From positions 62,001 to 126,000 of the IMG/VR virus record IMGVR_UViG_3300030041_000009: 64,000 nucleotides of DNA. The stretch is one strand, 5' to 3'. The notes beneath the pieces were generated by a model. It saw only the letters and a list, made by a program, of their open reading frames with translations. It made no database searches and had not been told where the DNA came from. A program made the position numbers and the translations under genes. Below, piece after piece: positions 1 to 64,000 of this stretch. Each line of letters opens with the position of its first letter. Positions within the stretch are counted from its first letter, which is position 1.

Positions 1-427
1 TAAGTAAGTATAATATTACTGCACTTACTGCGGTAATAATAACTAAATAATATAAATGATAGAAAAATATTAATGATAGTTGACTTAATACTACTGCTCC
101 TAACGCACTATATTGATGCATATTTGCTGTAAAACTATCAAGTCTGAATGCTGACGCTATGCCTACAAAACAAATTAACCCACAAGCAAAAAACATAAAT
201 CCATCGGTTACTAAGAATAAGGTTGGTATTGCATATCCTAAGCAAAATAAAAGAAATAATGAATTATATTTAATAGGTAAAGTTAATACTACATTATTAT
301 TCCATTTTATTTTTATATATTCATCAGGTAAACTGTAGTAGCTTGCTGATATCGAATTTAACCATCCATATTTTAAAAGAATGAATAAATTGTAAAGTAC
401 AAAAACTGAAATCATTGTTATCCACAT
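1..427 (-). CDS. Multi-pass membrane protein, truncated at window edge (MWITMISVFVLYNLFILLKYGWLNSISASYY...)
   Basis: ATG at 427, open frame to the window start, several hydrophobic segments; read by hand, not in ORF track. Confidence 0.7.
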   Translation of the reverse strand, partial: MWITMISVFVLYNLFILLKYGWLNSISASYYSLPDEYIKIKWNNNVVLTLPIKYNSLFLLFCLGYAIPTLFLVTDGFMFFACGLICFVGIASAFRLDSFTANMHQYSALGAVVLSQLSLIFFYHLYYLVIITAVSAVILYLL

Positions 428-443
428 AATATATTATTGTTTT

Positions 444-3400
444 TTATACGCTCGTAATCGTCTCCCAACCTGTTGCACCACCAATTCTCATCTTATTCAA
501 GGTAGTATCGAAATACATTCCACCTTTAACATATGCTGGTGCTGCTGCAGTAGTTGCTTGTTGTGGCATTATTACTCCCTGAACTACTAAACTACCAGTT
601 GCTCCAACATACGCTTTTTCAACCCCATTATTTCTGAATGAAAATAACTTAGCTGTTGCATTTGCTAAAGCACTTGATGTATCTGTAAATGCTCCTACTG
701 CACTCGCTCCATCAACTACACGAGGATCAATTCTAAATCTTTCAGTAGATACTATTGTACCTGAAATTAATGCTCCTGAAACTGATGTACAGTTGGTTGG
801 GTTATCAGTTATATTTAATAAATTACCACTTACTGCATATGTGGAGTTACCATCAACACGTCTTGACATTATAAGTACAGAACCAGTATTGTTTTGGGTT
901 AATTTATCTACCCCATCACCTATATACATTGCTCCACCAGATGAATTTGTTGATATACCAATAAATCCAACTCCAGTTGTTGATATACCGCCTAATCCAT
1001 AAGAACTACTTGATTGTCCATAAACTCCATAATTATTTGTAGAGTTTCCATTAACTCCAGCACTATTTGTAGAGATTCCTTGAACTCCATAACTATTTGT
1101 AGAGTTTCCATTAACTCCAGTACTATTTGTAGAGTTTCCGTAAACTCCATAACTATTTGTAGAGATTCCATAAACTCCACCACTATTTGTAGAGATTCCT
1201 TGAACTCCATAACTATTTGTAGAGCTTCCATAAACTCCAACATAATTTGTAGAGGTTACATAAATACCCCTTGGAGTCTGTCCATAAATAATATATCTTC
1301 CTAAACCTGTATTTATTGTCCAATCTCCACTCGCAGGAGTTACAACATTTGTCGTACTTAAAGAATTAGAATTTCTATCAACTGTAATTGAACCTCCTCC
1401 TGTTACCGATGCACTTCTTTCAACTACTAACCAATATGAAGTACCATTAACCATCGTATAGTCTCCACCAAACAAGTATTCAACATAAGAAGTCGTTAAT
1501 GTGCCCATTTTAACCTGATCAGAAGTGTATAATAAAGCATTTGGGGCTGTACCTGTATCTGAATATAATTTAAGTCTAATATAATCTGTTGTATTTGTAA
1601 CAGTACCTATTTTCTTCAATCTAACTGATAACGAACCCATTGTGTTTGCAGCACTTGCGGTAAATTTCCAGGCATAGTATTGATTTAAAAGTGGTTCATC
1701 ATTACCTGTAGATACTATATCTTGTTGAAGATTAGTAGCATTCATCACCACGTTTAATCCATAAACAGTGCGTTGATTCTGAGTTTGAGTATTATCTAAG
1801 AAATGTAAAGGAGTTGTATATCCGCCAATACCAGTATTACCCTGTAAAATAGTTTTAGTAATTAATGTATTACCTAATGTTACTGAGTTACTTCCATTAC
1901 CAGTTGCGTTATATCCAATTACTATTTCATTTGAATTGCCATCAGCAGATGCCATTGTATTTGCTCCAATATAGACAGAATTATAAGAATTGATATTAGT
2001 TGTTACCCCTCCAGTTATATAACGACCAGATATATAACCAATAGCAGTATTATATGAAGATACAATATTACTTATCGATGAATAGCCAACAGCAGTATTG
2101 TATGATCCAACTGAATTTGAACTAAGAGAATTACCACCTAATGCAGTATTATAAAAACCAGTAGTATTTAAATTAATAGAATTAATTCCTATCGCAGTGT
2201 TATAATATCCAGTAGAATTTGAACTAAGCGCGCTTGCTCCAATGCCTGTATTATAATACCCAGCTGTGTTAGTGACAAGAACACTTATACCAACTGCTGT
2301 GTTATAATAACCAATAGAATTATTTTGTAGAGTTGCATTACCAATTGATGTATTGGCATAACCGACAGTATTGCTTAAAAGGGAATTAAAACCTATAGAG
2401 ATATTAGAAAATCCAGCTGTATTCGCTTGCATAGCACTACCACCAATTGCAACATTATTAAATCCAGTTGAATTTATCGGTAACGCTCCAGATCCAAGTG
2501 AAGTATTATTAATACCTGTTGTATTATATCTTCCAGAGTTTTTACCTATGAATAAATTTACTGAAGTATTTAAAGAACTACGAATTTCTAATGTATTAGC
2601 AGAAGAACTATCTTGAATAACATAAATAGGAGAATATGATGCAATTAATTTAATTGAAAGTATTATTGTGCCATTAAAATCAGTCGTTGGAGCAATAGTT
2701 AATGTTCCTACTGTTGCAGCTTTAGGACCATATGAGCCTGTTGCTGAATAAGTATAAGATGTAACTCCGCCGAATGTAATCGTAAATGTTCCTGTCGTCC
2801 TATTTGTTACTGTATAAGTTATTTGGTATAAATTACCAACCACTGGAACCAATGTAGAATCAGTTAATGCTGTTGTATTTCCAGTTGAGTGTGTGTATCC
2901 ACCAGCATAAGTTCCAGACCAACCAGTTTGAGTTGCAGTTCCAGTTGCATCGTTCGATACCCAAGTTGCCGTAATATAAAAGTTATTAACATCAATATAT
3001 GTTATTGTGTATGTACCATTATAATTAGTAGTTCCTGATATTACAACATTAGTTGTTGTTCCAGCTGGAAATCCATGAGCATTTGAAGTTACTTCAACTG
3101 TTCCAGCAACAGTAGATCCATAATTTGCAAAAGCAGTTATGCTTTTAGTTGTTGCTAATCCCCAAGTATCTCCAGAAGCTGTTAATTCAGTTCCTAACGT
3201 AGCAGATTCTAATGCGGTTGTAGATTTTTGAGTAAGCATAGACGTTGGAGTTACTCCAATACCTACGTTCCCTGAACTATCAATAGAAATTCTTTCAACT
3301 CCTACGGTACTCAACCCCATAGAAGTAAATGCACTTGAGTTAGCAAGTACAAGTTTTGCTCCATTCCTAGTTAGAGCTTGATTAGAAGCTAATAGAAGTC

Positions 3401-6400
3401 CATAATTGGTATTTAAAACATTTATGTGCCCATTATTTACTTCAAGTAATTGTCCAGGAGTAGTTGTTCCAATTCCAACATTTCCATTTGCTAAAACTTT
3501 AATACCAGTTGTACCTCCACCAGTTAACAATCCACCAGTTATTAAATTTCCACCTTGAACTTCTTTTAACGAAAACGTACCCAATGTGAATGTCTGTCCT
3601 GATACCAAAGTAGAAGTAATAACAAAATCAGTAGGTGTAGTAGCTGCTTTAAAATAAGTAGTTTGTGCTCCAGCTGTTATAGTAAGAGAAGTTGTTGATC
3701 CGCCAAAAGATGTTGTTATTGATGCAGATGGAGTTCCAGAAATAGCTGATACTGTATAAACAAATTTATACCATCTATATCCTACTCCTGCAACTGTTAA
3801 ATTAGCATTCGTTTGTGTAAGAGTTGAAGCAGTTCCACCAGAAAAAGTCCAAGTTGCGTTATTAGATACTAAAGTACAATCATTTGTTGCAGTCCAAGAA
3901 GTTCCACCAGATAACGTACCATTAGTTAAGCTTTCAGAACCTAAAGTTGTTGGATCAATAATATTTTGTGAACCACCCCAAACTGATAATTTTTGGTCTG
4001 GAGTGGTAGCTCCAATCCCGACGTTGCCATTATTTAAGATAACCATCACATCACCATCAACTGAACTTGTAATATTGAAATAATCAATTATTCCACTTTT
4101 ATAAATATTAAATCTTGCGTTAGGGGTTGATGAAGTTCCAAATCCTACATTTCCACTACTTCTAATTTGCATTATCTTAGTAGAGCCTTGATTAATGAAT
4201 AATCCACTACTACCATTAGCAGAACCGATATCAAAATATGAACCACCAGTATTAATGTCTCTAATCCTTAAAATTGAATTAATAGATATATTTGCAGAGT
4301 TACTTATTTCTAATAACGTTCCTGGAGTAGTAGTTCCAATCCCGACATTACCTCCAGATTTTATTCTTAAATTTTCTACATTGTTAGTTCCAAATATAAG
4401 GTCAGAACTTCCAACCGTACCAATAGTTAAATTTCTAAGAGTGCCACCTACTCCATTTAAATTATTAAATAAATAATTAGATGTACTTCTTGCAAATCCA
4501 AATAAAGTATTAGTATTAGTATCGGCTGGCGTTGAAAATGCCATATATTCATTTTTATTATTATTAAAAATGGCAAATCTAAAATCAGAGGCTGTTCCTG
4601 AATTAGAATTATACATTTGAACACCAGATGACCCTGTCGCGTTATCAGCAATTAAAACTTTAGCCGTACCAGTTCCTCCTCCATAATCAGAAGGTGTACC
4701 AAAACCTCCAATATCAACTGACGCATTAGGATTATTTGTAGTAATACCTAAATAGTGATGAACAGAATCAACAAACAGAGTATTTGTATCTACTGTTAAA
4801 TTATTAACACCTAAGTTTATTGTATTTGTATTTCCTGTGACTGGAATATAAGTAGAAGTGTCATAACTAATAGTTCCTGATGTGCTTTTTACAAATCCAG
4901 TTCCGCTTAATGCAACTTGTCTTGAAGTATCAACTGGATGAACATGTGCTCCATCAGCCCATTTACCACTTGCTCCAATTGCAGCAATTCCATTTATTAA
5001 AGGAGTTGTTGTAGCTACAACAGGAACTGATCCAATTGTTATATAATTAGATGGGTTAGTTGCGTTATAAGGAGTAAATCCTAAAGCCGTTGTAATATCA
5101 CCACTTAAAAAAGCACGTGTTTTTAATGAATAAGTTGCAGCATCATAGTAAGTAAATTGTGTATCTGTAGGTGTTTCTTGAATAGCTGCTAATTTCAATA
5201 AACTACCTACGTCTCCAACTCTTGCAAAGCCTTTATTATCAAAGACTAATTGACCATCATTAGATCCGTCATATAATTTAGCTGTAAATCCTGCATATTG
5301 TCCATCAGGTAATCCAGAAGTTGCTCCACTTCTCAAATAAATATAATCTTTAGTAGTGTATATTTGTTCTGTATGAGTTTCATATGTTGATCCTGATTGA
5401 ATAATATTTCCATCAATATGAAATGACCCACCATTATCTGTATAGACAAAAGGAGTTGTACCATTTGGTTGAAATAATTGATAATGACTATGACCAGTAT
5501 TTGAATATGTAGTTATATCAATAGTTCCATCAGCCTTTAAAAATTGATTAGATGTACCACCAGATTTAATAATTGAACTAGCTGTTAAATTATTATATCC
5601 TAAGTCTATATTTGATGTAGATCCAGTATAAGGTACATAATTATTTATAATATTCTGTGTTAATCCTGTAATTAAATTATTTAAAAATGTGTCTCCTGAA
5701 ATTCTATTAAATGTTTCACCTGTTAATAAATTATAATTATCCGTAACTGTTGATGTCAATCCAGTAATTAAATTATTTAATATTGTGTCTCCGCTTATTC
5801 TATCAAATGTTTCACCTGTTAATAATTCATTTAAAAAAGTGTCTCCGCTTATTCTATCAAATGTTTCACCAGTTAGTAAATTATTCAATAATGTATCTCC
5901 TGAAATTCTATTATTAATTTCATTATTCATTTGATTTTGAGCATTTATTGATAACTCTTCAATTAAATCATTTAATACTGTATCTCCACTTATTCTATTA
6001 AATGTTTCACCTGTTAATAAATTATAATTATTATTAACTGTTGAAGTTAATCCTGTAATTAAATCATTTAATACTGTGTCTCCAGAAATTCTATCAAATG
6101 TTTCACCAGTTAATAATTCAGTTAAAAATGTATCTCCTGAAATTCTATCAAATGTTTCACCTGTTAATAATTCATTTAAAAATGTATCACCTGATAATCT
6201 ATCAAATGTTTCACCTGTTAATAAATTATTCAAATATGTATCACCACTTATTCTATCAAATGTTTCACCAGTAAATAAATTAAAATCAGTATATGATGTT
6301 GAATCAATAGATCCATCAGCTTTTAAAAATTGAGTTGAAGTTCCTCCTGTTACAGATATTGTATTTGAAATAATATTTCCAATTACTGTTGTATTACCTG

Positions 6401-6902
6401 TTATATTAACATTACCATTTATATCTAATGTATTACCATCATATGTTAGTCCTGTATAACCAATTATTGAATTATTATTATATAATAATACTTGATTATT
6501 ACTTACATTTTGAGTATCTAACATTTTTTTATTAGAGAAAAATAACGGAGTAATATCTAATATAGGATTTTCGGTATTTAATATGAAATAACTATCATTA
6601 TATGTATCTCCTGATAAAATATAAATGTTAATTCCAGCAAATATATCATCACTTGTAGAAAAATCATTTGCTCGTAATAAAACGCCATCAGAACCTGTAC
6701 CAACATTTGAAACAATATAAATACCATTATCTATCTGATCTATCTGATTTATGACTAATATTCTATCATTTAAATTTAAAGATACTCCATCAATTACATT
6801 AGTTGACCCTGTTAAATTTACATTTTCTAATGTCGCAACGATACAAGGTTTTTTAAAACTTAATCCTTTTAATCTATCATTCGCATCTAATCTTGTACTC
6901 AT
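444..6902 (-). CDS. Giant tail fibre / receptor-binding protein (2152 aa)
   Basis: N-terminal phage fibre module (CIVAT..IDGV.L..NDRILV..Q...NGIY), 18-aa LTGETFDRISGDT repeats, GNVGIGTTTP shaft repeats, NTAVG beta-helix repeats, 10-aa GVYGxSTNSY repeats. Confidence 0.8.
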   Translation of the reverse strand: MSTRLDANDRLKGLSFKKPCIVATLENVNLTGSTNVIDGVSLNLNDRILVINQIDQIDNGIYIVSNVGTGSDGVLLRANDFSTSDDIFAGINIYILSGDTYNDSYFILNTENPILDITPLFFSNKKMLDTQNVSNNQVLLYNNNSIIGYTGLTYDGNTLDINGNVNITGNTTVIGNIISNTISVTGGTSTQFLKADGSIDSTSYTDFNLFTGETFDRISGDTYLNNLLTGETFDRLSGDTFLNELLTGETFDRISGDTFLTELLTGETFDRISGDTVLNDLITGLTSTVNNNYNLLTGETFNRISGDTVLNDLIEELSINAQNQMNNEINNRISGDTLLNNLLTGETFDRISGDTFLNELLTGETFDRISGDTILNNLITGLTSTVTDNYNLLTGETFNRISGDTFLNNLITGLTQNIINNYVPYTGSTSNIDLGYNNLTASSIIKSGGTSNQFLKADGTIDITTYSNTGHSHYQLFQPNGTTPFVYTDNGGSFHIDGNIIQSGSTYETHTEQIYTTKDYIYLRSGATSGLPDGQYAGFTAKLYDGSNDGQLVFDNKGFARVGDVGSLLKLAAIQETPTDTQFTYYDAATYSLKTRAFLSGDITTALGFTPYNATNPSNYITIGSVPVVATTTPLINGIAAIGASGKWADGAHVHPVDTSRQVALSGTGFVKSTSGTISYDTSTYIPVTGNTNTINLGVNNLTVDTNTLFVDSVHHYLGITTNNPNASVDIGGFGTPSDYGGGTGTAKVLIADNATGSSGVQMYNSNSGTASDFRFAIFNNNKNEYMAFSTPADTNTNTLFGFARSTSNYLFNNLNGVGGTLRNLTIGTVGSSDLIFGTNNVENLRIKSGGNVGIGTTTPGTLLEISNSANISINSILRIRDINTGGSYFDIGSANGSSGLFINQGSTKIMQIRSSGNVGFGTSSTPNARFNIYKSGIIDYFNITSSVDGDVMVILNNGNVGIGATTPDQKLSVWGGSQNIIDPTTLGSESLTNGTLSGGTSWTATNDCTLVSNNATWTFSGGTASTLTQTNANLTVAGVGYRWYKFVYTVSAISGTPSASITTSFGGSTTSLTITAGAQTTYFKAATTPTDFVITSTLVSGQTFTLGTFSLKEVQGGNLITGGLLTGGGTTGIKVLANGNVGIGTTTPGQLLEVNNGHINVLNTNYGLLLASNQALTRNGAKLVLANSSAFTSMGLSTVGVERISIDSSGNVGIGVTPTSMLTQKSTTALESATLGTELTASGDTWGLATTKSITAFANYGSTVAGTVEVTSNAHGFPAGTTTNVVISGTTNYNGTYTITYIDVNNFYITATWVSNDATGTATQTGWSGTYAGGYTHSTGNTTALTDSTLVPVVGNLYQITYTVTNRTTGTFTITFGGVTSYTYSATGSYGPKAATVGTLTIAPTTDFNGTIILSIKLIASYSPIYVIQDSSSANTLEIRSSLNTSVNLFIGKNSGRYNTTGINNTSLGSGALPINSTGFNNVAIGGSAMQANTAGFSNISIGFNSLLSNTVGYANTSIGNATLQNNSIGYYNTAVGISVLVTNTAGYYNTGIGASALSSNSTGYYNTAIGINSINLNTTGFYNTALGGNSLSSNSVGSYNTAVGYSSISNIVSSYNTAIGYISGRYITGGVTTNINSYNSVYIGANTMASADGNSNEIVIGYNATGNGSNSVTLGNTLITKTILQGNTGIGGYTTPLHFLDNTQTQNQRTVYGLNVVMNATNLQQDIVSTGNDEPLLNQYYAWKFTASAANTMGSLSVRLKKIGTVTNTTDYIRLKLYSDTGTAPNALLYTSDQVKMGTLTTSYVEYLFGGDYTMVNGTSYWLVVERSASVTGGGSITVDRNSNSLSTTNVVTPASGDWTINTGLGRYIIYGQTPRGIYVTSTNYVGVYGSSTNSYGVQGISTNSGGVYGISTNSYGVYGNSTNSTGVNGNSTNSYGVQGISTNSAGVNGNSTNNYGVYGQSSSSYGLGGISTTGVGFIGISTNSSGGAMYIGDGVDKLTQNNTGSVLIMSRRVDGNSTYAVSGNLLNITDNPTNCTSVSGALISGTIVSTERFRIDPRVVDGASAVGAFTDTSSALANATAKLFSFRNNGVEKAYVGATGSLVVQGVIMPQQATTAAAPAYVKGGMYFDTTLNKMRIGGATGWETITSV
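1021..1263 (-). repeat. 30-bp in-frame tandem repeat, about 8 copies (GVxGxSTNSx)
   Basis: actcca...tatttgtagag unit recurs every 30 bp. Confidence 0.9.
5660..6280 (-). repeat. About 54-bp (18-aa) in-frame repeats LTGETF(D/N)RISGDTxLN in the fibre
   Basis: attctatcaaatgtttcacc(t/a)gt recurs repeatedly. Confidence 0.9.
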
Positions 6903-6939
6903 TATTTTTAATTTATTTTTATTTATATTATATATAAAA

Positions 6940-7000
6940 TTATGTTATTGATAATTTATGTTATTGATAATTTATGTTATTGATAATTTATGTTATTGAT
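6940..7000. repeat. 16-bp tandem repeat ttatgttattgataat, about 3.8 copies, reiterating the 3' end/stop of the 6988..8346 gene
   Basis: Units at 6940, 6956, 6972 and a partial unit at 6988. Confidence 0.9.
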
Positions 7001-8346
7001 ATTATCAAACCATTAACAATATTTAATGTTTTTATTGTTCCATAATTATCAACAACAATATTTTGATTAATAGTAATTCCATTATGATAATTTGTGCCTA
7101 TACTACCAAACAATCTTAAAATATAATTATATTTAGGCGGAATTTTAATAAATGTTAAAGTTAATCCAGAGATATAATAGTCATTATTATATGTTTGTAA
7201 TTGTCCATCTACATAAAACATATGATTTTCACTTACAATTTCATTTGATAATATAAAATTTTTATTTACTCCATCTTGAATTCCAGAAATATCAATTTCG
7301 TTTATAATATCTCCATTTATACCTGATGTACCATTTGTTCCAGAACTACCTGATGAACCTGAACTACCTGATGACCCTGAACTACCTGATGACCCTGATG
7401 ATCCGCTTGTACCGTTTGTTCCTGATGTACCAAAAACACCGCCATGCTGAGTAATAAACAATCTTAAAATATCACTCTCTTTAGGAGGATTTTTAATAAA
7501 TGTTAAAGTTAATCCAGAAACATAATAATCGTTATTATATGTTTGTAATTGACCATCAACATAAAACATATGATTTTCACTAATACCACTTGATGATATA
7601 AAATTCTTATTTATACCATCTTGAATTCCAGTAATTGTAATTTCAAGAGACTCACTACCAGAAGCTCCTGATGTTCCATCTGTTCCTGATGTTCCATCTG
7701 TTCCTGATGTACCAAAAACACCGCCATGCTGTGTGATGAATAATCTTAAAATATCACTTTCTTTAGGTGGTATTTTAATAAATGTTAAAGTTAATCCAGA
7801 AACATAATAATCGTTATTATATGTTTGTAATTGACCATCAACATAAAACATGTGGATATAACTGACTCCGCTAGATAATATAAAATTCTTATTTATACCA
7901 TCTTGAACTCCAGTAATTGTAAGTTCAAGAGTTTCACTACCAGAAGCTCCTGATGTACCATTTTCTCCATCTATTCCTGATGTGCCACTTGTTCCTTGAG
8001 TATTACCAGAATAATTCCAATCTGTATCCGAAGTTAAAATTATATTTGTTAAACCACTTGTGATTACACCTTTAATTATAGAATATCTAGCGATATTTTG
8101 CCCAATGGCAACAGCAGTAAAATCTACATCAGTGTTTGGTATTCTACCTTCTTGAGTATTACCAGAATAATCAAAATCATAATAAATTGAGGTTCTTCCA
8201 GATATATATCCTGTTATTGGATGTCCATTAGAATCATTAATAAGTGTAGCATTTATACTTCCAAAATTATCTGAAAAATAAAGCCAATATTTACTGGTCA
8301 AATCTGCTATTAACGAATTATTTGGAAGTATTACTCCAGTTGACAT
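6988..8346 (-). CDS. Virion fibre/collar protein with GTS/GSS collagen-like triplets and three repeated beta domains
   Basis: (GSS/GTS)n tracts; three copies of ITGxQDGINKNF...HMFYVDGQLQTYNNDYYVSGLTLTF. Confidence 0.7.
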   Translation of the reverse strand: MSTGVILPNNSLIADLTSKYWLYFSDNFGSINATLINDSNGHPITGYISGRTSIYYDFDYSGNTQEGRIPNTDVDFTAVAIGQNIARYSIIKGVITSGLTNIILTSDTDWNYSGNTQGTSGTSGIDGENGTSGASGSETLELTITGVQDGINKNFILSSGVSYIHMFYVDGQLQTYNNDYYVSGLTLTFIKIPPKESDILRLFITQHGGVFGTSGTDGTSGTDGTSGASGSESLEITITGIQDGINKNFISSSGISENHMFYVDGQLQTYNNDYYVSGLTLTFIKNPPKESDILRLFITQHGGVFGTSGTNGTSGSSGSSGSSGSSGSSGSSGSSGTNGTSGINGDIINEIDISGIQDGVNKNFILSNEIVSENHMFYVDGQLQTYNNDYYISGLTLTFIKIPPKYNYILRLFGSIGTNYHNGITINQNIVVDNYGTIKTLNIVNGLIISIT

Positions 8347-8451
8347 TAAACTTAATTTTTTATTATATATTAAAAAAAGAAGATCAAAATTTTAATATAT
8401 AATTCTATATTTTTTTATTAATATATAGAATATAAAAAATAAATAATTAAT

Positions 8452-9012
8452 ATGGATTTATTTAACAATAAAGAGAATGATATTTTAAAATTTAAAATAA
8501 ATAGTGATGGCATTAACGTAAATGATGTTGAGCCAAGATTAATATTAATGACAAAAGAAAATAAAAATGTTCTTTTAATAGGTAAGATTGAAAATGATAT
8601 TTGTAGATTTGAAATTCCTAAATTGAGTCTATATGAAAAAGGTGATAATGGAAAAATAAAATTTGAAATTATATCAGAAGATTTATATTTTCCAGTGTGG
8701 CAAGATAATTTTGAAATAAAAAGTAAAGCTTCTATTAAAATAGAAGAAATGGTATCTGAAATTCAAAAACCTTCAAATAAACCAAGAATATCTGTATCAG
8801 AAACAAAATTTGAAAATAAACCAATTGTTGAAAAAAAAGTTGAAAAAAAAGTTGAAAAAGTAGTCGAGAAAAATGACACAATCTCAAAATTGGAAGCAGC
8901 TTTTGAGAAAAAAATAGAAATTGTTGAAGAAGATGTTGATGAAGAAACAGAAAAATCTAAAAAAGAAGAAAAAGTAGTTTCCAGTATAATGAAATTTGAT
9001 TCATTTAAATAA
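8452..9012 (+). CDS. Hypothetical protein with K/E-rich C-terminus
   Basis: ORF with TTAATATATA motif upstream and a terminator downstream. Confidence 0.6.
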   Translation: MDLFNNKENDILKFKINSDGINVNDVEPRLILMTKENKNVLLIGKIENDICRFEIPKLSLYEKGDNGKIKFEIISEDLYFPVWQDNFEIKSKASIKIEEMVSEIQKPSNKPRISVSETKFENKPIVEKKVEKKVEKVVEKNDTISKLEAAFEKKIEIVEEDVDEETEKSKKEEKVVSSIMKFDSFK

Positions 9013-9025
9013 CTTAAATATTTAT

Positions 9026-9058
9026 AAAAAAAGATGTAATATAAATTACATCTTTTTT
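9026..9058. terminator. Bidirectional rho-independent terminator
   Basis: aaaaaagatgtaat-ataa-attacatctttttt between convergent genes. Confidence 0.8.
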
Positions 9059-9395
9059 ATTTTATTATTTCTACTGTGAATTTTTTATTTGTTTTTAATA
9101 ATATTTCTGCTTCAATATGTTCTTTTAATAATTTAACTTCAATTTTTTTAAATGCTTTTAATTTTGCTCCTTTCCAATCAACAAACACTTTTATGTAGTC
9201 AATTTCTTCTTCTTTATGCTTTCTAAGTTCATCATAGAATGCTTCATCATTATCATATGAATGAACAACATTAGCACTCGATCCTCCTCTTTTTCTAAAT
9301 ATTATTTGATACTTAATTTGTATCATTCCTTTTGTAATATTAGAAATATTCAATAAACCTTTAGTTACTAAATTTGTTGTTATGTGATTAATCAT
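9057..9395 (-). CDS. Hypothetical protein
   Basis: ORF in structural operon. Confidence 0.55.
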   Translation of the reverse strand: MINHITTNLVTKGLLNISNITKGMIQIKYQIIFRKRGGSSANVVHSYDNDEAFYDELRKHKEEEIDYIKVFVDWKGAKLKAFKKIEVKLLKEHIEAEILLKTNKKFTVEIIK

Positions 9396-9403
9396 AATAA
9401 GAA

Positions 9404-10021
9404 TTAATTTTTAACTACTTTATAATCAATTAATAATCCATTATCATCATAAGCCGCATTCATTGTATAATTAGCAAAACTATTAACATTATTATTACAA
9501 TCAGTTTTAGTATTAAATAATTTTATTGTAACTGATGTCAATCTAAAATCATCATCATAAACATGATTACTTAATCTATAATTTTGCTGTGATAATCCTA
9601 ATATATGTTTAACATCAAATGAAATATCTATGATAGTATTATTCATATCTGATAATGTTTCTGTAATACCAGTTAAACTATCAATACTAGGTATATCAGA
9701 ATTTTTTGATAATATTGTAGAATTTATATTTAGATAAGGAATATCATAATCATCTGAATATAAATTATCTTGTATTGCTACATTTAAATTTTCTATTTTA
9801 ACTATCCAATTATTAGTTAAAAAAAAGTAGCTTGGAGCATTTTGATTTAATGTAGTTGGATCACCACCAAATGATCTGAATGCAGCTAGCCATTTAGAAT
9901 TATCTCCTTCTAATACCCATTGCTTCCATTCTAAATATAAATCAGTTTTAACATCAATACTTGTTACTCCACTATTTATAGTTATTATTTTTGCTGATCC
10001 ATCAAAAGTTACTTTACTCAT
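9404..10021 (-). CDS. Putative virion structural protein
   Basis: VTFDG..KII...DLY.EWK.W...GGDP...YFFL.N.W pattern typical of phage hypotheticals; structural context. Confidence 0.55.
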   Translation of the reverse strand: MSKVTFDGSAKIITINSGVTSIDVKTDLYLEWKQWVLEGDNSKWLAAFRSFGGDPTTLNQNAPSYFFLTNNWIVKIENLNVAIQDNLYSDDYDIPYLNINSTILSKNSDIPSIDSLTGITETLSDMNNTIIDISFDVKHILGLSQQNYRLSNHVYDDDFRLTSVTIKLFNTKTDCNNNVNSFANYTMNAAYDDNGLLIDYKVVKN

Positions 10022-10074
10022 TTATTTATTTAATTTTTACTAATTTATATATTTATTTTATTAGGTCAATAATA

Positions 10075-10815
10075 TTAATAAATATTAGAATTATAATTAT
10101 TTGGATCATAAACAGCATCTACAAGAAAATAATAAACAATCTCATAATTTGTACTATTTATTAAAGATAATTTTATGCAATAATAACCTGGTATAGAAAT
10201 TTCTTGATACTCATTATTATTTAATAAATTTGATCCTATAATTAAAACATTTATCATATATTTATTGATACAATAATCAATATTATCAATCACATAGCAT
10301 ATACAATTATAAATTATATCAACTTTATTAATTATATTTTTATCAAATTCAAAAAGATTAAATGTTACGCCAGAATAAATATTAATTCCTGATGTTATAC
10401 CAGTTGCTCCAGAAAAATCAATAGTATTTCCTGTCAATCCTGAATTAAAAATATTACAATTAAATATTATTTCAGGAGAACTATCATTTACAACAATATT
10501 ATAAATATATGATGTAGTTATATTTCCAACAGAATCTGAAATTGAAATATATATAAAATATTGTCCATATTTTGTTAATTCATATAATTGTATATTTGTA
10601 CCTTTCTCATATAACTCAAAAGTTATATTATCTAATGGTATATTCACTGAAATGCAACCAGTTATTCCACTAATGAATAGATGTTTTAAACTATTTAATG
10701 TCCAACCTGTAACACTATCATGATATAAATGCAAATATGCATTATGTGGTACAGTAGTTCCACTACCAATCCAAGTAGTTCCACTTATAGGAGAATTATA
10801 ATATATAATAGTCAT
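10075..10815 (-). CDS. Putative virion structural protein, rich in [ST]GxT
   Basis: ORF; about 9 [ST]GxT motifs in 246 aa. Confidence 0.55.
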   Translation of the reverse strand: MTIIYYNSPISGTTWIGSGTTVPHNAYLHLYHDSVTGWTLNSLKHLFISGITGCISVNIPLDNITFELYEKGTNIQLYELTKYGQYFIYISISDSVGNITTSYIYNIVVNDSSPEIIFNCNIFNSGLTGNTIDFSGATGITSGINIYSGVTFNLFEFDKNIINKVDIIYNCICYVIDNIDYCINKYMINVLIIGSNLLNNNEYQEISIPGYYCIKLSLINSTNYEIVYYFLVDAVYDPNNYNSNIY

Positions 10816-10834
10816 TTATAATTAATTTTTATTT

Positions 10835-11710
10835 TTAACAATTTATATTATTACCACTATCGTATGTTTCTGTTGTAGTTAAATATCTACAATTACCATC
10901 TGTATATGATGAATACGCGAATATTATTCTAAAATATGCTTGTTCATAATCAGATTGAGTTAAAAATTTAATAGTATAATAAGTTGATGTAGTGTTTATG
11001 TAAATGTAATATAATGATGTATCTGAATTTATTGATATAATAGTATTATATGGAATTATATATTGTGTAATTGTATAACCTGTACTTATTATTGAAGATG
11101 TAATTCCAGTAATAATAAATTCAGTAGATCCTGTTGTTAATCCAGTATAAGAATAACATTCAACTTGATTTGTTATAATGTCACTATAATACAAATTTGA
11201 TATCGTTACTGCACTACTTGGTGGTTGAACTATTGGAGCTTCAATATTAGCTTGCATTACATCTAAAACTACATCATAATCTAATGGATTATTCAAATAA
11301 ATTTGTCCTAATTTATTTGGAAATGAGCCATTTAAAAGCAATAATCTTCCAATTGGATATGTTATACCTGAATTAGAATCATAATAGTAATTAATATTAT
11401 ATGTACTTGGTTCATAATAATAATATGGATCATACGCATCTTCATTCTCATTATCATAATTACCATTATATGTAACTTTTAATAATAAAAAAGTAGATTC
11501 TTCAATTATACCATAATTTAATAAAAAATCTTCAGTATAAGAAGGTAATACTATTCTTGATGTATAACATGAATCATACGGTATTGCAATATCACTGAGA
11601 CTCATAACAGAAGATGTTTGAGGTCCATCTGATGTTCTAAAATCTCTACCCCAATTTTTTATTTCTCTTTTTGTTTTACCATAAAGACTATTACTTGTTA
11701 TTTTTGCCAT
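10835..11710 (-). CDS. Putative structural protein, paralog of the adjacent gene (probable start MAKIT at 11710)
   Basis: Shares KNW..GP..LSL.D.AIPY.S.Y.SRIVL..KVTY..DPYY.YE..YNINYY..NPLDYDV.LDV with 11718..12491. Confidence 0.6.
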   Translation of the reverse strand: MAKITSNSLYGKTKREIKNWGRDFRTSDGPQTSSVMSLSDIAIPYDSCYTSRIVLPSYTEDFLLNYGIIEESTFLLLKVTYNGNYDNENEDAYDPYYYYEPSTYNINYYYDSNSGITYPIGRLLLLNGSFPNKLGQIYLNNPLDYDVVLDVMQANIEAPIVQPPSSAVTISNLYYSDIITNQVECYSYTGLTTGSTEFIITGITSSIISTGYTITQYIIPYNTIISINSDTSLYYIYINTTSTYYTIKFLTQSDYEQAYFRIIFAYSSYTDGNCRYLTTTETYDSGNNINC

Positions 11711-11717
11711 ATTTATA

Positions 11718-12491
11718 TTATATTTTATCCCAGATACCAGTACCTGCATCAATTAGCACGACTACTTCATATTGAGTATTTAATACATATGAATTTAAAC
11801 CATCAATCAAATCTGTATCTTGTGTTAAAATAGTTATAACTCCGTTTAATATATTTTTGATTGTTAATACATTTCCTGTACCAGTTGCTAACGGTAAATA
11901 TAATGAATATGTAGAACCTGATTCTGTTGTACCAGAACATCTTATATATTCATCATCTGTTTTTCCAGAATATGTACTTGATATATTTGTTATAGCATAA
12001 TGTATTTGATAATCAGCAGGTATATCATCATCTTCATCAAATTCAGAATCAACTGTTGCTTCTAATACATCTAATGTTACGTCATAATCTAATGGATTTG
12101 TCACATAAATTTGTGGTATTCTTTCATCAGAAGAACCTGTCATTATTAATAATCTATTTAATGGTCTAAGAATAGGATCATTTTCAAAATAATAATTTAT
12201 ATTATATTTTTCTTGTTCATATGTATAATATGGATCAGATAAACTATCATAAGTTACTTTTATCATTAAGAATGTAACAGCCTTACCAATAAATCCGTAA
12301 AGCATTTTATTAGATTCACCAGCTTTTAAAACTATTCTCGATCTATATTGAGATTCATATGGAATAGCCAAATCTTCTAAGCTTAATTTTTCAATTATAT
12401 TTGGACCTTCAACTGCAATAAATGAGCAATTCCAGTTCTTTATTGTTTTTTCTGTTGGATTAATAAGATCATTAGGGGTGATTATAGCCAT
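11718..12491 (-). CDS. Putative structural protein, paralog of 10835..11710 (probable start MAIITP at 12491)
   Basis: Paralogy; promoter-like motif at 12509-12518 lies inside the longer ORF call. Confidence 0.6.
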   Translation of the reverse strand: MAIITPNDLINPTEKTIKNWNCSFIAVEGPNIIEKLSLEDLAIPYESQYRSRIVLKAGESNKMLYGFIGKAVTFLMIKVTYDSLSDPYYTYEQEKYNINYYFENDPILRPLNRLLIMTGSSDERIPQIYVTNPLDYDVTLDVLEATVDSEFDEDDDIPADYQIHYAITNISSTYSGKTDDEYIRCSGTTESGSTYSLYLPLATGTGNVLTIKNILNGVITILTQDTDLIDGLNSYVLNTQYEVVVLIDAGTGIWDKI

Positions 12492-12580
12492 AAAAAAATG
12501 TTTTCTCTTATATATAAAATTTATCATTCAAAATTTTATATAAACTTATATAATTATATTAACTATAATAAATAAAAAAT

Positions 12581-13327
12581 ATGCTAGATAGGTTTAAAAA
12601 TTTTGAAAAATATAGAAATTTTAATGAAGAAGCAGATTATTTTCACAATCATTTTTATTTAGCTATGAAGGAGGGATTAATTCATTCTGTTGATTATGAC
12701 TTTTTTTGTGAAAAATTAGATAATTTAATAAAATCATATAATATTAAATATGAAATAAAAAAATTAGAAGGATATATTTCATTATCAATTGATATTTCAA
12801 ATGTAAATAAAAAACAATTTAATAAAGAATTGACTAGTTTTATGCATAATATGGGATATTTTAAACCTAGTATAATTGATAATAATGGATTAGAAATAAA
12901 AAGTATAATGATATCAAAAGATACAATATTTAATATAACATTTCAAAAAAGATTTGATGTACCTGATGGAACACCTGATATATTATATCATGCAACAACA
13001 AAATATTATTACGAAAAAATTAAAAAAATAGGATTAGTTCCTAAATCTCAAAATATGATATCTAATGATGTAGATAGAGTATATTTAACTGACAATTTGT
13101 CAGATGCTAAAGAATTTTGTGCAGAAAAAAGAAAATTTTTTAAAAATAAATATGATAAGACAGAATTATTCAATATGAATATCGACGAATGGGTAATATT
13201 AGAAGTTGATATTTCTTCTATTCCTGATTTTAAATTATATAAAGACCCTAAAATGAAAAATTCTTATTATACATATGAATCAATATTAAGTTATGCAATA
13301 AGAGTAAAAGAAAGAGTTAATTTTTAA
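12581..13327 (+). CDS. ADP-ribosyltransferase-fold (Tpt1/KptA-like) protein
   Basis: LYHAT...I.K.GL.PK...RVYL...DP....YYTY pattern; paralog of 39806 and 40518. Confidence 0.6.
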   Translation: MLDRFKNFEKYRNFNEEADYFHNHFYLAMKEGLIHSVDYDFFCEKLDNLIKSYNIKYEIKKLEGYISLSIDISNVNKKQFNKELTSFMHNMGYFKPSIIDNNGLEIKSIMISKDTIFNITFQKRFDVPDGTPDILYHATTKYYYEKIKKIGLVPKSQNMISNDVDRVYLTDNLSDAKEFCAEKRKFFKNKYDKTELFNMNIDEWVILEVDISSIPDFKLYKDPKMKNSYYTYESILSYAIRVKERVNF

Positions 13328-13382
13328 AAAATATATTATAATTAAATTTTTTATATATAAGAGAAATATAAAATAATTAAAA

Positions 13383-15866
13383 ATGAGATATATTTACACT
13401 CCTAAATTTGATGGTACTTTTACAATGAGTTGGTTAGGTACTCCAACGTATACAGATGAAATATCTACTCAAATTCGTGATATTAAAAATTTTTCTATCG
13501 TTCCATTAAAAAGCATATCATCAATTACAAAATTTACAGATATTGTAAAAGGAGAAACTAATGATCATTATTTCAAAAAATATTTTTCTTATAGCAATAC
13601 AAGAAGTGGTATAAGTTATAGTGAGTATTCTCCTATTACAGGAATTACACAAGATTATTGCTCATTAAATAACTTATATTTAAATTTAGCTTATTATAGA
13701 ATTGATGCTGATACTACTACAATACCAGCACTTACAATAAATACAATTGTAATCGAAGGAACTTATGATATTGAACAAACAGATACAATTGTTAATATAC
13801 CAGATAATGAATTTATATTATTTACCCCAAAAGATATTTATAAAGTTTTCAAATTAACTGGTTATGAAATATATGGATCAAATACTAATAATTTACAAAT
13901 TAAATATAGATTCACTCAAGATAATGGTAGAACATATACGCCTTGGGAAAATTTAACAACAGAAAATATATCAACTGTAAAAATAAATCCAATTAGATTT
14001 GCACAAGTTGAGTATTCAGTTTCTAAAATAAATACTGGAACAACATCTAAAATTTATGATATTATATTATTAGGAGATTTTCAAAATATTAATAATAATT
14101 ATCTTAAAACTAATAGATATGGAGTTAGAGAGGATTGTGCAGTTTCTTATCCTGCAGTAAATACTGGAACTACAATTTCAAATTCAACAGATAGTGGTAC
14201 AAATTCAGTTTGTTTAAATGGTATAACATCATATAAAGGTGATAGTAAAACTCCATTAGATTATAGTAAAGATTGGGTGACAAAAGGATTAAGTTGTTAT
14301 ATATCAGGTAATGTTATACCAAGTCTAAGTTCACAAAGTAATACAACTGGATTAGATTCAACTCAAACAGCAGCATCACAAGGCATATTTAATCCTTATG
14401 CTGGACAAAAAATAGGAGATTGGTATACATATTTATCAAATACAGTAGGTAAAATATTTGGATGGACAGTTGATTATCATTTAACAGATCCTGACGGTAA
14501 AGGAATAGATAGTATATTACATGAATATCAATTATTTAATATAGTAGATACACAAAAAATAAAAATAATTGTACCTGAAAATAATTTTCCAGATAATCAA
14601 GTTCAAATAAATGAATATATGTTAGATATGATGGATACATTTCAAGTTATTATATTAAAAGACGAATTTCATAATGCATTTGGAATAGAAAAAAGACCAT
14701 TCCAAAAAGATATTATATATTTTTGTCAAGCAAATCGTATGTATAGAATTAAACATGCTCAAGTAAAAAGAGATATTATGTATATGGGTGTTTATTATAA
14801 TGTTGTTCTTGAAAAATATGAAAAACTTGCAAATGAAACTAATGTTTCTAATGCATCAAAAAATCTTATTGAATCATTAACAAATAATAATACTATAGAT
14901 TCTTTATTTGGCGGAGAAATAAGAGAACAAGAAGATAAAATTGCAAATAAACAATTAAAACCTATAACACACGAAGTTTATAGATTAATTGTTAATCCAA
15001 AATTAGAGATAATTAAAAAAGATATCTATAATTCATTAAAAGATATAAAAATAGCAGATAGCTATTATAATTTATCATCATTATCTTCTGGTACAACCGC
15101 AGTTACTTATACATATAAAGATTCAAATTTGAATTTTAGTGATAATAGAGCATTTAATGTGTGGTTTAATTTTAATAATAGTTTTGATCCAAATAAGGCA
15201 ATTGATGAAAATATATTTAATTCTTATTATGTTAGTAATAAAAGTTATTTTGAATTTATAAACAACTATGATTCAATTAATAATAAAGGATATAAATTAT
15301 CTTACGCAAATAATAATATAACATTGACTATAAATAACATAAATTATAGTTTACCAATAACAGGATTAACAACAAATATGTGGTATGGTTTAACTGTAAA
15401 TTTAGATAATAGACAAAGAACAATAAGTTTAGATTTATTTAAAAGAAGATATAATTATAAAATAACAATGTTTACACCTAATTATAAAAGTGTTATATTA
15501 GATAATACAAATATAAATGACATATCGTATTATACATCAAATGGATATAGACCAGTTAAAAATACTGAAATTGCTGATAAATTAACTGACACAAGTTTAT
15601 ATAATATAGCGTCAATAAAATATATTGATGAATATGAAGGAGTAACTGTACCATTAAATACATTTAATGTTGATCAAAATATAATAATAAATTCATCTAA
15701 TATAAAATTGACAAATATAAGGATATATGATGATGTTATTCCTGATGAATCTAAATCTAATTTATTATTACAACGAGTAGTGCAAGATTCTAATAATTTA
15801 ATATTAGCTGATAATGCAACTAAAGAATTGTATACATCAAATATTTATAATAATAGATGGGAATAA
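13383..15866 (+). CDS. Neck/head-closure protein (T4 gp14-like core with extra domains)
   Basis: G..VDY..D.ILHEY..FP..DMMD.F...K.EF..AFG..KRP..KDIIYF...RMY.I resembles gp14. Confidence 0.55.
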   Translation: MRYIYTPKFDGTFTMSWLGTPTYTDEISTQIRDIKNFSIVPLKSISSITKFTDIVKGETNDHYFKKYFSYSNTRSGISYSEYSPITGITQDYCSLNNLYLNLAYYRIDADTTTIPALTINTIVIEGTYDIEQTDTIVNIPDNEFILFTPKDIYKVFKLTGYEIYGSNTNNLQIKYRFTQDNGRTYTPWENLTTENISTVKINPIRFAQVEYSVSKINTGTTSKIYDIILLGDFQNINNNYLKTNRYGVREDCAVSYPAVNTGTTISNSTDSGTNSVCLNGITSYKGDSKTPLDYSKDWVTKGLSCYISGNVIPSLSSQSNTTGLDSTQTAASQGIFNPYAGQKIGDWYTYLSNTVGKIFGWTVDYHLTDPDGKGIDSILHEYQLFNIVDTQKIKIIVPENNFPDNQVQINEYMLDMMDTFQVIILKDEFHNAFGIEKRPFQKDIIYFCQANRMYRIKHAQVKRDIMYMGVYYNVVLEKYEKLANETNVSNASKNLIESLTNNNTIDSLFGGEIREQEDKIANKQLKPITHEVYRLIVNPKLEIIKKDIYNSLKDIKIADSYYNLSSLSSGTTAVTYTYKDSNLNFSDNRAFNVWFNFNNSFDPNKAIDENIFNSYYVSNKSYFEFINNYDSINNKGYKLSYANNNITLTINNINYSLPITGLTTNMWYGLTVNLDNRQRTISLDLFKRRYNYKITMFTPNYKSVILDNTNINDISYYTSNGYRPVKNTEIADKLTDTSLYNIASIKYIDEYEGVTVPLNTFNVDQNIIINSSNIKLTNIRIYDDVIPDESKSNLLLQRVVQDSNNLILADNATKELYTSNIYNNRWE

Positions 15867-15871
15867 AAAAT

Positions 15872-15903
15872 ATGAAAAAATATATTGAATTTATAACTGA
15901 AAA
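15872..15903 (+). pseudogene. 5' fragment (MKKYIEFITE) of a GNAT acetyltransferase gene split by IS607
   Basis: Joins in frame through GAAAA to 18281 onward, giving MKKYIEFITEKKIVIDKKNYKF. Confidence 0.7.
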
Positions 15904-16007
15904 TGTAATACAAAAATAATAAAAGACTATTAATTATAATTATATAACGTTATATAAATTATATTATTTTAGCAAAAAACGGTATTTTTTATTTAATATA
16001 TATAATT

Positions 16008-16610
16008 ATGAAAGCAAAAGAAGTAAAAGAAATATTGGGTATAACCCAAGTTACATTAAGTAAATATATTAAAAAAGGATTAATAAAAATTAATAAAATA
16101 AATAATTATTCATATATTTATAATGACGAAGATGTATATAAATTAATTGGAGTTAAAAAAATAAAACATAAAAGAATTAATGTTAGTTATGCCAGAGTTT
16201 CAAACCAACCAAGAAAAAATGATTTAAAAGAACAATCTAATAGAATTTATGAATTCTCTATATTAAATGATATAGTAATTGAACAGCAATTTGAAGATAT
16301 TAAGTCAGGTATGTCATTTGAAAGAGATGGTTTAAATAAATTAATTAAACTTGTTATTGAAGGTAAAATTGAATGCGTTATAGTTGAAAATAAAGATAGA
16401 TTATGTAGATTTGGATTCGACCTTATTACTGAAGTATTTAAATATTTTGGTACTAAAATTATAGTCATAAGTGATAACATACAAAACAAAAGTTATGAAC
16501 AAGAATTAACAGATGATTTGATTTCTATTATTCATTATTTCTCTATGAAATCATATTCAAATAGAAGAAAATTAAATAAAATTAAAAAAGAACTACAAGA
16601 TAATAAATGA
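16008..16610 (+). CDS. tnpA: IS607 transposase TnpA (MerR-type HTH + serine recombinase)
   Basis: N-terminal HTH (KAKEVKEILGIT..TL), YARVS, DIKSG, ENKDRLCRFG, QELTDDLISII. Confidence 0.92.
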   Translation: MKAKEVKEILGITQVTLSKYIKKGLIKINKINNYSYIYNDEDVYKLIGVKKIKHKRINVSYARVSNQPRKNDLKEQSNRIYEFSILNDIVIEQQFEDIKSGMSFERDGLNKLIKLVIEGKIECVIVENKDRLCRFGFDLITEVFKYFGTKIIVISDNIQNKSYEQELTDDLISIIHYFSMKSYSNRRKLNKIKKELQDNK

Positions 16611-16642
16611 TATAAAATTAAAAAAGAACTACAAGATAATAT

Positions 16643-18244
16643 ATGATATCAATAAAAGTTGGATTTAACGTTAGTGAAGAGGGTAAACTTAAAATATTAA
16701 ATCGTCAGAAACAGTTTTCATATTTCTTTCGTAAACTTTATAAACATTATGATAAAATTAATGATAAAGAATATATTACTAAATTAACTAAAATATATGG
16801 TTTGAGTGTTTACGAGTCTAACTGTTTAATAATTGATGTTAAGACAAAATTTAAGCAAATTCAAACAAATAAAGATAAATTATCACAGGAAATACTTGAT
16901 TTACAAGATGATATAAAAGAATTACAATCAAAAATAAAATTAACCAAAAAAGAAACAAGGAATCTATTTAAATATCAGAAAAACTTAAGTTATAAAAATA
17001 GAAATTTATCAAAGGATATTACTTTCGGTACAAGAAAACTACTAAAAGAAATATCCTACTTAAATAATGATAAAAAGGAAAATAAAAACACTATAATTAC
17101 TAAAACAGATGAATATCATTCGAATAGAATCCTTCCTTTGAGTCTTTACGGATCTAAATGTGATCCTAATTCTAATAGATTTTTTGAATTTGATTTTACT
17201 AATAATCAAATCATTTATAAAATGAACAGCGAGAATAAAATTTATATCAATTATGTAGTTAAAGGTAATTATAAGAAACAATTGAAGGATCTTCAATTAA
17301 TTAAAGACTTAAATATATTACCTATTTCAGTCAAGTTAGATCATGAATATCTTTGTATTACAGTTGATAATGAAATGATTAATGGTGAACCTTTTGATTA
17401 TAAAACTTACATCAAGGAAATCAAAGAAAAGAATAATGGTAAGTACGACAAAAACATTTACATTAAACATAAACAAGAACAAACATCACGAAAACTTGTA
17501 GGCAAAAATCAAAATAGATTTGCTGCAGTTGATTTAAATCCTGATTATATTGGTTTAGTAATCTTAGATAAAACATCAAATGATGAAGTTAAAGTAATTG
17601 ATAGTAAATGTTATGACTTAAGTGAGTTGATGAAAAAATCAGGTAAAGATGTTACCGTAGACGAAAGTCTTTATCTAACCAGAAAAAGAAAACATGAAAT
17701 CGGTAACATTTACGTTAAGATATTTGATATAATAACTCACTACAAGTGTGGTTATTTTGTGATGGAAGACTTAAACTTTAAATCAAATAGTCAGGATGAA
17801 ATGTCAAAAGAAGTTCGTCGTAAAATAAATAATTGTTGGAACTTAGGCTTCCAAACAAATTTAATAAATAAACATTGTGATAATAATGGATTAATATTAA
17901 TAAAAGTTAATCCTTGTTATTCAAGTTTTATCGGAAATATAAATTACTCAGTATTCGACCCTGTTGCAGCAGCAACTGAAATCGGAAGAAGAGGAGCTTA
18001 TAAATATGATAAGAATGGTTTTTATCCAAAATTTACAAGTACAATGCTGAACACAGTGGTTGAAAGATTTATTAATTCTTTTCCTGATGTTTCAGTTGTT
18101 AAAGATTGTGAAAACTGGGTAAGCCTTTATAAACTATTCAAAAAGGCGGGAATTATATACCGTTGGCAGCTAACCGATATAAAGCCAGTTGACTGTTCTA
18201 GCAAAAATACTAAAAGAAACCATTGGAAAGTGTATACTTTTTAA
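16643..18244 (+). CDS. tnpB: TnpB RNA-guided nuclease (large, lacks Zn finger)
   Basis: RuvC motifs AVDLNP, VMEDL, VNPCYSSFIG..DPVAAA.EIGRR; downstream of tnpA. Confidence 0.85.
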   Translation: MISIKVGFNVSEEGKLKILNRQKQFSYFFRKLYKHYDKINDKEYITKLTKIYGLSVYESNCLIIDVKTKFKQIQTNKDKLSQEILDLQDDIKELQSKIKLTKKETRNLFKYQKNLSYKNRNLSKDITFGTRKLLKEISYLNNDKKENKNTIITKTDEYHSNRILPLSLYGSKCDPNSNRFFEFDFTNNQIIYKMNSENKIYINYVVKGNYKKQLKDLQLIKDLNILPISVKLDHEYLCITVDNEMINGEPFDYKTYIKEIKEKNNGKYDKNIYIKHKQEQTSRKLVGKNQNRFAAVDLNPDYIGLVILDKTSNDEVKVIDSKCYDLSELMKKSGKDVTVDESLYLTRKRKHEIGNIYVKIFDIITHYKCGYFVMEDLNFKSNSQDEMSKEVRRKINNCWNLGFQTNLINKHCDNNGLILIKVNPCYSSFIGNINYSVFDPVAAATEIGRRGAYKYDKNGFYPKFTSTMLNTVVERFINSFPDVSVVKDCENWVSLYKLFKKAGIIYRWQLTDIKPVDCSSKNTKRNHWKVYTF

Positions 18245-18275
18245 TTGTACTTTATTGTTTTTGTATATAACAGCA

Positions 18276-18638
18276 GAAAAAAAAATTGTAATTGATAAAA
18301 AGAATTATAAATTTAAGTTGTTTTTAGATGATATTTTAGTATCTGAATCTAGTTTTAGAATAGAACATCCAGATAAATGGTTTAATGAAAAATATGTAAC
18401 TATTCATGATTTAAAAACGGTTAAAAATTTTCAAGGAAAAGGGTATGCTAAATATCTATTAGAACAGATATTTAATTATGTTAAAAATGAACTTAAAATT
18501 AATATTATTACTTTACTTGTTTATAAAAATAATTATAAAGCAGTAAATTTATATTTAAAATGCGGATTTGAAATATATCAAGATTATGATGATAATAAAA
18601 ATCAATCTTTTATACTTATAAAAAAATTAAAAATATGA
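18276..18638 (+). pseudogene. 3' part of GNAT acetyltransferase interrupted by IS607
   Basis: FQGKGYAK acetyl-CoA motif and N..AVNLY.K.GF; the ORF-track N-terminus is IS sequence. Confidence 0.8.
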
Positions 18639-19018
18639 AAAATTTTATTGAATTTATAAATGAATCTAAAAAGAAGATAGAAGATGATTTTTTATATGAT
18701 CCAGAATTGACAAAAAAACTTAAATATACAATAGATTGCGCTGAAAAATATAAGAAATGTTATTTTTGGCATAGCGCATCAAATTCTAAACAAAGGACGA
18801 ATAATGAAATTCATTTTACCAGAAATTATCCAGATTATAAATTTGAATATAACGGTGATAAATATGAAGTAAGTTTTAATTATAGTGAATCATCAAATAA
18901 TATTAGATTTTCATTAGATATATATAAAAATGATAATAAATCTAATTTAACTGTTATAAAAAATATTTATAATAAACTTAATAAACTTGAAACAGATATA
19001 AACAAATTTAATTTATGA
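18635..19018 (+). CDS. CTS-like/FNL-tagged hypothetical protein
   Basis: MKNFIEFINE...KFNL. Confidence 0.6.
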   Translation: MKNFIEFINESKKKIEDDFLYDPELTKKLKYTIDCAEKYKKCYFWHSASNSKQRTNNEIHFTRNYPDYKFEYNGDKYEVSFNYSESSNNIRFSLDIYKNDNKSNLTVIKNIYNKLNKLETDINKFNL

Positions 19019-19287
19019 AATATATTAAGAAATTTGAAATGATTGAAAATAAAAATTATAAAGAAGGTGAATATATTTTAGTTAATATTTATTTTGATCC
19101 ACATCATAGAGTTGATAAAAAATCAAAAATAATAAAAAATAACTTTGACTCTACAACATCATATAAAATATTATATGATGATAATAAAACTGATACTGTT
19201 CTTTTTTATAAAATAATTAGATATTTAACTACAGATGAAATAGATGAATTTGAATCTAATATAAATGCAATTAAATTTAATTTATAA
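19015..19287 (+). CDS. CTS-like/FNL-tagged small protein
   Basis: MKYIKKFE...KFNL. Confidence 0.6.
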   Translation: MKYIKKFEMIENKNYKEGEYILVNIYFDPHHRVDKKSKIIKNNFDSTTSYKILYDDNKTDTVLFYKIIRYLTTDEIDEFESNINAIKFNL

Positions 19288-19316
19288 AAAAAGAACCTCA
19301 ATATAAGGTTCTTTTT
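19286..19316. terminator. Bidirectional terminator
   Basis: aaaaagaacct...aggttcttttt between convergent genes. Confidence 0.75.
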
Positions 19317-19347
19317 AATATTATATTACAAAGATACAAAATTATTT

Positions 19348-19833
19348 TTAATTTTCAATCATTTTTTTAATATCTTTAGATAAATAATATCTAATTTTTT
19401 TATCTTTAATTTTAAATTCGTAAACTTCAAATTTTTTAATTTGCTGTAACGCATTATTAATGAAATTATTCAAATCTACTATAGCATCAGTAAACACTGG
19501 ATCTGAATCCCAATAATCAGGAAATCTTTTCTTATAACTTTCTAATTCATTTTCTACTATTCTAACAGATAAATAAACATTTTTATCAAAAATATTTGAT
19601 TTTATACTTATCATCTCTTTCATATGAACAATAAACCTATGTACTAAATTATCTGTCTCTATTGTTTTTAGTAATCCTATTGCATATGCATCATTTTCTG
19701 AAATGACGATTGGCTTATTTTCTTTTACAATTTCTTGAATCTCTTGCTCATTTTTATCTTTAAGTACAAATCTTTTGTAGTCACTCCATAAGCAACGTCT
19801 AAAAATATCATCAATCGTTAATGTTATTATCAT
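19348..19833 (-). CDS. Hypothetical protein
   Basis: ORF only. Confidence 0.55.
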   Translation of the reverse strand: MIITLTIDDIFRRCLWSDYKRFVLKDKNEQEIQEIVKENKPIVISENDAYAIGLLKTIETDNLVHRFIVHMKEMISIKSNIFDKNVYLSVRIVENELESYKKRFPDYWDSDPVFTDAIVDLNNFINNALQQIKKFEVYEFKIKDKKIRYYLSKDIKKMIEN

Positions 19834-19930
19834 ATTATATTTATATTTTTTTTATTATTAAGTTATATGATAATTATTATTTTTTGTTTATTTTTTTTAA
19901 TATATAATTAAAAAATAAATCATTCATAAT

Positions 19931-20752
19931 ATGAAAACATACTTGCAATATATCAAAGAAGCTAAAATGAATCAACTCATACAACCAAGTGATGAAGATG
20001 TTTTAGAAGCTGAAAAAATATTAGAAGAAGGAAAAGATAAAAAATTGACAATTAGAGATGTAGGCTGCTTTTATATAGATGTATCTGGAAAATACTCCGT
20101 TTATTATACTTTTTGGAGATGGAATCCAAGAAGTGCATCATGCTATTATATTTGTAATTTAAGTACTGACTTTACGACAGCAGTTAAAAAAGCTGCTAAA
20201 GCTTCTGGTCAAATTCCAGTTATTATAGATAGATTTGGTACATATGCTGGATTATTTCAAGCAGAAAAAAATAAAATATTAAAATTTGGAAAACATCGTG
20301 GAGAAACAATAGGTGAAGTATTCGTAGATGATCCTCAATATGTTGTTTGGTTATCTAAAGGATTTCAAGGAAATGAAGATATGGCGAATGAAATTGAAAA
20401 ATATAAAAATCTATTCTTTGAAACATTAACCAAAAAAAATCAAGAAGAAAGTATAAGTAAATATGTTGGTGAGATTGGAAGTAAAATTACAATAAAAGCT
20501 GATGTTTATAATTTTAAAATCCAAAACACTGAATTTGGCACTCAATATACTTGTAAATTAATAGATGAAGAAGGTAATAGATATATGACTTATAATATTG
20601 GTAGAATAGTAGAAAAAGGTGATACTATATATATGACAGCAAAAGTTAAAGATCATAAAGAAATAGTAGGTATTAAATTTACAGTTATATATTATTGTAA
20701 AATATCTAATGTTTTTAATTTAGAAAAAGATGCAGCAAATTTTAATATGTAA
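19931..20752 (+). CDS. CTS-like/FNM-tagged protein with FGKH.G (DUF3820-like) motif and C-terminal OB-fold
   Basis: MKTYLQYIKEA; LKFGKHRGETIGEV...P.YVVWL; OB-like strands; ends NFNM. Confidence 0.6.
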   Translation: MKTYLQYIKEAKMNQLIQPSDEDVLEAEKILEEGKDKKLTIRDVGCFYIDVSGKYSVYYTFWRWNPRSASCYYICNLSTDFTTAVKKAAKASGQIPVIIDRFGTYAGLFQAEKNKILKFGKHRGETIGEVFVDDPQYVVWLSKGFQGNEDMANEIEKYKNLFFETLTKKNQEESISKYVGEIGSKITIKADVYNFKIQNTEFGTQYTCKLIDEEGNRYMTYNIGRIVEKGDTIYMTAKVKDHKEIVGIKFTVIYYCKISNVFNLEKDAANFNM

Positions 20753-20755
20753 ATT

Positions 20756-21466
20756 ATGAAATACATCAAAAAATTAAATGAATTCAATATATCTGATATA
20801 GGTAAAAACAAATCCTTTGGGTTTGATTTCTCCCCTAGACGTGGAACATTAAATATACTTCATAATAATGAATTATATTCATTTTATTGGCATGAAGCAT
20901 ATAGTGAGATTATAGATTATCTTGAAAGTAACACAATAATTAATAATCCAATGAAACTTTTAGGTAATATAATTGATTATGTTAATAGTATCACAAGTGA
21001 TATCACAAAATCTAATCAAATAATGACAAATAAAAAACAAATAATTAAATCTAATTTATCATATGAAGATTTATTAATAATAAATTCTATATATTCTTTA
21101 TCTACTAATTTTTGGTTAAATTGGGATACAGATTATGCAAAATATACAATTAAATTTATAAATGATAATTTTAAAAATAAATTACCATCATTAAGTAATA
21201 TATTATTTTTAGATAAAATGATATTTTATTATAATGGATATAAATTAGATTTAAATACTAAAAAGTGGACTCCATCAAAAGATATAGATGTTTCAAATAA
21301 AATTTCAGCAAAAAATATTATAAATATTTTTATGACATATAATTTTCAAAAACAATATTTAAAGAATAATTCATTTCTAATTAATAATATTCCTGATGAA
21401 ATATTAGATGATAATATAAGAATAGAATATGACTACATATTAAAGTCAAATAATTTCAATATATAA
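20756..21466 (+). CDS. CTS-like/FNI-tagged hypothetical protein
   Basis: MKYIKKLNE...NFNI. Confidence 0.6.
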   Translation: MKYIKKLNEFNISDIGKNKSFGFDFSPRRGTLNILHNNELYSFYWHEAYSEIIDYLESNTIINNPMKLLGNIIDYVNSITSDITKSNQIMTNKKQIIKSNLSYEDLLIINSIYSLSTNFWLNWDTDYAKYTIKFINDNFKNKLPSLSNILFLDKMIFYYNGYKLDLNTKKWTPSKDIDVSNKISAKNIINIFMTYNFQKQYLKNNSFLINNIPDEILDDNIRIEYDYILKSNNFNI

Positions 21467-21468
21467 TT

Positions 21469-21499
21469 AAAAAGACTGTCATTATGACAGTCTTTTTTT
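21469..21499. terminator. Bidirectional terminator
   Basis: aaaaagactgtca-tta-tgacagtcttttt. Confidence 0.85.
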
Positions 21500-21914
21500 A
21501 TATTTTTATATAACCTTTACCAGTAAATTTTAATTTTTCATTTCTATTTTTAACATTTGAGTAACTAACATGTACCCATTCGAAATTTTTTTCATTTATA
21601 ATCTGATCAAATTTGAAATTGCTAACTATTAAATTAAAAAGTTTTTCATTTTCTTCTGGACTACCACCTGTAATATCTGCTGCTTGACCAAATACATGCT
21701 GACTATTGATGAACCCTTTAATTTCTCTATTAACTATCGGAGAACGATATCCACTATTTATATGAATTTGATTACCATATAATTCCCTTAATGGATCAAG
21801 TATATTCTTAACTAATAATACTAAATTATCTTGCTCTGGCTTCATTGGTAAATTATTTAATCCTGTTGAAGTTACAGTTAATTCCGATAAACTAAAATAT
21901 TTTCCAAGTTTCAT
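21498..21914 (-). CDS. Peptidase M15A (Zn D-Ala-D-Ala carboxypeptidase-like), possible endolysin
   Basis: YFSLSEL, INSGYRS..N, SQH..GQAADI, WVHVS. Confidence 0.85.
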   Translation of the reverse strand: MKLGKYFSLSELTVTSTGLNNLPMKPEQDNLVLLVKNILDPLRELYGNQIHINSGYRSPIVNREIKGFINSQHVFGQAADITGGSPEENEKLFNLIVSNFKFDQIINEKNFEWVHVSYSNVKNRNEKLKFTGKGYIKI

Positions 21915-21954
21915 ATTTTCTTTTTTATTATATATAAAAAAATATAAAAAGTTT

Positions 21955-22401
21955 TTATGCCTTTCTCTTTCTTTTTAAAATCACACCAATATTACCATAA
22001 TTTTCAGCATCAAATCCAGTTAACCATTCTAATTCATGCTCAATTATAACATATTTTCCTAATTTACTTCTCCATATATTTTCATACTGTTTAGATGCAT
22101 GATTTACATTATTAGAATTATCAACATAAAGTGCTACTTTTTCATATTCAAATTCATACTCATCATTATCACATATATTATATCCATATAAATTATAATA
22201 TTTAATATAATTATTTAATTTTGAACTACGCGGTAATATATTATAAGGCCAAGATTTTTCTGATGCGCCACACCATTCATCAAATATATCTAAACTATAT
22301 GCAAAACAATTAAAAACAATTAAATTATAATTTATATTTATAATTTTATAATTTTTACCTATCAATTTAGGATGCCAAATTTCAATATTATTTATATCCA
22401 T
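21955..22401 (-). CDS. Papain-like Cys-His protein (DUF7689-like)
   Basis: NCFAYS...HA...WRSKLG..IEH. Confidence 0.55.
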   Translation of the reverse strand: MDINNIEIWHPKLIGKNYKIININYNLIVFNCFAYSLDIFDEWCGASEKSWPYNILPRSSKLNNYIKYYNLYGYNICDNDEYEFEYEKVALYVDNSNNVNHASKQYENIWRSKLGKYVIIEHELEWLTGFDAENYGNIGVILKRKRKA

Positions 22402-22699
22402 TTTCTATACCCCATTTTTTCCAAGAATTCATAATATCAATTGATTTAATTGATTCTTTGTCAGGCTCGTCCCCAGTTATTCTACGTAATGCTTCAAACC
22501 AAAACATACTCTCATCTATTCTATTTAATAATGAAGGTATTGATTTTTCACCATATTCTATAATTTTAATATATGATGGATGAGAATATATTTTTTCTAA
22601 TACTGAACAATTACCTTTTTGATTTTCTAAATCATCAATTAATTTTTCTATAACTAATAAATCATTATTAATAAATTCATTAAATTTATTTATTTCCAT
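22388..22699 (-). CDS. HEAT-like helical protein, partner of the Cys-His gene
   Basis: HPSY.KII..G...IP.LL...WF.AL..ITG..P...W.KWG. Confidence 0.5.
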   Translation of the reverse strand: MEINKFNEFINNDLLVIEKLIDDLENQKGNCSVLEKIYSHPSYIKIIEYGEKSIPSLLNRIDESMFWFEALRRITGDEPDKESIKSIDIMNSWKKWGIENGYK

Positions 22700-22800
22700 T
22701 TTAATTTTTTATTTATATATTAAATATTAGTGATTATAATTAAAATAAACAAAACTTAATTATTTTTATATAAATATATGATAATAAAATAAAATAATAA

Positions 22801-23769
22801 ATGATAATAAGTAAAACTGTTAATATTAGAATTAGTACAAGCAACAAAGATCATTTTGAAAAATTAGGATATAAAGTAAAATTAAATGAATATATTGAAG
22901 TTAACGTTTGTCATTTAAAACCGAATTCAAAAGTTATTATTGATGTAGAATGCGATGTTTGTCATAGAAAAACTCAAATTAGATATGATGTTTATATGAG
23001 AAAATCTATATTTTCATGTAGTTATAAATGCGCTGCAAAATTGTATTTCGCTAAAAGTCAGGAAACATTTATTGCACAATTAAATGAAGTATATAAAAAT
23101 AATCTTGATTTTTCAAAGAGTGTATATGTTAATAATCATACTTGTGTTATTGTAGAATGCGAAAAACACGGAGAATTTAAAATGTTACCGAAAGATTTAA
23201 TTGACGGAAGAGGCTGCATAAAATGTAATAAAGAAAAAAGAATAGAAAAAAGATATAAAAAATTCGTTTCTGAAGCAAAAATATTACACAACAATAAATA
23301 TACTTATCCAAATTATTCAGATTCTAATTATATTGACTCAAGCACGAAGCTAGTAATTAGTTGTCCTATACATGGCGATTTTAAACAAACTTCATCTCAT
23401 CATTTATTATTGTGTGGTTGTCAAAAATGTAGTAATACAAGTAAAAGATTAAAAAGATTAAAAAGATTAAGTGATGATAAATTTGATGGAAATCAAGTAT
23501 TTCCATCATATAATAAAAAAGGTTGTGATATTTTTGATGAAATATCAAAGAATGAAAATATTCATATTCAACATGCAATGAATGAGGGAGAATATCATAT
23601 TGAAGAACTTGGTTATTGGATAGATGGATATGATGCTATAAATAATGTAGTATATGAGTATGACGAAAAACATCATTTTATAAAAGGTGAATTAAGACAA
23701 AAAGATCTTGATAGGCAAAAAGAAATTGAAAATTTTTTAAATTGCAAATTTATAAGAATTAAAGATTAA
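22801..23769 (+). CDS. Free-standing homing endonuclease (Zn-ribbon/DUF723-like repeats + PD-(D/E)XK nuclease)
   Basis: CDVC, C.KHG.F and CPIHG.F repeats; IDGYD...VYEYDEKHH...D..R...I...L.C.FIRI. Confidence 0.75.
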   Translation: MIISKTVNIRISTSNKDHFEKLGYKVKLNEYIEVNVCHLKPNSKVIIDVECDVCHRKTQIRYDVYMRKSIFSCSYKCAAKLYFAKSQETFIAQLNEVYKNNLDFSKSVYVNNHTCVIVECEKHGEFKMLPKDLIDGRGCIKCNKEKRIEKRYKKFVSEAKILHNNKYTYPNYSDSNYIDSSTKLVISCPIHGDFKQTSSHHLLLCGCQKCSNTSKRLKRLKRLSDDKFDGNQVFPSYNKKGCDIFDEISKNENIHIQHAMNEGEYHIEELGYWIDGYDAINNVVYEYDEKHHFIKGELRQKDLDRQKEIENFLNCKFIRIKD

Positions 23770-25332
23770 TTATAATTTGACCTTTAATTCATCATAAGGA
23801 TATTGTTGTTTTTTATATACTTCATCTCTTCTAGATTCATATTGTTTCCATAATATTGTTTTATAGTCAGGATGAAAAATGTCTACCAAATCAAATACGA
23901 TTAATTTTGTTTTTTCTTTGTGTAATCTTAGACCTCTCCCTATTGCTTGCCTTATTATTTTAGGCTCTTTATAAGAATCCGCAAAGATAATATTTGTTAT
24001 TGCTTTAACACTTACGCCGACAGAAAATACTCCGAAAGATGCTAAAAGTATTTTAGGATTACCTGAAGTATCTTCTAATTTTTTCTTGATATATTCTCTT
24101 TTTTCTGTAGATGTTGTACCGTCAATATAGAACACATCTTTACCAATGCAATTATCTTTGATATAATTATATAATTCTGTTCCATAAGTAATAGTATGAA
24201 ATAATATAAGAGAATTAGATTTAAATTTATCTGTTAAATTTTTAATAAATGTTTTTCTTTTTGCTGAATTATGTACGTATTCACGTTCTAAAATCCATGC
24301 ACGTTGACCGTCAGTTTTTTTTATATTATTAACTCCTTCTGCAAATTTATGATTATCATGATGTAACATGATAACTTTTATTTTAAGATCTGATATTAAT
24401 CCTTTATCTATTAATTTTCTAGCACTAATATTTATTAATTTAGGACCCATTAAAGATTGAATTGTTAATATTTCTATTGAAGAATCCGAAGGATAAGATC
24501 CACTCATTCCGAATCGTAATTTTGCAACTCCAAACGTTTTTGTTAAAATAGTTTGAATGGTAATAGCTTTTGCAGTATGTGCTTCATCACATGCTACAAC
24601 TTCAAATTGGTCAAAAAATGTTTTAGGATATTTTTCTAATGATTGATAAGTTCCAATGTATATATTTGGTATTTTTTCACCATCTCTATATTTTCTTGGT
24701 TTATCACTCATAACTTCATCAATTCTAATATCAATAGGGTTTTTATTATCATTATTAAAACCGTAATTATAATCATTAAGATCATTATAAAATTGAGTAA
24801 CTAAACTTATACTTGGGACAATCAATAAAAATTTAGCATTTGTATTTATATTTTTTAAATAATAAAATAGTAATGTGCCAAATACCAATGATTTACCTCC
24901 AGCAGTAGCAATTTCAATTAATCCATATTGATGTTTTAATAATTGAAATATTGCATCTACTTGATGTTCATATGGCATAAAAGGTTTACCATCAGGAGTT
25001 TTATGATCTTTATAAAATTCAGTCACAAAATCTTGTACATTTTCTCTTAATATATCTTTATTACGTGGAAATTGTTCTTGATTTTCAATTATAAATTTAT
25101 AACCATACTCTTTACAACATTTATATATTTCTTGCCATAATCCAAAGTCAATTGATCCACCTGGATTTCCAAAATAACTTATACTTCCATCCCATACACC
25201 AAGCTTGAACCTTTTCATAAAACGGTAGTTATGAACTTTTCTGGTTAGATATAGTTTAAGTTGGTTATATTCTCCTTTGGTTGATTCTGTTAAAATTAAC
25301 TTTGAATTGTCTTTATTTAATTTAAATTTCAT
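23770..25332 (-). CDS. uvsW: UvsW-like SF2 DNA helicase
   Basis: WDG.I N-domain, ATAGGKS, DEAH, SGS, QAIGRGLR; next to uvsY. Confidence 0.88.
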   Translation of the reverse strand: MKFKLNKDNSKLILTESTKGEYNQLKLYLTRKVHNYRFMKRFKLGVWDGSISYFGNPGGSIDFGLWQEIYKCCKEYGYKFIIENQEQFPRNKDILRENVQDFVTEFYKDHKTPDGKPFMPYEHQVDAIFQLLKHQYGLIEIATAGGKSLVFGTLLFYYLKNINTNAKFLLIVPSISLVTQFYNDLNDYNYGFNNDNKNPIDIRIDEVMSDKPRKYRDGEKIPNIYIGTYQSLEKYPKTFFDQFEVVACDEAHTAKAITIQTILTKTFGVAKLRFGMSGSYPSDSSIEILTIQSLMGPKLINISARKLIDKGLISDLKIKVIMLHHDNHKFAEGVNNIKKTDGQRAWILEREYVHNSAKRKTFIKNLTDKFKSNSLILFHTITYGTELYNYIKDNCIGKDVFYIDGTTSTEKREYIKKKLEDTSGNPKILLASFGVFSVGVSVKAITNIIFADSYKEPKIIRQAIGRGLRLHKEKTKLIVFDLVDIFHPDYKTILWKQYESRRDEVYKKQQYPYDELKVKL

Positions 25333-25495
25333 GTAATGCCTTTAATTTTTCTTTTCTTAAAATTTTATTTGCTTTATCGTAATATGATTTAAAATTATTT
25401 TTATTTTTAATAAAAAAATCTTTTTTACAATAATACTTTGGAGTAAATCCTAAGTAGTTTATTAATAATTTATATGCTAAATTATTTAGTTCCAT
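25322..25495 (-). CDS. 57-aa RKxKL-tagged protein, tandem paralog of 25482..25664 (not in ORF track)
   Basis: MELNNLAYKLL...KSYYDKANKILRKEKLKALHEI. Confidence 0.7.
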   Translation of the reverse strand: MELNNLAYKLLINYLGFTPKYYCKKDFFIKNKNNFKSYYDKANKILRKEKLKALHEI

Positions 25496-25664
25496 ATGAT
25501 TTTAATGTCTTTAATTTTTCTTTTCTTAGAATTTTATTTGCTTTATCGTAATATGATTTATATCTATTTTTATTTTTCATAAAAATATTAATTTTAAAAT
25601 CCTGAATTGAAATAAATCCAAATTTTTCTATAAATAATTTATATGCCAAATCATCTAATTTCAT
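25482..25664 (-). CDS. Small RKxKL-tagged protein
   Basis: ...KSYYDKANKILRKEKLKTL. Confidence 0.65.
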   Translation of the reverse strand: MKLDDLAYKLFIEKFGFISIQDFKINIFMKNKNRYKSYYDKANKILRKEKLKTLKSYGTK

Positions 25665-25884
25665 TTAATAAAAATAATTTCTTTTTTCTAATTTGTTTTA
25701 AACAAACAATATTTATATGGTTTTTAATAGTATTATCTAATAAATCAAATGATAGTTTGTCAGAATTATAAATATATTTTGAGTCATCGAAATGTATTAT
25801 TGTAATTTTTGGGCTATTCATTCCTTCTGCTATTATAAAATCTGATTTTATTTCAAATTTTTTAATATAATTATTAGTTATCAT
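25651..25884 (-). CDS. Small RKxKL-tagged protein
   Basis: Ends IRKKKLFLLNEIR. Confidence 0.55.
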   Translation of the reverse strand: MITNNYIKKFEIKSDFIIAEGMNSPKITIIHFDDSKYIYNSDKLSFDLLDNTIKNHINIVCLKQIRKKKLFLLNEIR

Positions 25885-26342
25885 TATTTGTAACCTCCTA
25901 ATATATTAGCCAGTTCAATTTTAGATTTAACTGAATAGTTTATAGATTCTAGATTTTTAGAAGTATCTCTTAAAAAATTTACATGTTCATCTAGTTCATT
26001 TATAAAGCATTGATGTTCTGATAAATCTGCTTCGATAAGTCTTAATTTTTCTGTTCCAGACGTTTTAACTTGATATGATGTTGCATAGAATTCAAATCTT
26101 TCTTTTGTTAGAACTTTTGTTTTTTGAACCAGTTTATGTATTTTAACGCTATAATTTTTAATTTCTTCGACTACAATTTGTCGTTGACTTATAGCTTCTG
26201 CCTGAATATCTGCAATATTTTTTAGATCGTCGTTAATTAATCTATTAGTTAATTTATTAACAATAGCGATCCATTGTTTTGTAGATTCTATCATTTTTTT
26301 TTGAAATTTTTGTCTTGAGTCTAGTTCAATGTTTTCTGACAT
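25884..26342 (-). CDS. uvsY: UvsY-like recombination mediator
   Basis: Helical, about 150 aa; RFEFY...IEADL...FL....K.L....Y.VK..IE; adjacent to uvsW as in T4-like phages. Confidence 0.65.
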   Translation of the reverse strand: MSENIELDSRQKFQKKMIESTKQWIAIVNKLTNRLINDDLKNIADIQAEAISQRQIVVEEIKNYSVKIHKLVQKTKVLTKERFEFYATSYQVKTSGTEKLRLIEADLSEHQCFINELDEHVNFLRDTSKNLESINYSVKSKIELANILGGYK

Positions 26343-26389
26343 AGTTGTAGAATGAGTTTATTTTATATATAATATAAATAGAAGTTAGT

Positions 26390-27124
26390 TTAAATTTTTG
26401 CAAAATTAATATCAAAATAATAGTTAAAATTATATTGATTAGATGGTTTACTTTGATTATATAATATTGACACAGAATTAAAATTATAAGGATCATAATT
26501 TTGTATACTTATATTTGTCAAATTTGCTGTTTGATATACATCTGGATTAAATATTGGATTATATTGTAGAACAATATTATTATAAATAGTTTGATCTGTA
26601 ATGCTATAGTAGTTTACATAAAATTGTATAGAATCTAATTTATATCTATTAAAAATATTCTGATTTATATATTCATATATTGCGTTATTAATATCATTAG
26701 AATATATATCATTTTGTCTTATTATTTTAAATACTCTTTGTTCTTTAATTTTAAAGAATAAATAATCTTTTAATATTTGTGCTCCGTTAATATTTATTAG
26801 CCATCTGGTATTATTATTTTTATCTGATTGTGTTTGACTATATTGTGAAATTACTTGATTATTTTGTTTTAAATCTGATAAATTTTCATTGAATGTAATT
26901 TCCCAATCATCGGGTATTGTAGTTATATCATAGTATTGGTATCCGTTATTACCATTGATAGTATTGTTAACAATTTGACTAAATTTTATAGCGTCGTCGT
27001 TAATATAGATTTCATCTTCGGTATATATTATTTTACCTCCAAAAAAAGTTCTTAATTCTGTTTGATTCATTGTACCTGGCACAGAGTTTACAGAAAATTT
27101 TTTTAATATTAAATTACTTTTCAC
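26390..27124 (-). CDS. Putative structural protein
   Basis: N/Q/Y-rich ORF in an operon with large structural genes. Confidence 0.5.
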   Translation of the reverse strand: MKSNLILKKFSVNSVPGTMNQTELRTFFGGKIIYTEDEIYINDDAIKFSQIVNNTINGNNGYQYYDITTIPDDWEITFNENLSDLKQNNQVISQYSQTQSDKNNNTRWLININGAQILKDYLFFKIKEQRVFKIIRQNDIYSNDINNAIYEYINQNIFNRYKLDSIQFYVNYYSITDQTIYNNIVLQYNPIFNPDVYQTANLTNISIQNYDPYNFNSVSILYNQSKPSNQYNFNYYFDINFAKI

Positions 27125-27139
27125 TATTTATTATTTTTT

Positions 27140-27532
27140 TTATATATTAAATTTATTTACATCAAATTCGAAATCAGGTATATTTATATTTCCCATAAAT
27201 TTATATCCTTTTTTTTCATAAAAATCTTCAGTATTTTTATTCCAATTAACTTTATAGTTCCAGCCCCAACAAAGACTAACATCGTCATCTACAGTTTTAG
27301 TTGGATTATATCCAACAAATACATAATTATATTGTCTCATATTTTTATTACCTAAAAATTGTTCTATTTTAAAATCAGGACATTTTATTTGTTTTAAAGA
27401 ATCTTCAAATCTATCATCAGTTGGTAATAACCAATAGCATCTACTATCATATATATTTTCATATATATTTTCATATATATTTTCATATATATTTTCATAT
27501 ATATTTTCTTCAAACATTTTTATATATTTCAT
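27140..27532 (-). CDS. CTS-like/FNI-tagged protein with YENI repeat (probable start 27532)
   Basis: MKYIKMFE..YWLLPTDDRFE..KFNI; paralog of 27537. Confidence 0.65.
   Translation of the reverse strand: MKYIKMFEENIYENIYENIYENIYENIYDSRCYWLLPTDDRFEDSLKQIKCPDFKIEQFLGNKNMRQYNYVFVGYNPTKTVDDDVSLCWGWNYKVNWNKNTEDFYEKKGYKFMGNINIPDFEFDVNKFNI
27447..27506. repeat. 12-bp tandem repeat tcatatatattt x5
   Basis: Five perfect copies encoding ENIY repeats. Confidence 0.95.
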
Positions 27533-27536
27533 ATAG

Positions 27537-27854
27537 TTATATGTTAAATTTATCAGCAATTAATTCTAATTCATTCATATTTATATGTCCACCAAATTTA
27601 TAATTATTTTCTTCAAGATAATCGTCAAGTAATTTACCTTTATATGAATTCCATTCCCATTGTTTATTATATGGTGAATAACAAATGAATACATATTTAA
27701 TATTTTTAATTCTATTATTATTTAAAAAAAATTTAATATTATTATTAGGACATTTTATTTGTTTTAAAGATTTTTCAAATCTATCATCAGTCGGCAATAA
27801 CCAATATGTTGGTTCATTATATAATTCATTTTCAAAAGTTTTAATATATTTCAT
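27537..27854 (-). CDS. CTS-like/FNI-tagged protein
   Basis: MKYIKTFE..YWLLPTDDRFE..KFNI. Confidence 0.65.
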   Translation of the reverse strand: MKYIKTFENELYNEPTYWLLPTDDRFEKSLKQIKCPNNNIKFFLNNNRIKNIKYVFICYSPYNKQWEWNSYKGKLLDDYLEENNYKFGGHINMNELELIADKFNI

Positions 27855-30800
27855 TAATCATTTATATTTTTTATTGGATCAATTATATATTCATAGTTAG
27901 AAAAATTTGAAAAGACATTATTATTCATATTTTGAGTATTATTTGTTATTACATAAAAATCGTTATCCCAAGATGAGCTAAATATAAATCTTGAAGAAAA
28001 CTGATATCCAAATTCGTCAACTATTGGATACACAGATACATCAGTATTAGTATTACTTAATTTTAATGGAGATATTACAGGATTAATTTTTGAATAAATT
28101 AATTCTTCAATCATACCGAAGTTTTCAAATGAAGTATCGAATTTATAGTTTGATTCAAATTGACTTATAGTATTTCCTGATTCATATAAAAATGTATTAT
28201 TAAATACTGGTATTGTATTAAATATTGGTTCATAAGAGCCGTTATATCTATAAATAGAATTATCTGATGATACGCCGTTTGAAGTATTCATTATATTTTG
28301 TTGTATATTTAATGACATAGATCTAGCTAACGGTTCAGAAACATTATATTTAGTTTTTTGATTTGTATCGTAATACACTTGATATTTATCATAAATATTA
28401 GTTAATGGTCCTTTTATTGCAGTTTTAATATATGAATTTTGTTTAGTTGTTAAAACTGCTGGATCATTTAAATTTAAAATAAATGGAGTATCATTTTTAA
28501 CCCAATCAGGTATTAATGCCATGGTACCTCCAGTTGTATTCATAGGTGCTGTATATCCAGATTGTCCAATTGAATTGATATAATAATATGTTATACCAGA
28601 ATCAAATTCTGATAATGAATTCATATCATAAAATGCGTTAAATATATTTGATGCAACTATTAATGATGGATCGAATTCTTTAACATTTGCTGGATAGACT
28701 AAACTATTACCGTCTAATGTTTTTGAATTATATAATCCAAATTTTTCACCAAAAAAGGCGACATTATTTAAACTAATATAATTTTTTTGAATTGGTATTT
28801 TAACATTAACAACAACTAAAATATTTTTAAATTCTTCATTTAAAAATGCGTGTATTGCATTTGATGATATATCAATTATCGTATTTCCTGATAATCCACC
28901 TTCATATGTTGAATCATATGTATTACCAGTATAATATTGATAAACATCATTAAGAATTATTGCAAATTTATAATCATTAAAATTTTTACTATTATCAGCA
29001 ACTATACTTGTAATTGATCCATTAATATCTCTTGATACACTTGTAACATTTAATGCGTTAATATTTAAACCTTTAAATAATGTACTAGATGCTGTATATA
29101 TATCGCCTGCTTGAAAAGTTGAATATTTTAATGTTTGTTTTGTATAATTAATATCATCTATAGTAAAATATGTTTTATTTTTAAAAAAATAATCAAAATA
29201 ATCAACATTTGAATTTAGATATAAATCTAAATTAAATTTTTTACTATAATTTTCCATAAAATCTACTTCTATGTTAGTAGTTTGATTTAAATATTTAATA
29301 ATATTATTTGTATTACCTGAGAAAAAATTACCTATTCTGTAGCAGTAATCTAAATTTTTTTCTACTTCTGTTGGTAGCAAGCTAAATACATCTGCAGTTG
29401 CATTAAATACGTCTCCTATACTAATTGAATTATTTAATTTATATGGATAATCGCAATTAGAATTTGAGCCAGCGAACCCCCATTTTACAACTGATGGATT
29501 TTTTCTCCATATTTCTGTTAAATCGTTAAATGATATTTCATAAAGTTCGTCATCTGCGATATATTCAGAAGATACATTCATTATTTGATATTGTCCATCT
29601 TCACCTCTTGGATATGTCATATAATTTTGACTTAATACTGAAGTATCAGTATAATCTATAGCATATAATTTTTGTTCATCAGTTGCAGTATAAATATCTT
29701 TTTCATAGTCAAAATCAGCAAAATGTGTATTTACTCTATTAAAATCAAAATCTTTAATATCATTAAATTTTATTCTATACACAGGATAGATTAATGGTTT
29801 ATTTCCATATGTATAAATTTGTTTTGTAGTATAATAATTACTATTTTTACCACCTTTCCAATATTCTAGTCCTGTTGTGTAAGAATTTATTGCGTAATCA
29901 CTTTGTATAAAATAGCTATCATTTTTACATTTTAGTACATGATATATACCATCAATTAGTATTAAATATAAATCACCATACATTGATTTAATAGTATTTC
30001 CTGAGTAATATGGATCAATATTAAAGTTAGAAGTATATCCAGATATATAATTAGTAATACCTGATGGATTATTAATAGTTTGACAATTATAAATATAGCC
30101 ATCAGTATAATTAATAAAGCACGTTCTATCATTTGAAACATTAAAAGTAGAACCACTCATATCAAAATCACTAATAACTCTATATGTATTAACACCGTTA
30201 TTATACACTAGTACTACTTGATAAAATTCATTATCAGTCTCAGATGACGTAAGTTGTATCCAATAAGTTTTATCTAAAAAGAAACCTTCTACAAATGGAG
30301 ATTCATTAGTTGGTATGAAAGTACTTCCTGACATATAGCCAAATATATTATTCTTCAATGTAAATCCACTTATCAATTCTGGAGTTATATATGAAGTTAA
30401 ATTAGTAATCAATTCTAATTTATCAGCATAAAAACCATAATATCTATTTAATGAATAATTATGTATATTAACAGGATCTGCTGGTACATCATTAAATAAA
30501 AATTTAAAATTTAAAATATGAGGATATATTAAATTATTTGTTTTAAATGACTCTATAATATCAGATTCAAGTTTAAAATGTGGTTGTTCATATTGCAATG
30601 TTGATTGTAAAAAATTAGAAATATTAACATATCCTCCATTATTATAATCTATTCCGTAAAATTTAGAATATTCATATGATCTAAAATCCAAATCAAATGA
30701 TCTTTCTGGATATGATGTATTATTTGTAATATTTGTATTTAAAAATAATCCTAAATCTGTATTATATCTCATATCAACAAAAGATACGCATTTCCAATTA

Positions 30801-31288
30801 TTAACAATTTGAGAATTAAAATTATCTTTTGTAATTTTACCAGCACCTAAATCATCATCTTGGATATCATAAGGAGCGGAATCATCTACTCTTAATATAA
30901 CAAATCCATCTGGTATATTATTTTTTCTTATAAATAATGGCGCAAAATATTCATATGTTTCATTATACCATGTATCTTCAACTGATTTAGCACCACTCCA
31001 ATAAATATCATCAAATTGTTGTTCGTATTTAGAAAATACAGTAGAATCATCAGAATCATATTTAACATCAAATGCCAATTGTGATGATAGTCCATCATAA
31101 AATTTAACAATTTGATTTTCATATAAATTATTTTTTGATATTGAAAAATGTTTATATTTTTGATTAGATAATTGAGAATTTGTATCAAATGATTCTAAAT
31201 AGAACTTATAATCAGAACTAACAACTAATTTAACATTAGTTGTTAGTGCTGGATTTGTTCTTAATAATTGAAAGCTATTATTTATCAT
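27854..31288 (-). CDS. Large putative virion (baseplate/tail) protein, 1144 aa
   Basis: Size, N/S/T/Y-rich, about 13 [ST]GxT motifs. Confidence 0.55.
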   Translation of the reverse strand: MINNSFQLLRTNPALTTNVKLVVSSDYKFYLESFDTNSQLSNQKYKHFSISKNNLYENQIVKFYDGLSSQLAFDVKYDSDDSTVFSKYEQQFDDIYWSGAKSVEDTWYNETYEYFAPLFIRKNNIPDGFVILRVDDSAPYDIQDDDLGAGKITKDNFNSQIVNNWKCVSFVDMRYNTDLGLFLNTNITNNTSYPERSFDLDFRSYEYSKFYGIDYNNGGYVNISNFLQSTLQYEQPHFKLESDIIESFKTNNLIYPHILNFKFLFNDVPADPVNIHNYSLNRYYGFYADKLELITNLTSYITPELISGFTLKNNIFGYMSGSTFIPTNESPFVEGFFLDKTYWIQLTSSETDNEFYQVVLVYNNGVNTYRVISDFDMSGSTFNVSNDRTCFINYTDGYIYNCQTINNPSGITNYISGYTSNFNIDPYYSGNTIKSMYGDLYLILIDGIYHVLKCKNDSYFIQSDYAINSYTTGLEYWKGGKNSNYYTTKQIYTYGNKPLIYPVYRIKFNDIKDFDFNRVNTHFADFDYEKDIYTATDEQKLYAIDYTDTSVLSQNYMTYPRGEDGQYQIMNVSSEYIADDELYEISFNDLTEIWRKNPSVVKWGFAGSNSNCDYPYKLNNSISIGDVFNATADVFSLLPTEVEKNLDYCYRIGNFFSGNTNNIIKYLNQTTNIEVDFMENYSKKFNLDLYLNSNVDYFDYFFKNKTYFTIDDINYTKQTLKYSTFQAGDIYTASSTLFKGLNINALNVTSVSRDINGSITSIVADNSKNFNDYKFAIILNDVYQYYTGNTYDSTYEGGLSGNTIIDISSNAIHAFLNEEFKNILVVVNVKIPIQKNYISLNNVAFFGEKFGLYNSKTLDGNSLVYPANVKEFDPSLIVASNIFNAFYDMNSLSEFDSGITYYYINSIGQSGYTAPMNTTGGTMALIPDWVKNDTPFILNLNDPAVLTTKQNSYIKTAIKGPLTNIYDKYQVYYDTNQKTKYNVSEPLARSMSLNIQQNIMNTSNGVSSDNSIYRYNGSYEPIFNTIPVFNNTFLYESGNTISQFESNYKFDTSFENFGMIEELIYSKINPVISPLKLSNTNTDVSVYPIVDEFGYQFSSRFIFSSSWDNDFYVITNNTQNMNNNVFSNFSNYEYIIDPIKNIND

Positions 31289-31308
31289 AATTTTTTAATA
31301 TTTTATAT

Positions 31309-34300
31309 TTAAGATGCTGTACTACTTCTATTTGATGATGTATTATTTCTAAATATTTTAAATATAATTTCGAATTCAAATGGTCTAGTTAAGCTTTCAG
31401 ATTCAATAAATATTCTTAATTTCCTTATTACATATGGAGATGTAGATAAATTAGTTGGAAATGTTATAGAATCATTTGTTCCACCAGATAATTTAAAAAA
31501 TATTTTAATAGGTAATATAAATTTACTATTTGCGTTAATTAATTCAACTCCACTTTTATCAGCATAAACATAATCGTTAATATTATCAATATATGGATGA
31601 ATAGTAACAGGAAAATCTGTTTCATAATTATTATCTGCTATCCAAGTACCTCCAGTCCAGTTAATATCATTAAAAATATTGATTGGTGTTGAATATGTAC
31701 CGCCAGAATTTGGTACTGTTGTACCAGTTAATCCAATATTCCAATTTTTAGAATATAATACCTGTCCTAATCCATTAGCATCATATGTTACTCCTGAATT
31801 ATATATAGCATTATTTCCTGATGTATCAGAAATCCAAACAAATTGATTATCAACTTGTGTTTGTAAATTATCATTTGAATCTACATATGTTGCTAATGAT
31901 CCATTTGAATATATTGGATTATAAAATCTATTATCACCAGAAATAGTAGGTACATATTTTCTATATGAAAGTAAGCCTAATTGTGAAGATTGAGATAAAT
32001 TATCAAATTCTAAATAATAATCATTAGTTGAATATGTACTATTATAATACGTTCTTGTAGTTGTACCAGACAATTCAGCATATTTTTCACATACTATTTT
32101 TTGTGTTATAGATGCGCCATTTTGTATAATAACACTATTAGTATTTTGATATAAACTAATTGAAAGTTCACCTTTAGCATTAGAAACAATTTGTTCAAGT
32201 GCTAAAATTCTATTAGTTAATGATGTTAGATAATCACTCAACATAATCATATTGCCTGAACTATCTTTAAAAGATGTACCTAAGTTTATATCTGTATGAG
32301 CAACATATAAATCGTTAACATAATATGATTGTTGTAAATGTGCAGTTAGTCCTTTTGAATTAAAATCACTTTCTATTTGATTATATATTTGATCATTTTG
32401 AGCAGATTGTAAAATTGTAGCATTTTCATTACCTACTTGTGCAAGATCATCTGGAAAATCAATAGTCATAATATTACTCCAATCAGATGTAATAAGTGCA
32501 TCAGGATATCCAACTTCTGATATTGATTTAATTCTAATATCAACTGTTTCGTTAGGATGTAATGGAATATCCAATTGATTTACTTTTTTTATATTTGCAT
32601 CAGTAACATCTTCAATATCCCATGTCCATACATTTAATGCTGAATTATAAGTTCTTGTTCTAGCATCTGTTGTAAATTGATACCAATTTGAAAAATATCC
32701 AGTTTCTGTTACACTTTGAGTTGATACACTTGGATTTTGATATGCTTTTGTTTGATCTACAATATCACCAGTTGAAATATAGTTAGTATATATATTTTCA
32801 GTTAAATTTAGATCAAATCCAACAGTAGTCGGAGCAGATCCACCTGTTGCACTATATCTATATTGAACAATAAATTGAACAACCTCTTGCTTTTGATTTT
32901 CTCCTACTGTATTTATTATAATAGGTTCTGGAACACTCCAAAATCCTCTTACACTAAATTCTGCCTCAACATCTGAAATTGCTCCAGTATTTTGTGCTGT
33001 TATTTGATTAACTATTGATGTATAAGATTTAGTCAAAGAAGATTGTTGATTTATTAAATTATTTAATGTTGTTTGACTAGCTTGTTTATCAGATGTTGAT
33101 TTATATTGTTTAGTACTAAGTTCTTTATTTTGTTCAATAATAGCATCATTTAATTGTTCTAATTGAGAATTTATAGATACTTTTTGTACATTTAAACTTT
33201 GAATTTTTGCGGAATCCGCAGTATTTGTTAAATGAGTATTTGTTTGTAAAACTTTAAAATTAGTAGCTGTTAAATTTGGTACATTTGGAATAACTCCAAA
33301 TTGACTAGGTATATTTTTAGCAATCAAATCTTTTAATATAGCGCCATAATCAAATACATTATCACTATAATATCTTGTCATAGAGACAGTACTATTAGTA
33401 TCCAATACTAAATTGTTGGTATAGAAAGATGTACCATAAGACCATGTTGACGAAATTACATTTGAATCAGTATTAATCGGTTTAATAAATATAACATTAT
33501 ACTCGTCATAACCAATAGATATTTTTATTGTTCTCGCTGGTAATACAGGACTATAAATCTTTAATCCTTGTGATAGTATAGGCACAGGATCTAAGCCTTC
33601 CACCCTCTCTAAAATAACTCTATAATTACTTTTAGCAGTACTAACTTCGTTAATTGTCCATAATGTTGATGAATCTTTTTTATTTATTATCAATTCATCT
33701 CCAACTGATAATTGTTTGGTATTCCCAGTATAATCGTAATATGTAATTGAACCTAATACATACCACATTTTATTATTTATTGTATCATTATCAATACCAA
33801 CAACATCAAATATACCATAGTATTGAAGGCTATCATAATCCAAATCAAATATTTGTTCATCATATGGTTCATTTCTCTGAAAAACTCCGTTATTTTTAGT
33901 GTTTGTATACCATGCAGTTAAATCATCAATAAAAATATCATTTCTATTTAAGAAATTATTTTCAAAATCAGATTTAGAATTTGCTCCATCAGATGTTAAA
34001 TTTCCATATTGATCTTTCTGAAATTCAATAATATATCTACGTGATAATACTTTTTTTACTTTTTGATCTATTTTATCAGTTAAATCAAGTTCAATAGCTA
34101 ATATAGGATCACATAATGATTCAAAAAAAGAATTATTTATAGAAGTAAAATTATTAATTGTATCTAAACTATCAATAGGACTAGGTTCACTATTTAAATC
34201 ATCAACATATATTCTTCTCATTGTTGTACCATCAGATACATAGGCTGTACTATCAGCTAATCCTGCTAATTTTTGAATATTTCTATTCGCAATATCTAAT

Positions 34301-34494
34301 TCATTTTTCAATTGTCCAACAGTTGGAAATTGATATGATGATGTTGTACCATCAGAATTCATTAAGTTAACGTTAATAACAGAATTTCTACTAGTTACGA
34401 CATCATTTAATTTTGTCATAACTTCCGTAGAATTTTTATTTAATACAGCTAGTTGTTCAGCTAATGATACAAAACTATTTTGTTGATTTATCAT
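31309..34494 (-). CDS. Large putative virion protein with central coiled coil, 1061 aa
   Basis: Size, Q-rich heptads, promoter-like motif upstream. Confidence 0.55.
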   Translation of the reverse strand: MINQQNSFVSLAEQLAVLNKNSTEVMTKLNDVVTSRNSVINVNLMNSDGTTSSYQFPTVGQLKNELDIANRNIQKLAGLADSTAYVSDGTTMRRIYVDDLNSEPSPIDSLDTINNFTSINNSFFESLCDPILAIELDLTDKIDQKVKKVLSRRYIIEFQKDQYGNLTSDGANSKSDFENNFLNRNDIFIDDLTAWYTNTKNNGVFQRNEPYDEQIFDLDYDSLQYYGIFDVVGIDNDTINNKMWYVLGSITYYDYTGNTKQLSVGDELIINKKDSSTLWTINEVSTAKSNYRVILERVEGLDPVPILSQGLKIYSPVLPARTIKISIGYDEYNVIFIKPINTDSNVISSTWSYGTSFYTNNLVLDTNSTVSMTRYYSDNVFDYGAILKDLIAKNIPSQFGVIPNVPNLTATNFKVLQTNTHLTNTADSAKIQSLNVQKVSINSQLEQLNDAIIEQNKELSTKQYKSTSDKQASQTTLNNLINQQSSLTKSYTSIVNQITAQNTGAISDVEAEFSVRGFWSVPEPIIINTVGENQKQEVVQFIVQYRYSATGGSAPTTVGFDLNLTENIYTNYISTGDIVDQTKAYQNPSVSTQSVTETGYFSNWYQFTTDARTRTYNSALNVWTWDIEDVTDANIKKVNQLDIPLHPNETVDIRIKSISEVGYPDALITSDWSNIMTIDFPDDLAQVGNENATILQSAQNDQIYNQIESDFNSKGLTAHLQQSYYVNDLYVAHTDINLGTSFKDSSGNMIMLSDYLTSLTNRILALEQIVSNAKGELSISLYQNTNSVIIQNGASITQKIVCEKYAELSGTTTRTYYNSTYSTNDYYLEFDNLSQSSQLGLLSYRKYVPTISGDNRFYNPIYSNGSLATYVDSNDNLQTQVDNQFVWISDTSGNNAIYNSGVTYDANGLGQVLYSKNWNIGLTGTTVPNSGGTYSTPINIFNDINWTGGTWIADNNYETDFPVTIHPYIDNINDYVYADKSGVELINANSKFILPIKIFFKLSGGTNDSITFPTNLSTSPYVIRKLRIFIESESLTRPFEFEIIFKIFRNNTSSNRSSTAS

Positions 34495-34587
34495 GTTTAA
34501 TAATTTAATTTTTATCTATATATAAAAAAAATCTATTTCATTCGAAATAAAATTCATGCAAGATCATGATATATACTATATATAATA

Positions 34588-35370
34588 TTATATATTAAAT
34601 TTATTAACATTTATTGCCACATCTTCAGCATTTTTGAAATATTTTTTTAGTTCTTTTGGTACCCCGTATTGAGCTAACATTATATCTTTATCTAATGAAT
34701 CTTTAATTATATCAAAAAATCCTTCGTCTTTAGATTTTAATCTTTTGTAAAAATTTTTTATATGTTCAATAATAGGATAATATTTTATCATTAGATTATA
34801 ATTACATTCTTTTGTATCTCTCACCATGTTTTTACCATGCATATCGTGATCTCCTGATGTTCCTCCTATAAAATATTGAAATTCTCCATATTTATTTTCA
34901 AGAACTCCACCAAGTCTTTTTATAAGTATTGTCATAGCATACATCCTTTCATATCTTACAGTTATATTAGTATTAATATTTCTAGATTTATAATAACCTT
35001 TATCATCTTTTTCATTATTATAAAAATCAATTTGTTCTTGATTGATATAATCACGAACTCCTTTATTTTTATAAAGTTTATTTAATTTTGCATATGTTGG
35101 AGTCATTAATTTTGCCATATCATCTGATATGTATAATATATCTCCACTTAAATAAAAAGGTTGTTGTTTAATAATATTAATATTTTCAGATAAATAATTC
35201 ATTTTTTTATGTCTTTCAGGTATTGATTCGCCTTCTTTCCATATATCATTAATATTTCCACAATTTGGACATTTAACTATTTTGGTCATAGGTAACCAGC
35301 CTATCCATCCACATTCAAGACAATGATATTCAACTTCTAATTTTGTTTCAAAATATTTTAAGTATTTCAT
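34588..35370 (-). CDS. CTS-like/FNI-tagged protein with N-terminal Zn ribbon
   Basis: MKYLKYFE, CLECG..CPNCG, ends KFNI. Confidence 0.6.
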   Translation of the reverse strand: MKYLKYFETKLEVEYHCLECGWIGWLPMTKIVKCPNCGNINDIWKEGESIPERHKKMNYLSENINIIKQQPFYLSGDILYISDDMAKLMTPTYAKLNKLYKNKGVRDYINQEQIDFYNNEKDDKGYYKSRNINTNITVRYERMYAMTILIKRLGGVLENKYGEFQYFIGGTSGDHDMHGKNMVRDTKECNYNLMIKYYPIIEHIKNFYKRLKSKDEGFFDIIKDSLDKDIMLAQYGVPKELKKYFKNAEDVAINVNKFNI

Positions 35371-35714
35371 AAATTAAATTGTTTAGATTTTGATATTTCA
35401 GGATGCTCTTTATCTAACCATTTTTTATATTCAATTAGATTATTATAAGGTAATTTAGTGTTATAGCAACGTAATTCAGTCATAGTTTCTGGTAATATAG
35501 GTAACTCAGATAAATTATGATTATGAGAACATTTTAAATGTTTCAAATTAGGAGGTAATTTTTTAATTTTAGTTAAAAAATTATTATTACAATATAAAGT
35601 AATTAAACTATCTGGTAATTCAGGTAATTCAGTTAAATTATCTCCAGAGCAATCAATAGTAGTTATATTATTGATTCCTTTTGATATTGATTCAAATGTT
35701 TTAATATATTTCAT
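35367..35714 (-). CDS. CTS-like/FNL-tagged leucine-rich-repeat protein
   Basis: LTELPELPDSLITLYCNNN / LSELPILP bacterial-type LRRs; ends QFNL. Confidence 0.75.
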   Translation of the reverse strand: MKYIKTFESISKGINNITTIDCSGDNLTELPELPDSLITLYCNNNFLTKIKKLPPNLKHLKCSHNHNLSELPILPETMTELRCYNTKLPYNNLIEYKKWLDKEHPEISKSKQFNL

Positions 35715-36049
35715 AAGTTAAATTTCTTTATATTACGTTGTATTTCAGCTTCTTCTTTCACAGTTTCTTTGTTTTTACCAAATGCTAAAATAGAATTCAT
35801 TGGAAAAATCTTTATATGATCAGGATTAAAATGAGTATTTAGATTCTTTGGTATATTAAAAAATTTGATTTTAATACCTTTTCCGTTATATACATTTCCA
35901 AATCCAACAACTTTGCCAATATTATTATTCAAAAAATAAAAAATATCATCATAACTTGGACCTAGTATATTATTAAGTTTATCTATAATAATATAATCCC
36001 CAATTTCAGGATTATTATTAATATTTTCAAATCTTTTTAAATATTTCAT
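35711..36049 (-). CDS. CTS-like/FNL-tagged small protein
   Basis: MKYLKRFE..IGDYII..KFNL. Confidence 0.6.
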   Translation of the reverse strand: MKYLKRFENINNNPEIGDYIIIDKLNNILGPSYDDIFYFLNNNIGKVVGFGNVYNGKGIKIKFFNIPKNLNTHFNPDHIKIFPMNSILAFGKNKETVKEEAEIQRNIKKFNL

Positions 36050-36309
36050 ATGTTAAATTTATTTGATATATTATCTAATTCATATTTTTCAATTTCTTTT
36101 TTAGATAATTTTCTTTTTATGTCCTTATATTCTAAAAAATGAATATCTCCATTTACTCCAATAACGTTATATGGATAATATGCATTTTTTACAATATCAA
36201 CAATTTTAAATATTTTACTAGTTCCTACATATATATTATTATGAACAATTATATAATCATCAATATTATATTCTTTTTCCTTATTTTCAAATCTTTTTAA
36301 GTATTTCAT
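36046..36309 (-). CDS. CTS-like/FNI-tagged small protein
   Basis: MKYLKRFE..KFNI. Confidence 0.6.
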   Translation of the reverse strand: MKYLKRFENKEKEYNIDDYIIVHNNIYVGTSKIFKIVDIVKNAYYPYNVIGVNGDIHFLEYKDIKRKLSKKEIEKYELDNISNKFNI

Positions 36310-37004
36310 TTCACTATCAATATAAATTTTATTGGATCGCCTTCATCATCAACGCTACATTCAACTTTGTTTCTCCACATTTTTTTAGAAGCCCAATTAT
36401 CTAATGATCTGAATGGACGATTCATATTTATATCATCATCAGTGAATTGATCTCTTGTTATATAAATAATCACTTTATTGTCTGATATTTCTACTTTTGT
36501 TTTCTTCTTACCTTTGTAAAATTGTTCACAATCTTGTTTTATCTTTGATAGTATTGGTAATTTTTTAGCATCAGTATTCTGTATTATTTTATTAACAAAC
36601 TGCATAGATTTATATTTAGATATTGATCCAAAAAATTCTTTAGTAAATATAAATTCTCCAACAACATAACTCCTTTGTGTATCTAAATCTAAAAATCCAT
36701 ATCTTAATGTAGAATTTTCTTTTATACCAAAAAAGAATGCTAATTTATTATCTTTTATTTGTAATAATATTTCATATGCTGATGCTAATGAGTGTTTATA
36801 TTTAAAAATATCTACATAATCTTCTATTCCTGTTATAGTTTCAGTTGAAAAAAATACATGATATTTGTATAATTTTCTATATGTATCATTCGAAATAAAA
36901 TGATAATCATGATTTGAAACTATCTGCAAATAAGTTAAAAATGAATTCTTTCCAGATAATTCATATGTTTCATTTAATGTATATTTTTTAAAATTTGTTA
37001 TCAT
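36306..37004 (-). CDS. Hypothetical protein (probable start MITNFKKYTLNE)
   Basis: ORF; CTS-like leader. Confidence 0.55.
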   Translation of the reverse strand: MITNFKKYTLNETYELSGKNSFLTYLQIVSNHDYHFISNDTYRKLYKYHVFFSTETITGIEDYVDIFKYKHSLASAYEILLQIKDNKLAFFFGIKENSTLRYGFLDLDTQRSYVVGEFIFTKEFFGSISKYKSMQFVNKIIQNTDAKKLPILSKIKQDCEQFYKGKKKTKVEISDNKVIIYITRDQFTDDDINMNRPFRSLDNWASKKMWRNKVECSVDDEGDPIKFILIVK

Positions 37005-37347
37005 AATTAAATTGTTCAAATGTTTTTATGTGTTTATTCTCGCCCATTAAAGTATTAGGCACATTCTGTGAATCCGTTTGATTGAATACATTATTTTTAG
37101 TTTGAACTTTAAATTTATCATAAAGAATTTTAGCAATTTTATTAATATCTAAATCATTCATTGTTGCTTGATCGATGTAATTACTTATCTCACTTTTAAT
37201 TTCATCAGATTGATTGAAAATTTCATCATTAAATGTTTGCACATCACTTTTCTTTATTTCTTTATCTTGAGAAATTAATCTTTTGATTTCTTCTTGAACT
37301 AAATCAAAATATTTTTTTACTAAATCTTCATTTCTTGTATCTATCAT
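36988..37347 (-). CDS. Hypothetical protein with CTS-like HIKTFEQF near its C-terminus
   Basis: ORF; promoter-like motif upstream. Confidence 0.55.
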   Translation of the reverse strand: MIDTRNEDLVKKYFDLVQEEIKRLISQDKEIKKSDVQTFNDEIFNQSDEIKSEISNYIDQATMNDLDINKIAKILYDKFKVQTKNNVFNQTDSQNVPNTLMGENKHIKTFEQFNYDNKF

Positions 37348-37437
37348 AATAGATGTTTTTTCTTTATATATAAATAAAAAAAAACTTAAAACTATTTTTA
37401 TAATAGAACATCTAATAAAATAACGTTATATGAAAAT

Positions 37438-38565
37438 ATGAAAATTTTAATTGTGCTATCATTGCTAATTTCTTTTTTATTTATAATATCATTATTATAT
37501 TTTTTAATAAATATAGTATATTTTGAATATATAAAAAGAAGGAATTTTATAATTCTAAAAAAAAATATTGTAATATTAAATAAAAGAATAAAAAAATTAA
37601 AAAATAAAATAAATGAATTACCTGATGAATTATTAATAAAATATAATGATTCAATCTATGATAAAATAACTAAGATTGATGTGAATATAAATGTTTATAT
37701 CAAATTGAAAAATATGTATAAATCATTAATTGAATATAAACAAATTGTTAATAGTATAGATGATTCAATATATTTAATATCAAAAAGTAAATCTGATATT
37801 GAAATTTATATGCAAACTAATTATCCAAATTGTGAAAAATATATCAAATCTGAATTAAATAATCTTACCGTAGATATTAATATGAATGATAATGAGTATA
37901 CAATTAATAGAATGAAGAAGTTAATTAAAGAAAAAAACTTATTAGATAATAAATTGAATAAATCTTTAACTAAAATTGTTAAAATTAATAATATTGTTAT
38001 AGATTATCAAAACATTAATAAAAAAATTGATGAATTAACGAAAATAGATATCATATGCTATAATGATAAAAAAATATTAGAACATGCTAAAGTTGGTAAT
38101 AGATATCATAATCTTAGTAATATAAATCTTGATTATTATGCTGATAAAATGAAAAATGATTTGAATAGTAGTTTAAAATTATTAAATGATGAAGATTTTG
38201 ATAATGCTATATTATATTATGGTAATTATGTAACATGTATGTCTTTATTAAATAAATCATTTAATTGCGTAATAAATTTATTAAAAGATTATAATAATAG
38301 TAATAATTATATTAAATCTAATAGTAAAGACATAATTAATCTAACAAGCAAAATTGAAGAAAAAATATTTAAATTAGGAGTTAAAATTTGTAATAGAAAT
38401 CTATATTCAGAATATAAAAATGATATATTAATTTATAAAAAATTTTTAAATTTTGATATTATTTCTGCTGCAGAAAAACATAAAGAAATTATTAAGAATC
38501 TTGAAAAATTATTAAATGATATTGATAATAATATTATAAGTTATTATAAAAATAAAAAAGTGTAG
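37438..38565 (+). CDS. N-terminally membrane-anchored coiled-coil protein
   Basis: Hydrophobic residues 3-28 followed by helical K/N/I-rich sequence. Confidence 0.55.
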   Translation: MKILIVLSLLISFLFIISLLYFLINIVYFEYIKRRNFIILKKNIVILNKRIKKLKNKINELPDELLIKYNDSIYDKITKIDVNINVYIKLKNMYKSLIEYKQIVNSIDDSIYLISKSKSDIEIYMQTNYPNCEKYIKSELNNLTVDINMNDNEYTINRMKKLIKEKNLLDNKLNKSLTKIVKINNIVIDYQNINKKIDELTKIDIICYNDKKILEHAKVGNRYHNLSNINLDYYADKMKNDLNSSLKLLNDEDFDNAILYYGNYVTCMSLLNKSFNCVINLLKDYNNSNNYIKSNSKDIINLTSKIEEKIFKLGVKICNRNLYSEYKNDILIYKKFLNFDIISAAEKHKEIIKNLEKLLNDIDNNIISYYKNKKV

Positions 38566-38581
38566 AAATTTCTACACTTTT
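38556..38581. terminator. Perfect 26-bp palindrome overlapping two convergent stop codons
   Basis: aaaagtgtagaaa|tttctacactttt. Confidence 0.65.
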
Positions 38582-39327
38582 GGATTTATTTTTTCAATTT
38601 TATTTTTATAGTATATAATATATGCATTATTAAAATAAAAATTTTTCATTAAATCTTTATAATAATAGTCTTTAATTTTAGTTAAATCTCCTCTAATACT
38701 AGCTGTATTATTTAGAAATAATTTTATTTCTATTTTACCAATATTCTGCCAATCGCCAGTTCTATGTTTTATCTCAATACATTTTTCATTAAATATTAAT
38801 TCGTAAAAACTTTCAAAATTATCATAATCATCTTTAAAATTTATTTTTATTGAGTTTTTATCTAAATTATAAACATCTACATTTAGATAATTTTTATTGA
38901 ATTTGAAATCTTTATCAATAAGATTATATTTATTTTTGAATTTGAACCAATCAATGACAGTATTTATACTTTCACAGTTATTTTCAGGAGGTTTACCTCT
39001 ATCATCATATTTTAATGAAAAAATATTTTTTATAAATTCATTAATTTTATCATCAGGATTAAATTTAGAAAAATGATTCATCACTTCTTTTTCAACTTCT
39101 GAATAATTTTTTATATCATAAAGATTACGATAAAAATTATCAGGTATATCTAATTTTAATGTATTGTATTTTTGTACAATTTTTTGAATTTTATTTTGGT
39201 GATAATCATCTCTTCTACTTATATATCCAAATCCTTGATCATATATAGCATCAAATACTTTATTTAAATCAGATTCTGATTTAATTTGAGGCATTTTGAA
39301 TTCTTCTTTTTCTTTATTATTTTCCAT
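38572..39327 (-). CDS. Hypothetical protein
   Basis: ORF. Confidence 0.55.
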   Translation of the reverse strand: MENNKEKEEFKMPQIKSESDLNKVFDAIYDQGFGYISRRDDYHQNKIQKIVQKYNTLKLDIPDNFYRNLYDIKNYSEVEKEVMNHFSKFNPDDKINEFIKNIFSLKYDDRGKPPENNCESINTVIDWFKFKNKYNLIDKDFKFNKNYLNVDVYNLDKNSIKINFKDDYDNFESFYELIFNEKCIEIKHRTGDWQNIGKIEIKLFLNNTASIRGDLTKIKDYYYKDLMKNFYFNNAYIIYYKNKIEKINPKV

Positions 39328-39380
39328 TAAATTTGAATTTCATTTTTTTATATATATTAAAAAAAGAATATCAATTTTTT

Positions 39381-39776
39381 ATGTTAAACAAATATTTAGA
39401 TTTTATAAATGAAAATTTTAATATAGCTGAAGGTTATGTAAGTCATCCAACTGTTATATACTGGAATGAAAATGTAAATGATGTATTAAATGATGAGTGG
39501 TTTGATATATCAGTTAGTAGATATGGTTATCCTATATATATTATTAAATTTAGAATTGGAAATGATAAAAATGATACTCATAATTATTATCAAGCAGTAC
39601 TTGAAAATAAAGGATCAAATGATATTTATTATATGGAAAATCCTGAACCTTTTATTGCTAAATTTAAAACAGAATTTTCAAAAAATTCGTTAGAATATAT
39701 AAATAATATGAAATATGATCCAAAAGCACTAGGTGATTTGAGTTCTATTAGAGCATCAGCAAAATTTAATTTATAA
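39381..39776 (+). CDS. CTS-like/FNL-tagged protein (probable start 39381)
   Basis: MLNKYLDFINE...KFNL. Confidence 0.6.
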   Translation: MLNKYLDFINENFNIAEGYVSHPTVIYWNENVNDVLNDEWFDISVSRYGYPIYIIKFRIGNDKNDTHNYYQAVLENKGSNDIYYMENPEPFIAKFKTEFSKNSLEYINNMKYDPKALGDLSSIRASAKFNL

Positions 39777-39803
39777 AAAAGTTCAGAAAAATCTGAACTT
39801 TTT
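39775..39803. terminator. Bidirectional terminator
   Basis: aaaaagttcaga-aaaa-tctgaacttttt. Confidence 0.8.
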
Positions 39804-39805
39804 AT

Positions 39806-40507
39806 TTAAATATTATGTTTTATTATTTTTAAAAATTTTGGATTAAAACTATCATAGGTATAAAAACCGTTACTATAATTAGGATCAGTATGAATAATAT
39901 TTTTATCACTCATTTCTACCTCATATAAATTATAATTTCTATTTATATCTTTTAACTTATCATCGTATTTTAATGATTTTAATAATTTATCGCAATCATT
40001 AATATTTCTAAATAAATATATTCTTTCAGGATATTCACCTTTTCTATTATGAGTTTTTACTAATAATCCAATTCTATTTATTTTATCTTCATTATTAACT
40101 GGAGATAAATGATATGCAACATTAGGAACCTTTATATCATTTTTATAAAAACCATCATCATATTTAGCTTCAAATATAATTTTAATTGATTTATATTTAT
40201 TTGATAAATACTTTTTATCAAATTTAAACCCATTTTTACCAATATTATTTTCAACTGTTATATATGATGAAAAATAACCTAATTGATCTTCAATATAATC
40301 AATAATATATTCAAAATCAACGAAATCAAAATTATTAGTATTTAATAATGTAAGATCAAATTTTAATTTACTATAAATTTTTATTTTAAATTTAAATCCA
40401 ATTAAATATAATTCTCTTTCTAAACTACTTTCACAATTAATTATATTATGAGTTCTGATTAATCCTTCTTTGATTAATTCTACATATTCTTTATAATTAT
40501 CTATCAT
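39806..40507 (-). CDS. ADP-ribosyltransferase-fold protein, tandem paralog
   Basis: AYHLSP..N..KI...GL...RIYLF...DPNY..GFYTY. Confidence 0.6.
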   Translation of the reverse strand: MIDNYKEYVELIKEGLIRTHNIINCESSLERELYLIGFKFKIKIYSKLKFDLTLLNTNNFDFVDFEYIIDYIEDQLGYFSSYITVENNIGKNGFKFDKKYLSNKYKSIKIIFEAKYDDGFYKNDIKVPNVAYHLSPVNNEDKINRIGLLVKTHNRKGEYPERIYLFRNINDCDKLLKSLKYDDKLKDINRNYNLYEVEMSDKNIIHTDPNYSNGFYTYDSFNPKFLKIIKHNI

Positions 40508-40517
40508 TAATTAAATA

Positions 40518-41213
40518 TTATGTTTTTATTATTTTTAAAAATTTTGGATTAAAACTATCATAGGTATAAAAACCGTTACTGTAATTAGGATCAGTATGTA
40601 TAATATTTTTATCACTCATTTCAACCTCATATAAATTATAATTTTTATTTATACCTTTTAATTTATCATCAATTTTAAGCGAATTTAATAAATCATCATA
40701 TTCATTAATATCAGCAAATAAATATATTCTTTCAGGATGTTCACCTTTTCTATTATATGCCTTTACGCATAATCCATTTTTATTTATTTTATCTTCATTA
40801 TCAACTGGTGATAAGTGATATGCAATTTTAGGAACTTTTATAATATTTTTATAAAATCCATCATCGTACTTAGCTTCAAAATTTATCTTAATTGATTTAT
40901 ATTTATTTGATAAATACTTTTTATCAAATTTAAACCCATTTTTACCAATATTATTTTCAACTGTTATATATGAAGGATAATATCCTAATTGTTTTTCAAT
41001 ATAATTAACAATATATTCAAGATAATCATTATCAATAATATTAGTTTTATATAATGATAGATCAAATTTTAATTTATTGTAAATTTTTATTTCAAATTTA
41101 ATCCCAATTAAATATAACTCTCTTTCTAAACTACCTTCATATGTTATTATATTATGAGTTCTAATTAGTCCTTCTTTTATTAGTTCTACATATTCATTAT
41201 ATGTTTCTATCAT
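40518..41213 (-). CDS. ADP-ribosyltransferase-fold protein, tandem paralog
   Basis: Highly similar to 39806..40507 at DNA and protein level. Confidence 0.6.
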   Translation of the reverse strand: MIETYNEYVELIKEGLIRTHNIITYEGSLERELYLIGIKFEIKIYNKLKFDLSLYKTNIIDNDYLEYIVNYIEKQLGYYPSYITVENNIGKNGFKFDKKYLSNKYKSIKINFEAKYDDGFYKNIIKVPKIAYHLSPVDNEDKINKNGLCVKAYNRKGEHPERIYLFADINEYDDLLNSLKIDDKLKGINKNYNLYEVEMSDKNIIHTDPNYSNGFYTYDSFNPKFLKIIKT

Positions 41214-41231
41214 ATTTTATATTTATAATTT

Positions 41232-42074
41232 TTAAATCGCTAATTCCAAAGGAGATTTAATTTTTTCAATTCCTTCTATTCCAGTAATTTCAAAATCATT
41301 AATATTATAATCATAAAAGTTTTTATTCTCTTTTAATATTAATTTTGACTGTGTATCTAATGGAGTTCTTTGTAATAATTCTTCTAAAGCATCAAAATGC
41401 CTATCATAAACATGTAAGTTTTGCATTAAATGGCAAAACTTACCAACTTTATATCCAAGATGTCCAGCAATCATCATTTGAAATGCCACATACTGAATTT
41501 TGTTAATAAATCCTGAAGTTAAATAATCATTTGATCTTTGCGTTAATGTCATATCTAAATAATATTCATTGTTTACTTTTCTAACTGACCACAATGTTTC
41601 ATATGCACAAGGATATAATCCTTTTGTTTCATCAAAATCTTCATATTGATACATGTTAATTATATGACGCCTACCAAATGGATCATTTTTTAATCCATCT
41701 AATAATTTATTCATTAAATTATATTTCTTAATAGTATAACCGTACCTGGATCCAATTGTTAAATCACCGACATTCCATTCATCCCACCAAGTGACTCCAA
41801 GCTCATGTGCCACATCTAATGAATTTGTTTGTTTTTGATATATCCAGAAAATCTCTTTTATTCCAGTTTTTATAGCTGTATTTCTCAGTGTTGGAATTGG
41901 AAACTCACCTTTTGAAATGTCATATTCTTCAAATACTTGAGTTATAAATTTTGTATATGCCTCAGTACCATCTTTATATCTTGGCCTTGGATTTTCATCA
42001 AAAGAACCTTCATTTTTTATTCTGTTTAAATTTTCAATGTAATATTTATCTGCTTTATTCATTTTCATTTTCAT
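41232..42074 (-). CDS. thyA: Thymidylate synthase
   Basis: EIFW, GRRH, LYPC, QRSND, conserved Asn (NKIQY), HVYDRH. Confidence 0.92.
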   Translation of the reverse strand: MKMKMNKADKYYIENLNRIKNEGSFDENPRPRYKDGTEAYTKFITQVFEEYDISKGEFPIPTLRNTAIKTGIKEIFWIYQKQTNSLDVAHELGVTWWDEWNVGDLTIGSRYGYTIKKYNLMNKLLDGLKNDPFGRRHIINMYQYEDFDETKGLYPCAYETLWSVRKVNNEYYLDMTLTQRSNDYLTSGFINKIQYVAFQMMIAGHLGYKVGKFCHLMQNLHVYDRHFDALEELLQRTPLDTQSKLILKENKNFYDYNINDFEITGIEGIEKIKSPLELAI

Positions 42075-42228
42075 TATTTTTTAAATTTTCTTTAAGATAT
42101 TCTTCATATATAAATAATGATATTTCACTTATTTGATAAGTAGAATAATTATTTAAATCATCAATTTCATTATCAGTTAATTTTTTTGGTTCTACTCTTT
42201 CATTTGTTTTCATATTATTTATTATTTT

Positions 42229-43050
42229 TTAAAAATTTAAATAAAGAGATTCACTAATTATTGTATCATTACTTGCTTCTTTTATTCTTCTAAATGAAGA
42301 ATTTCCAGATATTAAATATTCATGCCGTTTATAATTATTTGGTCCAAAATGTTCTATTTTATCATCATTTATTTTTCCATTATATGATAAAATCCATTTG
42401 GATGATAATAAATCTAACCAATTTATAAATTTTTCAGAATTAAATCCACCATAATACATACCTTTGGTATTTTGATAAGGCGGATCCATATAAATTATAT
42501 CATTTTCATTTGATTTTATATTTTCATAACTTTCTTGTGAAAATATAATATTTTTAGAATTGAATAATTTGTTATATTTTTTTATAATTTTATCAACAGA
42601 TTCTGGCATCATTCCACTTCTTGTGAAATGACAACTGGAATTAAACTTACCACTTTGATTCCATCTTGGTAATCCAGAAGTTACAGTCCTCATAATAAAA
42701 TAGAAATCTTCTGACTTTTTATTTTCATTAAAATTATTTCTTATTTCATTAAAATATTCTTTTCTATGCTGTATATCATCATCTATATTAAATTCCTTAT
42801 AATGATTATTATATGTATCTATAAGTAAATCAGGATCATTCATTATTAATTGATAAATACCTATTAATTCCTTATTAATATCAGATAAATAGTAACTATT
42901 GACCTCAATATCACTTTCTAATAATTTTAAAAATACAGATCCTCCTCCTAAAAATGGCTCTCTGTATGTGTCTATTTTTTTAGGAAAATAATTTATTATA
43001 TTTTTTGCTTGGGAATCTTTCGATCCTGACCATTTCATTAATTTGCTCAT
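42229..43050 (-). CDS. dam: DNA adenine methyltransferase (Dam/D12 class)
   Basis: KW.GSK, EPFLGGGSV, SDIN, YMDPPY. Confidence 0.85.
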   Translation of the reverse strand: MSKLMKWSGSKDSQAKNIINYFPKKIDTYREPFLGGGSVFLKLLESDIEVNSYYLSDINKELIGIYQLIMNDPDLLIDTYNNHYKEFNIDDDIQHRKEYFNEIRNNFNENKKSEDFYFIMRTVTSGLPRWNQSGKFNSSCHFTRSGMMPESVDKIIKKYNKLFNSKNIIFSQESYENIKSNENDIIYMDPPYQNTKGMYYGGFNSEKFINWLDLLSSKWILSYNGKINDDKIEHFGPNNYKRHEYLISGNSSFRRIKEASNDTIISESLYLNF

Positions 43051-43074
43051 TTTAATATTTTTTATATTATCTGT

Positions 43075-43437
43075 TTATTCATCTTTATCTTCTAATATTC
43101 TTATTTTTAATTCCCTTAATAATTTATTCCAATATGGTTTAACGTCATCATAGTGTATATCTTTTATTATTTTATTAATATCATTTACTATATCATAAAA
43201 ATTATTAGAATATGTATTTCCAGCTATTGGATAAATAACTTCAATATTATTATCTCCTGTTTGTATCGGTAAATACAGTTCACGTATAGTATAATTTTCT
43301 TTTAATTCTTCATCTGATGATAAATTACCAGATTCAATATAACTCATTATCATCTCTTCTGCTTGCTGTCTTGTTAACCCTGATATATTTATTTTATATA
43401 CTATTATTATTAGTTCATTTTTCATTCGATATTTCAT
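43075..43437 (-). CDS. Hypothetical protein with RxxK[IL]-type tail
   Basis: Ends LLRELKIRILE. Confidence 0.55.
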   Translation of the reverse strand: MKYRMKNELIIIVYKINISGLTRQQAEEMIMSYIESGNLSSDEELKENYTIRELYLPIQTGDNNIEVIYPIAGNTYSNNFYDIVNDINKIIKDIHYDDVKPYWNKLLRELKIRILEDKDE

Positions 43438-43603
43438 TTAATTTTTCTAATTTATCTTTTCTTGTGACCGTATCAACAATTAAAATAGTTTGACCATCTC
43501 CAGTCGAAATCTTTTCTATTATAGATTTACAATCTTTTAATTCTCTATTTATATCATTAATTTTTTGCTTAGCATCATATCCTATATAAATTGCTTTTAA
43601 CAT
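43415..43603 (-). CDS. Small RKxKL-tagged protein, paralog of 43613
   Basis: RELK.CKSI..STG..LIVD..RKDKLEKLNE. Confidence 0.65.
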   Translation of the reverse strand: MLKAIYIGYDAKQKINDINRELKDCKSIIEKISTGDGQTILIVDTVTRKDKLEKLNEISNEK

Positions 43604-43612
43604 ATTTTTTAA

Positions 43613-43804
43613 TTATTTTTTATTTGATATTTCATTTAATTTTTCTAATTTTTCTTTTCTTGAAAAAATATCAACTATTAAAACTGTTCCATATCCAGTT
43701 GACATTTCTTTAATTATAGATTTGCATTCTTTTAACTCTCTATTTAATTCTTCCAGATCACTTTGTTTTCCATAATCTCCTCTTACAAATATTGCTTTTA
43801 TCAT
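43613..43804 (-). CDS. Small RKxKL-tagged protein
   Basis: RKEKLEKLNE. Confidence 0.65.
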   Translation of the reverse strand: MIKAIFVRGDYGKQSDLEELNRELKECKSIIKEMSTGYGTVLIVDIFSRKEKLEKLNEISNKK

Positions 43805-43806
43805 AA

Positions 43807-45024
43807 TTATTCTATTAATTTTTTAAATAATTCAGATCTTTTTTGATTTGTAATACCAATTTCATAATTATCTCTTACATATTCAAATAAATTTTCACCA
43901 TGCTCTTTAACTTTATCAGGATTTTCAACATAATATTGCATAATTTCTTTCCAACGTAATGAACTATCAGTATCTTCATCAACTAAAAAACCTTTTTGTT
44001 TACCATCAATCTTACCTTCAATATCATCTATAGTATAAGGTCCATAATTACTACATATAATCGGGCAATGATGCGCTCCAGCCTCAATTACTTTTAATTG
44101 ACTCTTTACCATATTAAAAGAATTGTGAGACTTTAAAGGTGCTAATACTACATCTGCTTCATTATACATAGTACCAAAAAGCAATATTGGTTTTGTCCAC
44201 CTTCTCTGATAAAATTCATCTTTAAATTCTTCATTTACTCCGTAATTATCTCGACCTTTATCATCACCTTGTCTAAGCCAAGCATTATATTTACCGTTTA
44301 AAATATATCTGAAATTATTTGTAAAAATTGATTCAAAAAATGTCCAAGGACTTCTATTTATATTATCTTTAATTATACCATTCGGAGTAGCCATTCGTAA
44401 ATCGAATCCGCACATTACCATTTGAGCTTTTTGTAAAAAATATTTATCTAATTTTTCAAATGATGTTTTTAATAATCTTAAATCTACCAAGTGAGTTATT
44501 CCACCACCCCATAAAAATCTAATTTTATCTGAAGGTTTTTTATTTGAACACCATTGGTGTTCTTTTAAATTTACTGAATTTGGAGCAATTAATATATTAG
44601 TGTTAAATTCTATAATTTTATCTGCTAATAATTCTGTTGTTGTAGTTATTGCATCTGCTTCACGAATTTGATTCTCAATTATTGATTGAGAATTATTTTG
44701 TTTCCACATTCTGTAATTCGGATGATCATTGGATAAAATCCAATAATCATCTAGATCAAAAACTTTTTTTATATTATGCTTTTTTATAATTGCATCAAAA
44801 ACTTCTTTAGCTTTTGGTTCAGGAAAAGGAATTGGTTTATTAAATACTATTATTTTATATTGACTTAGAAAATTTTCATTAAATAATGGTAATGTACTAT
44901 CCATAAATAATCTTATATCTACTTGAATATCAGGATCATTAAAACATGAATATGGTGAAAGCAATCTTGCGTATCCAACACCATCACAGTCTGAGTCAAG
45001 AACTAAAACTTTAAATTTGTTCAT
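43807..45024 (-). CDS. GT-B fold glycosyltransferase
   Basis: G.GY.R..P, FDLDDYW, AD.ITTTT..LA, W.GG..H..DL, LAPL..FN..KS.LK.IEAG..PIICS..PY. Confidence 0.8.
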   Translation of the reverse strand: MNKFKVLVLDSDCDGVGYARLLSPYSCFNDPDIQVDIRLFMDSTLPLFNENFLSQYKIIVFNKPIPFPEPKAKEVFDAIIKKHNIKKVFDLDDYWILSNDHPNYRMWKQNNSQSIIENQIREADAITTTTELLADKIIEFNTNILIAPNSVNLKEHQWCSNKKPSDKIRFLWGGGITHLVDLRLLKTSFEKLDKYFLQKAQMVMCGFDLRMATPNGIIKDNINRSPWTFFESIFTNNFRYILNGKYNAWLRQGDDKGRDNYGVNEEFKDEFYQRRWTKPILLFGTMYNEADVVLAPLKSHNSFNMVKSQLKVIEAGAHHCPIICSNYGPYTIDDIEGKIDGKQKGFLVDEDTDSSLRWKEIMQYYVENPDKVKEHGENLFEYVRDNYEIGITNQKRSELFKKLIE

Positions 45025-45080
45025 TTAATTGATTGTTTTTATGTTTTTATATAATTTAATTGAGTAATAGTTTATTTAAA

Positions 45081-45245
45081 TTATTCTATAATATTATTCT
45101 CTTTAAGATAATTAATTACTAATTTTTCTAGTAATTTAGGTTTACTTATAACATTATCTTTAATATATTTTTCAAATTTATAACTAATTTCTGTGCTTAA
45201 ATTAAAATAATGTTTAACTGTTAATATTTTTACTTTTTTTTCCAT
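45081..45245 (-). CDS. 54-aa ribbon-helix-helix-like protein divergent from the HEG (not in ORF track)
   Basis: MEKKVKILTVKHYFNLSTEISYKFEKYIKDNVISKPKLLEKLVINYLKE. Confidence 0.6.
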   Translation of the reverse strand: MEKKVKILTVKHYFNLSTEISYKFEKYIKDNVISKPKLLEKLVINYLKENNIIE

Positions 45246-45307
45246 TTATGACCTTTTTATTTTTATATATAAATAAAATAAAGTCCGACTAAAAATAATT
45301 AAAATGA

Positions 45308-46246
45308 ATGATAATATCAAAATATGTTGAAATTAAAATAACAAAAAATAATTTAAGAATTTATAGTGATACTAAATGCAAAATAGGTGATATAATAAAT
45401 TATCCAGTAAAAAACTTAACATTAGGCAGTCATGCTATTATAGATGTTAAATGTGATTATTGTGGTAAAATATTTAAAATTAACTATAATAATTATAATA
45501 ATTATAATAATAAAACAAAAAATGGAAAATCGACAACATGTTGTAATGATGTTAAGTGCATGAAACAAAAAAGATTGTTGGCTACACAAGAAAAATATGG
45601 AGTAGATAATGTATTTCAATTAGAAGATATAAAAGAAAAAATGAAAAATACAAATTTAGAAAGATATGGAGTTGAAAATCCACATCAAAATGAAGAAATT
45701 AAAATCAAAGTAGATAATACTAATTTAATAAGATATGGATGTAAAAATGTTTTTCAAAATGAAGAAATTAAAGATAAAATAAGAGAAACGAATTTAAAAA
45801 ATTTAGGAGTAGAATATCCTACTCAATGTGAATCAGTTAAAGATAAAATAAGAAAAACAAATTTTAAAAATTATGGTTTTGATTATCCTTCTCAAAATCA
45901 AGATTATTTTAATAAACATAAAAATAATGGATTTAAGTTAACTTATTTTGATGATTTATTTTGTCAAGGTTCTTATGAAAATGATTTTGTATTAAAATAC
46001 AAAGATATAATTAAAATAGAGAATGGATTATCTTTAAAATATAATTATTTAGGTCAAACAAGAATATATCATTCTGATTTTTATTTACCTGATTATGATT
46101 TAATAATTGAAATAAAATCGTCATATTGGTATAATGTGCATTTAGAACAATGCAAAGCAAAGGAAGAATATTCTAAAAAGGAACATAATTATATTATGAT
46201 AATGAATAAAAAATATGCTGAATTTGATAAATTATTAAAATTTTAA
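45308..46246 (+). CDS. Homing endonuclease with KYGVEN..Q repeats and PD-(D/E)XK domain
   Basis: CDYCG; four YGV(E/D)(N/Y)..Q repeats; YHSDFYL...IEIKS. Confidence 0.75.
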   Translation: MIISKYVEIKITKNNLRIYSDTKCKIGDIINYPVKNLTLGSHAIIDVKCDYCGKIFKINYNNYNNYNNKTKNGKSTTCCNDVKCMKQKRLLATQEKYGVDNVFQLEDIKEKMKNTNLERYGVENPHQNEEIKIKVDNTNLIRYGCKNVFQNEEIKDKIRETNLKNLGVEYPTQCESVKDKIRKTNFKNYGFDYPSQNQDYFNKHKNNGFKLTYFDDLFCQGSYENDFVLKYKDIIKIENGLSLKYNYLGQTRIYHSDFYLPDYDLIIEIKSSYWYNVHLEQCKAKEEYSKKEHNYIMIMNKKYAEFDKLLKF

Positions 46247-46252
46247 AATAAA

Positions 46253-46284
46253 TTTGGTAAATAACAATAAATATATTATCTTTG
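46253..46284 (+). promoter_or_regulatory. Bacteroidota-type sigma promoter (-33 TTTG, -7 TATCTTTG)
   Basis: TTTG 46253-56, 20-nt spacer, TATCTTTG 46277-84, upstream of 46311. Confidence 0.7.
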
Positions 46285-46310
46285 CACATAAATATTAAAA
46301 TTGTATAAGT

Positions 46311-47057
46311 ATGAAAAATAAAGAAATATTATTTTTAGTAATTTCGATTTCAGTTATTATATTTTTAATCTATATAAATGTTAAACCATATACTAAATTA
46401 TATTCTAACATTTCTACATCAGATTACAATTTTAGTGAAATTGATAAATCATCTTCGTATAGTGATAAAAAACTTAATATTTTATCAAGTAGTACAGATA
46501 ATAATATTTCTGATGAAAGTGATGAACCTAACATCAGTATACCATCTGATGAATCATATAAGGTTATATCAGTAAATAATGATAATCCGTCATCATTGAG
46601 TTCTTCTGATTATAATGATGTATTATATTCTCATAATAATATGAATGATCATTCAGATATATTAATTCCATCATTTGATTTATATAATTCTAAAAAAGCA
46701 TCAAGTTCTAAATTAGATAATAATTTAACAGCAATAGCTACTACTACTGATTTGTCAAATAGTAGTTCATCAAATAGTAGTTTATCAAATAGTGGTAGTT
46801 CATCACAAAAATGTACTACTCCGCCAACTGGTTGTGGACATTGGGTACATCATGATGGATATTACGAATGGGAATATGATAAATGTGGTTGGCATGAAGT
46901 ATGGATTCCTCCTTATGATGAATGGGTATCTGAACCATGTCCTCCATCTTCTGTTCCAGTTGGTGATATACCTATATTAGAGTTATTTTCTCTTATATTT
47001 ATATATGTATTATATCTTAAACATAAAAAACTAAAACATTTAAAAGAATTATTATGA
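46311..47057 (+). CDS. Surface protein: N-terminal signal/anchor, Ser-rich linker, Cys/Trp domain, PID/PEP-CTERM-like C-terminal anchor
   Basis: VPVGD + TM helix + basic tail; HWVHHDGYYEW...WIPPYDEW. Confidence 0.55.
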   Translation: MKNKEILFLVISISVIIFLIYINVKPYTKLYSNISTSDYNFSEIDKSSSYSDKKLNILSSSTDNNISDESDEPNISIPSDESYKVISVNNDNPSSLSSSDYNDVLYSHNNMNDHSDILIPSFDLYNSKKASSSKLDNNLTAIATTTDLSNSSSSNSSLSNSGSSSQKCTTPPTGCGHWVHHDGYYEWEYDKCGWHEVWIPPYDEWVSEPCPPSSVPVGDIPILELFSLIFIYVLYLKHKKLKHLKELL

Positions 47058-48244
47058 AAAAACTATTATTATTTATTTTTTTGATGATTTCTTTTTCTAT
47101 ATTTTCAGAAAATGATAATCATAAATTTTCAATTGTAGGTGAAATTGGAGTAAATTATTTCGATGGTGATGTAACTCAAGATATCACAAGTATTTTTCCT
47201 GGATCAGTAAGACAAATAACAGTTGGAGGTCTTATTGAGTATACTCTCACTCCAATTTGGGGATTATCAGTTAATTATTATCATTTACCGTTAAAAGGTG
47301 AAAATCATTATGCATCATTTGAAACTAATTATAATACAGGTGATTTTAATGCCACTATTAATTTTACAAAAATGATTTTTCCAATGTCAAATTCTAAATT
47401 TTCTTTTAATGGATCAATTGGAATTGGTTATGCAAATTATACATTTAATCAAAATATCATAAAGCCTGATGTTACATCTAAAGCAATTCCTGATTATGGT
47501 AATGCATTCACTATTCCTATTACATTTTATGCTGAATATAGTTTATATAATAATATAAGTATAGGAGGAAAAATACATTATAGAACTAATAATAAAGATA
47601 ATTTAGAAGGTATAGTTTTAGCTTTTAGTACACCTGAAGGAGTAAAACATTATAGTAGTGGTGGATATGATAGCAATTCTAATGATAATATTGATGTATT
47701 TACACTCTATGCTCGTTATAAATTTAAATCAAAAGAATCTAAATCTATAGAAATTAATAAAAAATTAGAAAAGTATTCAGATTATGATAAACCTTGTTGT
47801 GGTACAACAGTTAATATAACTAATAATTATAATACAAATACAAATACTATTTATAATGGGTGTAAAACTTGTAATGATAGTACTACATATGCAAATAATA
47901 ATGGTATAAATGATGAATTTGTTAATAAAATTCCAAGTATTTATTTTGATTTCGATAAATATAATTTAGATAATACTGCATTAAATATTATTAAACATGT
48001 TGCGTTTATAATGAGAAAATATCCAGATTATAATGTTGAAATAAGAGGATATTGTGATTATATTGGTAATGTACCTTATAATGATAAATTAAGCATGAAT
48101 AGAGTTAATATGGTTAAAAATGAATTAGTAAATACATATAAAATTTCAGAGGATCATATTATCATAAATGGATTAGGTAAAATTGATACTCCAAAAATGA
48201 TGTATAGAATTAATAGACGTTGTGATTTCTTCTTCTTTAAATAA
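47054..48244 (+). CDS. OmpA-family outer membrane protein (beta-barrel + OmpA-C peptidoglycan-binding domain)
   Basis: Signal peptide; IYFDFDKY.L, I.GYCD..G...YN..LS..R, NRRCDF. Confidence 0.85.
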   Translation: MKKLLLFIFLMISFSIFSENDNHKFSIVGEIGVNYFDGDVTQDITSIFPGSVRQITVGGLIEYTLTPIWGLSVNYYHLPLKGENHYASFETNYNTGDFNATINFTKMIFPMSNSKFSFNGSIGIGYANYTFNQNIIKPDVTSKAIPDYGNAFTIPITFYAEYSLYNNISIGGKIHYRTNNKDNLEGIVLAFSTPEGVKHYSSGGYDSNSNDNIDVFTLYARYKFKSKESKSIEINKKLEKYSDYDKPCCGTTVNITNNYNTNTNTIYNGCKTCNDSTTYANNNGINDEFVNKIPSIYFDFDKYNLDNTALNIIKHVAFIMRKYPDYNVEIRGYCDYIGNVPYNDKLSMNRVNMVKNELVNTYKISEDHIIINGLGKIDTPKMMYRINRRCDFFFFK

Positions 48245-48252
48245 AAAAGCAT

Positions 48253-48310
48253 AAAATTCATCATTATTTAGTGATGAATTTTTGTTATACAAAAATTATT
48301 ATTATCTTTG
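48253..48310 (+). promoter_or_regulatory. Terminator hairpin overlapping a Bacteroidota-type promoter
   Basis: aaaattcatca/tgatgaatttt hairpin; TTTG 48281-84 and TATCTTTG 48303-10. Confidence 0.6.
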
Positions 48311-48342
48311 TATTAATTAAAAACTTGAATATTCAATAACTT

Positions 48343-48774
48343 ATGAAAAATAAAGAAGAAAGAGCATTAAAATTAAAAATGATAACTGAAATTAATTTAA
48401 TTAGTCATGAGTTAACTTTAAGAAAACTTAAATTTAGTTATGAATGCGGATTATTTGAAATAGCATTAAGAAAGACTACTCTTTATATTCAAATAGAAGA
48501 TGGTGTTTCAATTTCAAACTGTTGGATTAATTTATCTATAGATAAATGTTTTGATTTGTGTCAATTTAATTTGGTTATTGAAGAATTTATTATGCAATTA
48601 AATGAAATTATTGAAGATGCTAATAAAATATGTAATTTAAAAGAAAAAGTAGAAAAACAAATAAATAATACAAGAGAATTGATTAATAATTCTGGTATTT
48701 GTCATATAAAAACTGATGATTCTTTTTTTGATGATGTACTATTTGAAAATTTAATATGTTGTGATACAATTTAA
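48343..48774 (+). CDS. Hypothetical protein
   Basis: ORF; N-terminal EERALKLKMI resembles the RKxKL tag. Confidence 0.55.
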   Translation: MKNKEERALKLKMITEINLISHELTLRKLKFSYECGLFEIALRKTTLYIQIEDGVSISNCWINLSIDKCFDLCQFNLVIEEFIMQLNEIIEDANKICNLKEKVEKQINNTRELINNSGICHIKTDDSFFDDVLFENLICCDTI

Positions 48775-48786
48775 AATTATAAAATC

Positions 48787-49068
48787 ATGAAAGAGATAAC
48801 TAGGTATTTTTACATGACATTAATTGTCGTTCAAATTTTGTTTGTGTTTTTATGGTATTTTAATATTAATGCTATTGGTATTCTATCTTGGATAGGAAAA
48901 GGTAGTGATTATAATCCTTTAAAGTTATTTCTACCATTGATTGTTTATGGCGTAATTAAAATACTTTATTGGTTTGCTGATCCTCTTTCAGCATTATTTT
49001 CAATTATTCTTAGGTGGGTTGTTATTATTGGAGTTTTTTATCTGTTTGTCTGGTTATTTCTTAAATAA
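48787..49068 (+). CDS. Small membrane protein (3 TM)
   Basis: Three hydrophobic segments. Confidence 0.6.
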   Translation: MKEITRYFYMTLIVVQILFVFLWYFNINAIGILSWIGKGSDYNPLKLFLPLIVYGVIKILYWFADPLSALFSIILRWVVIIGVFYLFVWLFLK

Positions 49069-49074
49069 TTATAT

Positions 49075-49521
49075 ATGAATATGTTAAATAAAATAATAAA
49101 AAATATTTTAAAAATATTTAAGAATTTTTATTACTTTTTATATACTCCTATGAAATTGTATGATACCTATCATGCATTAGATATTTTAGTTGTATATTTA
49201 GAAAATGTTAAAATTATTAATATTGAAATTATAATAGGTAATTGTGTAATAACTTTCTCTGATAATTCAGTATTAACTTTTTGGAATTCTAGATGGAATG
49301 CTTGGATGGCTTATGGAACAATGAAATTTAGTAATGGAAGAATAATGAAATGGAATAAAAAACAACCATCTTGTGAAGTTTATTATAAATATAAAAAATT
49401 AATTCTAAATCATGAAAAATCTAAAAATCATAAAATAGATAATGTAGAAATTGAAGATTTTTCTGATTGCTTACCTATTAAATTACTTAGAAAACAAAAA
49501 TTAAAAAATATTAAAAAATAA
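49075..49521 (+). CDS. RKxKL-tagged protein, intact paralog of the tnpB-split gene
   Basis: LDIL.VYLENVKI...RW..WM..G.M.F.NG..W...PS.EV.YKYKKLIL...CLPIKL.RK.KLKNIKK. Confidence 0.7.
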   Translation: MNMLNKIIKNILKIFKNFYYFLYTPMKLYDTYHALDILVVYLENVKIINIEIIIGNCVITFSDNSVLTFWNSRWNAWMAYGTMKFSNGRIMKWNKKQPSCEVYYKYKKLILNHEKSKNHKIDNVEIEDFSDCLPIKLLRKQKLKNIKK

Positions 49522-49782
49522 TGAATAAGTTATTAAAAAAAATATATTACGGGTTTTTATGGCATAATCATATAAAATATGATTATTATCCTTTGTTAGA
49601 TATTTTACTTGTATATTTAGAAAATGTTAAAATTTCATCTATTAATGTAGATAATTATTATGCTACAATATTATTTTATGATAATTCAATATTAAAATTT
49701 TTGATTTGTGATGATAATATTCATTTTACTGTTAAAGATTATAATAGATGGTATATATGGATGAGCAAAGGTGAAATGTCAT
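49521..49782 (+). pseudogene. 5' half of gene split by the solo tnpB element
   Basis: Matches the N-half of 49075; stop codon created by the insertion. Confidence 0.85.
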
Positions 49783-51591
49783 AGTTAATAGCTATCAGTT
49801 TTAATATAATATATAAACTTTTATGATAAAAACTGATATAATAATTTTATTATATAGTACAAATATACTATTAAATTTTGATTCTACCAAATAAACGATT
49901 TAAATAAATGTTAACTATTAAATTAAAAATAAAAGAGTGCTTACAAGCAGAGATAATAGATCAATATTGTTCTGACTACACTGGTTTGTTTTATACTCTT
50001 TATAATCATTTTGATTTAATTGATGATGATTATATAAAATCACTATTAAATAATTCTGTGTTAGACAAATCCATGTTTGATTGTTGTATTTCTGATGTGA
50101 AAACAAAACTTAAACAGCACGAAGCAACCAAAGAAAAGAAATCAAAAAAGATAATTGATATTCAGAAATGTCTTGATAATAACGAATTCAAAACAAAAAA
50201 GGAAAAACGTAAAAAATATAATTTAATAAATAATCTAGCAAGAATTAAACGAAATATAAACAATAATATTACATTTGGTGGTAAAGCACTACAACGTGAA
50301 ATCACGAAATTACATTTAAATATTTATAAAACTGAGCTACAGCTAACAAAGATTGATATTAAATCAACAGATTACAAGAAATTTCTTGAATATAAGAAAG
50401 AATTAATAGAAAGGTTAGGGCTCAAGAAATTAGAGTTCACATCAAAACGTAAATTAGGAATTTATTTAATCGGACGTGCCTGTGAAAAAGGTAACAGAAA
50501 AATTGATTTCGATCTAATTAATAATAAAATCACTTTCAAACCATCAAGAGATTTTAAAATTGATATCACTTTTAAAACTAACGGCAAAAAACAAAAAAAT
50601 AAATTAATTAAAATTCAAGAAATGTCTAACCTGAATTTAATGCCAGTGACCATAAGATTATCAAACGAATATATTCATTTATCTTATGACGAAGAGTTAT
50701 TAAATGGTTATGAATTCAATCAATTGGACTGCAAGAAAGAACAGTTACTTGCGTTAAGCAAAGAAAGTAAAAAGGAAATTTATATAAAGCATAAGAATGA
50801 ACAAAATGATAGAAAAAAAGTAGGTAAGCTATCAAATCGTTACATGGCGGTTGATTTAAATCCAAAGTTTATCGGTTTAAGTATATTTGATGACATTAAT
50901 GATGAGCAGAAATTAATTCATGTTCAGTGCTTTATTTTATCTGAGTTAAGTACGAAATTAAGTTTAAGCTCTTCAGACAAGAAACAAGTTAAACAAAATG
51001 ATAAAAGAAAACATGAAATAAAAGAAGTCTGGAAACAAATATTCATGATGTGTAAGCACTTCAGAGTGTATAATTTTGTGATGGAAGATCTTGATTTTAA
51101 AGATAAACAATCAAAAGATACAGTAGGTAAAGAGTTAAATAAACAAACTAAAAATCTATGGCATCGAACTTTAACGACCAACTTGATTACTAAATATTGT
51201 AATGAAAATGGCTTAAATAAAATAGAGGTAAACGCTGCTTATAGTAGTTTTATCGGAAATATGATACATACCTTCTTTGACCCAATTTCATCTAGCATTG
51301 AAATTGGCAGTAGAGGGATGAATAAATTTAAAAAAGGTAGTTCTATATACCCGTGTATGAATTTAATAAATCAAGAGAAATTGTTTTATCTACTTGGTGA
51401 GAATATCAACACAACACAGGATAATTGGATTCAATTATATAGAAAGACCAACCAACTGAAGTATCGGAACATGTTATTAAAAGATGATGTGTTAATAGAC
51501 TATCACTTAGGAAATTGTAAAAGTAAAGTTAGAATTGTTACCCAACAAATCTAATAAAATACTACAAATTACTATATTTTAGTTACCTCAT
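49783..51591 (+). mobile_element. Non-autonomous tnpB-only element (IS200/IS605/IS1341- or IS607-derived), 1809 bp
   Basis: TCAT at both junctions (49779-82, 51588-91); removal restores the ORF; subterminal inverted repeat 49793-49802 / 49829-49838. Confidence 0.85.
49908..51554 (+). CDS. tnpB: TnpB RNA-guided nuclease (large, lacks Zn finger)
   Basis: MAVDLNP, VMEDL, VNAAYSSFIG..DP; homologous to 16643. Confidence 0.85.
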   Translation: MLTIKLKIKECLQAEIIDQYCSDYTGLFYTLYNHFDLIDDDYIKSLLNNSVLDKSMFDCCISDVKTKLKQHEATKEKKSKKIIDIQKCLDNNEFKTKKEKRKKYNLINNLARIKRNINNNITFGGKALQREITKLHLNIYKTELQLTKIDIKSTDYKKFLEYKKELIERLGLKKLEFTSKRKLGIYLIGRACEKGNRKIDFDLINNKITFKPSRDFKIDITFKTNGKKQKNKLIKIQEMSNLNLMPVTIRLSNEYIHLSYDEELLNGYEFNQLDCKKEQLLALSKESKKEIYIKHKNEQNDRKKVGKLSNRYMAVDLNPKFIGLSIFDDINDEQKLIHVQCFILSELSTKLSLSSSDKKQVKQNDKRKHEIKEVWKQIFMMCKHFRVYNFVMEDLDFKDKQSKDTVGKELNKQTKNLWHRTLTTNLITKYCNENGLNKIEVNAAYSSFIGNMIHTFFDPISSSIEIGSRGMNKFKKGSSIYPCMNLINQEKLFYLLGENINTTQDNWIQLYRKTNQLKYRNMLLKDDVLIDYHLGNCKSKVRIVTQQI

Positions 51592-51785
51592 TTCATAATG
51601 GTAATACAATTGATTGGAGAAACGATTCTCCATCACGTGAAGTATTATATAAATACAAAAAACTTATTTTGAAGTATGAAAAAGATGAAATAATAAGAAA
51701 AAAAGAAGCTGATATGTTGAAATATAATAATTGTTTACCAATTAAATTAGTTAGAAAAGAAAAATTAAAAAATATTAAAAAATAA
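51592..51785 (+). pseudogene. 3' half of gene split by the tnpB element
   Basis: Encodes FHNGNTIDWRNDSPSREVLYKYKKLIL...CLPIKLVRKEKLKNIKK. Confidence 0.85.
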
Positions 51786-51790
51786 TAAAA

Positions 51791-52306
51791 ATGGGTTTAG
51801 ATATATCATATTATAGTAAAATTAAAATATCAGAAAGTAATGACGATGATGACGATAATTATATTGAAAATCATAAATATTTCATATATCAATTAGGTTC
51901 ATTAAAAAATGGTCAATGTTATCATGAAACAGATGAATCTGAAAGTGACTCTTTTCATGTTGGATCATGTTCAGGTTATGGTGTTTGGAGAAAGAATTTA
52001 TTAGAAATGCTAGGATATATTAGTATGCAAGATGTATTTAATGATTTTGATACAAATATTAGAAAAATTAAATTAGATGAAATTAATTCAGGAGAAAAAT
52101 ATGTAGCTAAATCTTTTTATGAAATTATAATATTCAGTGATTGTGAAGGCGTTATAGGACCTGAAATATCAAAAAAACTATATGAAGATTTTGTTGAATT
52201 TGATAAAGTAGCAATTAGTCAAGGAGATTATTTTTATGATATTTATTCTAAATTTAAAGAAGCATTTAGAGTAGCATCAGATAATGGACTTGTTTGTTTT
52301 AGTTAA
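51791..52306 (+). CDS. Conserved phage hypothetical protein
   Basis: MGLDI..GS.SGY..WR..FSDCEGVIG...KKLY.DF. Confidence 0.6.
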   Translation: MGLDISYYSKIKISESNDDDDDNYIENHKYFIYQLGSLKNGQCYHETDESESDSFHVGSCSGYGVWRKNLLEMLGYISMQDVFNDFDTNIRKIKLDEINSGEKYVAKSFYEIIIFSDCEGVIGPEISKKLYEDFVEFDKVAISQGDYFYDIYSKFKEAFRVASDNGLVCFS

Positions 52307-52327
52307 GAATATTAAAAATAGAGAGAT

Positions 52328-52693
52328 TTAAATATCTCTATTTTTATTTATTAAATTAAGTTCATCTAACCATTTTATAAAATTCATTCTATCTTCAGGT
52401 GTACCTCTAAAAAATTTACCTCCAAGATTAGTATATGATTTATTTTCTTTACTATATTTTAAAATTTCAAAATATCCAAGATCTTCATCTTTATCATAAT
52501 TCAATGATATTTTTATTTTAAAAAATTTTTGAGCTGGATGAAAAAAATTATGTTCATACCATAAAGATTTCCAAGAATAACAATCATACCATAAAGATTT
52601 CCAAGCTTTACCTGCTTGAGAATATGACATTTTATACTGCTTAATTTCTTTCTCTGTGTATTGATCTAATTCAAAAAATTTTAAGTGCTTCAT
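52328..52693 (-). CDS. CTS-like leader protein with internal WKSLWY duplication
   Basis: MKHLKFFE; promoter-like motif upstream. Confidence 0.55.
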   Translation of the reverse strand: MKHLKFFELDQYTEKEIKQYKMSYSQAGKAWKSLWYDCYSWKSLWYEHNFFHPAQKFFKIKISLNYDKDEDLGYFEILKYSKENKSYTNLGGKFFRGTPEDRMNFIKWLDELNLINKNRDI

Positions 52694-52837
52694 ATCTGTA
52701 TATATTAAATATTTTTTAAATTATATCTTGATTAATTTCTTGTTTAAATATATTATTTAATATTTTTGATTTTATTATTTCTCTATTATATTTATTTTTA
52801 AAATCATCATCTATATAATCTTTTTCTAAATGATCAT

Positions 52838-53143
52838 TCATATCAAATTTTTTAATTTTAATTTTCTAAATATTTTTATATGATATTCAATTATAAATTT
52901 TTTAAAATCTTCAAAATTAAAAAATTCTTTTGTATAGACTTTAATTTCATTTGTTATTTGGTAGTACCTATTAAATGAAATTATTTTATCCCAATCATTT
53001 ATTATATAAAAATTTATATTAATATAGCCATCTTGTTCAAATAGCATGAAATTATTTGTTTTATTTTTATAGCCTATAGATTCAATTAATTTTATGCATT
53101 TTTCATCATAATATTCTCTATATTTAAAATCAATCATATTCAA
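52838..53143 (-). CDS. Small RKxKL-tagged protein
   Basis: Ends FRKLKLKNLI. Confidence 0.55.
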   Translation of the reverse strand: MNMIDFKYREYYDEKCIKLIESIGYKNKTNNFMLFEQDGYININFYIINDWDKIISFNRYYQITNEIKVYTKEFFNFEDFKKFIIEYHIKIFRKLKLKNLI

Positions 53144-53375
53144 TCATTATATTTGTAATTATATATTATTATTGTTATGATTTGTTTTGATATATTATGC
53201 TATAACTGTTTATAATTTATAAAAAATATTAAATAATTTTTTTATTAAAATAAAAATATCTACTTTTGTAATCATAAAAAACTAAATATAGTTGATTAAT
53301 TATTATTAACTTTTTTATATCAGTTATTATATATATCTTTGTAGTGTAAAAATTATTCATTAAAAAAACATTAAT

Positions 53376-53894
53376 ATGAAATTAACAGAAAGAATTGAAA
53401 TTAAGAAATCTTATTTTAAAGTCAAGAAACAAAAATTTCGTCGTGACACACAAAAATTTGCAATTAAACTTATTAGGTTTTTTACAATTAGTGATAATAA
53501 GATTAATAAAGTAAATAATAGTGAAAATGAAGTAGTAAGTCTATGTAGACGACTTATTAGAGATAATGATTCAGTATTATCAATGACTTCAAAAACACTT
53601 AAAAGAATTATAGACAATAAAATAACTGGAACATATATTATTATTAGAAATATGCAAGTTCTTGTTTACCATAAAGAAACTGCATATCCACCAATTATTA
53701 TTTCAGATAAAAAATATTTATATCTTCTTGAAATATTTGATATTAAAAAAGAAGAAATTGAAAATGAAAAAGAAAAAGAAATTGATAATAAAGTTAAAAA
53801 TTCATTCAAAATGATTTATGCTAATATCGTTCAAACTGATTTAATCGAACAAGAAAGAAAAAATAATGAAATTAATAACATCAAAAATAACTAA
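53376..53894 (+). CDS. Hypothetical protein
   Basis: ORF downstream of TATCTTTG (53334-41). Confidence 0.55.
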   Translation: MKLTERIEIKKSYFKVKKQKFRRDTQKFAIKLIRFFTISDNKINKVNNSENEVVSLCRRLIRDNDSVLSMTSKTLKRIIDNKITGTYIIIRNMQVLVYHKETAYPPIIISDKKYLYLLEIFDIKKEEIENEKEKEIDNKVKNSFKMIYANIVQTDLIEQERKNNEINNIKNN

Positions 53895-53897
53895 AAA

Positions 53898-54194
53898 ATG
53901 AAAAAAATTAATAAAAATAAATTCAAATCTTTATATTATATAGGATTAATTTTTTATTCTGCAGTTGTATTTTTTGCTGCTGTTATTATTATATCTTTTG
54001 TTATATTTTCTTATAATAAAATTGAAGATAAACATAAAGCAGAAGTTGAAGCAAAAGAAGCAGCAGAAAAACCTGTAATTCCAATTGTTAAACAGATAAT
54101 TTATGATACAATTCCTGTATATGATACTATAAGACCTGTAAAGCATCATAAGTTTTTTGTACCTATTGTTAAAAATAAAAAAGATAGTTTATAA
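53898..54194 (+). CDS. Single-TM membrane protein
   Basis: Hydrophobic residues 12-38. Confidence 0.55.
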   Translation: MKKINKNKFKSLYYIGLIFYSAVVFFAAVIIISFVIFSYNKIEDKHKAEVEAKEAAEKPVIPIVKQIIYDTIPVYDTIRPVKHHKFFVPIVKNKKDSL

Positions 54195-54197
54195 TAT

Positions 54198-54258
54198 AAA
54201 AAGTCAGTTTACAAACTGACAAAATATTAAAAAAGTCAGTTTTTAAACTGACTTTTTT
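54198..54258. terminator. Double hairpin, bidirectional terminator
   Basis: gtcagttt..aaactgac twice, the second flanked by A6/T6. Confidence 0.8.
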
Positions 54259-54317
54259 GTTTATATCATAAATACACTTCAATAGGATTATCTGGAAAGT
54301 CTAATAATTTATTTAAA

Positions 54318-54857
54318 TTAAATATTGACATTTTTTAATGATATTAATTTTAATTTTCTTTGATCAATTCTAATTCTATCATTAAGATTTATGATAGTTT
54401 TTTCATAATCAATTCCTTCTTTTCTTCTGTAAAAAATTCCAGTTAGTTCATCTCGTCCTGATTTTTTATTTGTTAACTCTTTATAGAAAAAAATTTCTCT
54501 TGACTTAAAGAATTCTAATTTACGACAACCTTTTGTACTCATTATATCATCAACTACTAATTTACCATCAATATAAAATTTATTAATATTAAATTGAGTT
54601 GGACTAAATTCACTAGTAACATTATATTTTATCATAGCAGGACCATACAAATTATGAAGTTTACCATGATTTAAGTAGTACTCATAGTCATCAAATAATA
54701 TATGAGTAATATCCTTCAAATTGAATTCAATGTACTCATATAAAGAATAAAATGACTCAAAATCTTTTTTATATAATCTACCTGTTACGGAATCTATAGA
54801 TAAAAAAGAATCAAAATCAATCTTACATTCAACATCTAAAAATTTATACATTATCAT
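54318..54857 (-). CDS. Protein with LH..GPA motif and RKxKL tail
   Basis: GKLHNLYGPAMI; QRKLKLISL. Confidence 0.55.
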   Translation of the reverse strand: MIMYKFLDVECKIDFDSFLSIDSVTGRLYKKDFESFYSLYEYIEFNLKDITHILFDDYEYYLNHGKLHNLYGPAMIKYNVTSEFSPTQFNINKFYIDGKLVVDDIMSTKGCRKLEFFKSREIFFYKELTNKKSGRDELTGIFYRRKEGIDYEKTIINLNDRIRIDQRKLKLISLKNVNI

Positions 54858-55122
54858 TTAATAACTTATTTAATTTATATTTTCTTGCATCTTGATTATC
54901 TCCAAAATATTCATAAAAATAAAAATAAACACTATATTCATCATATTCATCATCTAATGAAAATGATATTTCACTAATTTTATCATTAAGTATAATTGTA
55001 ATAACACTATCATATATATGAGTTAATTTATAATATTTTCCTTTTTCTAATTCAGGAAAATTATTAAGAGTTGTATTTAATGTCTTTTTACAAAAATATA
55101 ATTCATTAATCTTAGGATGCAT
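54844..55122 (-). CDS. Distant member of the array family
   Basis: YFCKK...KGKYYK...FYEYFG...RKYKLNKL. Confidence 0.65.
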   Translation of the reverse strand: MHPKINELYFCKKTLNTTLNNFPELEKGKYYKLTHIYDSVITIILNDKISEISFSLDDEYDEYSVYFYFYEYFGDNQDARKYKLNKLLNDNV

Positions 55123-55366
55123 TTAATAACTTATTTAATTTTTCTTTTCTTTCTTCTTTAATAGTTCCAAAATATTCATAAAAATACAAATAACTCATAT
55201 GATTCTCTAATGAGAACACCATTTCACCAATATTAGAAATTATAACTACGTCACCATGATGACGATCTGAAACTTTATAATGTTTTCCTTTTTCAAAATA
55301 GTCATTATTAAATAAAAATTTCATTGCTTTCTTGCAATAATAATATTCATTAATCTTTGGACGCAT
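55112..55366 (-). CDS. Distant member of the array family
   Basis: YYCKK...KGKHYK...FYEYFG..ERKEKLNKL. Confidence 0.65.
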   Translation of the reverse strand: MRPKINEYYYCKKAMKFLFNNDYFEKGKHYKVSDRHHGDVVIISNIGEMVFSLENHMSYLYFYEYFGTIKEERKEKLNKLLNAS

Positions 55367-55649
55367 TTTCTAACTCACTTTTTAAATAATTAGCTAATCT
55401 TTGAATTTTATAAGCATCTTCAGGTTTAAAAATAAATTCATCAAATGCGCCATACCTACATCTATAACCAAAAATATATTTAATACCATATTTTAATCTA
55501 TTCCAAAATGATCTTCTATTTAATAATACATGAGCATAACATATAGGATCAATTTTACCTGATTCTGTTATATCTTCTTCATATAAAAATATAAGTTGAT
55601 GATCAGTTGAATGACAACTACAAATTAATATTTCTTCTTTATTTTTCAT
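55350..55649 (-). CDS. Phage hypothetical protein
   Basis: CSCHS..H...FW.RLK..IKYIFG. Confidence 0.55.
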   Translation of the reverse strand: MKNKEEILICSCHSTDHQLIFLYEEDITESGKIDPICYAHVLLNRRSFWNRLKYGIKYIFGYRCRYGAFDEFIFKPEDAYKIQRLANYLKSELENASKD

Positions 55650-55723
55650 GTTCTAATATTTTTTTTTATTTTTTTTTTTCTGTATTTTTCTTACAGTAAA
55701 CTTTATCTCTTCTTTTGTAATTA

Positions 55724-56008
55724 CTAACATTCTTTAATTATTTTTTCTAATTTATTTTTTCTAAATTCTTTTAAATCACAAAAATATGTATCAAAATCAT
55801 AATCTTCCATTCTTGGGGTGAACCAAAATGAATACCAACCATCACCATCACAACCATAACCATCATTAGTGTATTTTATTACAATAATATTATTATAATC
55901 TTTTTTCTCGTAAATAAAATATGAATAATTTTTTTTAAAAATCAATAGTTTATCAAACTCTCTGTAACAGTCCTTTATGCAAAAAACTTTATCGCCAACT
56001 TTATACAT
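55724..56008 (-). CDS. Distant member of the array family
   Basis: KVGDKVFCIKD...YF..KEFRKNKLEKI. Confidence 0.65.
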   Translation of the reverse strand: MYKVGDKVFCIKDCYREFDKLLIFKKNYSYFIYEKKDYNNIIVIKYTNDGYGCDGDGWYSFWFTPRMEDYDFDTYFCDLKEFRKNKLEKIIKEC

Positions 56009-56324
56009 TATTAATTATATTTTCTAATTTTTTCTTTCTTTTATTCTTAATCCAATCAGTTCTATTAAACTCAAATACAGATGGTATAATACTATGATCA
56101 TAATCAGTCATGATAATGTTACAATTTATTAAATCTAACCAACAATATGATATTCCTTTTTCTACATATCCATAAAATCCAGATATATATTTATTTGGTA
56201 TCTTAGGTATTTCAGATTCTGCTATTATTCTAAATTCATTTATTTTATTTGTAGGCTCAATATCTAAATTGAAACTAAAATAAATAAATTTACAATCATA
56301 AAACCATTCTTCTATCTCTTTCAT
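56001..56324 (-). CDS. Small RKxKL-tagged protein
   Basis: Ends KRKKKLENII. Confidence 0.55.
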   Translation of the reverse strand: MKEIEEWFYDCKFIYFSFNLDIEPTNKINEFRIIAESEIPKIPNKYISGFYGYVEKGISYCWLDLINCNIIMTDYDHSIIPSVFEFNRTDWIKNKRKKKLENIINNV

Positions 56325-56373
56325 ATTATATAAAGATAATGAAAAATAATGAACTATTATTCATTATTATTAA

Positions 56374-58008
56374 TTATGTTTTTAAAACTTTTATAGAATC
56401 TGTAAAGTGCTTAGGTAATATATTAGAATTATATTTTAATAAATCTGAAAAGTTTGAGTCTAATATAAACGTATCGCAGTAATCTGTTTCACTACGAATT
56501 CCTCTACCTACTTCTTGTATTGTTTGAACACATGCATTCCAGCTATACCATTCAGGCATCATTTTTTGTCTTGCTTTAATTTTTTTACTACCCAAATTTG
56601 CGAATGATATTTTTAACACTATTTGAAAACGAGCTAATTCATCATCTAAAGAAATTCCTTCCATCATAGATGGACTTACTAAAACTGTTGGAGCTGTACT
56701 TGTTAAATGTTTTTCAAGAATTTCATTTCTATCTTCAGTAGTGTGAAATAATAACCTTTCATCCATAATATTTTCTTTTAACCATTCTGTTATTTCATAA
56801 TTTGATGTGTGAATTATTCCTTTTTTGTTTTTATATTTAGCTAATATTTTTTTTATCCAAGGTATCTGATTCTTAAAAGTCTCTTCTTTACTATAAAAAG
56901 ACATTTTACCAAGTTTCATATAAAATATAGGATGATTTTTTAATTCAAAAGGAGAATCCATTTCATGATAACTTGTTAATTCTTCATCTAATCCATTAAT
57001 GAAACTAAACATTTTAGAATCGAGTACAGAAGCAGACATAAAAATTATATGATCGTATTTAGACCATACATATTGATTTAGGTACTCATAAACGAAAATA
57101 TGTTCAGTTACCAACTCTATCCCACTATAATTTTTTTCACTCTTATTTTTATTGATATCAAGAACTACATTATCTGGATCATTTTTATGTGAATCAAATA
57201 AATGTTTAAACGATAATAGTTTACTATCAATATTTTGTAAATATTTAGATAACTCTACTTTTTGTTTTGATTTTGATGATCCAGCAATATCAGATTCAAA
57301 TTGAGTTCTTTTTTTCTCTAACATTGGTATTAACTTTCTTTCTAAAAATTCTAAATATTTATCTAAAAATTTAATTTTTGAAATATATTTGCTATCAATC
57401 TCTTCAATTTCTTTTAATCCAAATCCACATCTTTTTAAAGTTTTTGAACTTAATTTTGAGGAAAGATAGGATGAGAAGGTTTCTTCGAATGATTGACACT
57501 CATCAATTATAAGTACATTACCATCTCTTCTTTTTAAAATATCAGGTTGAAATAATGATAATGTATCAAATAGATGAAAATTACTCAAACCTATATCTCC
57601 AGATATCCAGGAATTTTTAGCAATGTCATATGGACATTGATCACAATGTTTTTTCATTATAGCACAGAGTTCTTTAGCTGTACCGCAATCACAATCAAAA
57701 TCTTTACAATAATAGTTAGATTTGCCTCTATAATCATTTATGAACGGAAAATCTCTGATATACTGGCCTTGAAGTACCTTCGATGCTGTAAGAATATCAA
57801 ATTTGGCATCTGGATTCACGAATCCTTTATACCAATTGGCTAGCATTATGACCATGAATGACTTACCAACCCCAGTCGGCAAATTTTCTAAAATAAAACG
57901 TTTACCTGTCAATATACTATTTTTAATAAAATTTAGTCCATCAATTTGGTAAGATTTTGGTTCGTATTTGAGAGGAAAAAATATTTTTTTGTCGTCTATT
58001 TGAATCAT
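56374..58008 (-). CDS. dinG: DinG/XPD-family helicase with Fe-S cysteines
   Basis: PTGVGKS, NYYC..C..C..CPY, IIDECQ, SAS, EGISL, Q.VGRGIRS.TD. Confidence 0.85.
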   Translation of the reverse strand: MIQIDDKKIFFPLKYEPKSYQIDGLNFIKNSILTGKRFILENLPTGVGKSFMVIMLANWYKGFVNPDAKFDILTASKVLQGQYIRDFPFINDYRGKSNYYCKDFDCDCGTAKELCAIMKKHCDQCPYDIAKNSWISGDIGLSNFHLFDTLSLFQPDILKRRDGNVLIIDECQSFEETFSSYLSSKLSSKTLKRCGFGLKEIEEIDSKYISKIKFLDKYLEFLERKLIPMLEKKRTQFESDIAGSSKSKQKVELSKYLQNIDSKLLSFKHLFDSHKNDPDNVVLDINKNKSEKNYSGIELVTEHIFVYEYLNQYVWSKYDHIIFMSASVLDSKMFSFINGLDEELTSYHEMDSPFELKNHPIFYMKLGKMSFYSKEETFKNQIPWIKKILAKYKNKKGIIHTSNYEITEWLKENIMDERLLFHTTEDRNEILEKHLTSTAPTVLVSPSMMEGISLDDELARFQIVLKISFANLGSKKIKARQKMMPEWYSWNACVQTIQEVGRGIRSETDYCDTFILDSNFSDLLKYNSNILPKHFTDSIKVLKT

Positions 58009-58045
58009 TTAATTGTAATTTTATTTATTGTATATAAAAATATTA

Positions 58046-58946
58046 TTATTGTTTATTCCAATTCATATAATCATAAATCTTATCTTTCCAATTATTTCTA
58101 ATCATTGATTTATAAGCGCCAGAACTATTTAATAATTTTTTATTATTTATTTTTATTGTTTCATTCAAACAATTTTCATAATTCCAATAACCTTTAGGTT
58201 TTGTTTTATTTTCCATGTGTGAACATATATCATCAATCCAACCATTTTTTAATGCTGATCCAGCAGCACTTGCATATTTTAAGTAAAATTCACTTTTAGT
58301 TTTGCATTGTAATGCAACTTCTTGACATTTTTCTTTTGTCCATATTAAAGTAATTCCTCCTAAACTTCCTGTTTTCGCTGTATTTAAAATAATCCAACCA
58401 TTTTTTTTTATATATTTCTAAATGTGTTTCTTCCATAATTTTTGCATCACTAATATTTAAATAATCTGTTAATTGAATAAGTGTTGGATTTAATTTAAAT
58501 TCTTTAAAATATTTATATACAATACTATTATTATATTCATTGAAATGTCTACTATTTCTATTTTTTAAATTATATGTCAAGCCAACATATACATTCTTAT
58601 CACTAAATTCATAAGAATATATACATCTTAAAAAATCGTTAGGTTGTATCATATGAGAACAAATTTCATCTATCCAGTTATTTTTTATAGAAACGTTATG
58701 AGCAGCATAATATTTTTCACCAAATTCTTTTCTATTTTTACATTTTAATGCTAGTTCTAAACATATTTCTTTTGTCCAATAATCTTCATGATGTTTTAAT
58801 TTAATCATATGTGAACAAATATCGTCTAACCATTTATTTTTTGCAGATGCGAAATACGCAGAGCCAGAATTTAAACTAAAGCTACCTCTTGTATTATATT
58901 TCAAAGCTTCTTCTTTACATTTTTCATAAGTCCATTTTAATTTCAT
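58046..58946 (-). pseudogene. GIY-YIG homing endonuclease with WTKEKC repeats, frameshifted at an A9 tract
   Basis: CIYSY..VYVGLT; removing one A at 58401-58409 gives YKKNGWIILNTAKTGSLGG and further repeats to a stop at 58046. Confidence 0.8.
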
Positions 58947-59125
58947 AGTATAATATGTTTATTTTTTAGTTCATCTTTAAATTTTAGATCTTTACAGAGT
59001 TCTTCTATTATGCTATATTCTAAAAATTTTGATTTATTTGTAAAATTATCATCTATTTGTTTAATAATATTAACGTCTAGTGATATAGATATCGACAATT
59101 TTCTATTTTTCTTTGGTGATTTCAT
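58943..59125 (-). CDS. Ribbon-helix-helix-like protein
   Basis: KLSISISLD...NKSKFLE. Confidence 0.6.
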   Translation of the reverse strand: MKSPKKNRKLSISISLDVNIIKQIDDNFTNKSKFLEYSIIEELCKDLKFKDELKNKHIIL

Positions 59126-59259
59126 ATATTTTAGTTATTTTTCTTCTATATATAAATAACTTAAGGTCGTAAATTGCTATATTTTTACTAAAATCTTACT
59201 ATATAAAATTTAAAATAACTTTTTAAATTATTTTTCATATAATAGATAAAAATTATATT

Positions 59260-59418
59260 ATGCGGAAAAAGATACCTGATGATCAAAAAAGGAAGAAGAT
59301 TTCATTTTCGATAGATCCAAGGGTTTATGATATGTTTGTTAGATATTGTGAGCAGAATGAGATTGAGAATTATTCTGGATATATTGAGAAGATAATAATT
59401 GAAAAATTAAAAATTTAA
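59260..59418 (+). CDS. 52-aa ribbon-helix-helix-like protein (not in ORF track)
   Basis: MRKKIPDDQKRKKISFSIDPRVYDMF...NYSGYIEKII. Confidence 0.65.
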   Translation: MRKKIPDDQKRKKISFSIDPRVYDMFVRYCEQNEIENYSGYIEKIIIEKLKI

Positions 59419-59729
59419 TGAAGGATATTAAGACTATTAAAAGATCTAAAAAGAAGGTTATTCCAGTGAATGAAAGGACTTATATTGGATTTGATGTTAT
59501 AGAATTTAAGAGTGGTGGTAAATGTTACAGATTAAAATATGAATAGATGAAAGAAAAATTTAAAAAATACATATAATACGGAATAAAATGATTATATTTG
59601 ATATTGAATGGAAAATTGAATACAGTTGGAGTCAGAGTTTCTAATTTCGGTGAAAAACAATGAAATTAGTTTAGAATTACTTTACATTAGCAACAGTTCA
59701 TGATAGAAAAATAAAATTAGAACCACTTT

Positions 59730-59996
59730 ATGGATAAACAGAATATTAATATTGGAGATAAATTATTATGCAAAAATAGTTATTATAATTATACTGAAGT
59801 TTTTTATAAAGATAGAGAATATGAAATAGTTAATACTAACATATTTTATAGTAGTAATTTTTATTCATTAAAAGAAAAAAATAGCAAAAATTTATTATAT
59901 CTACGTAAAGTTGATTTTTATGATGTTTTTTATACTAAACAAGAAGAAAGAAAAATAAAATTAAACAAATTAAAAAATGACGAAAAAGAATATTAA
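59730..59996 (+). CDS. Array paralog 1
   Basis: QN.N.GDKLLCK ... FYTKQEERKIKL. Confidence 0.8.
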   Translation: MDKQNINIGDKLLCKNSYYNYTEVFYKDREYEIVNTNIFYSSNFYSLKEKNSKNLLYLRKVDFYDVFYTKQEERKIKLNKLKNDEKEY

Positions 59997-60300
59997 TTTA
60001 GGAGATAAGTTATTATGTAAAAAAGATTTATTTCAAAATTTAATTAGTGATGATAAATTAATAATATTTTCTCATTTTATAAAAGATAAATATTATTCTA
60101 TTGTTGATATAAAAATAATAGATGATAAATATGCTTATAAGAATACATGTGATCATATATTTGGACAAGATGATTATATTTATTATATAAATGGAGAAAT
60201 GAATAAATCATGTTCATTTTGGTCTGAAAGTTTTTTTCATGATTATTTTTATGAAAAAAAAGAATTAAGAAATAAGAAATTGCAGAAAATAAATGGATAA
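59977..60300 (+). CDS. Array paralog 2
   Basis: Same terminal motifs. Confidence 0.8.
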   Translation: MTKKNINLGDKLLCKKDLFQNLISDDKLIIFSHFIKDKYYSIVDIKIIDDKYAYKNTCDHIFGQDDYIYYINGEMNKSCSFWSESFFHDYFYEKKELRNKKLQKING

Positions 60301-60586
60301 ACAGAATCTTAATATTGGAGATAAATTATTATGCAAAAATGATTTAAAATCATTGGTATCTAATAATACTTCATTATTATTTTTTAAAAAAGGTAAATAT
60401 TATGTTGTTGATGAAATTAGATTAATTAATGATATTTTTGTGGATTATAATGAATATTTTTATTATATAATTGATGATAATAATGAACGATATTCATTTT
60501 GGATGGAAAGATATTTATATACTTATTTTTATACTAAAAATGAAATTAGAAGCATGAAATTAAATGAAATAAATGAAGGATCATAA
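60293..60586 (+). CDS. Array paralog 3
   Basis: Same terminal motifs. Confidence 0.8.
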   Translation: MDKQNLNIGDKLLCKNDLKSLVSNNTSLLFFKKGKYYVVDEIRLINDIFVDYNEYFYYIIDDNNERYSFWMERYLYTYFYTKNEIRSMKLNEINEGS

Positions 60587-60842
60587 TTTTAAAGTAGGAG
60601 ATAAATTATTATGCAAAAAAGATTATATTCATCATAAGATATCTATTCATAAAGGGAACGAATATATTATAAGTGATAGTTTATTTGAGACTGAATATTA
60701 TACTTTTATTTATATAATTGATGATAATAATGTAAAGGTAGAAGTTCAGTATGAAAAAGATATTTATGAATTTTTTTACACTGAGAAGGAAGTTAGGAAT
60801 ATTAAATTAAAAAAGTTGGGTAATGAAGGAACAGAATCTTAA
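60573..60842 (+). CDS. Array paralog 4
   Basis: Same terminal motifs. Confidence 0.8.
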   Translation: MKDHNFKVGDKLLCKKDYIHHKISIHKGNEYIISDSLFETEYYTFIYIIDDNNVKVEVQYEKDIYEFFYTEKEVRNIKLKKLGNEGTES

Positions 60843-61110
60843 TATAGGAGATGAATTAATATGTAAACGTATATTTCATCCAAATTTTGAATATTATATA
60901 CTAAATTCATGTTATACTGTTTATGATATTAAATTTTTTAATATTGATAATAAATTTTTTAATATTGATAATGCATATTATTATATGACCATAGGAAATG
61001 AAAAAATGAATATTGTTTGTTCATATGAAGATATTTATACTTATTTTTACACAAAAAACGAAACTAGAAAAATTAAATTACAAAAACTTCATGAAGAATC
61101 AAAATTTTAA
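60823..61110 (+). CDS. Array paralog 5
   Basis: Same terminal motifs. Confidence 0.8.
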   Translation: MKEQNLNIGDELICKRIFHPNFEYYILNSCYTVYDIKFFNIDNKFFNIDNAYYYMTIGNEKMNIVCSYEDIYTYFYTKNETRKIKLQKLHEESKF

Positions 61111-61375
61111 TATAGGAGATAAATTATTGTGTAAAATTGATGTTAATAAATCATATCTGACATTAACGAAAGGTGTAGAATATATAATTTTGAGTGCTGA
61201 CTTTGATGTACTTTTGAGTGCTGACATTGATGTACTTTATTATAAATATAATATAATAGATGATACCAATAAAGATTTCTATTATATAGAAGAATTTGAT
61301 GATTATTTTTATACTAAAAATGAAGTACGAAAAATTAAATTAGAAAAATTAAAAAATGAAGAAGCAGAATATTAA
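61091..61375 (+). CDS. Array paralog 6 (probable start 61091, MKNQNFNIG)
   Basis: Same terminal motifs. Confidence 0.8.
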   Translation: MKNQNFNIGDKLLCKIDVNKSYLTLTKGVEYIILSADFDVLLSADIDVLYYKYNIIDDTNKDFYYIEEFDDYFYTKNEVRKIKLEKLKNEEAEY

Positions 61376-61625
61376 TATTGGAGATAAGTTATTATGTAAG
61401 ATTAGTTTTTTATCAAATTCTACATATATTATAAAAGGTAAATATTATTATATTAAATATATTGATATTATTAATGTAGCTCGTAAAGATTATTATTTCT
61501 ATTATTTAGACGATTTCGAATCATTGGTATGTTGTGATGAAAAAGAATTTTGTAAATATTTTTATACTAAACAAGAAGAAAGAAAAATTAAATTAGAAAA
61601 ACTTTATGAAGAAGCAGAATATTAA
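61356..61625 (+). CDS. Array paralog 7
   Basis: Same terminal motifs. Confidence 0.8.
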   Translation: MKKQNINIGDKLLCKISFLSNSTYIIKGKYYYIKYIDIINVARKDYYFYYLDDFESLVCCDEKEFCKYFYTKQEERKIKLEKLYEEAEY

Positions 61626-61881
61626 TGTAGGAGATAAATTATTATGCAAAAAAAATCTTTTTAATTCAGAAAGTACATATCTTATTGAATTTGAATATTA
61701 TTATGTTTGTGAAATTACTCCAACTAATAATAATTATACTGATTATATTTATATGCTTATATGTGAACAATATCAACCTGTTAATTTTAGATATTACGGA
61801 GAATTTTGTGAATATTTTTATACTAAACAAGAAGAAAGAAAAATCAAATTAGAAAAACTTTATGAAGAATCAAAATCTTAA
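61606..61881 (+). CDS. Array paralog 8
   Basis: Same terminal motifs. Confidence 0.8.
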   Translation: MKKQNINVGDKLLCKKNLFNSESTYLIEFEYYYVCEITPTNNNYTDYIYMLICEQYQPVNFRYYGEFCEYFYTKQEERKIKLEKLYEESKS

Positions 61882-62137
61882 AGTAGGAGATAATTTATTA
61901 TGTAAATATAATATAATTAATATAAATAAAAATTTCAAAATAGACAAATATTATGCTATGATATCAATTTATATTATTTCTAATACTATAAGCGGTGTGG
62001 ATTTTTATTATTATTATTTATTTGATGATGATGATAATTTAATATTATTTTGTGGTGAAGAAGATTTATATGAATATTTTTATACTAAACAAGAAGAAAG
62101 AAAAAGAAAATTAGATAAAATAGAAAATTATGAATAA
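61862..62137 (+). CDS. Array paralog 9
   Basis: Same terminal motifs. Confidence 0.8.
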   Translation: MKNQNLKVGDNLLCKYNIININKNFKIDKYYAMISIYIISNTISGVDFYYYYLFDDDDNLILFCGEEDLYEYFYTKQEERKRKLDKIENYE

Positions 62138-62396
62138 TTTTAATGATGGTGATAAAATATTATGTAAAAAGGATTTAACTTATTATGGTAACCATATTAT
62201 AGAAGGTGATTATTATATTTTTCATGATAATATGTTTAGTGGTATTTTTAATGATTTTTACTGCTGTTATATAAGTGAATCTAATAATATATTTTCATAT
62301 TATTTAACTGAACATGATTTAGTTGGTCATTTTTTTATGAAAAATGAGATTAGAAAATTAAAATTAGAAAAACTTTATGAAGAAACAGAATATTAA
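62130..62396 (+). CDS. Array paralog 10
   Basis: Same motifs; MNNFN subtype. Confidence 0.8.
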   Translation: MNNFNDGDKILCKKDLTYYGNHIIEGDYYIFHDNMFSGIFNDFYCCYISESNNIFSYYLTEHDLVGHFFMKNEIRKLKLEKLYEETEY

Positions 62397-62628
62397 TGTA
62401 GGAGATAGATTATTATGTAAAGAGGAGATTGATAAAATATTTATTAAAGATAAATATTATTATGTAGATGATATTAAAAATTTTTCAACTGATTATAGTG
62501 AATATTTTTATGATTTAAGATCAGAATTCAATACAATATTACCATTTTTTAGTGAATCATATTTACATCAGTATTTTTATACTAAACAAGAAGAAAGAAA
62601 AATCAAATTAGAAAAACTTTATGAATAA
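62377..62628 (+). CDS. Array paralog 11
   Basis: Same terminal motifs. Confidence 0.8.
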   Translation: MKKQNINVGDRLLCKEEIDKIFIKDKYYYVDDIKNFSTDYSEYFYDLRSEFNTILPFFSESYLHQYFYTKQEERKIKLEKLYE

Positions 62629-62887
62629 TTTTAATGAAGGTGATAAAATATTATGTAAAAAAGATTTAATAGCTAATTATAGTACACATTTTATAGAATG
62701 TAAATATTATATTTATCATAAAATTCTGAATGATTCATTTAAAGGTTTTGCCTGCTGTATATTTAATGAATCTAATGGAATATATCCATATTTTTTAAAT
62801 AAAAATGAATTACTAAATCATTTTTATACTAAACAAGAAGAGAGAAAAATTAAATTAGAAAAACTTTATGAAGAATCAGAATCTTAA
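62621..62887 (+). CDS. Array paralog 12
   Basis: Same motifs; MNNFN subtype, core similar to paralog 10. Confidence 0.8.
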   Translation: MNNFNEGDKILCKKDLIANYSTHFIECKYYIYHKILNDSFKGFACCIFNESNGIYPYFLNKNELLNHFYTKQEERKIKLEKLYEESES

Positions 62888-63140
62888 TGTAGGTGATAAG
62901 TTATTGTGTAAAAAAAATTTAAATGAATTATATGCAAGTTTTAATAAAAATAAATATTATATTGTTTATGATATTAAATTATTTGACAATAATACTGATT
63001 ATTGTTATTATATAGAATTTGATAAAAAAAAATATTATTCTTTTAGATATAGCGTTAGATTTTTTTATGAACATTTTTATACTAAACAAGAGGAGAGAAA
63101 AATAAAATTAGAAAAACTTTATGAAGAAACAGGATATTAA
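62868..63140 (+). CDS. Array paralog 13
   Basis: Same terminal motifs. Confidence 0.8.
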   Translation: MKNQNLNVGDKLLCKKNLNELYASFNKNKYYIVYDIKLFDNNTDYCYYIEFDKKKYYSFRYSVRFFYEHFYTKQEERKIKLEKLYEETGY

Positions 63141-63387
63141 TGATGAAGATAAATTATTATGTAAAAAAAATCTTCTAGTTGGAGCAAATAAATATTTATA
63201 TGTTGATAATTATTATATTGTTATGGTAGTATACGGTCCTTATGAATATTGTTATTATTTTAATGATGAAAATGATAGAATATTACCATTTTCATTTAGC
63301 ATAAAAGAGATGTCTGAACATTTTTATACTAAACAAGAAGAAAGAAAAATTAAATTAGAAAAAATTTATGAAGAATCAGAATCTTAA
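63121..63387 (+). CDS. Array paralog 14
   Basis: Same terminal motifs. Confidence 0.8.
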   Translation: MKKQDINDEDKLLCKKNLLVGANKYLYVDNYYIVMVVYGPYEYCYYFNDENDRILPFSFSIKEMSEHFYTKQEERKIKLEKIYEESES

Positions 63388-63631
63388 TGTAGGAGATAAG
63401 TTATTATGTAAAAAAGATTTAACAACATCATATTCAATATATCATAAAGATAGATATTATATTGTTCATTTTATTATTAATTATGATGATGATTATCAGT
63501 ATTTGATATCTGATGATAAAAATGCTTATTCATCTTTTAAACGTGATGAAGAATATTTATATACTTATTTTTATAGAAAAAATGAGATTAGAAAAATTAA
63601 ATTGAAAAAATTGAATAATATTTTTAATTAA
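63368..63631 (+). CDS. Array paralog 15
   Basis: Same terminal motifs. Confidence 0.8.
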   Translation: MKNQNLNVGDKLLCKKDLTTSYSIYHKDRYYIVHFIINYDDDYQYLISDDKNAYSSFKRDEEYLYTYFYRKNEIRKIKLKKLNNIFN

Positions 63632-63632
63632 A

Positions 63633-63664
63633 TTAGGTTATACCAAATATTTACTTTACTTTTG
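63633..63664 (+). promoter_or_regulatory. Bacteroidota-type promoter upstream of the Cas7-like ORF
   Basis: TTAG 63633-36, 20 nt, TACTTTTG 63657-64. Confidence 0.55.
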
Positions 63665-63696
63665 TACTTTATAAAAACAATTTAAAATTATTTAAT

Positions 63697-64000
63697 ATGA
63701 AAAAAGTAAAGAACATTTTATTTAAAATGGAATTAGAAGGTAATGGTGTTGTTAACTGTGATAGTAATGGACAAAAATGGATATGGAATGAAATTAGTGG
63801 TGGAAAGTATGAAACTGATAATAATTTAATATTTGCAAAAAAAAATATATATCAGAAAAGTAATGGTGAATATGATTATAAAATAAAAATTTCTAGTAAT
63901 TGTTTAAGACATAATATTTTTATTGATGATATTCCATTTCAATCTCCAAATATATTGCATAATAATTATTTACTTGTGTCAATGTTGGCTTCTCCTGCAA
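63697..64000 (+). CDS. Putative Cas7/RAMP-like protein, truncated at window edge (not in ORF track)
   Basis: MKKVKNILFKMELEGNGVVNCDS...NNLIFAKK...KIKISSNCLRHNIF resembles the Cas7 (DevR/Cst2) N-terminal pattern N...KK...iS..alR. Confidence 0.55.
   Translation, partial: MKKVKNILFKMELEGNGVVNCDSNGQKWIWNEISGGKYETDNNLIFAKKNIYQKSNGEYDYKIKISSNCLRHNIFIDDIPFQSPNILHNNYLLVSMLASPA

Follow-up and report, generated by a model that had tools for sequence, protein, structure and literature searches.

A Ser/Thr-Gly-x-Thr motif enriched in fibre, neck and other virion-module proteins of one clade of giant phages

In a fragment of a giant phage genome, a short [S/T]-G-x-T motif recurs in a series of neighboring genes that appear to encode fibres and other virion proteins. 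Is this motif a genuine protein-level signal, and if so, is it a site recognized by a modifying enzyme or simply a sequence favored by the folds of these proteins? The analyzed stretch (the window) comprises 64,000 nucleotides, positions 62,001 to 126,000 of the IMG/VR record IMGVR_UViG_3300030041_000009, which is itself a 256-kb fragment. A preliminary description had proposed that the motif saturates virion proteins and is a candidate sequon for phage-encoded glycosylation, with a GT-B glycosyltransferase encoded at 43807 as a candidate writer, or alternatively that it is a recurring beta-turn or ligand-binding motif. We find that the motif is five to forty times more common than chance in about a dozen unrelated virion-module proteins of one clade of megaphages. 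Because this enrichment is missing from sister phages with the same proteins, the motif looks like a recognition site, possibly for sugar attachment, rather than a folding requirement, although no modification has been shown.

The genes to which we refer are the following, with motif counts from exact regular-expression matches:
444..6902 (-), giant fibre protein (2152 aa) with a phrog_4636 tail spike match at aa 1478-1595; 36 motifs (expected 9.8), 25 in the first 425 aa, 11 in aa 426-1400 and 0 in the C-terminal 752 aa.
5658..6280 (-), tandem 54-nt (18-aa) repeats TGETFDRISGDTFLNELL inside the fibre gene, identified with TRF, with two motifs per unit; they account for 22 of the fibre's 36 motifs.
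6988..8346 (-), collagen-like tail fibre protein (452 aa; Pfam Collagen and tail-fibre PHROGs); 7 motifs (expected 1.5), all outside the collagen G-x-y stretch.
9404..10021 (-), 205-aa ORF of unknown function; 2 motifs (expected 0.11).
10075..10815 (-), 246-aa ORF, the densest carrier; 9 motifs (expected 0.22), including overlapping SGLTGNT and SGATGIT. Homologues at 44-61% identity keep most of the sites.
10835..11752 (-), 305-aa ORF; 5 motifs (expected 0.37). It is a paralogue of the 11718 protein over its N-terminal ~160 aa, and the motifs lie mostly in the non-homologous C-terminal part. The orthologue in LR756501 (125000-126130) carries 7.
11718..12527 (-), 269-aa ORF; 3 motifs (expected 0.19), all in the C-terminal part.
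13383..15866 (+), 827-aa protein; 5 motifs (expected 0.6). In a tblastn search its middle part (aa ~327-484), which carries none, resembles the annotated 'neck protein' of Tenacibaculum phage PTm1. The orthologue in LR756501 has 4 against 0.32.
27854..31288 (-), 1144-aa conserved multi-domain beta-rich protein (PAU gp265 / PTm1 ORF-295 family); 13 motifs (expected 0.65), none in the conserved first 300 aa.
31309..34494 (-), 1061-aa protein (PAU gp264 family, phrog_29329); 7 motifs (expected 0.93), 6 of them in the lineage-specific C-terminal 270 aa.
43075..43437 (-), 120-aa ORF just downstream of the glycosyltransferase gene and conserved next to it in the closer relatives; it holds the only motif found outside the carrier set in the window.
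43807..45024 (-), GT-B type glycosyltransferase (405 aa), the candidate writer.

The observation in the preliminary description is confirmed, and every hand count given there was exact. All other roughly 70 ORFs of the window together hold 1 motif, and UvsW, the DinG-like helicase, ThyA, Dam and the 533-aa ORF that had been called TnpB each hold 0, consistent with the earlier statement that essentially none occur in these proteins. The claim that the motif saturates virion proteins is an overstatement, however, as not all virion proteins carry it. Virion protein status is shown by homology for only some carriers. The MCP, portal and sheath genes of this phage are not on the contig, which CheckV rates as about 36% complete, and we therefore examined LR756501, a complete genome of the same clade, in which the portal and the prohead protease carry none and the MCP only 3 against 0.5. 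In the present phage the C-terminal 752 aa of the fibre carry 0 motifs against 3.2 expected, so that the idea of a virion glycan shield also overstates the pattern.

An absence of enrichment over Ser/Thr/Gly composition had been named in advance as a result that would overturn the finding, and we therefore compared the counts with those in shuffled sequences. With the fibre's 18-aa tandem repeats and the repeats of the 6988 protein removed, the 13 carrier proteins of the contig hold 90 motifs against 20.2 ± 4.6 under a 20-residue local shuffle (z = 15). The 11 other orderings of the same letters are at expectation (z between -2.3 and 4.4), as are the remaining 408 ORFs of the contig (66.9 k aa), which hold 14 motifs against 13.8. 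In an unbiased scan of all two- and three-residue gapped patterns, SG.T ranks first (58 against 7.8, log10P -29.8). The motif is chemically strict: SG.T is enriched 8.4x and TG.T 4.1x, whereas NG.T, SG.S, TG.S and SG.I are at 1.0-1.2x, Val at position 4 is not enriched, and DG.T and AG.T each occur fewer than 6 times. Generic turn-formers and beta-branched residues therefore do not substitute. Flanking positions are only weakly hydrophobic, with a mild preference at -1 and at +4 to +6, and show no Asp preference at -1. Synonymous codons, including both TCN and AGY for Ser, are used as in the background, which rules out a DNA-level signal and indicates that selection acts on the protein. An all-against-all BLAST comparison rejected a shared domain among the carriers, which are not homologous to one another apart from the N-termini of the 10835 and 11718 proteins. 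Duplication of one unit accounts for only the 22 fibre copies, and the flanks of the motifs are otherwise unrelated.

We next asked how the motif is distributed among related phages. The enrichment is confined to one clade of megaphages, which includes this fragment, LR756501 and many IMG/VR contigs. A set of 120 homologues of the 27854 protein carries 981 motifs against 76 expected, and among 77 IMG/VR orthologues the counts are bimodal. LR756501 has 18 significant proteins, with 230 motifs against 31 when collagen is masked. In contrast, PAU gp264 and gp265 carry 1 and 0, and the orthologues in LR745206, LR756504 and LR756500 carry 0-1. The complete sister genome G050 has 46 motifs against 36.6, with no significant protein, and the G022 lineage (IMGVR_UViG_3300028601_000028), which sits inside the clade, has motif-free orthologues. 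E. coli phage PHB05, which has many fibres, has 33 against 24.6.

A global alignment of ingroup (motif-rich clade) and outgroup sequences was too fragmented for a comparison of individual sites, and we used an ingroup-only alignment instead. In these aligned orthologues, sites switch in place as a unit, with SG[SAYI]T in some sequences against D[KQSED][IY][WF] in others (for example SGST versus DKIW) and SGIT against NYIN, together with subclade-specific gains, giving 71 distinct sites in 21 sequences. Motif triplets are retained in 67% of close relatives against 42% for random triplets (P about 0.01), indicating short-term purifying selection. In distant ingroup members retention is 12% against 12%, yet most of them still carry 5-13 motifs (three carry 3-4 and two carry 1-2), so that the number of motifs is kept while their positions turn over.

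To see where the motifs lie, we mapped them onto predicted structures, a check that had also been proposed beforehand with surface exposure in mind. In a confident AF2 model of the 27854 protein (pLDDT 84, pTM 0.86), the sites at 320, 429, 787 and 1037 are exactly strand-[S/T] G x T-strand, i.e., two-residue hairpin turns, and 10 of 13 motif Gly residues are in coil whereas 3 are within strands. A location at tight turns is thus seen for some sites and not for others, which leaves this property of a structural motif undecided, and solvent exposure of the sites was not computed. The model for the densest carrier, the 10075 protein, was uninformative (pLDDT 52, from only 8 sequences), with the motif regions scoring lowest. 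Foldseek against PDB and a wide VIA-align search gave nothing above noise for the fold of the 27854 protein, and BFVD returned only uncharacterized PAU gp265-like and PTm1 proteins. Its place in the virion therefore rests on gene context in PTm1, where it lies between the neck protein and the portal, protease and MCP genes. Conserved core segments of five carriers hold 2 motifs against 0.8 expected, while their variable segments hold 31 against 2.1.

Co-occurrence of motif enrichment with glycosyltransferase genes was a further test suggested at the outset. The 43807 protein matches the phrog_7162 'glycosyltransferase' profile over its full length (E 2e-45), its ESM Atlas neighbors are viral 'RfaG / Glycos_transf_1' GT-B clusters, and Pfam Glyco_trans_1_4 scores 23.2 bits, below the 27-bit cut-off; no PDB relative was found by sequence. 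Orthologues (53-100% identity) are present in 13 of 50 records, all in the motif-rich clade, and are absent from all 30 records outside that clade, 9 of them at least 90% complete, as well as from LR745206, LR756504, LR756500 and PAU. This co-occurrence is perfect, but it maps to one stem branch of the tree and so counts as a single event, shared by about 30 other genes of this contig, and it does not settle whether the enzyme and the motif are functionally linked. Among these approximately 30 strongly conserved ingroup-only genes, the glycosyltransferase is the only one of the 11 checked against family libraries that has a predicted group-transfer function not aimed at nucleic acids; the other annotated genes (RtcB, DNA methylases, gp32-like and polB-like) act on nucleic acids. 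The gene lies among ThyA, Dam and homing-endonuclease genes rather than structural genes, 9 kb from the nearest carrier. A T4-style DNA-glucosylation role in partnership with a pyrimidine hydroxymethylase is unlikely, because the neighboring ThyA passes the ThyA equivalog cut-off and ingroup genomes have only one ThyA-family gene; this is only indirect evidence for a protein acceptor, which was not assayed here. A search for homologues in other viral lineages found only members of the same clade, but distant homologues (27-28% identity) occur in phi92-like coliphages, including PHB05, without the motif, a result that is neutral for the hypothesis and provides a negative control for fibre-rich phages.

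The interpretation offered in the preliminary description is partly supported. Our data show that the motif is selected at the protein level, that the folds do not need it, that it is gained and lost as a unit, and that its number is kept while its positions drift. It behaves like a sequon, with three strict positions and one free one. We regard it as a lineage-specific short recognition motif, maintained by selection on turns and loops of the variable, non-core parts of a defined set of virion-module proteins (fibres, neck-like protein, PAU gp264/gp265-like proteins and small ORFs beside them) in one clade of very large AT-rich phages. That it is read by a clade-specific trans-acting factor is an inference, as is the identity of that factor, for which the cytoplasmic 43807 glycosyltransferase is the best but unproven candidate. 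In this view, the enzyme would attach a sugar to the Ser/Thr hydroxyl at position 1 (or the Thr at position 4), using Gly to expose the backbone and the Thr three residues on as the second recognition element. From standard beta-hairpin geometry, residues i and i+3 of a two-residue hairpin are cross-strand neighbors, and their two hydroxyls would point to the same face, making a compact site recognizable on a folded protein. We hold this reading only tentatively. No glycan or other modification has been observed, and virions were not examined by mass spectrometry or glycan staining; the contig covers only about 36% of the genome, so that the true reader could be encoded elsewhere; distant homologues of the enzyme in phi92-like coliphages come without the motif; non-virion proteins show no avoidance of the motif; several sites are canonical tight hairpin turns, as a purely structural motif would be; and the fibre's C-terminal third, likely its most distal part, has none. 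A more ambitious version of the model, which is not excluded but which we consider unlikely, is that a clade of megaphages of about 250-735 kb, probably infecting Bacteroidota, runs its own cytoplasmic protein O-glycosylation system with [S/T]-G-x-T as a defined tetrapeptide sequon, read by a phage GT-B enzyme on folded beta-hairpins and continually repositioned on the variable parts of fibres and neck or head appendages, giving a bacteriophage counterpart of a viral glycan shield.

Two other explanations survive, each doubtful and to a similar degree. In the first, the motif is a recognition site for something other than the 43807 glycosyltransferase, such as another phage or host enzyme (a kinase, ADP-ribosyl- or other transferase), a shared assembly chaperone for fibre-like proteins, or a repeated weak ligand-binding element in which paired hydroxyls contact host polysaccharide; the glycosyltransferase would then serve another purpose, such as modifying the host envelope. 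The evidence for a functional reader fits this idea equally well, the gene neighborhood of the enzyme is not structural, 64% of the genome is unseen, several ingroup-only ORFs have no assignable function, and the glycosyltransferase family is widespread in phages that lack the motif. However, no alternative enzyme with the right phyletic pattern was found. The ART/Tpt1-like paralogue family (12581, 39806, 40518) is rejected as a writer because it is patchy, absent from close motif-rich relatives and present in outgroups, and a ligand-binding role does not explain why the fibre's receptor-distal C-terminal third lacks the motif.

In the second, the motif is purely structural, a favored tight-turn sequence (Ser/Thr cap, Gly at the first loop position, Thr starting the next strand) adopted by this lineage for folding or stability of beta-rich virion proteins, with no trans-acting reader. 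The hairpin sites, the coil positions of Gly, the mild hydrophobic preference at flanking positions, as at strand ends, the apparently beta-rich or fibrous nature of all carriers and the lack of avoidance in non-virion proteins are consistent with this idea, and the earlier suggestion of a recurring beta-turn is partly right about where the motif sits. It does not explain why only one lineage has the motif. The motif is not conserved wherever the fold is, since orthologues with the same domains in PAU, LR745206, LR756504, G050 and G022 have few or none, and at aligned sites Gly is replaced by K, Q, E, Y and S, so the backbone does not need Gly there. Asn, a classic turn cap, is not enriched at position 1, only 4 of about 18 two-residue hairpins in the model use the motif (the others use NG, DG, NN or DD), positions turn over, and the fibre-rich PHB05 shows no enrichment. 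An artefact of composition, low complexity, tandem or collagen repeats, or a DNA-level signal is refuted, despite the fibre repeat and the collagen-like G-x-T runs that inflate TG.T in some LR756501 proteins, because the enrichment survives repeat removal, local shuffling, collagen masking and permuted-motif controls, codon choice is as in the background, and the rest of each genome sits at or near expectation.

The closest parallels differ in specific ways. In mycobacteriophages, phage-encoded glycosyltransferases are proposed or shown to O-glycosylate structural proteins in the cytoplasm, giving lineage-specific decoration of virions (Freeman et al. 2023, Cell Host Microbe), with the enzyme genes adjoining the structural genes and the sugars on Ser/Thr-rich C-terminal extensions of capsid and tail-tube subunits, without a defined tetrapeptide. 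Neither feature is found here, where a strict motif is internal and scattered through fibre, neck and accessory proteins and the gene lies among nucleotide-metabolism genes. The general O-glycosylation system of Bacteroidota, the group mostly infected by the relatives named by tblastn, marks many unrelated proteins through a three-position sequon, D-[S/T]-[A/I/L/V/M/T] (compare PMC6120980 and PMC8698959), which is not the motif enriched here; that system acts on exported proteins in the periplasm through a lipid-linked glycan, whereas phage structural proteins fold in the cytoplasm and the candidate enzyme is a soluble GT-B. POFUT1/2 and POGLUT, GT-B enzymes acting on folded EGF and TSR repeats, also recognize a short consensus with a hydroxyl acceptor on a small beta-hairpin-rich fold, but they are eukaryotic ER enzymes with a consensus framed by cysteines, and no sequence relationship to the 43807 protein was detected. 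Type II' two-residue hairpin turns have Gly at the first loop position, and several motif instances are predicted to be exactly such turns, but generic turn statistics do not require Ser/Thr before the turn and Thr after it and would favor Asn and Asp as well, and the orthologues show that the turns exist without the motif. Finally, the N-x-S/T sites of enveloped viruses show a similar maintenance of number with shifting positions concentrated in variable regions; those sites are N-linked and made by host machinery in eukaryotic viruses, and the comparison is only an analogy for the evolutionary pattern. A literature search for an SGxT/TGxT sequon found nothing relevant.

If the motif is a modification site, it would be the first sequon-defined protein modification system of a phage. 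Modification sites could then be predicted from sequence alone in uncultured giant phages, a compact tag-and-enzyme pair would be added for glyco-engineering, and the question would arise of what a decorated fibre or neck does, whether resisting proteases, evading defences or controlling adsorption. Even if no modification exists, a tetrapeptide gained in parallel at more than 70 sites of one protein family and in more than a dozen unrelated proteins of one lineage is an unusually clean case of selection on a short linear motif in viral structural proteins, and it serves as a sequence marker for that clade.

The window (bases 62001-126000) lies within a single 256,033-bp viral contig with a G+C content of only 22%, which CheckV rates as about 36% complete. 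Searches with its large proteins by tblastn identify relatives only among very large phages, including uncultured 460-735-kb phages (LR7565xx, LR745206), Prevotella Lak phages, Sphingomonas phage PAU, and Tenacibaculum, Chryseobacterium and Flavobacterium jumbo phages; overall, relatives are 350-735 kb. The phage is therefore probably a fragment of a megaphage, most of whose named relatives infect Bacteroidota. No portal, major capsid or sheath gene was found on this fragment. The region 444-34494 holds several genes for motif-carrying proteins (carriers): a 2152-aa fibre with a tail-spike-like segment, a collagen-like fibre, several small ORFs of unknown function, a protein whose middle resembles the annotated neck protein of phage PTm1, and two large conserved proteins orthologous to PAU gp264 and gp265. 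These are interrupted by a serine-recombinase unit, a UvsW helicase and a homing endonuclease. In PTm1, the gp265-like gene lies between the neck protein and the portal, protease and major capsid genes, so that virion status is supported by homology or context for the larger carriers, but is assumed for the small ones. Other features of the contig are:

Window 16008-18244 (+): a serine recombinase (Resolvase plus MerR HTH; phrog_6620 'transposase') followed by a 533-aa ORF with no Pfam or PHROG hit. The 'TnpB' label given to this ORF in the preliminary description is not confirmed; the unit looks like an IS607-type insertion inside the fibre/neck gene cluster.
Window 22801-23769 (+), window 45308-46246 (+) and genome 47278-48492: several related HNH/homing-endonuclease genes scattered through the contig.
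Window 47054-48244 (+): a 396-aa protein with a C-terminal OmpA-family peptidoglycan-binding domain.
Window 59730-63631 (+): at least 14 tandem paralogous ORFs of about 88 aa with overlapping stop and start codons, sharing a conserved N-terminus (MKKQNINVGDKLLCK) and C-terminus (FYTKQEERKIKLEKLYEE), with a mean pairwise identity of 41% and no Pfam hit.

We first counted [ST]G.T by regular expression. The counts of 36, 7, 2, 9, 5, 3, 5, 13 and 7 in the nine carriers reproduce every one of the hand counts made previously, whereas all other roughly 70 ORFs of the window together hold one. Per-protein shuffles give P at or below 0.001 for eight carriers and 0.006 for the ninth. Four more carriers lie outside the window:

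Genome 54178-56208: carrier.
Genome 157285-157638: carrier.
Genome 159242-161107: carrier.
Genome 161146-161508: carrier.

We then applied stricter controls. We removed the tandem 18-aa repeats of the fibre (22 copies; DNA repeat at 5658-6280) and two of the three repeats of the 6988 protein (proteins are named by the start of their ORF), and shuffled within 20-residue blocks to keep local composition. Under these conditions we observed 90 motifs against 20.2 +/- 4.6 expected (z = 15). The eleven other orderings of the same letters give z between -2.3 and 4.4, and the other 408 ORFs of the contig (66.9 k aa) hold 14 against 13.8. An unbiased scan of all two- and three-residue gapped patterns in the carriers ranks SG.T first (58 against 7.8, log10P -29.8), followed by its sub-pattern G.T and by TG.T. 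The motif is chemically strict: SG.T is enriched 8.4-fold and TG.T 4.1-fold, whereas NG.T, SG.S, TG.S and SG.I are at 1.0-1.2-fold and DG.T and AG.T did not reach the counts listed. The third position is essentially free, and the flanks show only a mild preference for hydrophobic residues. Serine in the motif is encoded by TCN and AGY in the same proportions as elsewhere, as are the Gly and Thr codons, indicating that selection acts on the protein. The carriers are not BLAST-homologous, except for the N-termini of the 10835 and 11718 proteins. The observation made in the preliminary description is confirmed.

We next asked whether the enrichment is a property of the folds. The 27854 protein, the PAU gp265-like carrier, has hundreds of homologues, of which the best 120 carry 981 motifs against 76 expected. 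Among 77 IMG/VR orthologues the counts are bimodal: about 30 orthologues (40-100% identity) carry 7-13, a few carry 3-5, and those at 30-36% identity carry 0-2, and this holds at similar G+C. A maximum-likelihood tree places all motif-rich sequences in one clade of 21 rows with support 100, whereas its sister (the contigs G049 and G050) and the other 24 rows are motif-poor. Other comparisons agree. PAU gp264 and gp265 carry 1 and 0 motifs, and the orthologue pairs in LR745206, LR756504 and LR756500 carry 0-1, while those in LR756501 carry 4 and 12. The complete 735-kb LR756501 has 18 proteins with P below 0.001, which together hold 230 motifs against 31 expected with collagen-like G-x-y runs masked, and its other 951 ORFs are close to expectation; its carriers include the orthologues of this window's carriers. 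In contrast, the complete 348-kb sister genome G050 has 46 against 36.6 and no significant protein, and E. coli phage PHB05, a myophage with many fibres and tailspikes, has 33 against 24.6. The motif is therefore not a general property of fibre or beta-rich virion folds.

One contig inside the motif-rich clade departs from this pattern. In IMGVR_UViG_3300028601_000028 (G022), an 82-kb fragment, the orthologues of the 13383 (neck-like), 27854 and 31309 (PAU gp264-like) proteins carry 0, 1 and 2 motifs, and the contig total is 5 against 6.0 expected, a possible secondary loss. No glycosyltransferase (GT) gene of the kind considered below is on the fragment, but gene order differs there, so its absence from the genome cannot be inferred, and the present data lack an independent contrast of this kind.

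In an ingroup alignment, the three fixed residues appear and disappear together at homologous positions. Site 381 reads SGST, SGAT, SGYT or SGIT in one subclade and DKIW, DQIW, DSYW or DDIF in others; site 900 reads SGIT against NYIN or PYIN; site 419 reads SGYT against NSVS or QNLS; and other sites (325, 458) are TGxT or SGxT only in one subclade, inside insertions. Glycine is replaced by Lys, Gln, Glu, Tyr and Ser, so the backbone does not demand Gly there. The 21 sequences use 71 distinct sites. Among close relatives (65-79% identity) a motif triplet is retained in 67% of comparisons against 42% for random triplets (P about 0.01). Among distant ingroup members retention is no better than random (12% against 12%), although most of them still carry 5-13 motifs. 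The number of motifs is maintained while their positions turn over, which is the behaviour of a short linear motif or sequon and not of a fold-determining element.

To locate the motif structurally, as had been proposed when it was first described, we turned to AF2 models. The model of the densest small carrier was poor (pLDDT 52), but that of the 27854 protein, using 81 sequences, reached pLDDT 84 and pTM 0.86. Of its 13 motifs, those at 320, 429, 787 and 1037 are predicted to be exactly strand-[S/T], G-x in a two-residue loop, then T-strand. The motifs at 307 and 409 immediately precede a strand, those at 378, 657, 800 and 919 are in coil, and those at 416, 897 and 910 lie within or at the edge of strands. 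Only 4 of about 18 two-residue hairpins in the model use the motif, the rest using NG, DG, NN, DD and similar. In such a hairpin the residues at i and i+3 are cross-strand neighbours, and the two hydroxyls would lie side by side; this is inferred from standard hairpin geometry, and surface exposure, the property that the proposed mapping was meant to assess, was not computed. Along the sequences, the motif avoids conserved cores, with core limits taken from homology: aa 1-300 of the 27854 protein, aa 1-790 of the 31309 protein, the shared N-termini of the 10835 and 11718 proteins, and the neck-like segment of the 13383 protein together hold 2 motifs against 0.8 expected, whereas the lineage-variable remainders hold 31 against 2.1. 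The C-terminal 752 aa of the fibre (window 444-2699, aa 1401-2152), which include the tail-spike-like segment, hold 0 against 3.2 expected although they are rich in Ser, Thr and Gly; a second tandem repeat, with a 30-nt period, lies at 1017-1264. In LR756501 the portal and the prohead protease/scaffold carry 0 and the major capsid protein 3 against 0.5. The statement that the motif saturates virion proteins is therefore too strong, and the motif instead marks a defined subset of proteins and particular parts of them.

The preliminary description named one gene as a candidate writer of a modification at the motif:

Window 43807-45024: GT-B type glycosyltransferase (predicted).

This ORF matches phrog_7162 'glycosyltransferase' over its full length (E 2e-45) and Pfam Glyco_trans_1_4 weakly, below the cut-off. 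Its ESM Atlas neighbours are viral GT-B 'RfaG / Glycos_transf_1' clusters, one cluster of related GTs carrying a LAGLIDADG insertion, and no relative was found in the PDB by sequence or by profile. Co-occurrence of the motif with GT genes across related phages had been put forward as a test, and we examined it directly. Orthologues (53-100% identity) occur in LR756501 but not in LR745206, LR756504, LR756500 or PAU. Among 50 IMG/VR records they occur in 13, all inside the motif-rich clade, including the three records whose orthologue of the 27854 protein has only 3-4 motifs. The ingroup records without a hit are fragments estimated 5-23% complete, and all 30 records outside the clade lack the gene, including 9 estimated at least 90% complete. 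The association is perfect, but it represents a single evolutionary event and leaves the link between gene and motif undecided. Of 421 ORFs on this contig, 71 have a tblastn hit in LR756501 and 36 in G050, and about 30 are strongly conserved in LR756501 only. Ten of these besides the GT were checked against Pfam: RtcB (an RNA ligase at genome 18612-20006), three DNA methylases, gp32-like and polB-like proteins, a weak nucleotidyltransferase match, and three proteins with no confident match. The GT is thus the only one of those checked with a plausible protein-modifying activity, but 64% of the genome is unseen. Binding of the GT to a carrier was not modelled.

We also considered an alternative writer, a family of three paralogues with 27-32% identity:

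Window 12581-13327 (+): paralogue.
Window 39806-40507 (-): paralogue.
Window 40518-41213 (-): paralogue.

These share a conserved Y-H ... G-L-x-K ... R-x-Y pattern and a faint ESM Atlas resemblance to ADP-ribosyltransferase folds, with up to 9 copies in a related 640-kb genome. The candidate was rejected because its patchy distribution does not follow the motif: it is absent from close motif-rich relatives and present in outgroups. Two observations count against the GT as well. Its conserved neighbours are ThyA, Dam, a homing endonuclease and a 120-aa ORF, not structural genes, and homing-endonuclease copies also lie next to it in relatives. In addition, distant homologues in phi92-like coliphages come without the motif; in PHB05 (NC_052652.1, 103278-106454 and 24522-27786) there are four adjacent glycosyltransferase genes, two of them 27-28% identical to the 43807 GT, plus a dTDP-rhamnose synthesis cluster, with a target that is not known to us and no SGxT enrichment. 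A T4-like DNA-glucosylation role for the 43807 GT is in turn argued against by the neighbouring ThyA, which passes NCBI's ThyA equivalog cut-off, and by the presence of only one ThyA-family gene in ingroup genomes.

A literature search for an SGxT or TGxT sequon found nothing relevant in the library searched. The closest known systems are mycobacteriophage virion glycosylation and the Bacteroidota D-[S/T]-[AILVMT] system, and each differs in a defining feature that was tested here. Two other explanations of the motif are possible, each of which we regard as less likely than O-glycosylation by the 43807 GT. A purely structural turn motif is weakened by the motif-free orthologues, by the failure of Asn, Ser and Ile to substitute, and by the turnover of sites, but is helped by the hairpin positions and by the lack of avoidance in non-virion proteins. 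Recognition by some other factor or ligand is rated equally.

The earlier interpretation, in which the motif is a post-translational modification site with the 43807 GT as a candidate writer, is partly supported. Our analysis demonstrates that [S/T]-G-x-T is a protein-level, chemically strict motif under selection in one phage lineage, that it spans more than a dozen unrelated proteins whose folds do not require it, that it is gained and lost as a unit, and that its number is kept while its positions move. What we infer beyond this is that something specific to that lineage reads the motif. We judge O-glycosylation by the 43807 GT to be the single most likely mechanism, a reading that, with the assignment of the GT included, we hold only tentatively.

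Follow-up and report, generated by a model that had tools for sequence, protein, structure and literature searches.

A two-ended peptide tag shared by dozens of small, unrelated late proteins of a huge phage, probably for head loading as injected cargo

The internal proteins of phage T4 are diverse defence proteins that have only a capsid-targeting sequence (CTS) in common (PMC3012670). CTS propeptides measure 10-20 residues and are cut off by gp21, and a T-F-E cleavage site has been reported in phage 201phi2-1 (PMC5694885). The T4 proteins ipII and ipIII start with MKTYQEFIAE, and ipI with MKTFKEF. Signals at the other end of the chain are known from different assemblies: a short flexible C-terminal peptide on unrelated encapsulin cargo binds the inside of the HK97-fold shell, and the scaffolding proteins of P22 and herpesviruses dock to the capsid shell during assembly by an amphipathic C-terminal helix and terminal residues.

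The DNA analysed here, a window of 64,000 nucleotides, is best explained as part of an uncultured huge phage of the T4-type head lineage with 22% G+C. Its 84 ORFs use the standard genetic code, the stop codon being TAA in 69, TGA in 11 and TAG in 4. A preliminary description had pointed to 11 ORFs that combine a T4-CTS-like leader with a (K/N/Q)-F-N-(I/L/M)-stop end, and had stated that every protein ending in FN[ILM] carries the leader; all of these ORFs are present (Table 1), the starts of genes 27140 and 39381 needing care, and the leader is found on 11 of the 11 FN[ILM] ORFs in the window. The number of such ends (11 in 84 ORFs) compares with 0.08 predicted from amino-acid composition and with a mean of 0.09 and a maximum of 2 in 2000 residue shuffles, and leader-like starts occur 16 times versus 1.4 expected. 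The co-occurrence test that the description had proposed was run and indicates dependence rather than independence of the two motifs in the window (Fisher p=2.4e-10).

Table 1. Tagged genes and neighbouring transcription signals in the window (genes are named by their lowest coordinate)
Feature	Positions	Strand	Length (aa)	Leader	Tail	Remarks
Tagged gene 18635	18635..19018	+	127	MKNFIEFINE (T4-CTS-like, type A)	NKFNL	stop overlaps start of next gene (ATGA); weak DUF4251 match
Tagged gene 19015	19015..19287	+	90	MKYIKKFE	IKFNL	
Terminator-like hairpin	19288..19316					3' of gene 19015
Promoter-like motif	19895..19907	+				TTTTAATATATAA; upstream of tagged gene 19931
Tagged gene 19931	19931..20752	+	273	MKTYLQYIKE	ANFNM	ExoX-like_C + C-terminal beta-barrel
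Tagged gene 20756	20756..21466	+	236	MKYIKKLNEF	NNFNI	
Bidirectional terminator-like hairpin	21469..21497					3' of gene 20756
Tagged gene 27140	27140..27532	-	130	MKYIKMFE, then (ENIY)x5 repeat	NKFNI	paralog of 27537; start taken as ATG at 27532
Tagged gene 27537	27537..27854	-	105	MKYIKTFE	DKFNI	
Promoter-like motif	34516..34528	-				exact; upstream of conserved 1061-aa and 1144-aa genes
Tagged gene 34588	34588..35370	-	260	MKYLKYFE	NKFNI	N-terminal CxxC...CxxC, Zn-ribbon-like; last gene of six-gene operon
Tagged gene 35367	35367..35714	-	115	MKYIKTFE	KQFNL	leucine-rich-repeat (LRR) payload
Tagged gene 35711	35711..36049	-	112	MKYLKRFE	KKFNL	small SH3/Tudor-like barrel
Tagged gene 36046	36046..36309	-	87	MKYLKRFE	NKFNI	
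Promoter-like motif	37364..37376	-				1 mismatch; upstream of operon 37347 to 34588 (four tagged genes)
Promoter-like motif	39345..39357	+				1 mismatch; precedes tagged gene 39381
Tagged gene 39381	39381..39776	+	131	M-LNKYLDFINE (type A, one-residue shift)	AKFNL	start taken as ATG, not TTG further upstream; hairpin then T-run 3' of the gene, seen by eye

A comparison set drawn from related viral contigs (~1 Mb in all) has 940 distinct proteins, of which 335 have K-[FY]-N-[ILMV] as their C-terminus; a leader variant is present on 307 of these (92%); under a looser definition of both motifs, Fisher's p for leader plus tail is ~1e-117. The C-terminal FN[ILM] motif first described is real but too narrow, the actual one being K-[FY]-N-[ILMV]-COOH, with 99-100% conservation of its Lys at -4 (99% of cluster-weighted cases) and its Asn at -2. 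The main leader logo reads M-K-Y-[IL]-K-x-[FY]-E, with MKxYxxFIxE, MITNFKxYE and MKIKRFNE as variants, and the leader is closed by Glu in 83% of cluster-weighted cases. The dependence is one-way: the C-terminal tag almost never occurs without the leader, and leaders without it are found both in the tagged clade and in other huge phages. Another tail, RKxKL, is absent from all 11 tagged window proteins, as had been noticed before, and overlaps with the K-F-N tail once among the 940 related proteins. A scan of IMG/VR with the junction pattern returned at least 120 loci, with arrays of up to 10 tagged genes at many loci among the matches listed, and database searches found none of the families of tagged proteins in cultured or deposited phages. 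About one gene in eight is tagged, and the products are best explained as small, soluble, late proteins in which the leader is followed by a flexible linker, the payload, a C-terminal helix and the tail.

The payloads can be called mostly unrelated, as originally proposed, since BLAST relates a single pair of cores among the 11 (27140 and 27537). Under the looser definition, both tags are present on 277 proteins, whose cores form 83 unrelated clusters, the largest with 99 members, and SH3/Tudor-like barrels, ankyrin, LRR and OB-like folds are found among the clusters; Pfam matches on clade payloads are to Ank, LRR and a methyltransferase, with no match for most. Among the folds named in the preliminary description, the LRR of 35367 was confirmed (Pfam LRR_4 at 1.3e-6; phrog_21719 at 4e-13), small barrels were recovered in 35711, a member of the largest payload family, and at the C-terminus of 19931, and the Zn ribbon is weakly suggested (E about 0.03). 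Both tags are retained in ~90 orthologs of 19931, among which leader variants are swapped, and distant homologs of this protein have neither tag. In two AlphaFold models of unrelated folds both tags form flexible ends, with low pLDDT at both ends of 19931 and, in 35711 (pLDDT 84), values below 50 at residues 1-9. It is very unlikely that the tagged proteins belong to a single fast-evolving gene family in which the two terminal segments are conserved for packing against each other, as a clasp that closes the fold. The tandem paralog arrays and the core cluster of 99 members would suit such a family, but folds without mutual homology are found among the cores (LRR, ankyrin, SH3-like barrel, OB-like barrel, Zn-ribbon-like), the N-terminal tag is unpacked in both models (pLDDT below 50-55), and untagged homologs of one payload, that of 19931, exist.

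All seven exact copies of the promoter-like motif in the window are intergenic and aimed at a gene start (fibre, neck, 1061-aa, endolysin, 19931 and others), and with at most one mismatch the motif is found ahead of 38% of the tagged operons, compared with 7% of those with an RK tail and 19% of the other operons. It appears to be a late signal, judged by the kind of genes that it precedes (fibre, neck and endolysin) and not by timing. Tagged genes 27537 and 27140 extend the transcription unit of the conserved 1061-aa and 1144-aa genes; the start of 27537 overlaps the stop of the 1144-aa gene, and thus the two are probably co-transcribed, their order being also found in independent assemblies.

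Read in frame 2, the promoter-like 13-mer TTTTAATATATAA gives exactly the F-N-I-stop end, an ATGA overlap with the next start is present in 56% of C-tagged genes, and a junction of ~25 nt is common to the tandem arrays among the matches listed. These features would be in line with a nucleic-acid signal, the tail being an embedded promoter or translational-coupling element, the leader a translation-initiation enhancer and the junction a site of cassette shuffling. Such a signal appears very doubtful, as the promoter-like spelling AAT-ATA-TAA is found in only 25 of 335 tails (7%), the tail Asn is encoded by AAC in 153 cases (46%), which destroys the motif, and by AAT in 182, 42% of tails have TTA or CTA as their final codon, and the AAA of Lys at -4 conflicts with the T-run of the motif. 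The exchanges between F and Y and among I, L, V and M at the tail positions are conservative as peptide but not as DNA. Moreover, no overlapping gene follows 44% of the tagged genes, terminators follow some, and at least 81 tagged genes overlap or start no more than 10 nt from an untagged upstream gene on the same strand and are therefore coupled without a tail. The embedded promoter or coupling element is largely refuted by this codon variation; neither nucleotide conservation nor dependence on a downstream gene was found. Leader codons show synonymous variation as well, and because synonymous codons vary freely, selection acts at the peptide level in both tags.

A link between the leader and the T4 CTS is supported along several independent lines, namely the matches in T4, the head module, the capsid-adjacent genes, the promoter-like motif and the flexible ends. 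The leader of 18635 is identical to the T4 ipII/ipIII CTS at 7 of 10 positions and that of 19931 is of the same type, which bears out the T4-CTS-like N-terminus claimed earlier, and the tagged proteins conform to the CTS consensus of an N-terminal peptide of ~10 residues (M-K-x-aromatic/aliphatic-x-x-F). In T4, the strict leader pattern is found in 4 of 277 ORFs, namely ipI, ipII, ipIII and gp61.1; in the tagged clade it matches 29% of ORFs, as against 4.3% in the capsid loci of huge phages and 0.7% in T4-like protease loci. The gp20 portal, gp21-S77 protease/scaffold and Gp23 capsid genes were identified in all of the relatives that were examined (PTm1, Lak, LR756501, LR745206 and the AT-rich L295), these relatives standing at several distances from the tagged clade, with which L295 shares genes at ~47% identity. 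Searches for the capsid, protease and portal genes of the clade itself recovered none of them, so a gp21-family protease is deduced from these relatives. Across 113 huge-phage capsid loci, leader proteins account for 13% of genes up to 4 kb downstream of the capsid gene, for 5.5% elsewhere and for none of the 234 just upstream. The CTS interpretation of the preliminary description is therefore partly supported: leader likeness, head module and capsid-gene adjacency speak for it, whereas the commonest leader, ending in K-x-F-E, misfits the I/L-x-E cleavage context of T4, which only type-A leaders fit. In type-A leaders and most 19931 orthologs, phi-x-E is followed by A, S or N. It also speaks against this interpretation that the tagged proteins are mildly acidic, with a median pI of 5.7; T4 IPII and IPIII are basic.

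The near-exclusive occurrence of the leader pattern on internal proteins in T4 and the clustering of leader genes next to the capsid gene in relatives also argue against late but unpackaged proteins whose two exposed peptides dock to some other machinery of the phage or the host: an assembly chaperone, for example, a hub collecting many binders, or mixed chains formed head-to-tail by the N-tag of one protein and the C-tag of another. No candidate receptor was found for such docking, which we regard as unlikely, even though the tags are flexible linear motifs, tagged species are very many per genome, the C-tag depends on the N-tag, and the D-type leader (K-R-F-N-E) is similar to the tail K-F-N-I. 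It is quite improbable that the tags are degradation or stability signals, that is, an N-terminal and a non-polar C-terminal degron that would give the proteins a short, timed life through host AAA+ or tail-specific proteases. Both ends are disordered, and a hydrophobic phi-x-phi-COOH C-terminus and an exposed Met-basic-hydrophobic N-terminus resemble bacterial protease recognition signals; however, there is no reason to make late, structural-operon proteins just for destruction, the 99-100% conservation of Lys at -4 and Asn at -2 is far stricter than that of known degrons, and the leader is common to the T4 internal proteins, which are stable cargo.

The two-ended tag of these many unrelated proteins is probably for head loading as injected cargo, and we hold with roughly even confidence that the leader acts as a head-targeting propeptide of the CTS type, with the C-terminal tag as a clade-specific second signal. 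We infer packaging, cleavage, ejection and effector function of the tagged proteins. As the counterpart of the T4 CTS, the leader would dock the protein on the scaffolding core during prohead assembly and would probably be cut off after the conserved Glu by a gp21-family protease, and the payload would remain in the head and enter the next host along with the DNA. The payloads, mostly of binder-type folds (SH3/Tudor-like barrels, ankyrin, LRR), would serve, ready-made, in host takeover or anti-defence, in the manner of T4's hypervariable internal proteins. A later, clade-specific addition is proposed for the C-terminal peptide, and since it is added solely to leader-bearing proteins, it is expected to act in the same pathway, where it may offer a second contact for docking, one that outlasts leader removal. 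We know of no counterpart of this peptide, for which the preliminary description had named ejection order, docking and a degron as candidate roles, and against packaging it may be said that dozens of cargo species per genome are, to our knowledge, unprecedented for head-packaged proteins.

A more specific form of head loading is a tentative possibility: an ancient CTS-type propeptide would bring the cargo to the prohead core, and the new K-[FY]-N-phi-COOH would retain it or set its position once the leader has been cleaved off, for example on shell, portal or scaffold by analogy with encapsulin cargo, the RKxKLxKL tail denoting another destination. If this two-signal loading is true, the phage packs and injects a whole arsenal, with dozens of distinct effectors of the binder type, and, together with the mutually exclusive RKxKLxKL tail, terminal 'address labels' would represent a general sorting principle in these phages.

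As to known systems, the likeness to encapsulin cargo peptides is an analogy only, as the sequence motif is another and encapsulin cargo needs no N-terminal signal. No homology was found between the C-terminal tag and the scaffolding-protein tails of P22 and herpesviruses, and there is no support for mimicry of a scaffold tail, because the protease/scaffold proteins of the relatives examined lack a K-F-N-phi end. The phiKZ-like giants (SPN3US, phiKZ, 201phi2-1) have many head-internal proteins with propeptides thought to be prohead-targeting and cut after Glu by a gp21-related protease (PMC5694885); unlike the tagged leader, most of these propeptides span 80-130 residues or more, with no short motif in common; the proteins are not known to have a C-terminal tag, and the phages belong to another lineage than the tagged clade. 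The T4 internal proteins (IPI, IPII, IPIII, Alt), like the tagged set, bear a short M-K-x-phi-x-x-F...E N-terminus on unrelated hypervariable small proteins (PMC3012670, PMC5694885). T4 and the relatives of the tagged phage belong to a lineage whose head genes are of the gp20, gp21 and gp23 types; the T4 internal-protein genes and the tagged genes both lie in plastic regions, leader genes adjoining head genes in the huge-phage relatives; and the leader, like the T4 CTS, is flexible and ends in Glu. In contrast, T4 has three to five such proteins and the tagged phages dozens per genome in tandem arrays, and the commonest tagged leader is two residues shorter than the T4 CTS and is without the I/L-x-E context, the packaging and cleavage of the tagged proteins being putative. 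T4 has nothing that corresponds to their strictly conserved C-terminal peptide.

The preliminary description had reported eleven ORFs that begin with a leader resembling the T4 capsid-targeting sequence (CTS) and end in (K/N/Q)-F-N-(I/L/M), and all eleven are present in the window. Composition predicts 0.08 FN[ILM]-type ends in 84 ORFs, with a maximum of two in 2000 shuffles, and there are 16 leader-like starts where 1.4 would be expected. The two ends are linked, as had been suspected (Fisher p=2.4e-10, window ORFs), and the payloads between them were rightly called mostly unrelated: after trimming of the ends, BLAST relates only those of 27140 and 27537 (genes are named by their first coordinate). 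With clusters of cores weighted equally, the leader consensus is M-K(0.79)-Y(0.65)-[IL](0.77)-K(0.80)-x-[FY](0.79)-E(0.83), followed by a polar stretch rich in N, D, E, K and S, and the tail consensus is L(-10)...[ATS](-6)-[NKD](-5)-K(0.99)-[FY](1.0)-N(1.0)-[ILVM].

The conserved 1061-aa and 1144-aa proteins of the window have relatives in huge phages only (LR756501 of 735 kb, LR745206, Lak phages, Sphingomonas phage PAU and Tenacibaculum phage PTm1), and window genes also occur on public-assembly contigs of up to 346-434 kb; the 64-kb segment is therefore regarded as a fragment of an uncultured huge phage. Its G+C content is about 22%, and its genes, called as simple longest-ATG ORFs, include tail-fibre proteins, a UvsW-type helicase, a second helicase, a glycosyltransferase, an M15 peptidase and an 827-aa protein similar to the PTm1 'neck protein'. 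The genetic code is standard, an alternative code being ruled out by the stop codons (69 TAA, 11 TGA, mostly in ATGA overlaps, and 4 TAG). Megablast of the window found no deposited phage close at the DNA level, tblastn of the small barrel family of 35711 gave no match in deposited phages, and tblastn of 19931 gave only partial homologs without tags (27-35% identity) in nine rhizobial and Tunturiibacter phage records. One metatranscriptome run contained 7% of the sampled words. Two genes, one for an IS607-family serine transposase (NF033518, 3e-45) and after it one for a 533-aa protein whose TnpB-related match is weak and below the cut-off (TIGR01766, 1.7e-6), immediately precede a GNAT acetyltransferase gene and two tagged genes, i.e. 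genes bearing both ends; another ORF, of 548 aa, opens with similar sequence and matches no family.

An IMG/VR search with the DNA of the tail-to-leader junction found at least 120 related loci, on viral contigs of up to 330 kb, many with 3-10 junctions. Among the loci listed, 335 of 940 distinct ORFs (>=60 aa) end in K-[FY]-N-[ILMV], a frequency of 36% that exceeds the genome-wide share because the loci were picked by the junction pattern; the window stands at 13%. A recognisable leader variant opens 307 of these 335 (92%), the remaining 28 having mostly degenerate MK[YH]I-type leaders, and the leader is also present in 77 of the 605 listed ORFs that lack the tail. The dependence is one-way, of tail on leader: the tail is nearly always accompanied by the leader, and the leader is found alone in the tagged clade and, without any tail, in other huge phages. 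In the listed loci up to 10 tagged genes follow one another on the same strand, as a rule with ATGA overlaps. The leader variants MKxYxxFIxE, MITNFKxYE and MKIKRFNE occur together on single contigs and replace one another between orthologs within one family. The tag variants show no genome-specific co-variation of the kind that would point to receptor co-evolution: F/Y and leader classes are mixed within contigs. In bacterial genomes (596 Gb) the same junction pattern gave only 113 single, chance-like matches, with no arrays and no clue to the host.

Several variants depart from this scheme. One conserved protein of 175 aa, encoded close to the portal gene in another huge-phage clade and recurrent near capsid genes of other clades, ends in HLKKFN[LV] (KMFSV in its LR745206 homolog); it has no leader and forms one orthologous family, and its ending was judged coincidental. 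Right behind the leader of 27140 (MKYIKMFE-ENIYENIYENIYENIYENIYD) there is a five-fold ENIY repeat, each I-Y-E of which would match the phi-x-E protease-site pattern. A 119-aa ORF ends in a leader-like peptide (...NKHIKTFEQFNYDNKF) and overlaps the start of the next gene, which begins with the leader variant MITNFKKY and has no KFN tail; the gene calls recur in an independent assembly, and the pair may be what is left of a tagged gene after rearrangement. A leader-like start, MI[DE]xYxEYVELIKE, is found in two paralogs of about 232 aa, one of which ends in ...IIKHNI, possibly a diverged tail with His in place of Phe/Tyr.

The tags are modular. Under a looser tag definition, 277 proteins from the listed loci bear both ends, and trimming and BLAST divide their cores into 83 clusters, the largest being the small barrel family (99), ankyrin repeats (25), LRR (18) and the 27140/27537 family (12). 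The tagged proteins are small (median 116 aa), soluble and mildly acidic. AlphaFold2 models from deep alignments were obtained for the barrel protein 35711 (pLDDT 84), which in the model resembles Tudor, chromo and SH3-like domains, and for the 273-aa 19931 (pLDDT 82). Residues 1-9 of 35711 fall below pLDDT 50 and its tail sits, at lower confidence, at the tip of a long C-terminal helix; in 19931 the leader is a short low-confidence helix before a disordered linker, and the tail comes after a short terminal helix. With such flexible ends, the tags are exposed linear motifs and form no packed clasp. That all tagged proteins are one family held by a structural clasp is contradicted by the models and by the non-homologous folds, and is the least probable explanation considered here. 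Both ends might instead act as degrons, which we consider improbable.

The tags are selected at the peptide level. Among the 335 tails, Asn is encoded by AAT in 182 and AAC in 153, Phe by TTT in 241 and TTC in 47, and the last residue by ATA (163), TTA (123), CTA (18) or another codon; leader codons vary too (TAT/TAC, ATA/ATT/TTA/TTG, GAA/GAG), and the substitutions F/Y and I/L/V/M are conservative in the peptide. Behind 44% of tailed genes there is no overlapping start, terminator-like hairpins follow some, and untagged genes without the tail also couple to downstream tagged genes. The codon data largely refute the proposal that the tags are nucleic-acid signals, which we rate as very improbable. 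F-N-I-stop is the frame-2 reading of a promoter-like 13-mer, TTTTWATATATAR, but only 25 of the 335 tails spell AAT-ATA-TAA, and the invariant Lys codon AAA conflicts with the T-run of the 13-mer. AAC encodes 46% of tail Asn against an 11% background in gene bodies, more commonly before ATA than before TTA (p=0.012); this excess may stem from selection, either against spurious promoter-like sequence or for accurate decoding.

Another tail, R-K-x-K-[LI]-x-K-[LI]-N..., is present among the final 20 or so residues of 50 of 940 related proteins of the listed loci, against 1 of 819 internal control segments. It is almost confined to leaderless proteins and overlaps the KFN tail in 1 of 940 proteins only; this second, mutually exclusive class in the same phages strengthens the view of terminal peptides as sorting labels. 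About 14 tandem paralogs of about 90 aa each (GDKLLCKK...RKIKLEKLYEE) carry it in the window. Homology of this array with the tagged barrel family was rejected (hhalign probability 2.5%).

The promoter-like motif is one that tagged operons share with structural and lysis genes. The seven exact window copies of TTTTWATATATAR are all intergenic and point at gene starts, including those of collagen-like fibre, neck, 1061-aa, M15 endolysin and tagged 19931 genes, and one-mismatch copies precede a 2152-aa tail-spike gene, tagged 39381 and a six-gene operon with four tagged genes. Tagged 27537 and 27140 continue the 1061/1144-aa transcription unit, and the helicases, glycosyltransferase and RK-tail array are without the motif. 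Across all loci listed it lies upstream of 41 of 109 tagged, 3 of 41 RK-tail and 47 of 244 other operons; a generic sigma-70 promoter scan gave no excess over shuffles. The T4 late promoter is TATAAATA, and by analogy with it, and given the kind of genes downstream, TTTTWATATATAR may be read as a late-type promoter. The motif has two preferred positions in related loci; the one 3-4 nt before ATG, seen in tagged operons only, hints at leaderless or near-leaderless mRNAs. An unlikely alternative to packaging is that the tagged products are late proteins that stay outside the head and dock to another hub or to each other.

Table. Coordinates of sequence features in the window (plain numbers), in related loci (L-numbers) and in T4
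Feature	Position	Strand	Remark
TTTTWATATATAR, exact	8363-8375	-	
TTTTWATATATAR, exact	8390-8402	+	
TTTTWATATATAR, exact	13348-13360	+	
TTTTWATATATAR, exact	19895-19907	+	
TTTTWATATATAR, exact	21928-21940	-	
TTTTWATATATAR, exact	34516-34528	-	
TTTTWATATATAR, exact	45260-45272	+	
Tail codons	27140-27154		example
Tail codons	34588-34602		example
RK tail	59730-63631	+	
RK tail	25322-25664	-	
RK tail	43415-43804	-	
RK tail	55724-56008	-	
RK tail	L020:11720-14512		example
RK tail; capsid-half relative	L040:734-1588		example
Capsid-half relative	L107:3052-3906		
Capsid-half relative	L026:3384-4118		
IS607 transposase and 533-aa gene	16008-18244	+	
548-aa ORF	49908-51554	+	
ENIY repeat	27445-27510	-	in 27140-27532
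119-aa ORF	36988-37347	-	calls recur in L001
Gene starting MITNFKKY	36306-37004	-	calls recur in L001
232-aa paralog	39806-40507	-	
232-aa paralog	40518-41213	-	
175-aa protein	L448:1100-1627		found in L435-L475
NFACT-R protein	L448:11786-12169		
511-aa peptidase	L448:12186-13721		
gp61.1	T4 genome 18966-19130	-	locus L296

Head genes of T4 type are present in the lineage. In PTm1 the homolog of the window 1144-aa protein adjoins neck, DNA-end protector, portal, protease/scaffold and major capsid genes, and the protease gene, annotated 'prohead core scaffolding protein and protease', matches T4 gene 21 products. Portal, fused S77 protease/scaffold and Gp23-family capsid genes stand in a row in Lak phages, LR756501, LR745206 and L295, an AT-rich sister genome (24% G+C, about 47% identity in genes common with tagged loci). 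Searches for the tagged clade's own head module gave nothing by local tblastn with PTm1 and LR756501 head proteins, were flooded by T4-like phages in a protease-profile scan, returned other huge-phage clades in two capsid-profile scans and led only to L295 in a capsid homolog search. Mimicry of the scaffold C-terminus by the tail found no support, as that of Lak ends in TYDNI and others in RLQR, RFKSI or NLER. In 113 huge-phage capsid loci, 30 of 233 genes within 4 kb downstream of the capsid gene on its strand bear the leader; the figure is 65 of 1189 for genes elsewhere (p=1.4e-4), and none of the 234 genes in the 4 kb upstream bears it. The counts are not fully independent, since orthologs are among them. 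The position right behind the capsid gene is often taken by a gene for a leader-bearing protein (about 128 aa, start MKYLKYFESKK) whose RNA-binding domain is of the NFACT-R type (PF05670, 1.5e-17) and whose orthologs occur in many huge-phage loci; a leader-bearing peptidase (511 aa, phrog_4191, leader-like start) comes next. Adjoining tagged arrays are 244-284-aa proteins related to the C-terminal half of Gp23-type capsid protein (tblastn E down to 3e-13); the 284-aa one bears an RK-type tail, and the L026 one ends in a related basic tail.

T4 internal proteins are diverse defence proteins whose only common feature is the CTS (PMC3012670), a propeptide of 10-20 residues taken off by gp21 (PMC5694885). 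In the actual T4 sequence ipII and ipIII start with MKTYQEFIAE and ipI with MKTFKEF, and window gene 18635 starts with MKNFIEFINE; the common leader M-K-Y-I-K-x-F and ipI have the pattern M-K-x-phi-K-x-F in common. A strict pattern, M-[KR]-x-phi-[KRQE]-x-[FY], matches 4 of 277 ORFs in the reassembled T4 genome (ipI, ipII, ipIII and gp61.1), 7 of 960 around gp21 genes of T4-like phages, 39 of 917 around capsid genes of huge phages and 270 of 940 in the listed loci of the tagged clade. The 54-aa gp61.1 (MKTFKEFIKED...), the sole match in T4 besides the internal proteins, may be an unrecognised CTS-bearing protein.

The leader plausibly functions as a CTS-type propeptide for head targeting that the lineage owes to its T4-like ancestry and that is much expanded in the tagged clade; it would carry small late-made proteins to the scaffolding core and be cleaved, probably at its conserved Glu. 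Like T4 internal proteins, the payloads would stay inside the head and be delivered with the DNA into the next cell. K-[FY]-N-phi-COOH would be a later addition, and because it was added to leader-bearing proteins only, it should work in the leader's pathway, our preferred guess being a second contact that outlasts leader removal. We give this mechanism as a whole an even chance. If it is true, the tagged proteins, with their ankyrin, LRR and SH3-like binder folds, probably counter defences or help to take over the host, and a simple sequence rule would list the injected arsenal of uncultured huge phages. The peptide pair is a candidate protein-packaging tag, and the one-way dependence, together with the second exclusive tail class, makes protein sorting in the phage-infected cell directly testable. 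Whether or not packaging is right, a four-residue tail on more than 300 distinct proteins, in at least 83 unrelated core clusters, demands a dedicated reader protein. No description of the K-[FY]-N-phi tail or of the two-ended arrangement was found in the literature searched, and nothing known corresponds to the tail side. On the leader side, the tagged proteins represent a new and very large variant of the CTS cargo system; with packaging, they would be the largest known set of head-packaged, injected phage proteins and the first phage cargo with two signals.

What the first reader, a model, noticed from the sequence alone, without database searches (positions are those of the whole stretch)
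25322..63631. Second, mutually exclusive tag: C-terminal R-K-x-K-L-x-x-[LI] on about 29 small proteins
Seen at or near the C-terminus of ORFs 25322, 25482, 25651, 43075 (variant), 43415, 43613, 49075, the split 49521/51785 gene, 52838, 54318, 54844, 55112, 55724, 56001 and all 15 array genes, whose bodies belong to several unrelated families. These lie among replication and host-promoter genes and lack CTS leaders. Inference A: a short basic amphipathic helix that docks diverse proteins onto one hub (membrane, nucleic acid or a phage protein). Inference B: partly an RNA signal, since it is A-rich and often sits just upstream of the next overlapping ATG, as in SD-less Bacteroidota initiation regions. 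Its presence in terminal genes (54318, 63368) favours A.
Basis: partly seen in the sequence, partly recalled or inferred. Interest (0 to 1): 0.7.

Follow-up and report, generated by a model that had tools for sequence, protein, structure and literature searches.

The report
Shared C-terminal peptide tag, megaphage proteins
About one gene in five of this peat-bog megaphage, across at least two unrelated protein folds, ends in the same short helix motif (R-K-x-K-L-x-x-L/I), which is conserved as a peptide rather than as an RNA signal and looks like a common docking label whose partner is still unknown.

Summary
The window has 25 strict C-terminal RK.KL..[LI] motifs plus 4 variants, which makes 29 tagged genes. 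The whole 256-kb contig has about 97 tagged ORFs among about 470 genes. Shuffling each protein's last 30 residues gives 0.08 expected against 73 observed.

Selection acts on the peptide:
- Codon use at R, K, K and L equals genome-wide usage.
- Against a relative, synonymous divergence in the tag equals that of the bodies (22% vs 24%), while non-synonymous change drops from 43% to 10%.
- 22 of 24 tagged genes with no nearby downstream start keep the strict motif.

The tag lies in a confident C-terminal helix on an SH3-like barrel and on an all-alpha fold. Profile comparison aligns only the tag.

It is confined to one clade of AT-rich megaphages and absent from more distant huge phages.

The link to the next gene's ATG is also real (0-15 nt after the motif in about 67 of 97), but it is secondary. 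The helix is not membrane-type amphipathic.

Best reading: a modular docking helix for one unidentified partner, spread by cassette recombination. No database family matches.

The parts
25322..25495 (-). Tagged gene, 57 aa, all-alpha body. Ends ...ILRKEKLKALHEI and overlaps the start of the UvsW-like helicase.
   Evidence: (AF2: three helices, tag in helix 36-55)
25482..25664 (-). Tagged paralogue, 60 aa. Ends ...RKEKLKTLKSYGTK.
25651..25884 (-). Tagged gene, 77 aa, different body. Ends ...RKKKLFLLNEIR. Orthologues in relatives keep the tag.
43075..43437 (-). Variant tag: 120 aa, ends ...LLRELKIRILEDKDE (K1 replaced by E).
   Evidence: weakest member
43415..43603 (-). Tagged gene, 62 aa. Ends ...RKDKLEKLNEISNEK.
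43613..43804 (-). Tagged paralogue, 63 aa. Ends ...RKEKLEKLNEISNKK. No coupled downstream start.
49075..49521 (+). Tagged gene, 148 aa. Ends ...LLRKQKLKNIKK.
49521..49784 (+). N-terminal piece of a paralogue of 49075, broken by an insertion of about 1.8 kb.
   Evidence: aligns to residues 3-83 of the 49075 product
51558..51785 (+). C-terminal piece of the same broken paralogue, with an intact tag ...LVRKEKLKNIKK.
   Evidence: aligns to residues 84-148
52838..53143 (-). Tagged gene, about 99 aa. Ends ...FRKLKLKNLI.
54318..54857 (-). Tagged gene, 179 aa, last of its strand run. Ends ...QRKLKLISLKNVNI. No downstream gene.
54844..55122 (-). Tagged gene, 92 aa. Ends ...ARKYKLNKLLNDNV.
55112..55366 (-). 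Tagged gene, 84 aa. Ends ...ERKEKLNKLLNAS.
55724..56008 (-). Tagged SH3-like gene, 94 aa. Ends ...FRKNKLEKIIKEC. Not coupled to a downstream start.
56001..56324 (-). Tagged gene, 107 aa. Ends ...KRKKKLENIINNV.
59675..59737 (+). Relic of a tag with no ORF in front of it (NYFTLATVHDRKIKLEPLYG*, no ATG), just upstream of the first array gene.
59730..63631 (+). Tandem array of 15 overlapping SH3-like genes of 83-107 aa. Gene coordinates: 59730-59996, 59977-60300, 60293-60586, 60573-60842, 60823-61110, 61091-61375, 61356-61625, 61606-61881, 61862-62137, 62130-62396, 62377-62628, 62621-62887, 62868-63140, 63121-63387, 63368-63631. Twelve have the strict tag and three have variants.
   Evidence: AF2 pLDDT 84.7: barrel plus C-terminal helix 74-90; copy-number variant
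52061..52084 (+). Internal copy of the motif (RKIKLDEI), 73 residues before the end of gene 51791-52306. Possibly a fusion or read-through of a formerly tagged gene.
   Evidence: not followed up

Best explanation
The motif is a modular C-terminal peptide element. Its core is hydrophobic-R-K-x-K-[LI]-x-[KE]-[LI]-[NK], followed by a free tail of 1-12 residues. It forms the end of an alpha-helix on small, soluble, slightly acidic accessory proteins of one megaphage clade.

Shown:
- It is selected as a peptide.
- It sits on at least two unrelated folds and dozens of sequence families.
- It does not depend on a downstream gene.
- It is the most conserved part of otherwise fast-evolving proteins.

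Inferred:
- The five conserved residues lie on one helix face, with two Leu flanked by Arg and Lys. They would dock all these proteins onto one common site, an acidic-rimmed hydrophobic groove of a phage or host protein. The variable bodies would supply different activities or targets.
- The element spreads and is reshuffled by recombination at gene junctions.
- Its Lys/Arg/Glu/Asn codons also give the A-rich, SD-less upstream region of the next overlapping gene.
For: Enrichment: 73 observed against 0.08 expected; 99 DNA-pattern matches against 16 controls.

Peptide-level selection:
- Arg is AGA in 85% and CGN in 15% of tags. Leu is TTA in 68%, CTN in 24% and TTG in 8%. Lys is AAG in 7%. All equal genome-wide usage.
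- Against relative G001, synonymous change among identical residues is 22% in the tag and 24% in the bodies. Non-synonymous change is 10% against 43%.
- Per-position identity is 0.98 at R0 and 1.0 at K3, against about 0.45 in the bodies and 0.2-0.4 in the tails.

Independence of a downstream ATG: 22 of 24 uncoupled genes keep the strict motif.

Different folds. The shared core outside the SH3-like families shrinks to positions -1 to +8.

Helix: pLDDT is about 90-95.

Clade-wide presence: G001 74 against 14 controls, G002 25/5, G003 23/9, G004 7/1. G001 has 81 tagged ORFs.

Outside hits: 81 profile hits among 1.84 billion representatives, all 32-121 aa, with the match at or within a few residues of the C-terminus in all but one (P0088, where 33 residues follow).

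Modularity: among relatives, homology upstream of the helicase starts exactly at the tag while the bodies differ.

Solubility: no hydrophobic run of 18 or more residues in any of the 97.
Against: No partner has been identified, and no experiment or expression data exist; no RNA run holds the locus.

About half of the tagged proteins are SH3-like relatives. Part of the spread is therefore common descent, and in those proteins the conserved block is longer (F-7 ... E-2), as for a structural element.

Whether the helix face is exposed or packed on the body could not be read from the models.

The strong positional link to the next ATG shows that the coding sequence is not free of a second use.

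The one complex prediction gave no verdict.
Confidence: 0.5

Rival explanations
1. There is no shared partner. The motif is the structural C-terminal helix of one huge, fast-diverging paralogue superfamily, with a few recombinant offshoots, and it is kept because it caps or stabilises small domains.
For: 46 of 97 bodies are SH3-like, with a longer conserved block. All 81 outside hits are of this type. Chromo-barrel and Sso7d-type SH3-like folds do carry a C-terminal capping helix (general knowledge; weak MSL3/MRG15 matches over 87-95 columns).
Against: The same R-K-x-K-L-x-x-L is invariant on an all-alpha fold and on bodies of 57-284 aa with no detectable similarity. A purely structural cap would not need the same Arg and Lys on unrelated surfaces. 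Arg is rare in this proteome, at 2.2%.
Confidence: 0.18
2. The conserved thing is mainly the nucleic acid. It would be an A-rich, SD-less initiation region for the overlapping downstream gene and/or a junction sequence used for cassette recombination, with the peptide as a by-product.
For: The next ATG lies 0-15 nt after the motif in about 67 of 97 cases. Tagged genes overlap the next gene by 8-25 nt. A is 63% upstream of tag-preceded starts and 53% upstream of the others. An ORF-less relic is kept before the first array gene. Homology breakpoints fall at the tag. A unit deletion occurs in another sample.
Against: Codon choice equals genome usage, and Arg and Leu are each encoded by codon families that differ at the first base. 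Synonymous divergence is not reduced. 22 of 24 uncoupled genes keep the strict motif. One relative has the helicase without any tag upstream. The other end-signature of this genome does show codon-level constraint (AAC 55% against 8%), so the test can detect it.
Confidence: 0.08
3. The helix binds nucleic acid, for example AT-rich phage or host DNA or RNA, and turns many small proteins into chromatin- or RNA-associated factors.
For: Net charge of the 8-mer is +3.3 on slightly acidic bodies. SH3-like-plus-helix small proteins such as Sso7d bind DNA (general knowledge). The tagged genes lie among helicase and replication genes.
Against: Only three basic residues are conserved, and two invariant Leu sit on the same face. 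Position +5 is Glu as often as Lys. No known nucleic-acid-binding family matched.
Confidence: 0.1
4. The partner is a specific machine. Either (a) the procapsid or scaffold interior, making the tag a C-terminal cargo-loading peptide that complements the N-terminal MKYIKxFE class, or (b) a host AAA+ protease or adaptor, making the tag a degron that times these proteins.
For: Two mutually exclusive end-signatures cover about a third of the genes. Basic C-terminal helices dock scaffolding proteins and cargo in P22, 80alpha/SaPI1 and encapsulins, and MuA's basic C-terminus is a ClpX signal (general knowledge).
Against: There are no virion or proteome data. No AAA+ or ClpP gene was found in the two large fragments (the fragments are 36-46% complete). 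The motif is not at the extreme C-terminus. About 100 cargo species per 256 kb would be unprecedented.
Confidence: 0.14

Closest known systems
Encapsulin cargo-loading peptides and microcompartment encapsulation peptides
   Same: A short terminal helix or peptide is appended to unrelated proteins through a poorly conserved linker and directs them all to one binding site.
   Different: The consensus differs (encapsulin GSLxIGSLK-like; microcompartment peptides are clearly amphipathic). A shell partner is known there and unknown here. Here about 20% of a phage's genes carry it. The comparison rests on general knowledge and was not tested.
T4-type capsid targeting sequence (CTS) of internal proteins
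   Same: A phage-encoded address peptide is shared by unrelated small proteins. This genome also has a T4-CTS-like N-terminal leader class (MKYIKxFE) that never co-occurs with the RK tag.
   Different: The CTS is N-terminal and is cut off at L/I-x-E by the prohead protease. The RK tag is C-terminal, and no cleavage motif is evident.
C-terminal coat-binding helices of scaffolding proteins (P22 gp8; 80alpha scaffold and its SaPI1 mimic CpmB)
   Same: A C-terminal helix with essential basic residues docks onto one site, and unrelated proteins can share it.
   Different: There it is one or two proteins per phage, not about a hundred. There is no sequence similarity, and no evidence that the tagged proteins are in virions.
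Docking short linear motifs with a basic cluster plus spaced hydrophobics (e.g. MAPK D-motifs), and effector motifs such as oomycete RxLR
   Same: The physical logic is the same (basic residues plus Leu on one face), and so is the genomic picture: large, fast-evolving small-protein repertoires that keep only a short motif.
   Different: Those are eukaryotic systems with different spacing and position. This is an analogy only.
Modular shuffling at conserved gene boundaries in T4-type hyperplastic regions (promoter-stem-loop cassettes)
   Same: Arrays of small accessory genes are exchanged at short conserved junctions. Breakpoints at the tag and unit-number variation are seen here.
   Different: There the junction is non-coding DNA or RNA. 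Here the conserved element is coding and is selected at the amino-acid level.

Membership tests
MinD/FtsA-type membrane-targeting amphipathic helix | High hydrophobic moment, with a hydrophobic face opposite a basic face | tested here: not met
   Mean hydrophobic moment is 0.18, below that of shuffles (0.36). Mean hydrophobicity is -0.51. The conserved Leu and Arg/Lys share one face.
SD-less A-rich translation initiation region (Bacteroidota type) | Conservation depends on a downstream start codon and acts on nucleotides | tested here: not met
   22 of 24 tagged genes without a nearby start keep the strict motif. Codon usage equals genome usage. Synonymous divergence is 22% against 24% in the bodies.
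SD-less A-rich translation initiation region (Bacteroidota type) | A-rich, G-poor stretch at about -25 to -1 of a start codon | tested here: met
   A is 63% upstream of tag-preceded starts. Other genes reach 58-66% A at -21 to -9, with G at or below 5-10%. The next ATG lies 0-15 nt after the motif in about 67 of 97 cases.
T4-type capsid targeting sequence | N-terminal leader of about 10 residues ending in a prohead-protease site (L/I-x-E) | tested here: not met
   The tag is C-terminal. None of the 97 tagged ORFs has the MKYIKxFE leader.
Terminal cargo-targeting peptides (encapsulin, microcompartment, scaffold type) | The same short terminal peptide on unrelated cargo proteins | tested here: met
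   65 body clusters; two folds; only the tag aligns.
Terminal cargo-targeting peptides (encapsulin, microcompartment, scaffold type) | Binding to a shell or capsid protein and presence inside the particle | not testable with these tools
   No virion proteome exists and no partner is known.
ClpX C-motif-2-like or other C-terminal degrons | Recognition by an AAA+ unfoldase, with the signal at the extreme C-terminus | tested here: inconclusive
   The motif sits 1-12 residues from the end, mode 4-6. No phage AAA+ or ClpP gene is present in the 256-kb and 330-kb fragments. The host is unknown.
Pfam DUF7026 or UVR-like helical motif | A match above the family's gathering score | tested here: not met
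   DUF7026 scores at best 15.8-18.7 bits against a cut-off of 28, in 2 of 18 array proteins. UVR was not reported.
SH3/Tudor/chromo-barrel fold (bodies of the array family only) | Five-stranded small barrel, optionally with a C-terminal helix | tested here: inconclusive
   The AF2 model (pLDDT 84.7) has four strands plus two helices. The best Foldseek PDB matches are SH3/Tudor/chromo domains, but with E >= 0.13. Atlas structural neighbours are SH3-bearing proteins.

The most novel reading that the evidence does not exclude
The phage runs a proteome-wide two-label sorting code. About a third of its genes carry one of two mutually exclusive end-signatures: the N-terminal MKYIKxFE leader with the C-terminal NKFN[IL] end, or the C-terminal RKxKLxx[LI] helix. 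The two labels would send small, fast-evolving accessory proteins to two different destinations, for example the capsid interior for injection and an intracellular hub or compartment. The RK tag would then be a new kind of viral address peptide.
Probability: 0.15. Interest if true: 0.9.

Novelty: new variant of a known kind. Interest (0 to 1): 0.68.

Why it matters
Megaphage genomes consist mostly of small ORFans with no handle on function. A peptide label shared by about 20% of the genes gives such a handle: one pull-down, or one structure-prediction screen with a 20-residue helix, could place about a hundred unknown proteins in one pathway.

If a common partner exists, it is probably a central node of host takeover or of virion or compartment assembly in an uncultured phage lineage. 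The tag would also be a portable targeting peptide.

The locus also shows how short coding modules at gene junctions can both carry function and mediate cassette turnover in tandem arrays.

Tried and rejected
- Family searches. Pfam, PHROGs and NCBIfam scans of 30-odd tagged proteins gave nothing above threshold. The only repeated hit, DUF7026, is sub-threshold.
- Solved structures. A PDB sequence search with profiles gave only non-significant hits. One is a curious resemblance to helix alpha5 of Ras proteins (E about 0.5). Another is 5gjl (E 3).
- Fold searches. Foldseek on the all-alpha model found no match. Atlas searches gave only unnamed viral clusters, and nothing for the tag alone.
- Complex prediction. 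The array protein paired with the 25322-family protein, as a test of tag-tag pairing, gave no verdict (score 0.13, mark 0.32). This counts neither for nor against binding.
- Programmed frameshift. I tested whether frameshifting on the A-runs could fuse neighbouring genes. The downstream frame is closed by a stop within or just after the tag in all but 2 of 73 pairs, so I rejected this.
- Promoters. The Bacteroidota promoter consensus TTTG-N18-22-TAnnTTTG is not enriched: 6 matches against 5 expected.
- RNA families. Rfam found none in the window.
- tRNAs. None found.
- Proteases. No phage AAA+ or ClpP gene was found in the two fragments.
- Loci search. The search for related loci with the array alignment failed, because no stretch was conserved enough.
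- Homologue search. A search with one SH3-type member found only 13 small metagenomic relatives. They have conserved ends and a variable middle.

Full report
**Context.** The window is bases 62001-126000 of a 256,033-bp IMG/VR viral contig with 22% G+C. CheckV rates it 36% complete, so the genome is probably about 0.7 Mb. Near-identical and 79-89% related contigs come from peat, soil and freshwater metagenomes. The only blastn matches in the phage collection are weak, to 460-735-kb uncultured huge phages. The window encodes a UvsW-like helicase, a DinG/XPD-like helicase, an OmpA-domain protein, a glycosyltransferase-like protein, a collagen-repeat protein and giant ORFs without matches. It has no tRNA or Rfam family. 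Translation starts lack a Shine-Dalgarno signal and have A-rich upstream regions.

- A six-frame scan for RK.KL..[LI] finds 28 hits in the window. 25 lie 1-7 residues before the stop of ORFs of 57-179 aa.
- Contig-wide there are 93 strict hits, about 87 of them C-terminal, and 97 tagged ORFs with a slightly relaxed pattern, out of about 470 genes.
- Shuffling the last 30 residues of every protein keeps each C-terminus's own Lys/Leu content. It gives 0.08 motifs on average (maximum 1) against 73 observed.
- A frame-blind degenerate DNA pattern gives 99 matches against 16 for its reversed control. Nearly all matches are the in-frame C-terminal ones.

**Anatomy.**
- The invariant core is R0-K1-x-K3-L4-x-x-[LI]7. 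A hydrophobic residue is preferred at -1, K or E at +5 and +6, and N or K at +8. A tail of 1-12 residues follows, with mode 4-6.
- In the SH3-like families the conserved block extends upstream (Y-F-[YI]-[TS]-x-[KQ]-E-x). In the other bodies it does not.
- AlphaFold2 puts the tag in a confident C-terminal helix in both families modelled. The array family is a small beta-barrel with a short helix and then helix 74-90 (pLDDT 84.7). The 25322 family is three helices with the tag in helix 36-55 (pLDDT 88.9).
- Fold search places the array body weakly among SH3/Tudor/chromo-barrel domains. The all-alpha body matches nothing.
- Profile-profile comparison of the two families aligns only the last 23 columns.
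- On a helical wheel R0, K1, K3, L4 and L7 fall within about 160 degrees, so they form one mixed basic and leucine face. As a result the hydrophobic moment is low (0.18 against 0.36 for shuffles) and the segment is strongly hydrophilic. This is not a membrane-type amphipathic helix.
- The proteins have no hydrophobic runs. Their bodies are slightly acidic and Tyr-rich. Arg is rare in the proteome, at about 2.2%.

**Peptide or RNA?** Four tests say peptide.
1. Synonymous codon use at the invariant residues equals genome-wide use. This includes Arg as CGN (15%) beside AGA, and Leu as CTN (24%) or TTG beside TTA.
2. In best-hit pairs with the 330-kb relative G001, synonymous differences among identical residues are 22% at the invariant tag positions and 24% in the bodies. 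Non-synonymous differences fall from 43% to 10%. Per-position identity peaks at R0 (0.98) and K3 (1.0), against about 0.45 in the bodies and 0.2-0.4 in the tails.
3. 24 tagged genes have no same-strand start within 30 nt, among them 54318 and 63368 in the window. 22 of them keep the strict motif, against 53 of 73 coupled genes.
4. As an internal control, the genome's other end-signature (see below) does show a strong codon-level anomaly. The test can therefore detect nucleotide constraint where it exists.

- The next gene's ATG begins 0-15 nt after the motif in about 67 of 97 cases, most often 2 nt after.
- Tagged genes overlap their successor by 8-25 nt, where untagged genes mostly overlap by 1-5 nt.
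- The frequent tail residues N/Y then E (xAT GAx) encode that ATG.
- The tag's codons make the upstream region 63% A, like or above the genome's generic initiation regions.
- An ORF-less relic of a tag sits in front of the first array gene. Its K-to-P change would break the helix.

I read this as dual use of a coding module, not as its reason for being. One relative has the helicase preceded by an ordinary intergenic region with no tag.

**Distribution and evolution.**
- The tag is enriched in all relatives sampled, whose helicases are 79-89% identical: 74/14, 25/5, 23/9 and 7/1 pattern matches against controls. G001 has 81 tagged ORFs.
- Three more distant huge phages of 635-735 kb show no enrichment (only a handful of weak profile hits).
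- An exact 30-nt version of the tag occurs in only 24 stretches of IMG/VR's 2.9 million contigs. All 24 are on large contigs, several of which are the related contigs found with the helicase.
- A profile of the 97 C-termini finds 81 cluster representatives among 1.84 billion proteins. All are 32-121 aa. The match lies at or within a few residues of the C-terminus in all but one (P0088, where 33 residues follow). All are of the SH3-like type, and some carry two tandem tags. Their contigs are short runs of overlapping small genes.
- Tagged proteins evolve fast. They are 29-77% identical to the best G001 hit, against 83% for the helicase. Homologues keep both ends and vary the middle.
- Between the conserved 152-aa gene and the helicase, relatives carry different numbers and kinds of small genes, most of which end in the tag. 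Nucleotide homology to the window begins exactly at the tag.
- In another metagenome, a 685-nt contig joins 62385 to 62877. This is a clean loss of two array units, 491 nt.
- The tag-plus-start junction is therefore also where cassettes are exchanged and arrays expand or contract.

**Mechanism.**
- Shown: a peptide-level, helix-forming, C-terminal module on unrelated small soluble proteins, specific to one clade.
- Inferred: its single conserved face (Leu-Leu flanked by Arg/Lys) docks these proteins onto one common acidic and hydrophobic site. The bodies supply diversity.
- I put about 0.5 on a common protein partner of any kind. This figure includes the sub-cases capsid or scaffold interior and protease or adaptor.
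- Tag-tag pairing could not be assessed, because the complex prediction gave no verdict.
- A frameshift-fusion idea was tested and rejected.

**Comparison with known systems.**
- No Pfam, PHROGs or NCBIfam family, and no significant PDB sequence match, was found for any tagged protein scanned or for the tag profile.
- In logic it resembles terminal targeting peptides: encapsulin cargo-loading peptides, microcompartment encapsulation peptides, the T4 capsid targeting sequence and scaffold C-terminal helices. It also resembles motif-bearing effector repertoires.
- It is not a member of any of these. Position, consensus and, where testable, defining properties differ (see the membership table).
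- I therefore rate it a new variant of a known kind. Its scale, about a fifth of the genes, is unusual.

**Limits.**
- There are no expression, proteomic or host data.
- Gene calls are my own ORF heuristics.
- The models give secondary structure and confidence only, not contacts.
- The contig is a fragment.

Noticed in passing
window 27140-27854, 34588-36309, 39381-39776, and 58 genes contig-wide: There is a second end-signature class. 58 genes end in ...[AT]-N-K-F-N-[IL]*, and 41 of them also start with MKY[IL]KxFE, which resembles the T4 capsid targeting sequence. None overlaps the RK tag. Many are joined by ATGA overlaps. The last Asn codon is AAC in 55% (8% genome-wide), and the last codon is always NTA. 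The junction therefore has nucleotide-level constraint. Several of these genes also have SH3-like 'VGDYV' bodies.
   Followed up: partly
window 49785-51590 (ORF 49908-51554, +): An insertion of about 1.8 kb splits a tagged paralogue exactly between the equivalents of residues 83 and 84. It carries a 548-aa ORF with no Pfam, PHROGs, NCBIfam or PDB match. By eye the ORF has D...E...-type motifs (AVDLNPKF, VMEDLDF, NAAYSSFIG) reminiscent of RuvC-like TnpB/Cas12 nucleases. This is an unverified lead for a mobile element in a megaphage.
   Followed up: partly
window 59675-59737: A relic 3' end of an array gene (NYFTLATVHDRKIKLEPLYG*), with no start codon, sits directly before the first array gene. 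Its Lys-to-Pro change would break the helix.
   Followed up: yes
window 62386-62876: A contig from a 2025 soil metagenome (run X8) lacks exactly two array units (491 nt), with the joint in the conserved gene start. Contigs of all runs are shattered across the array. Together these indicate copy-number polymorphism.
   Followed up: partly
L024-L031, about 1.3 kb upstream of the helicase (window 25322-25884): The stretch between a conserved 152-aa gene and the UvsW-like helicase holds 1-4 different small genes in different relatives. Most end in the tag. One relative (L030) has instead a 141-aa lipoprotein-like, cytochrome-c-motif (CxxCH) protein and no tag.
   Followed up: partly
window 51791-52306: A 171-aa gene has an internal RKIKLDEI, followed by a typical tail (NSGE) and 70 more residues. 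It may be a fusion of a tagged gene with its downstream neighbour.
   Followed up: no
proteins P0014, P0029, P0055, P0088 (metagenomic hits): Some relatives carry two tandem copies of the tag. P0088 has the tag followed by a CxxC...CxxC zinc-ribbon-like extension.
   Followed up: no
L041:18930-19592 (relative G001): A 221-aa tagged protein has a weak ResIII/P-loop N-terminal match (E 2e-4). It is the only tagged protein with any hint of an enzymatic domain.
   Followed up: no
window 1-6900: G+C rises to 30-34% (22% elsewhere) over a 2152-aa ORF without family matches. Next to it lies a collagen-repeat protein (6988-8346), so this is probably a fibre or structural region.
   Followed up: partly
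PDB search with the array profile: There is a non-significant (E about 0.5) but eye-catching resemblance between the SH3-family tag block (FYTKQEERKIKLEKLN) and the end of helix alpha5 of H-Ras and K-Ras.
   Followed up: no
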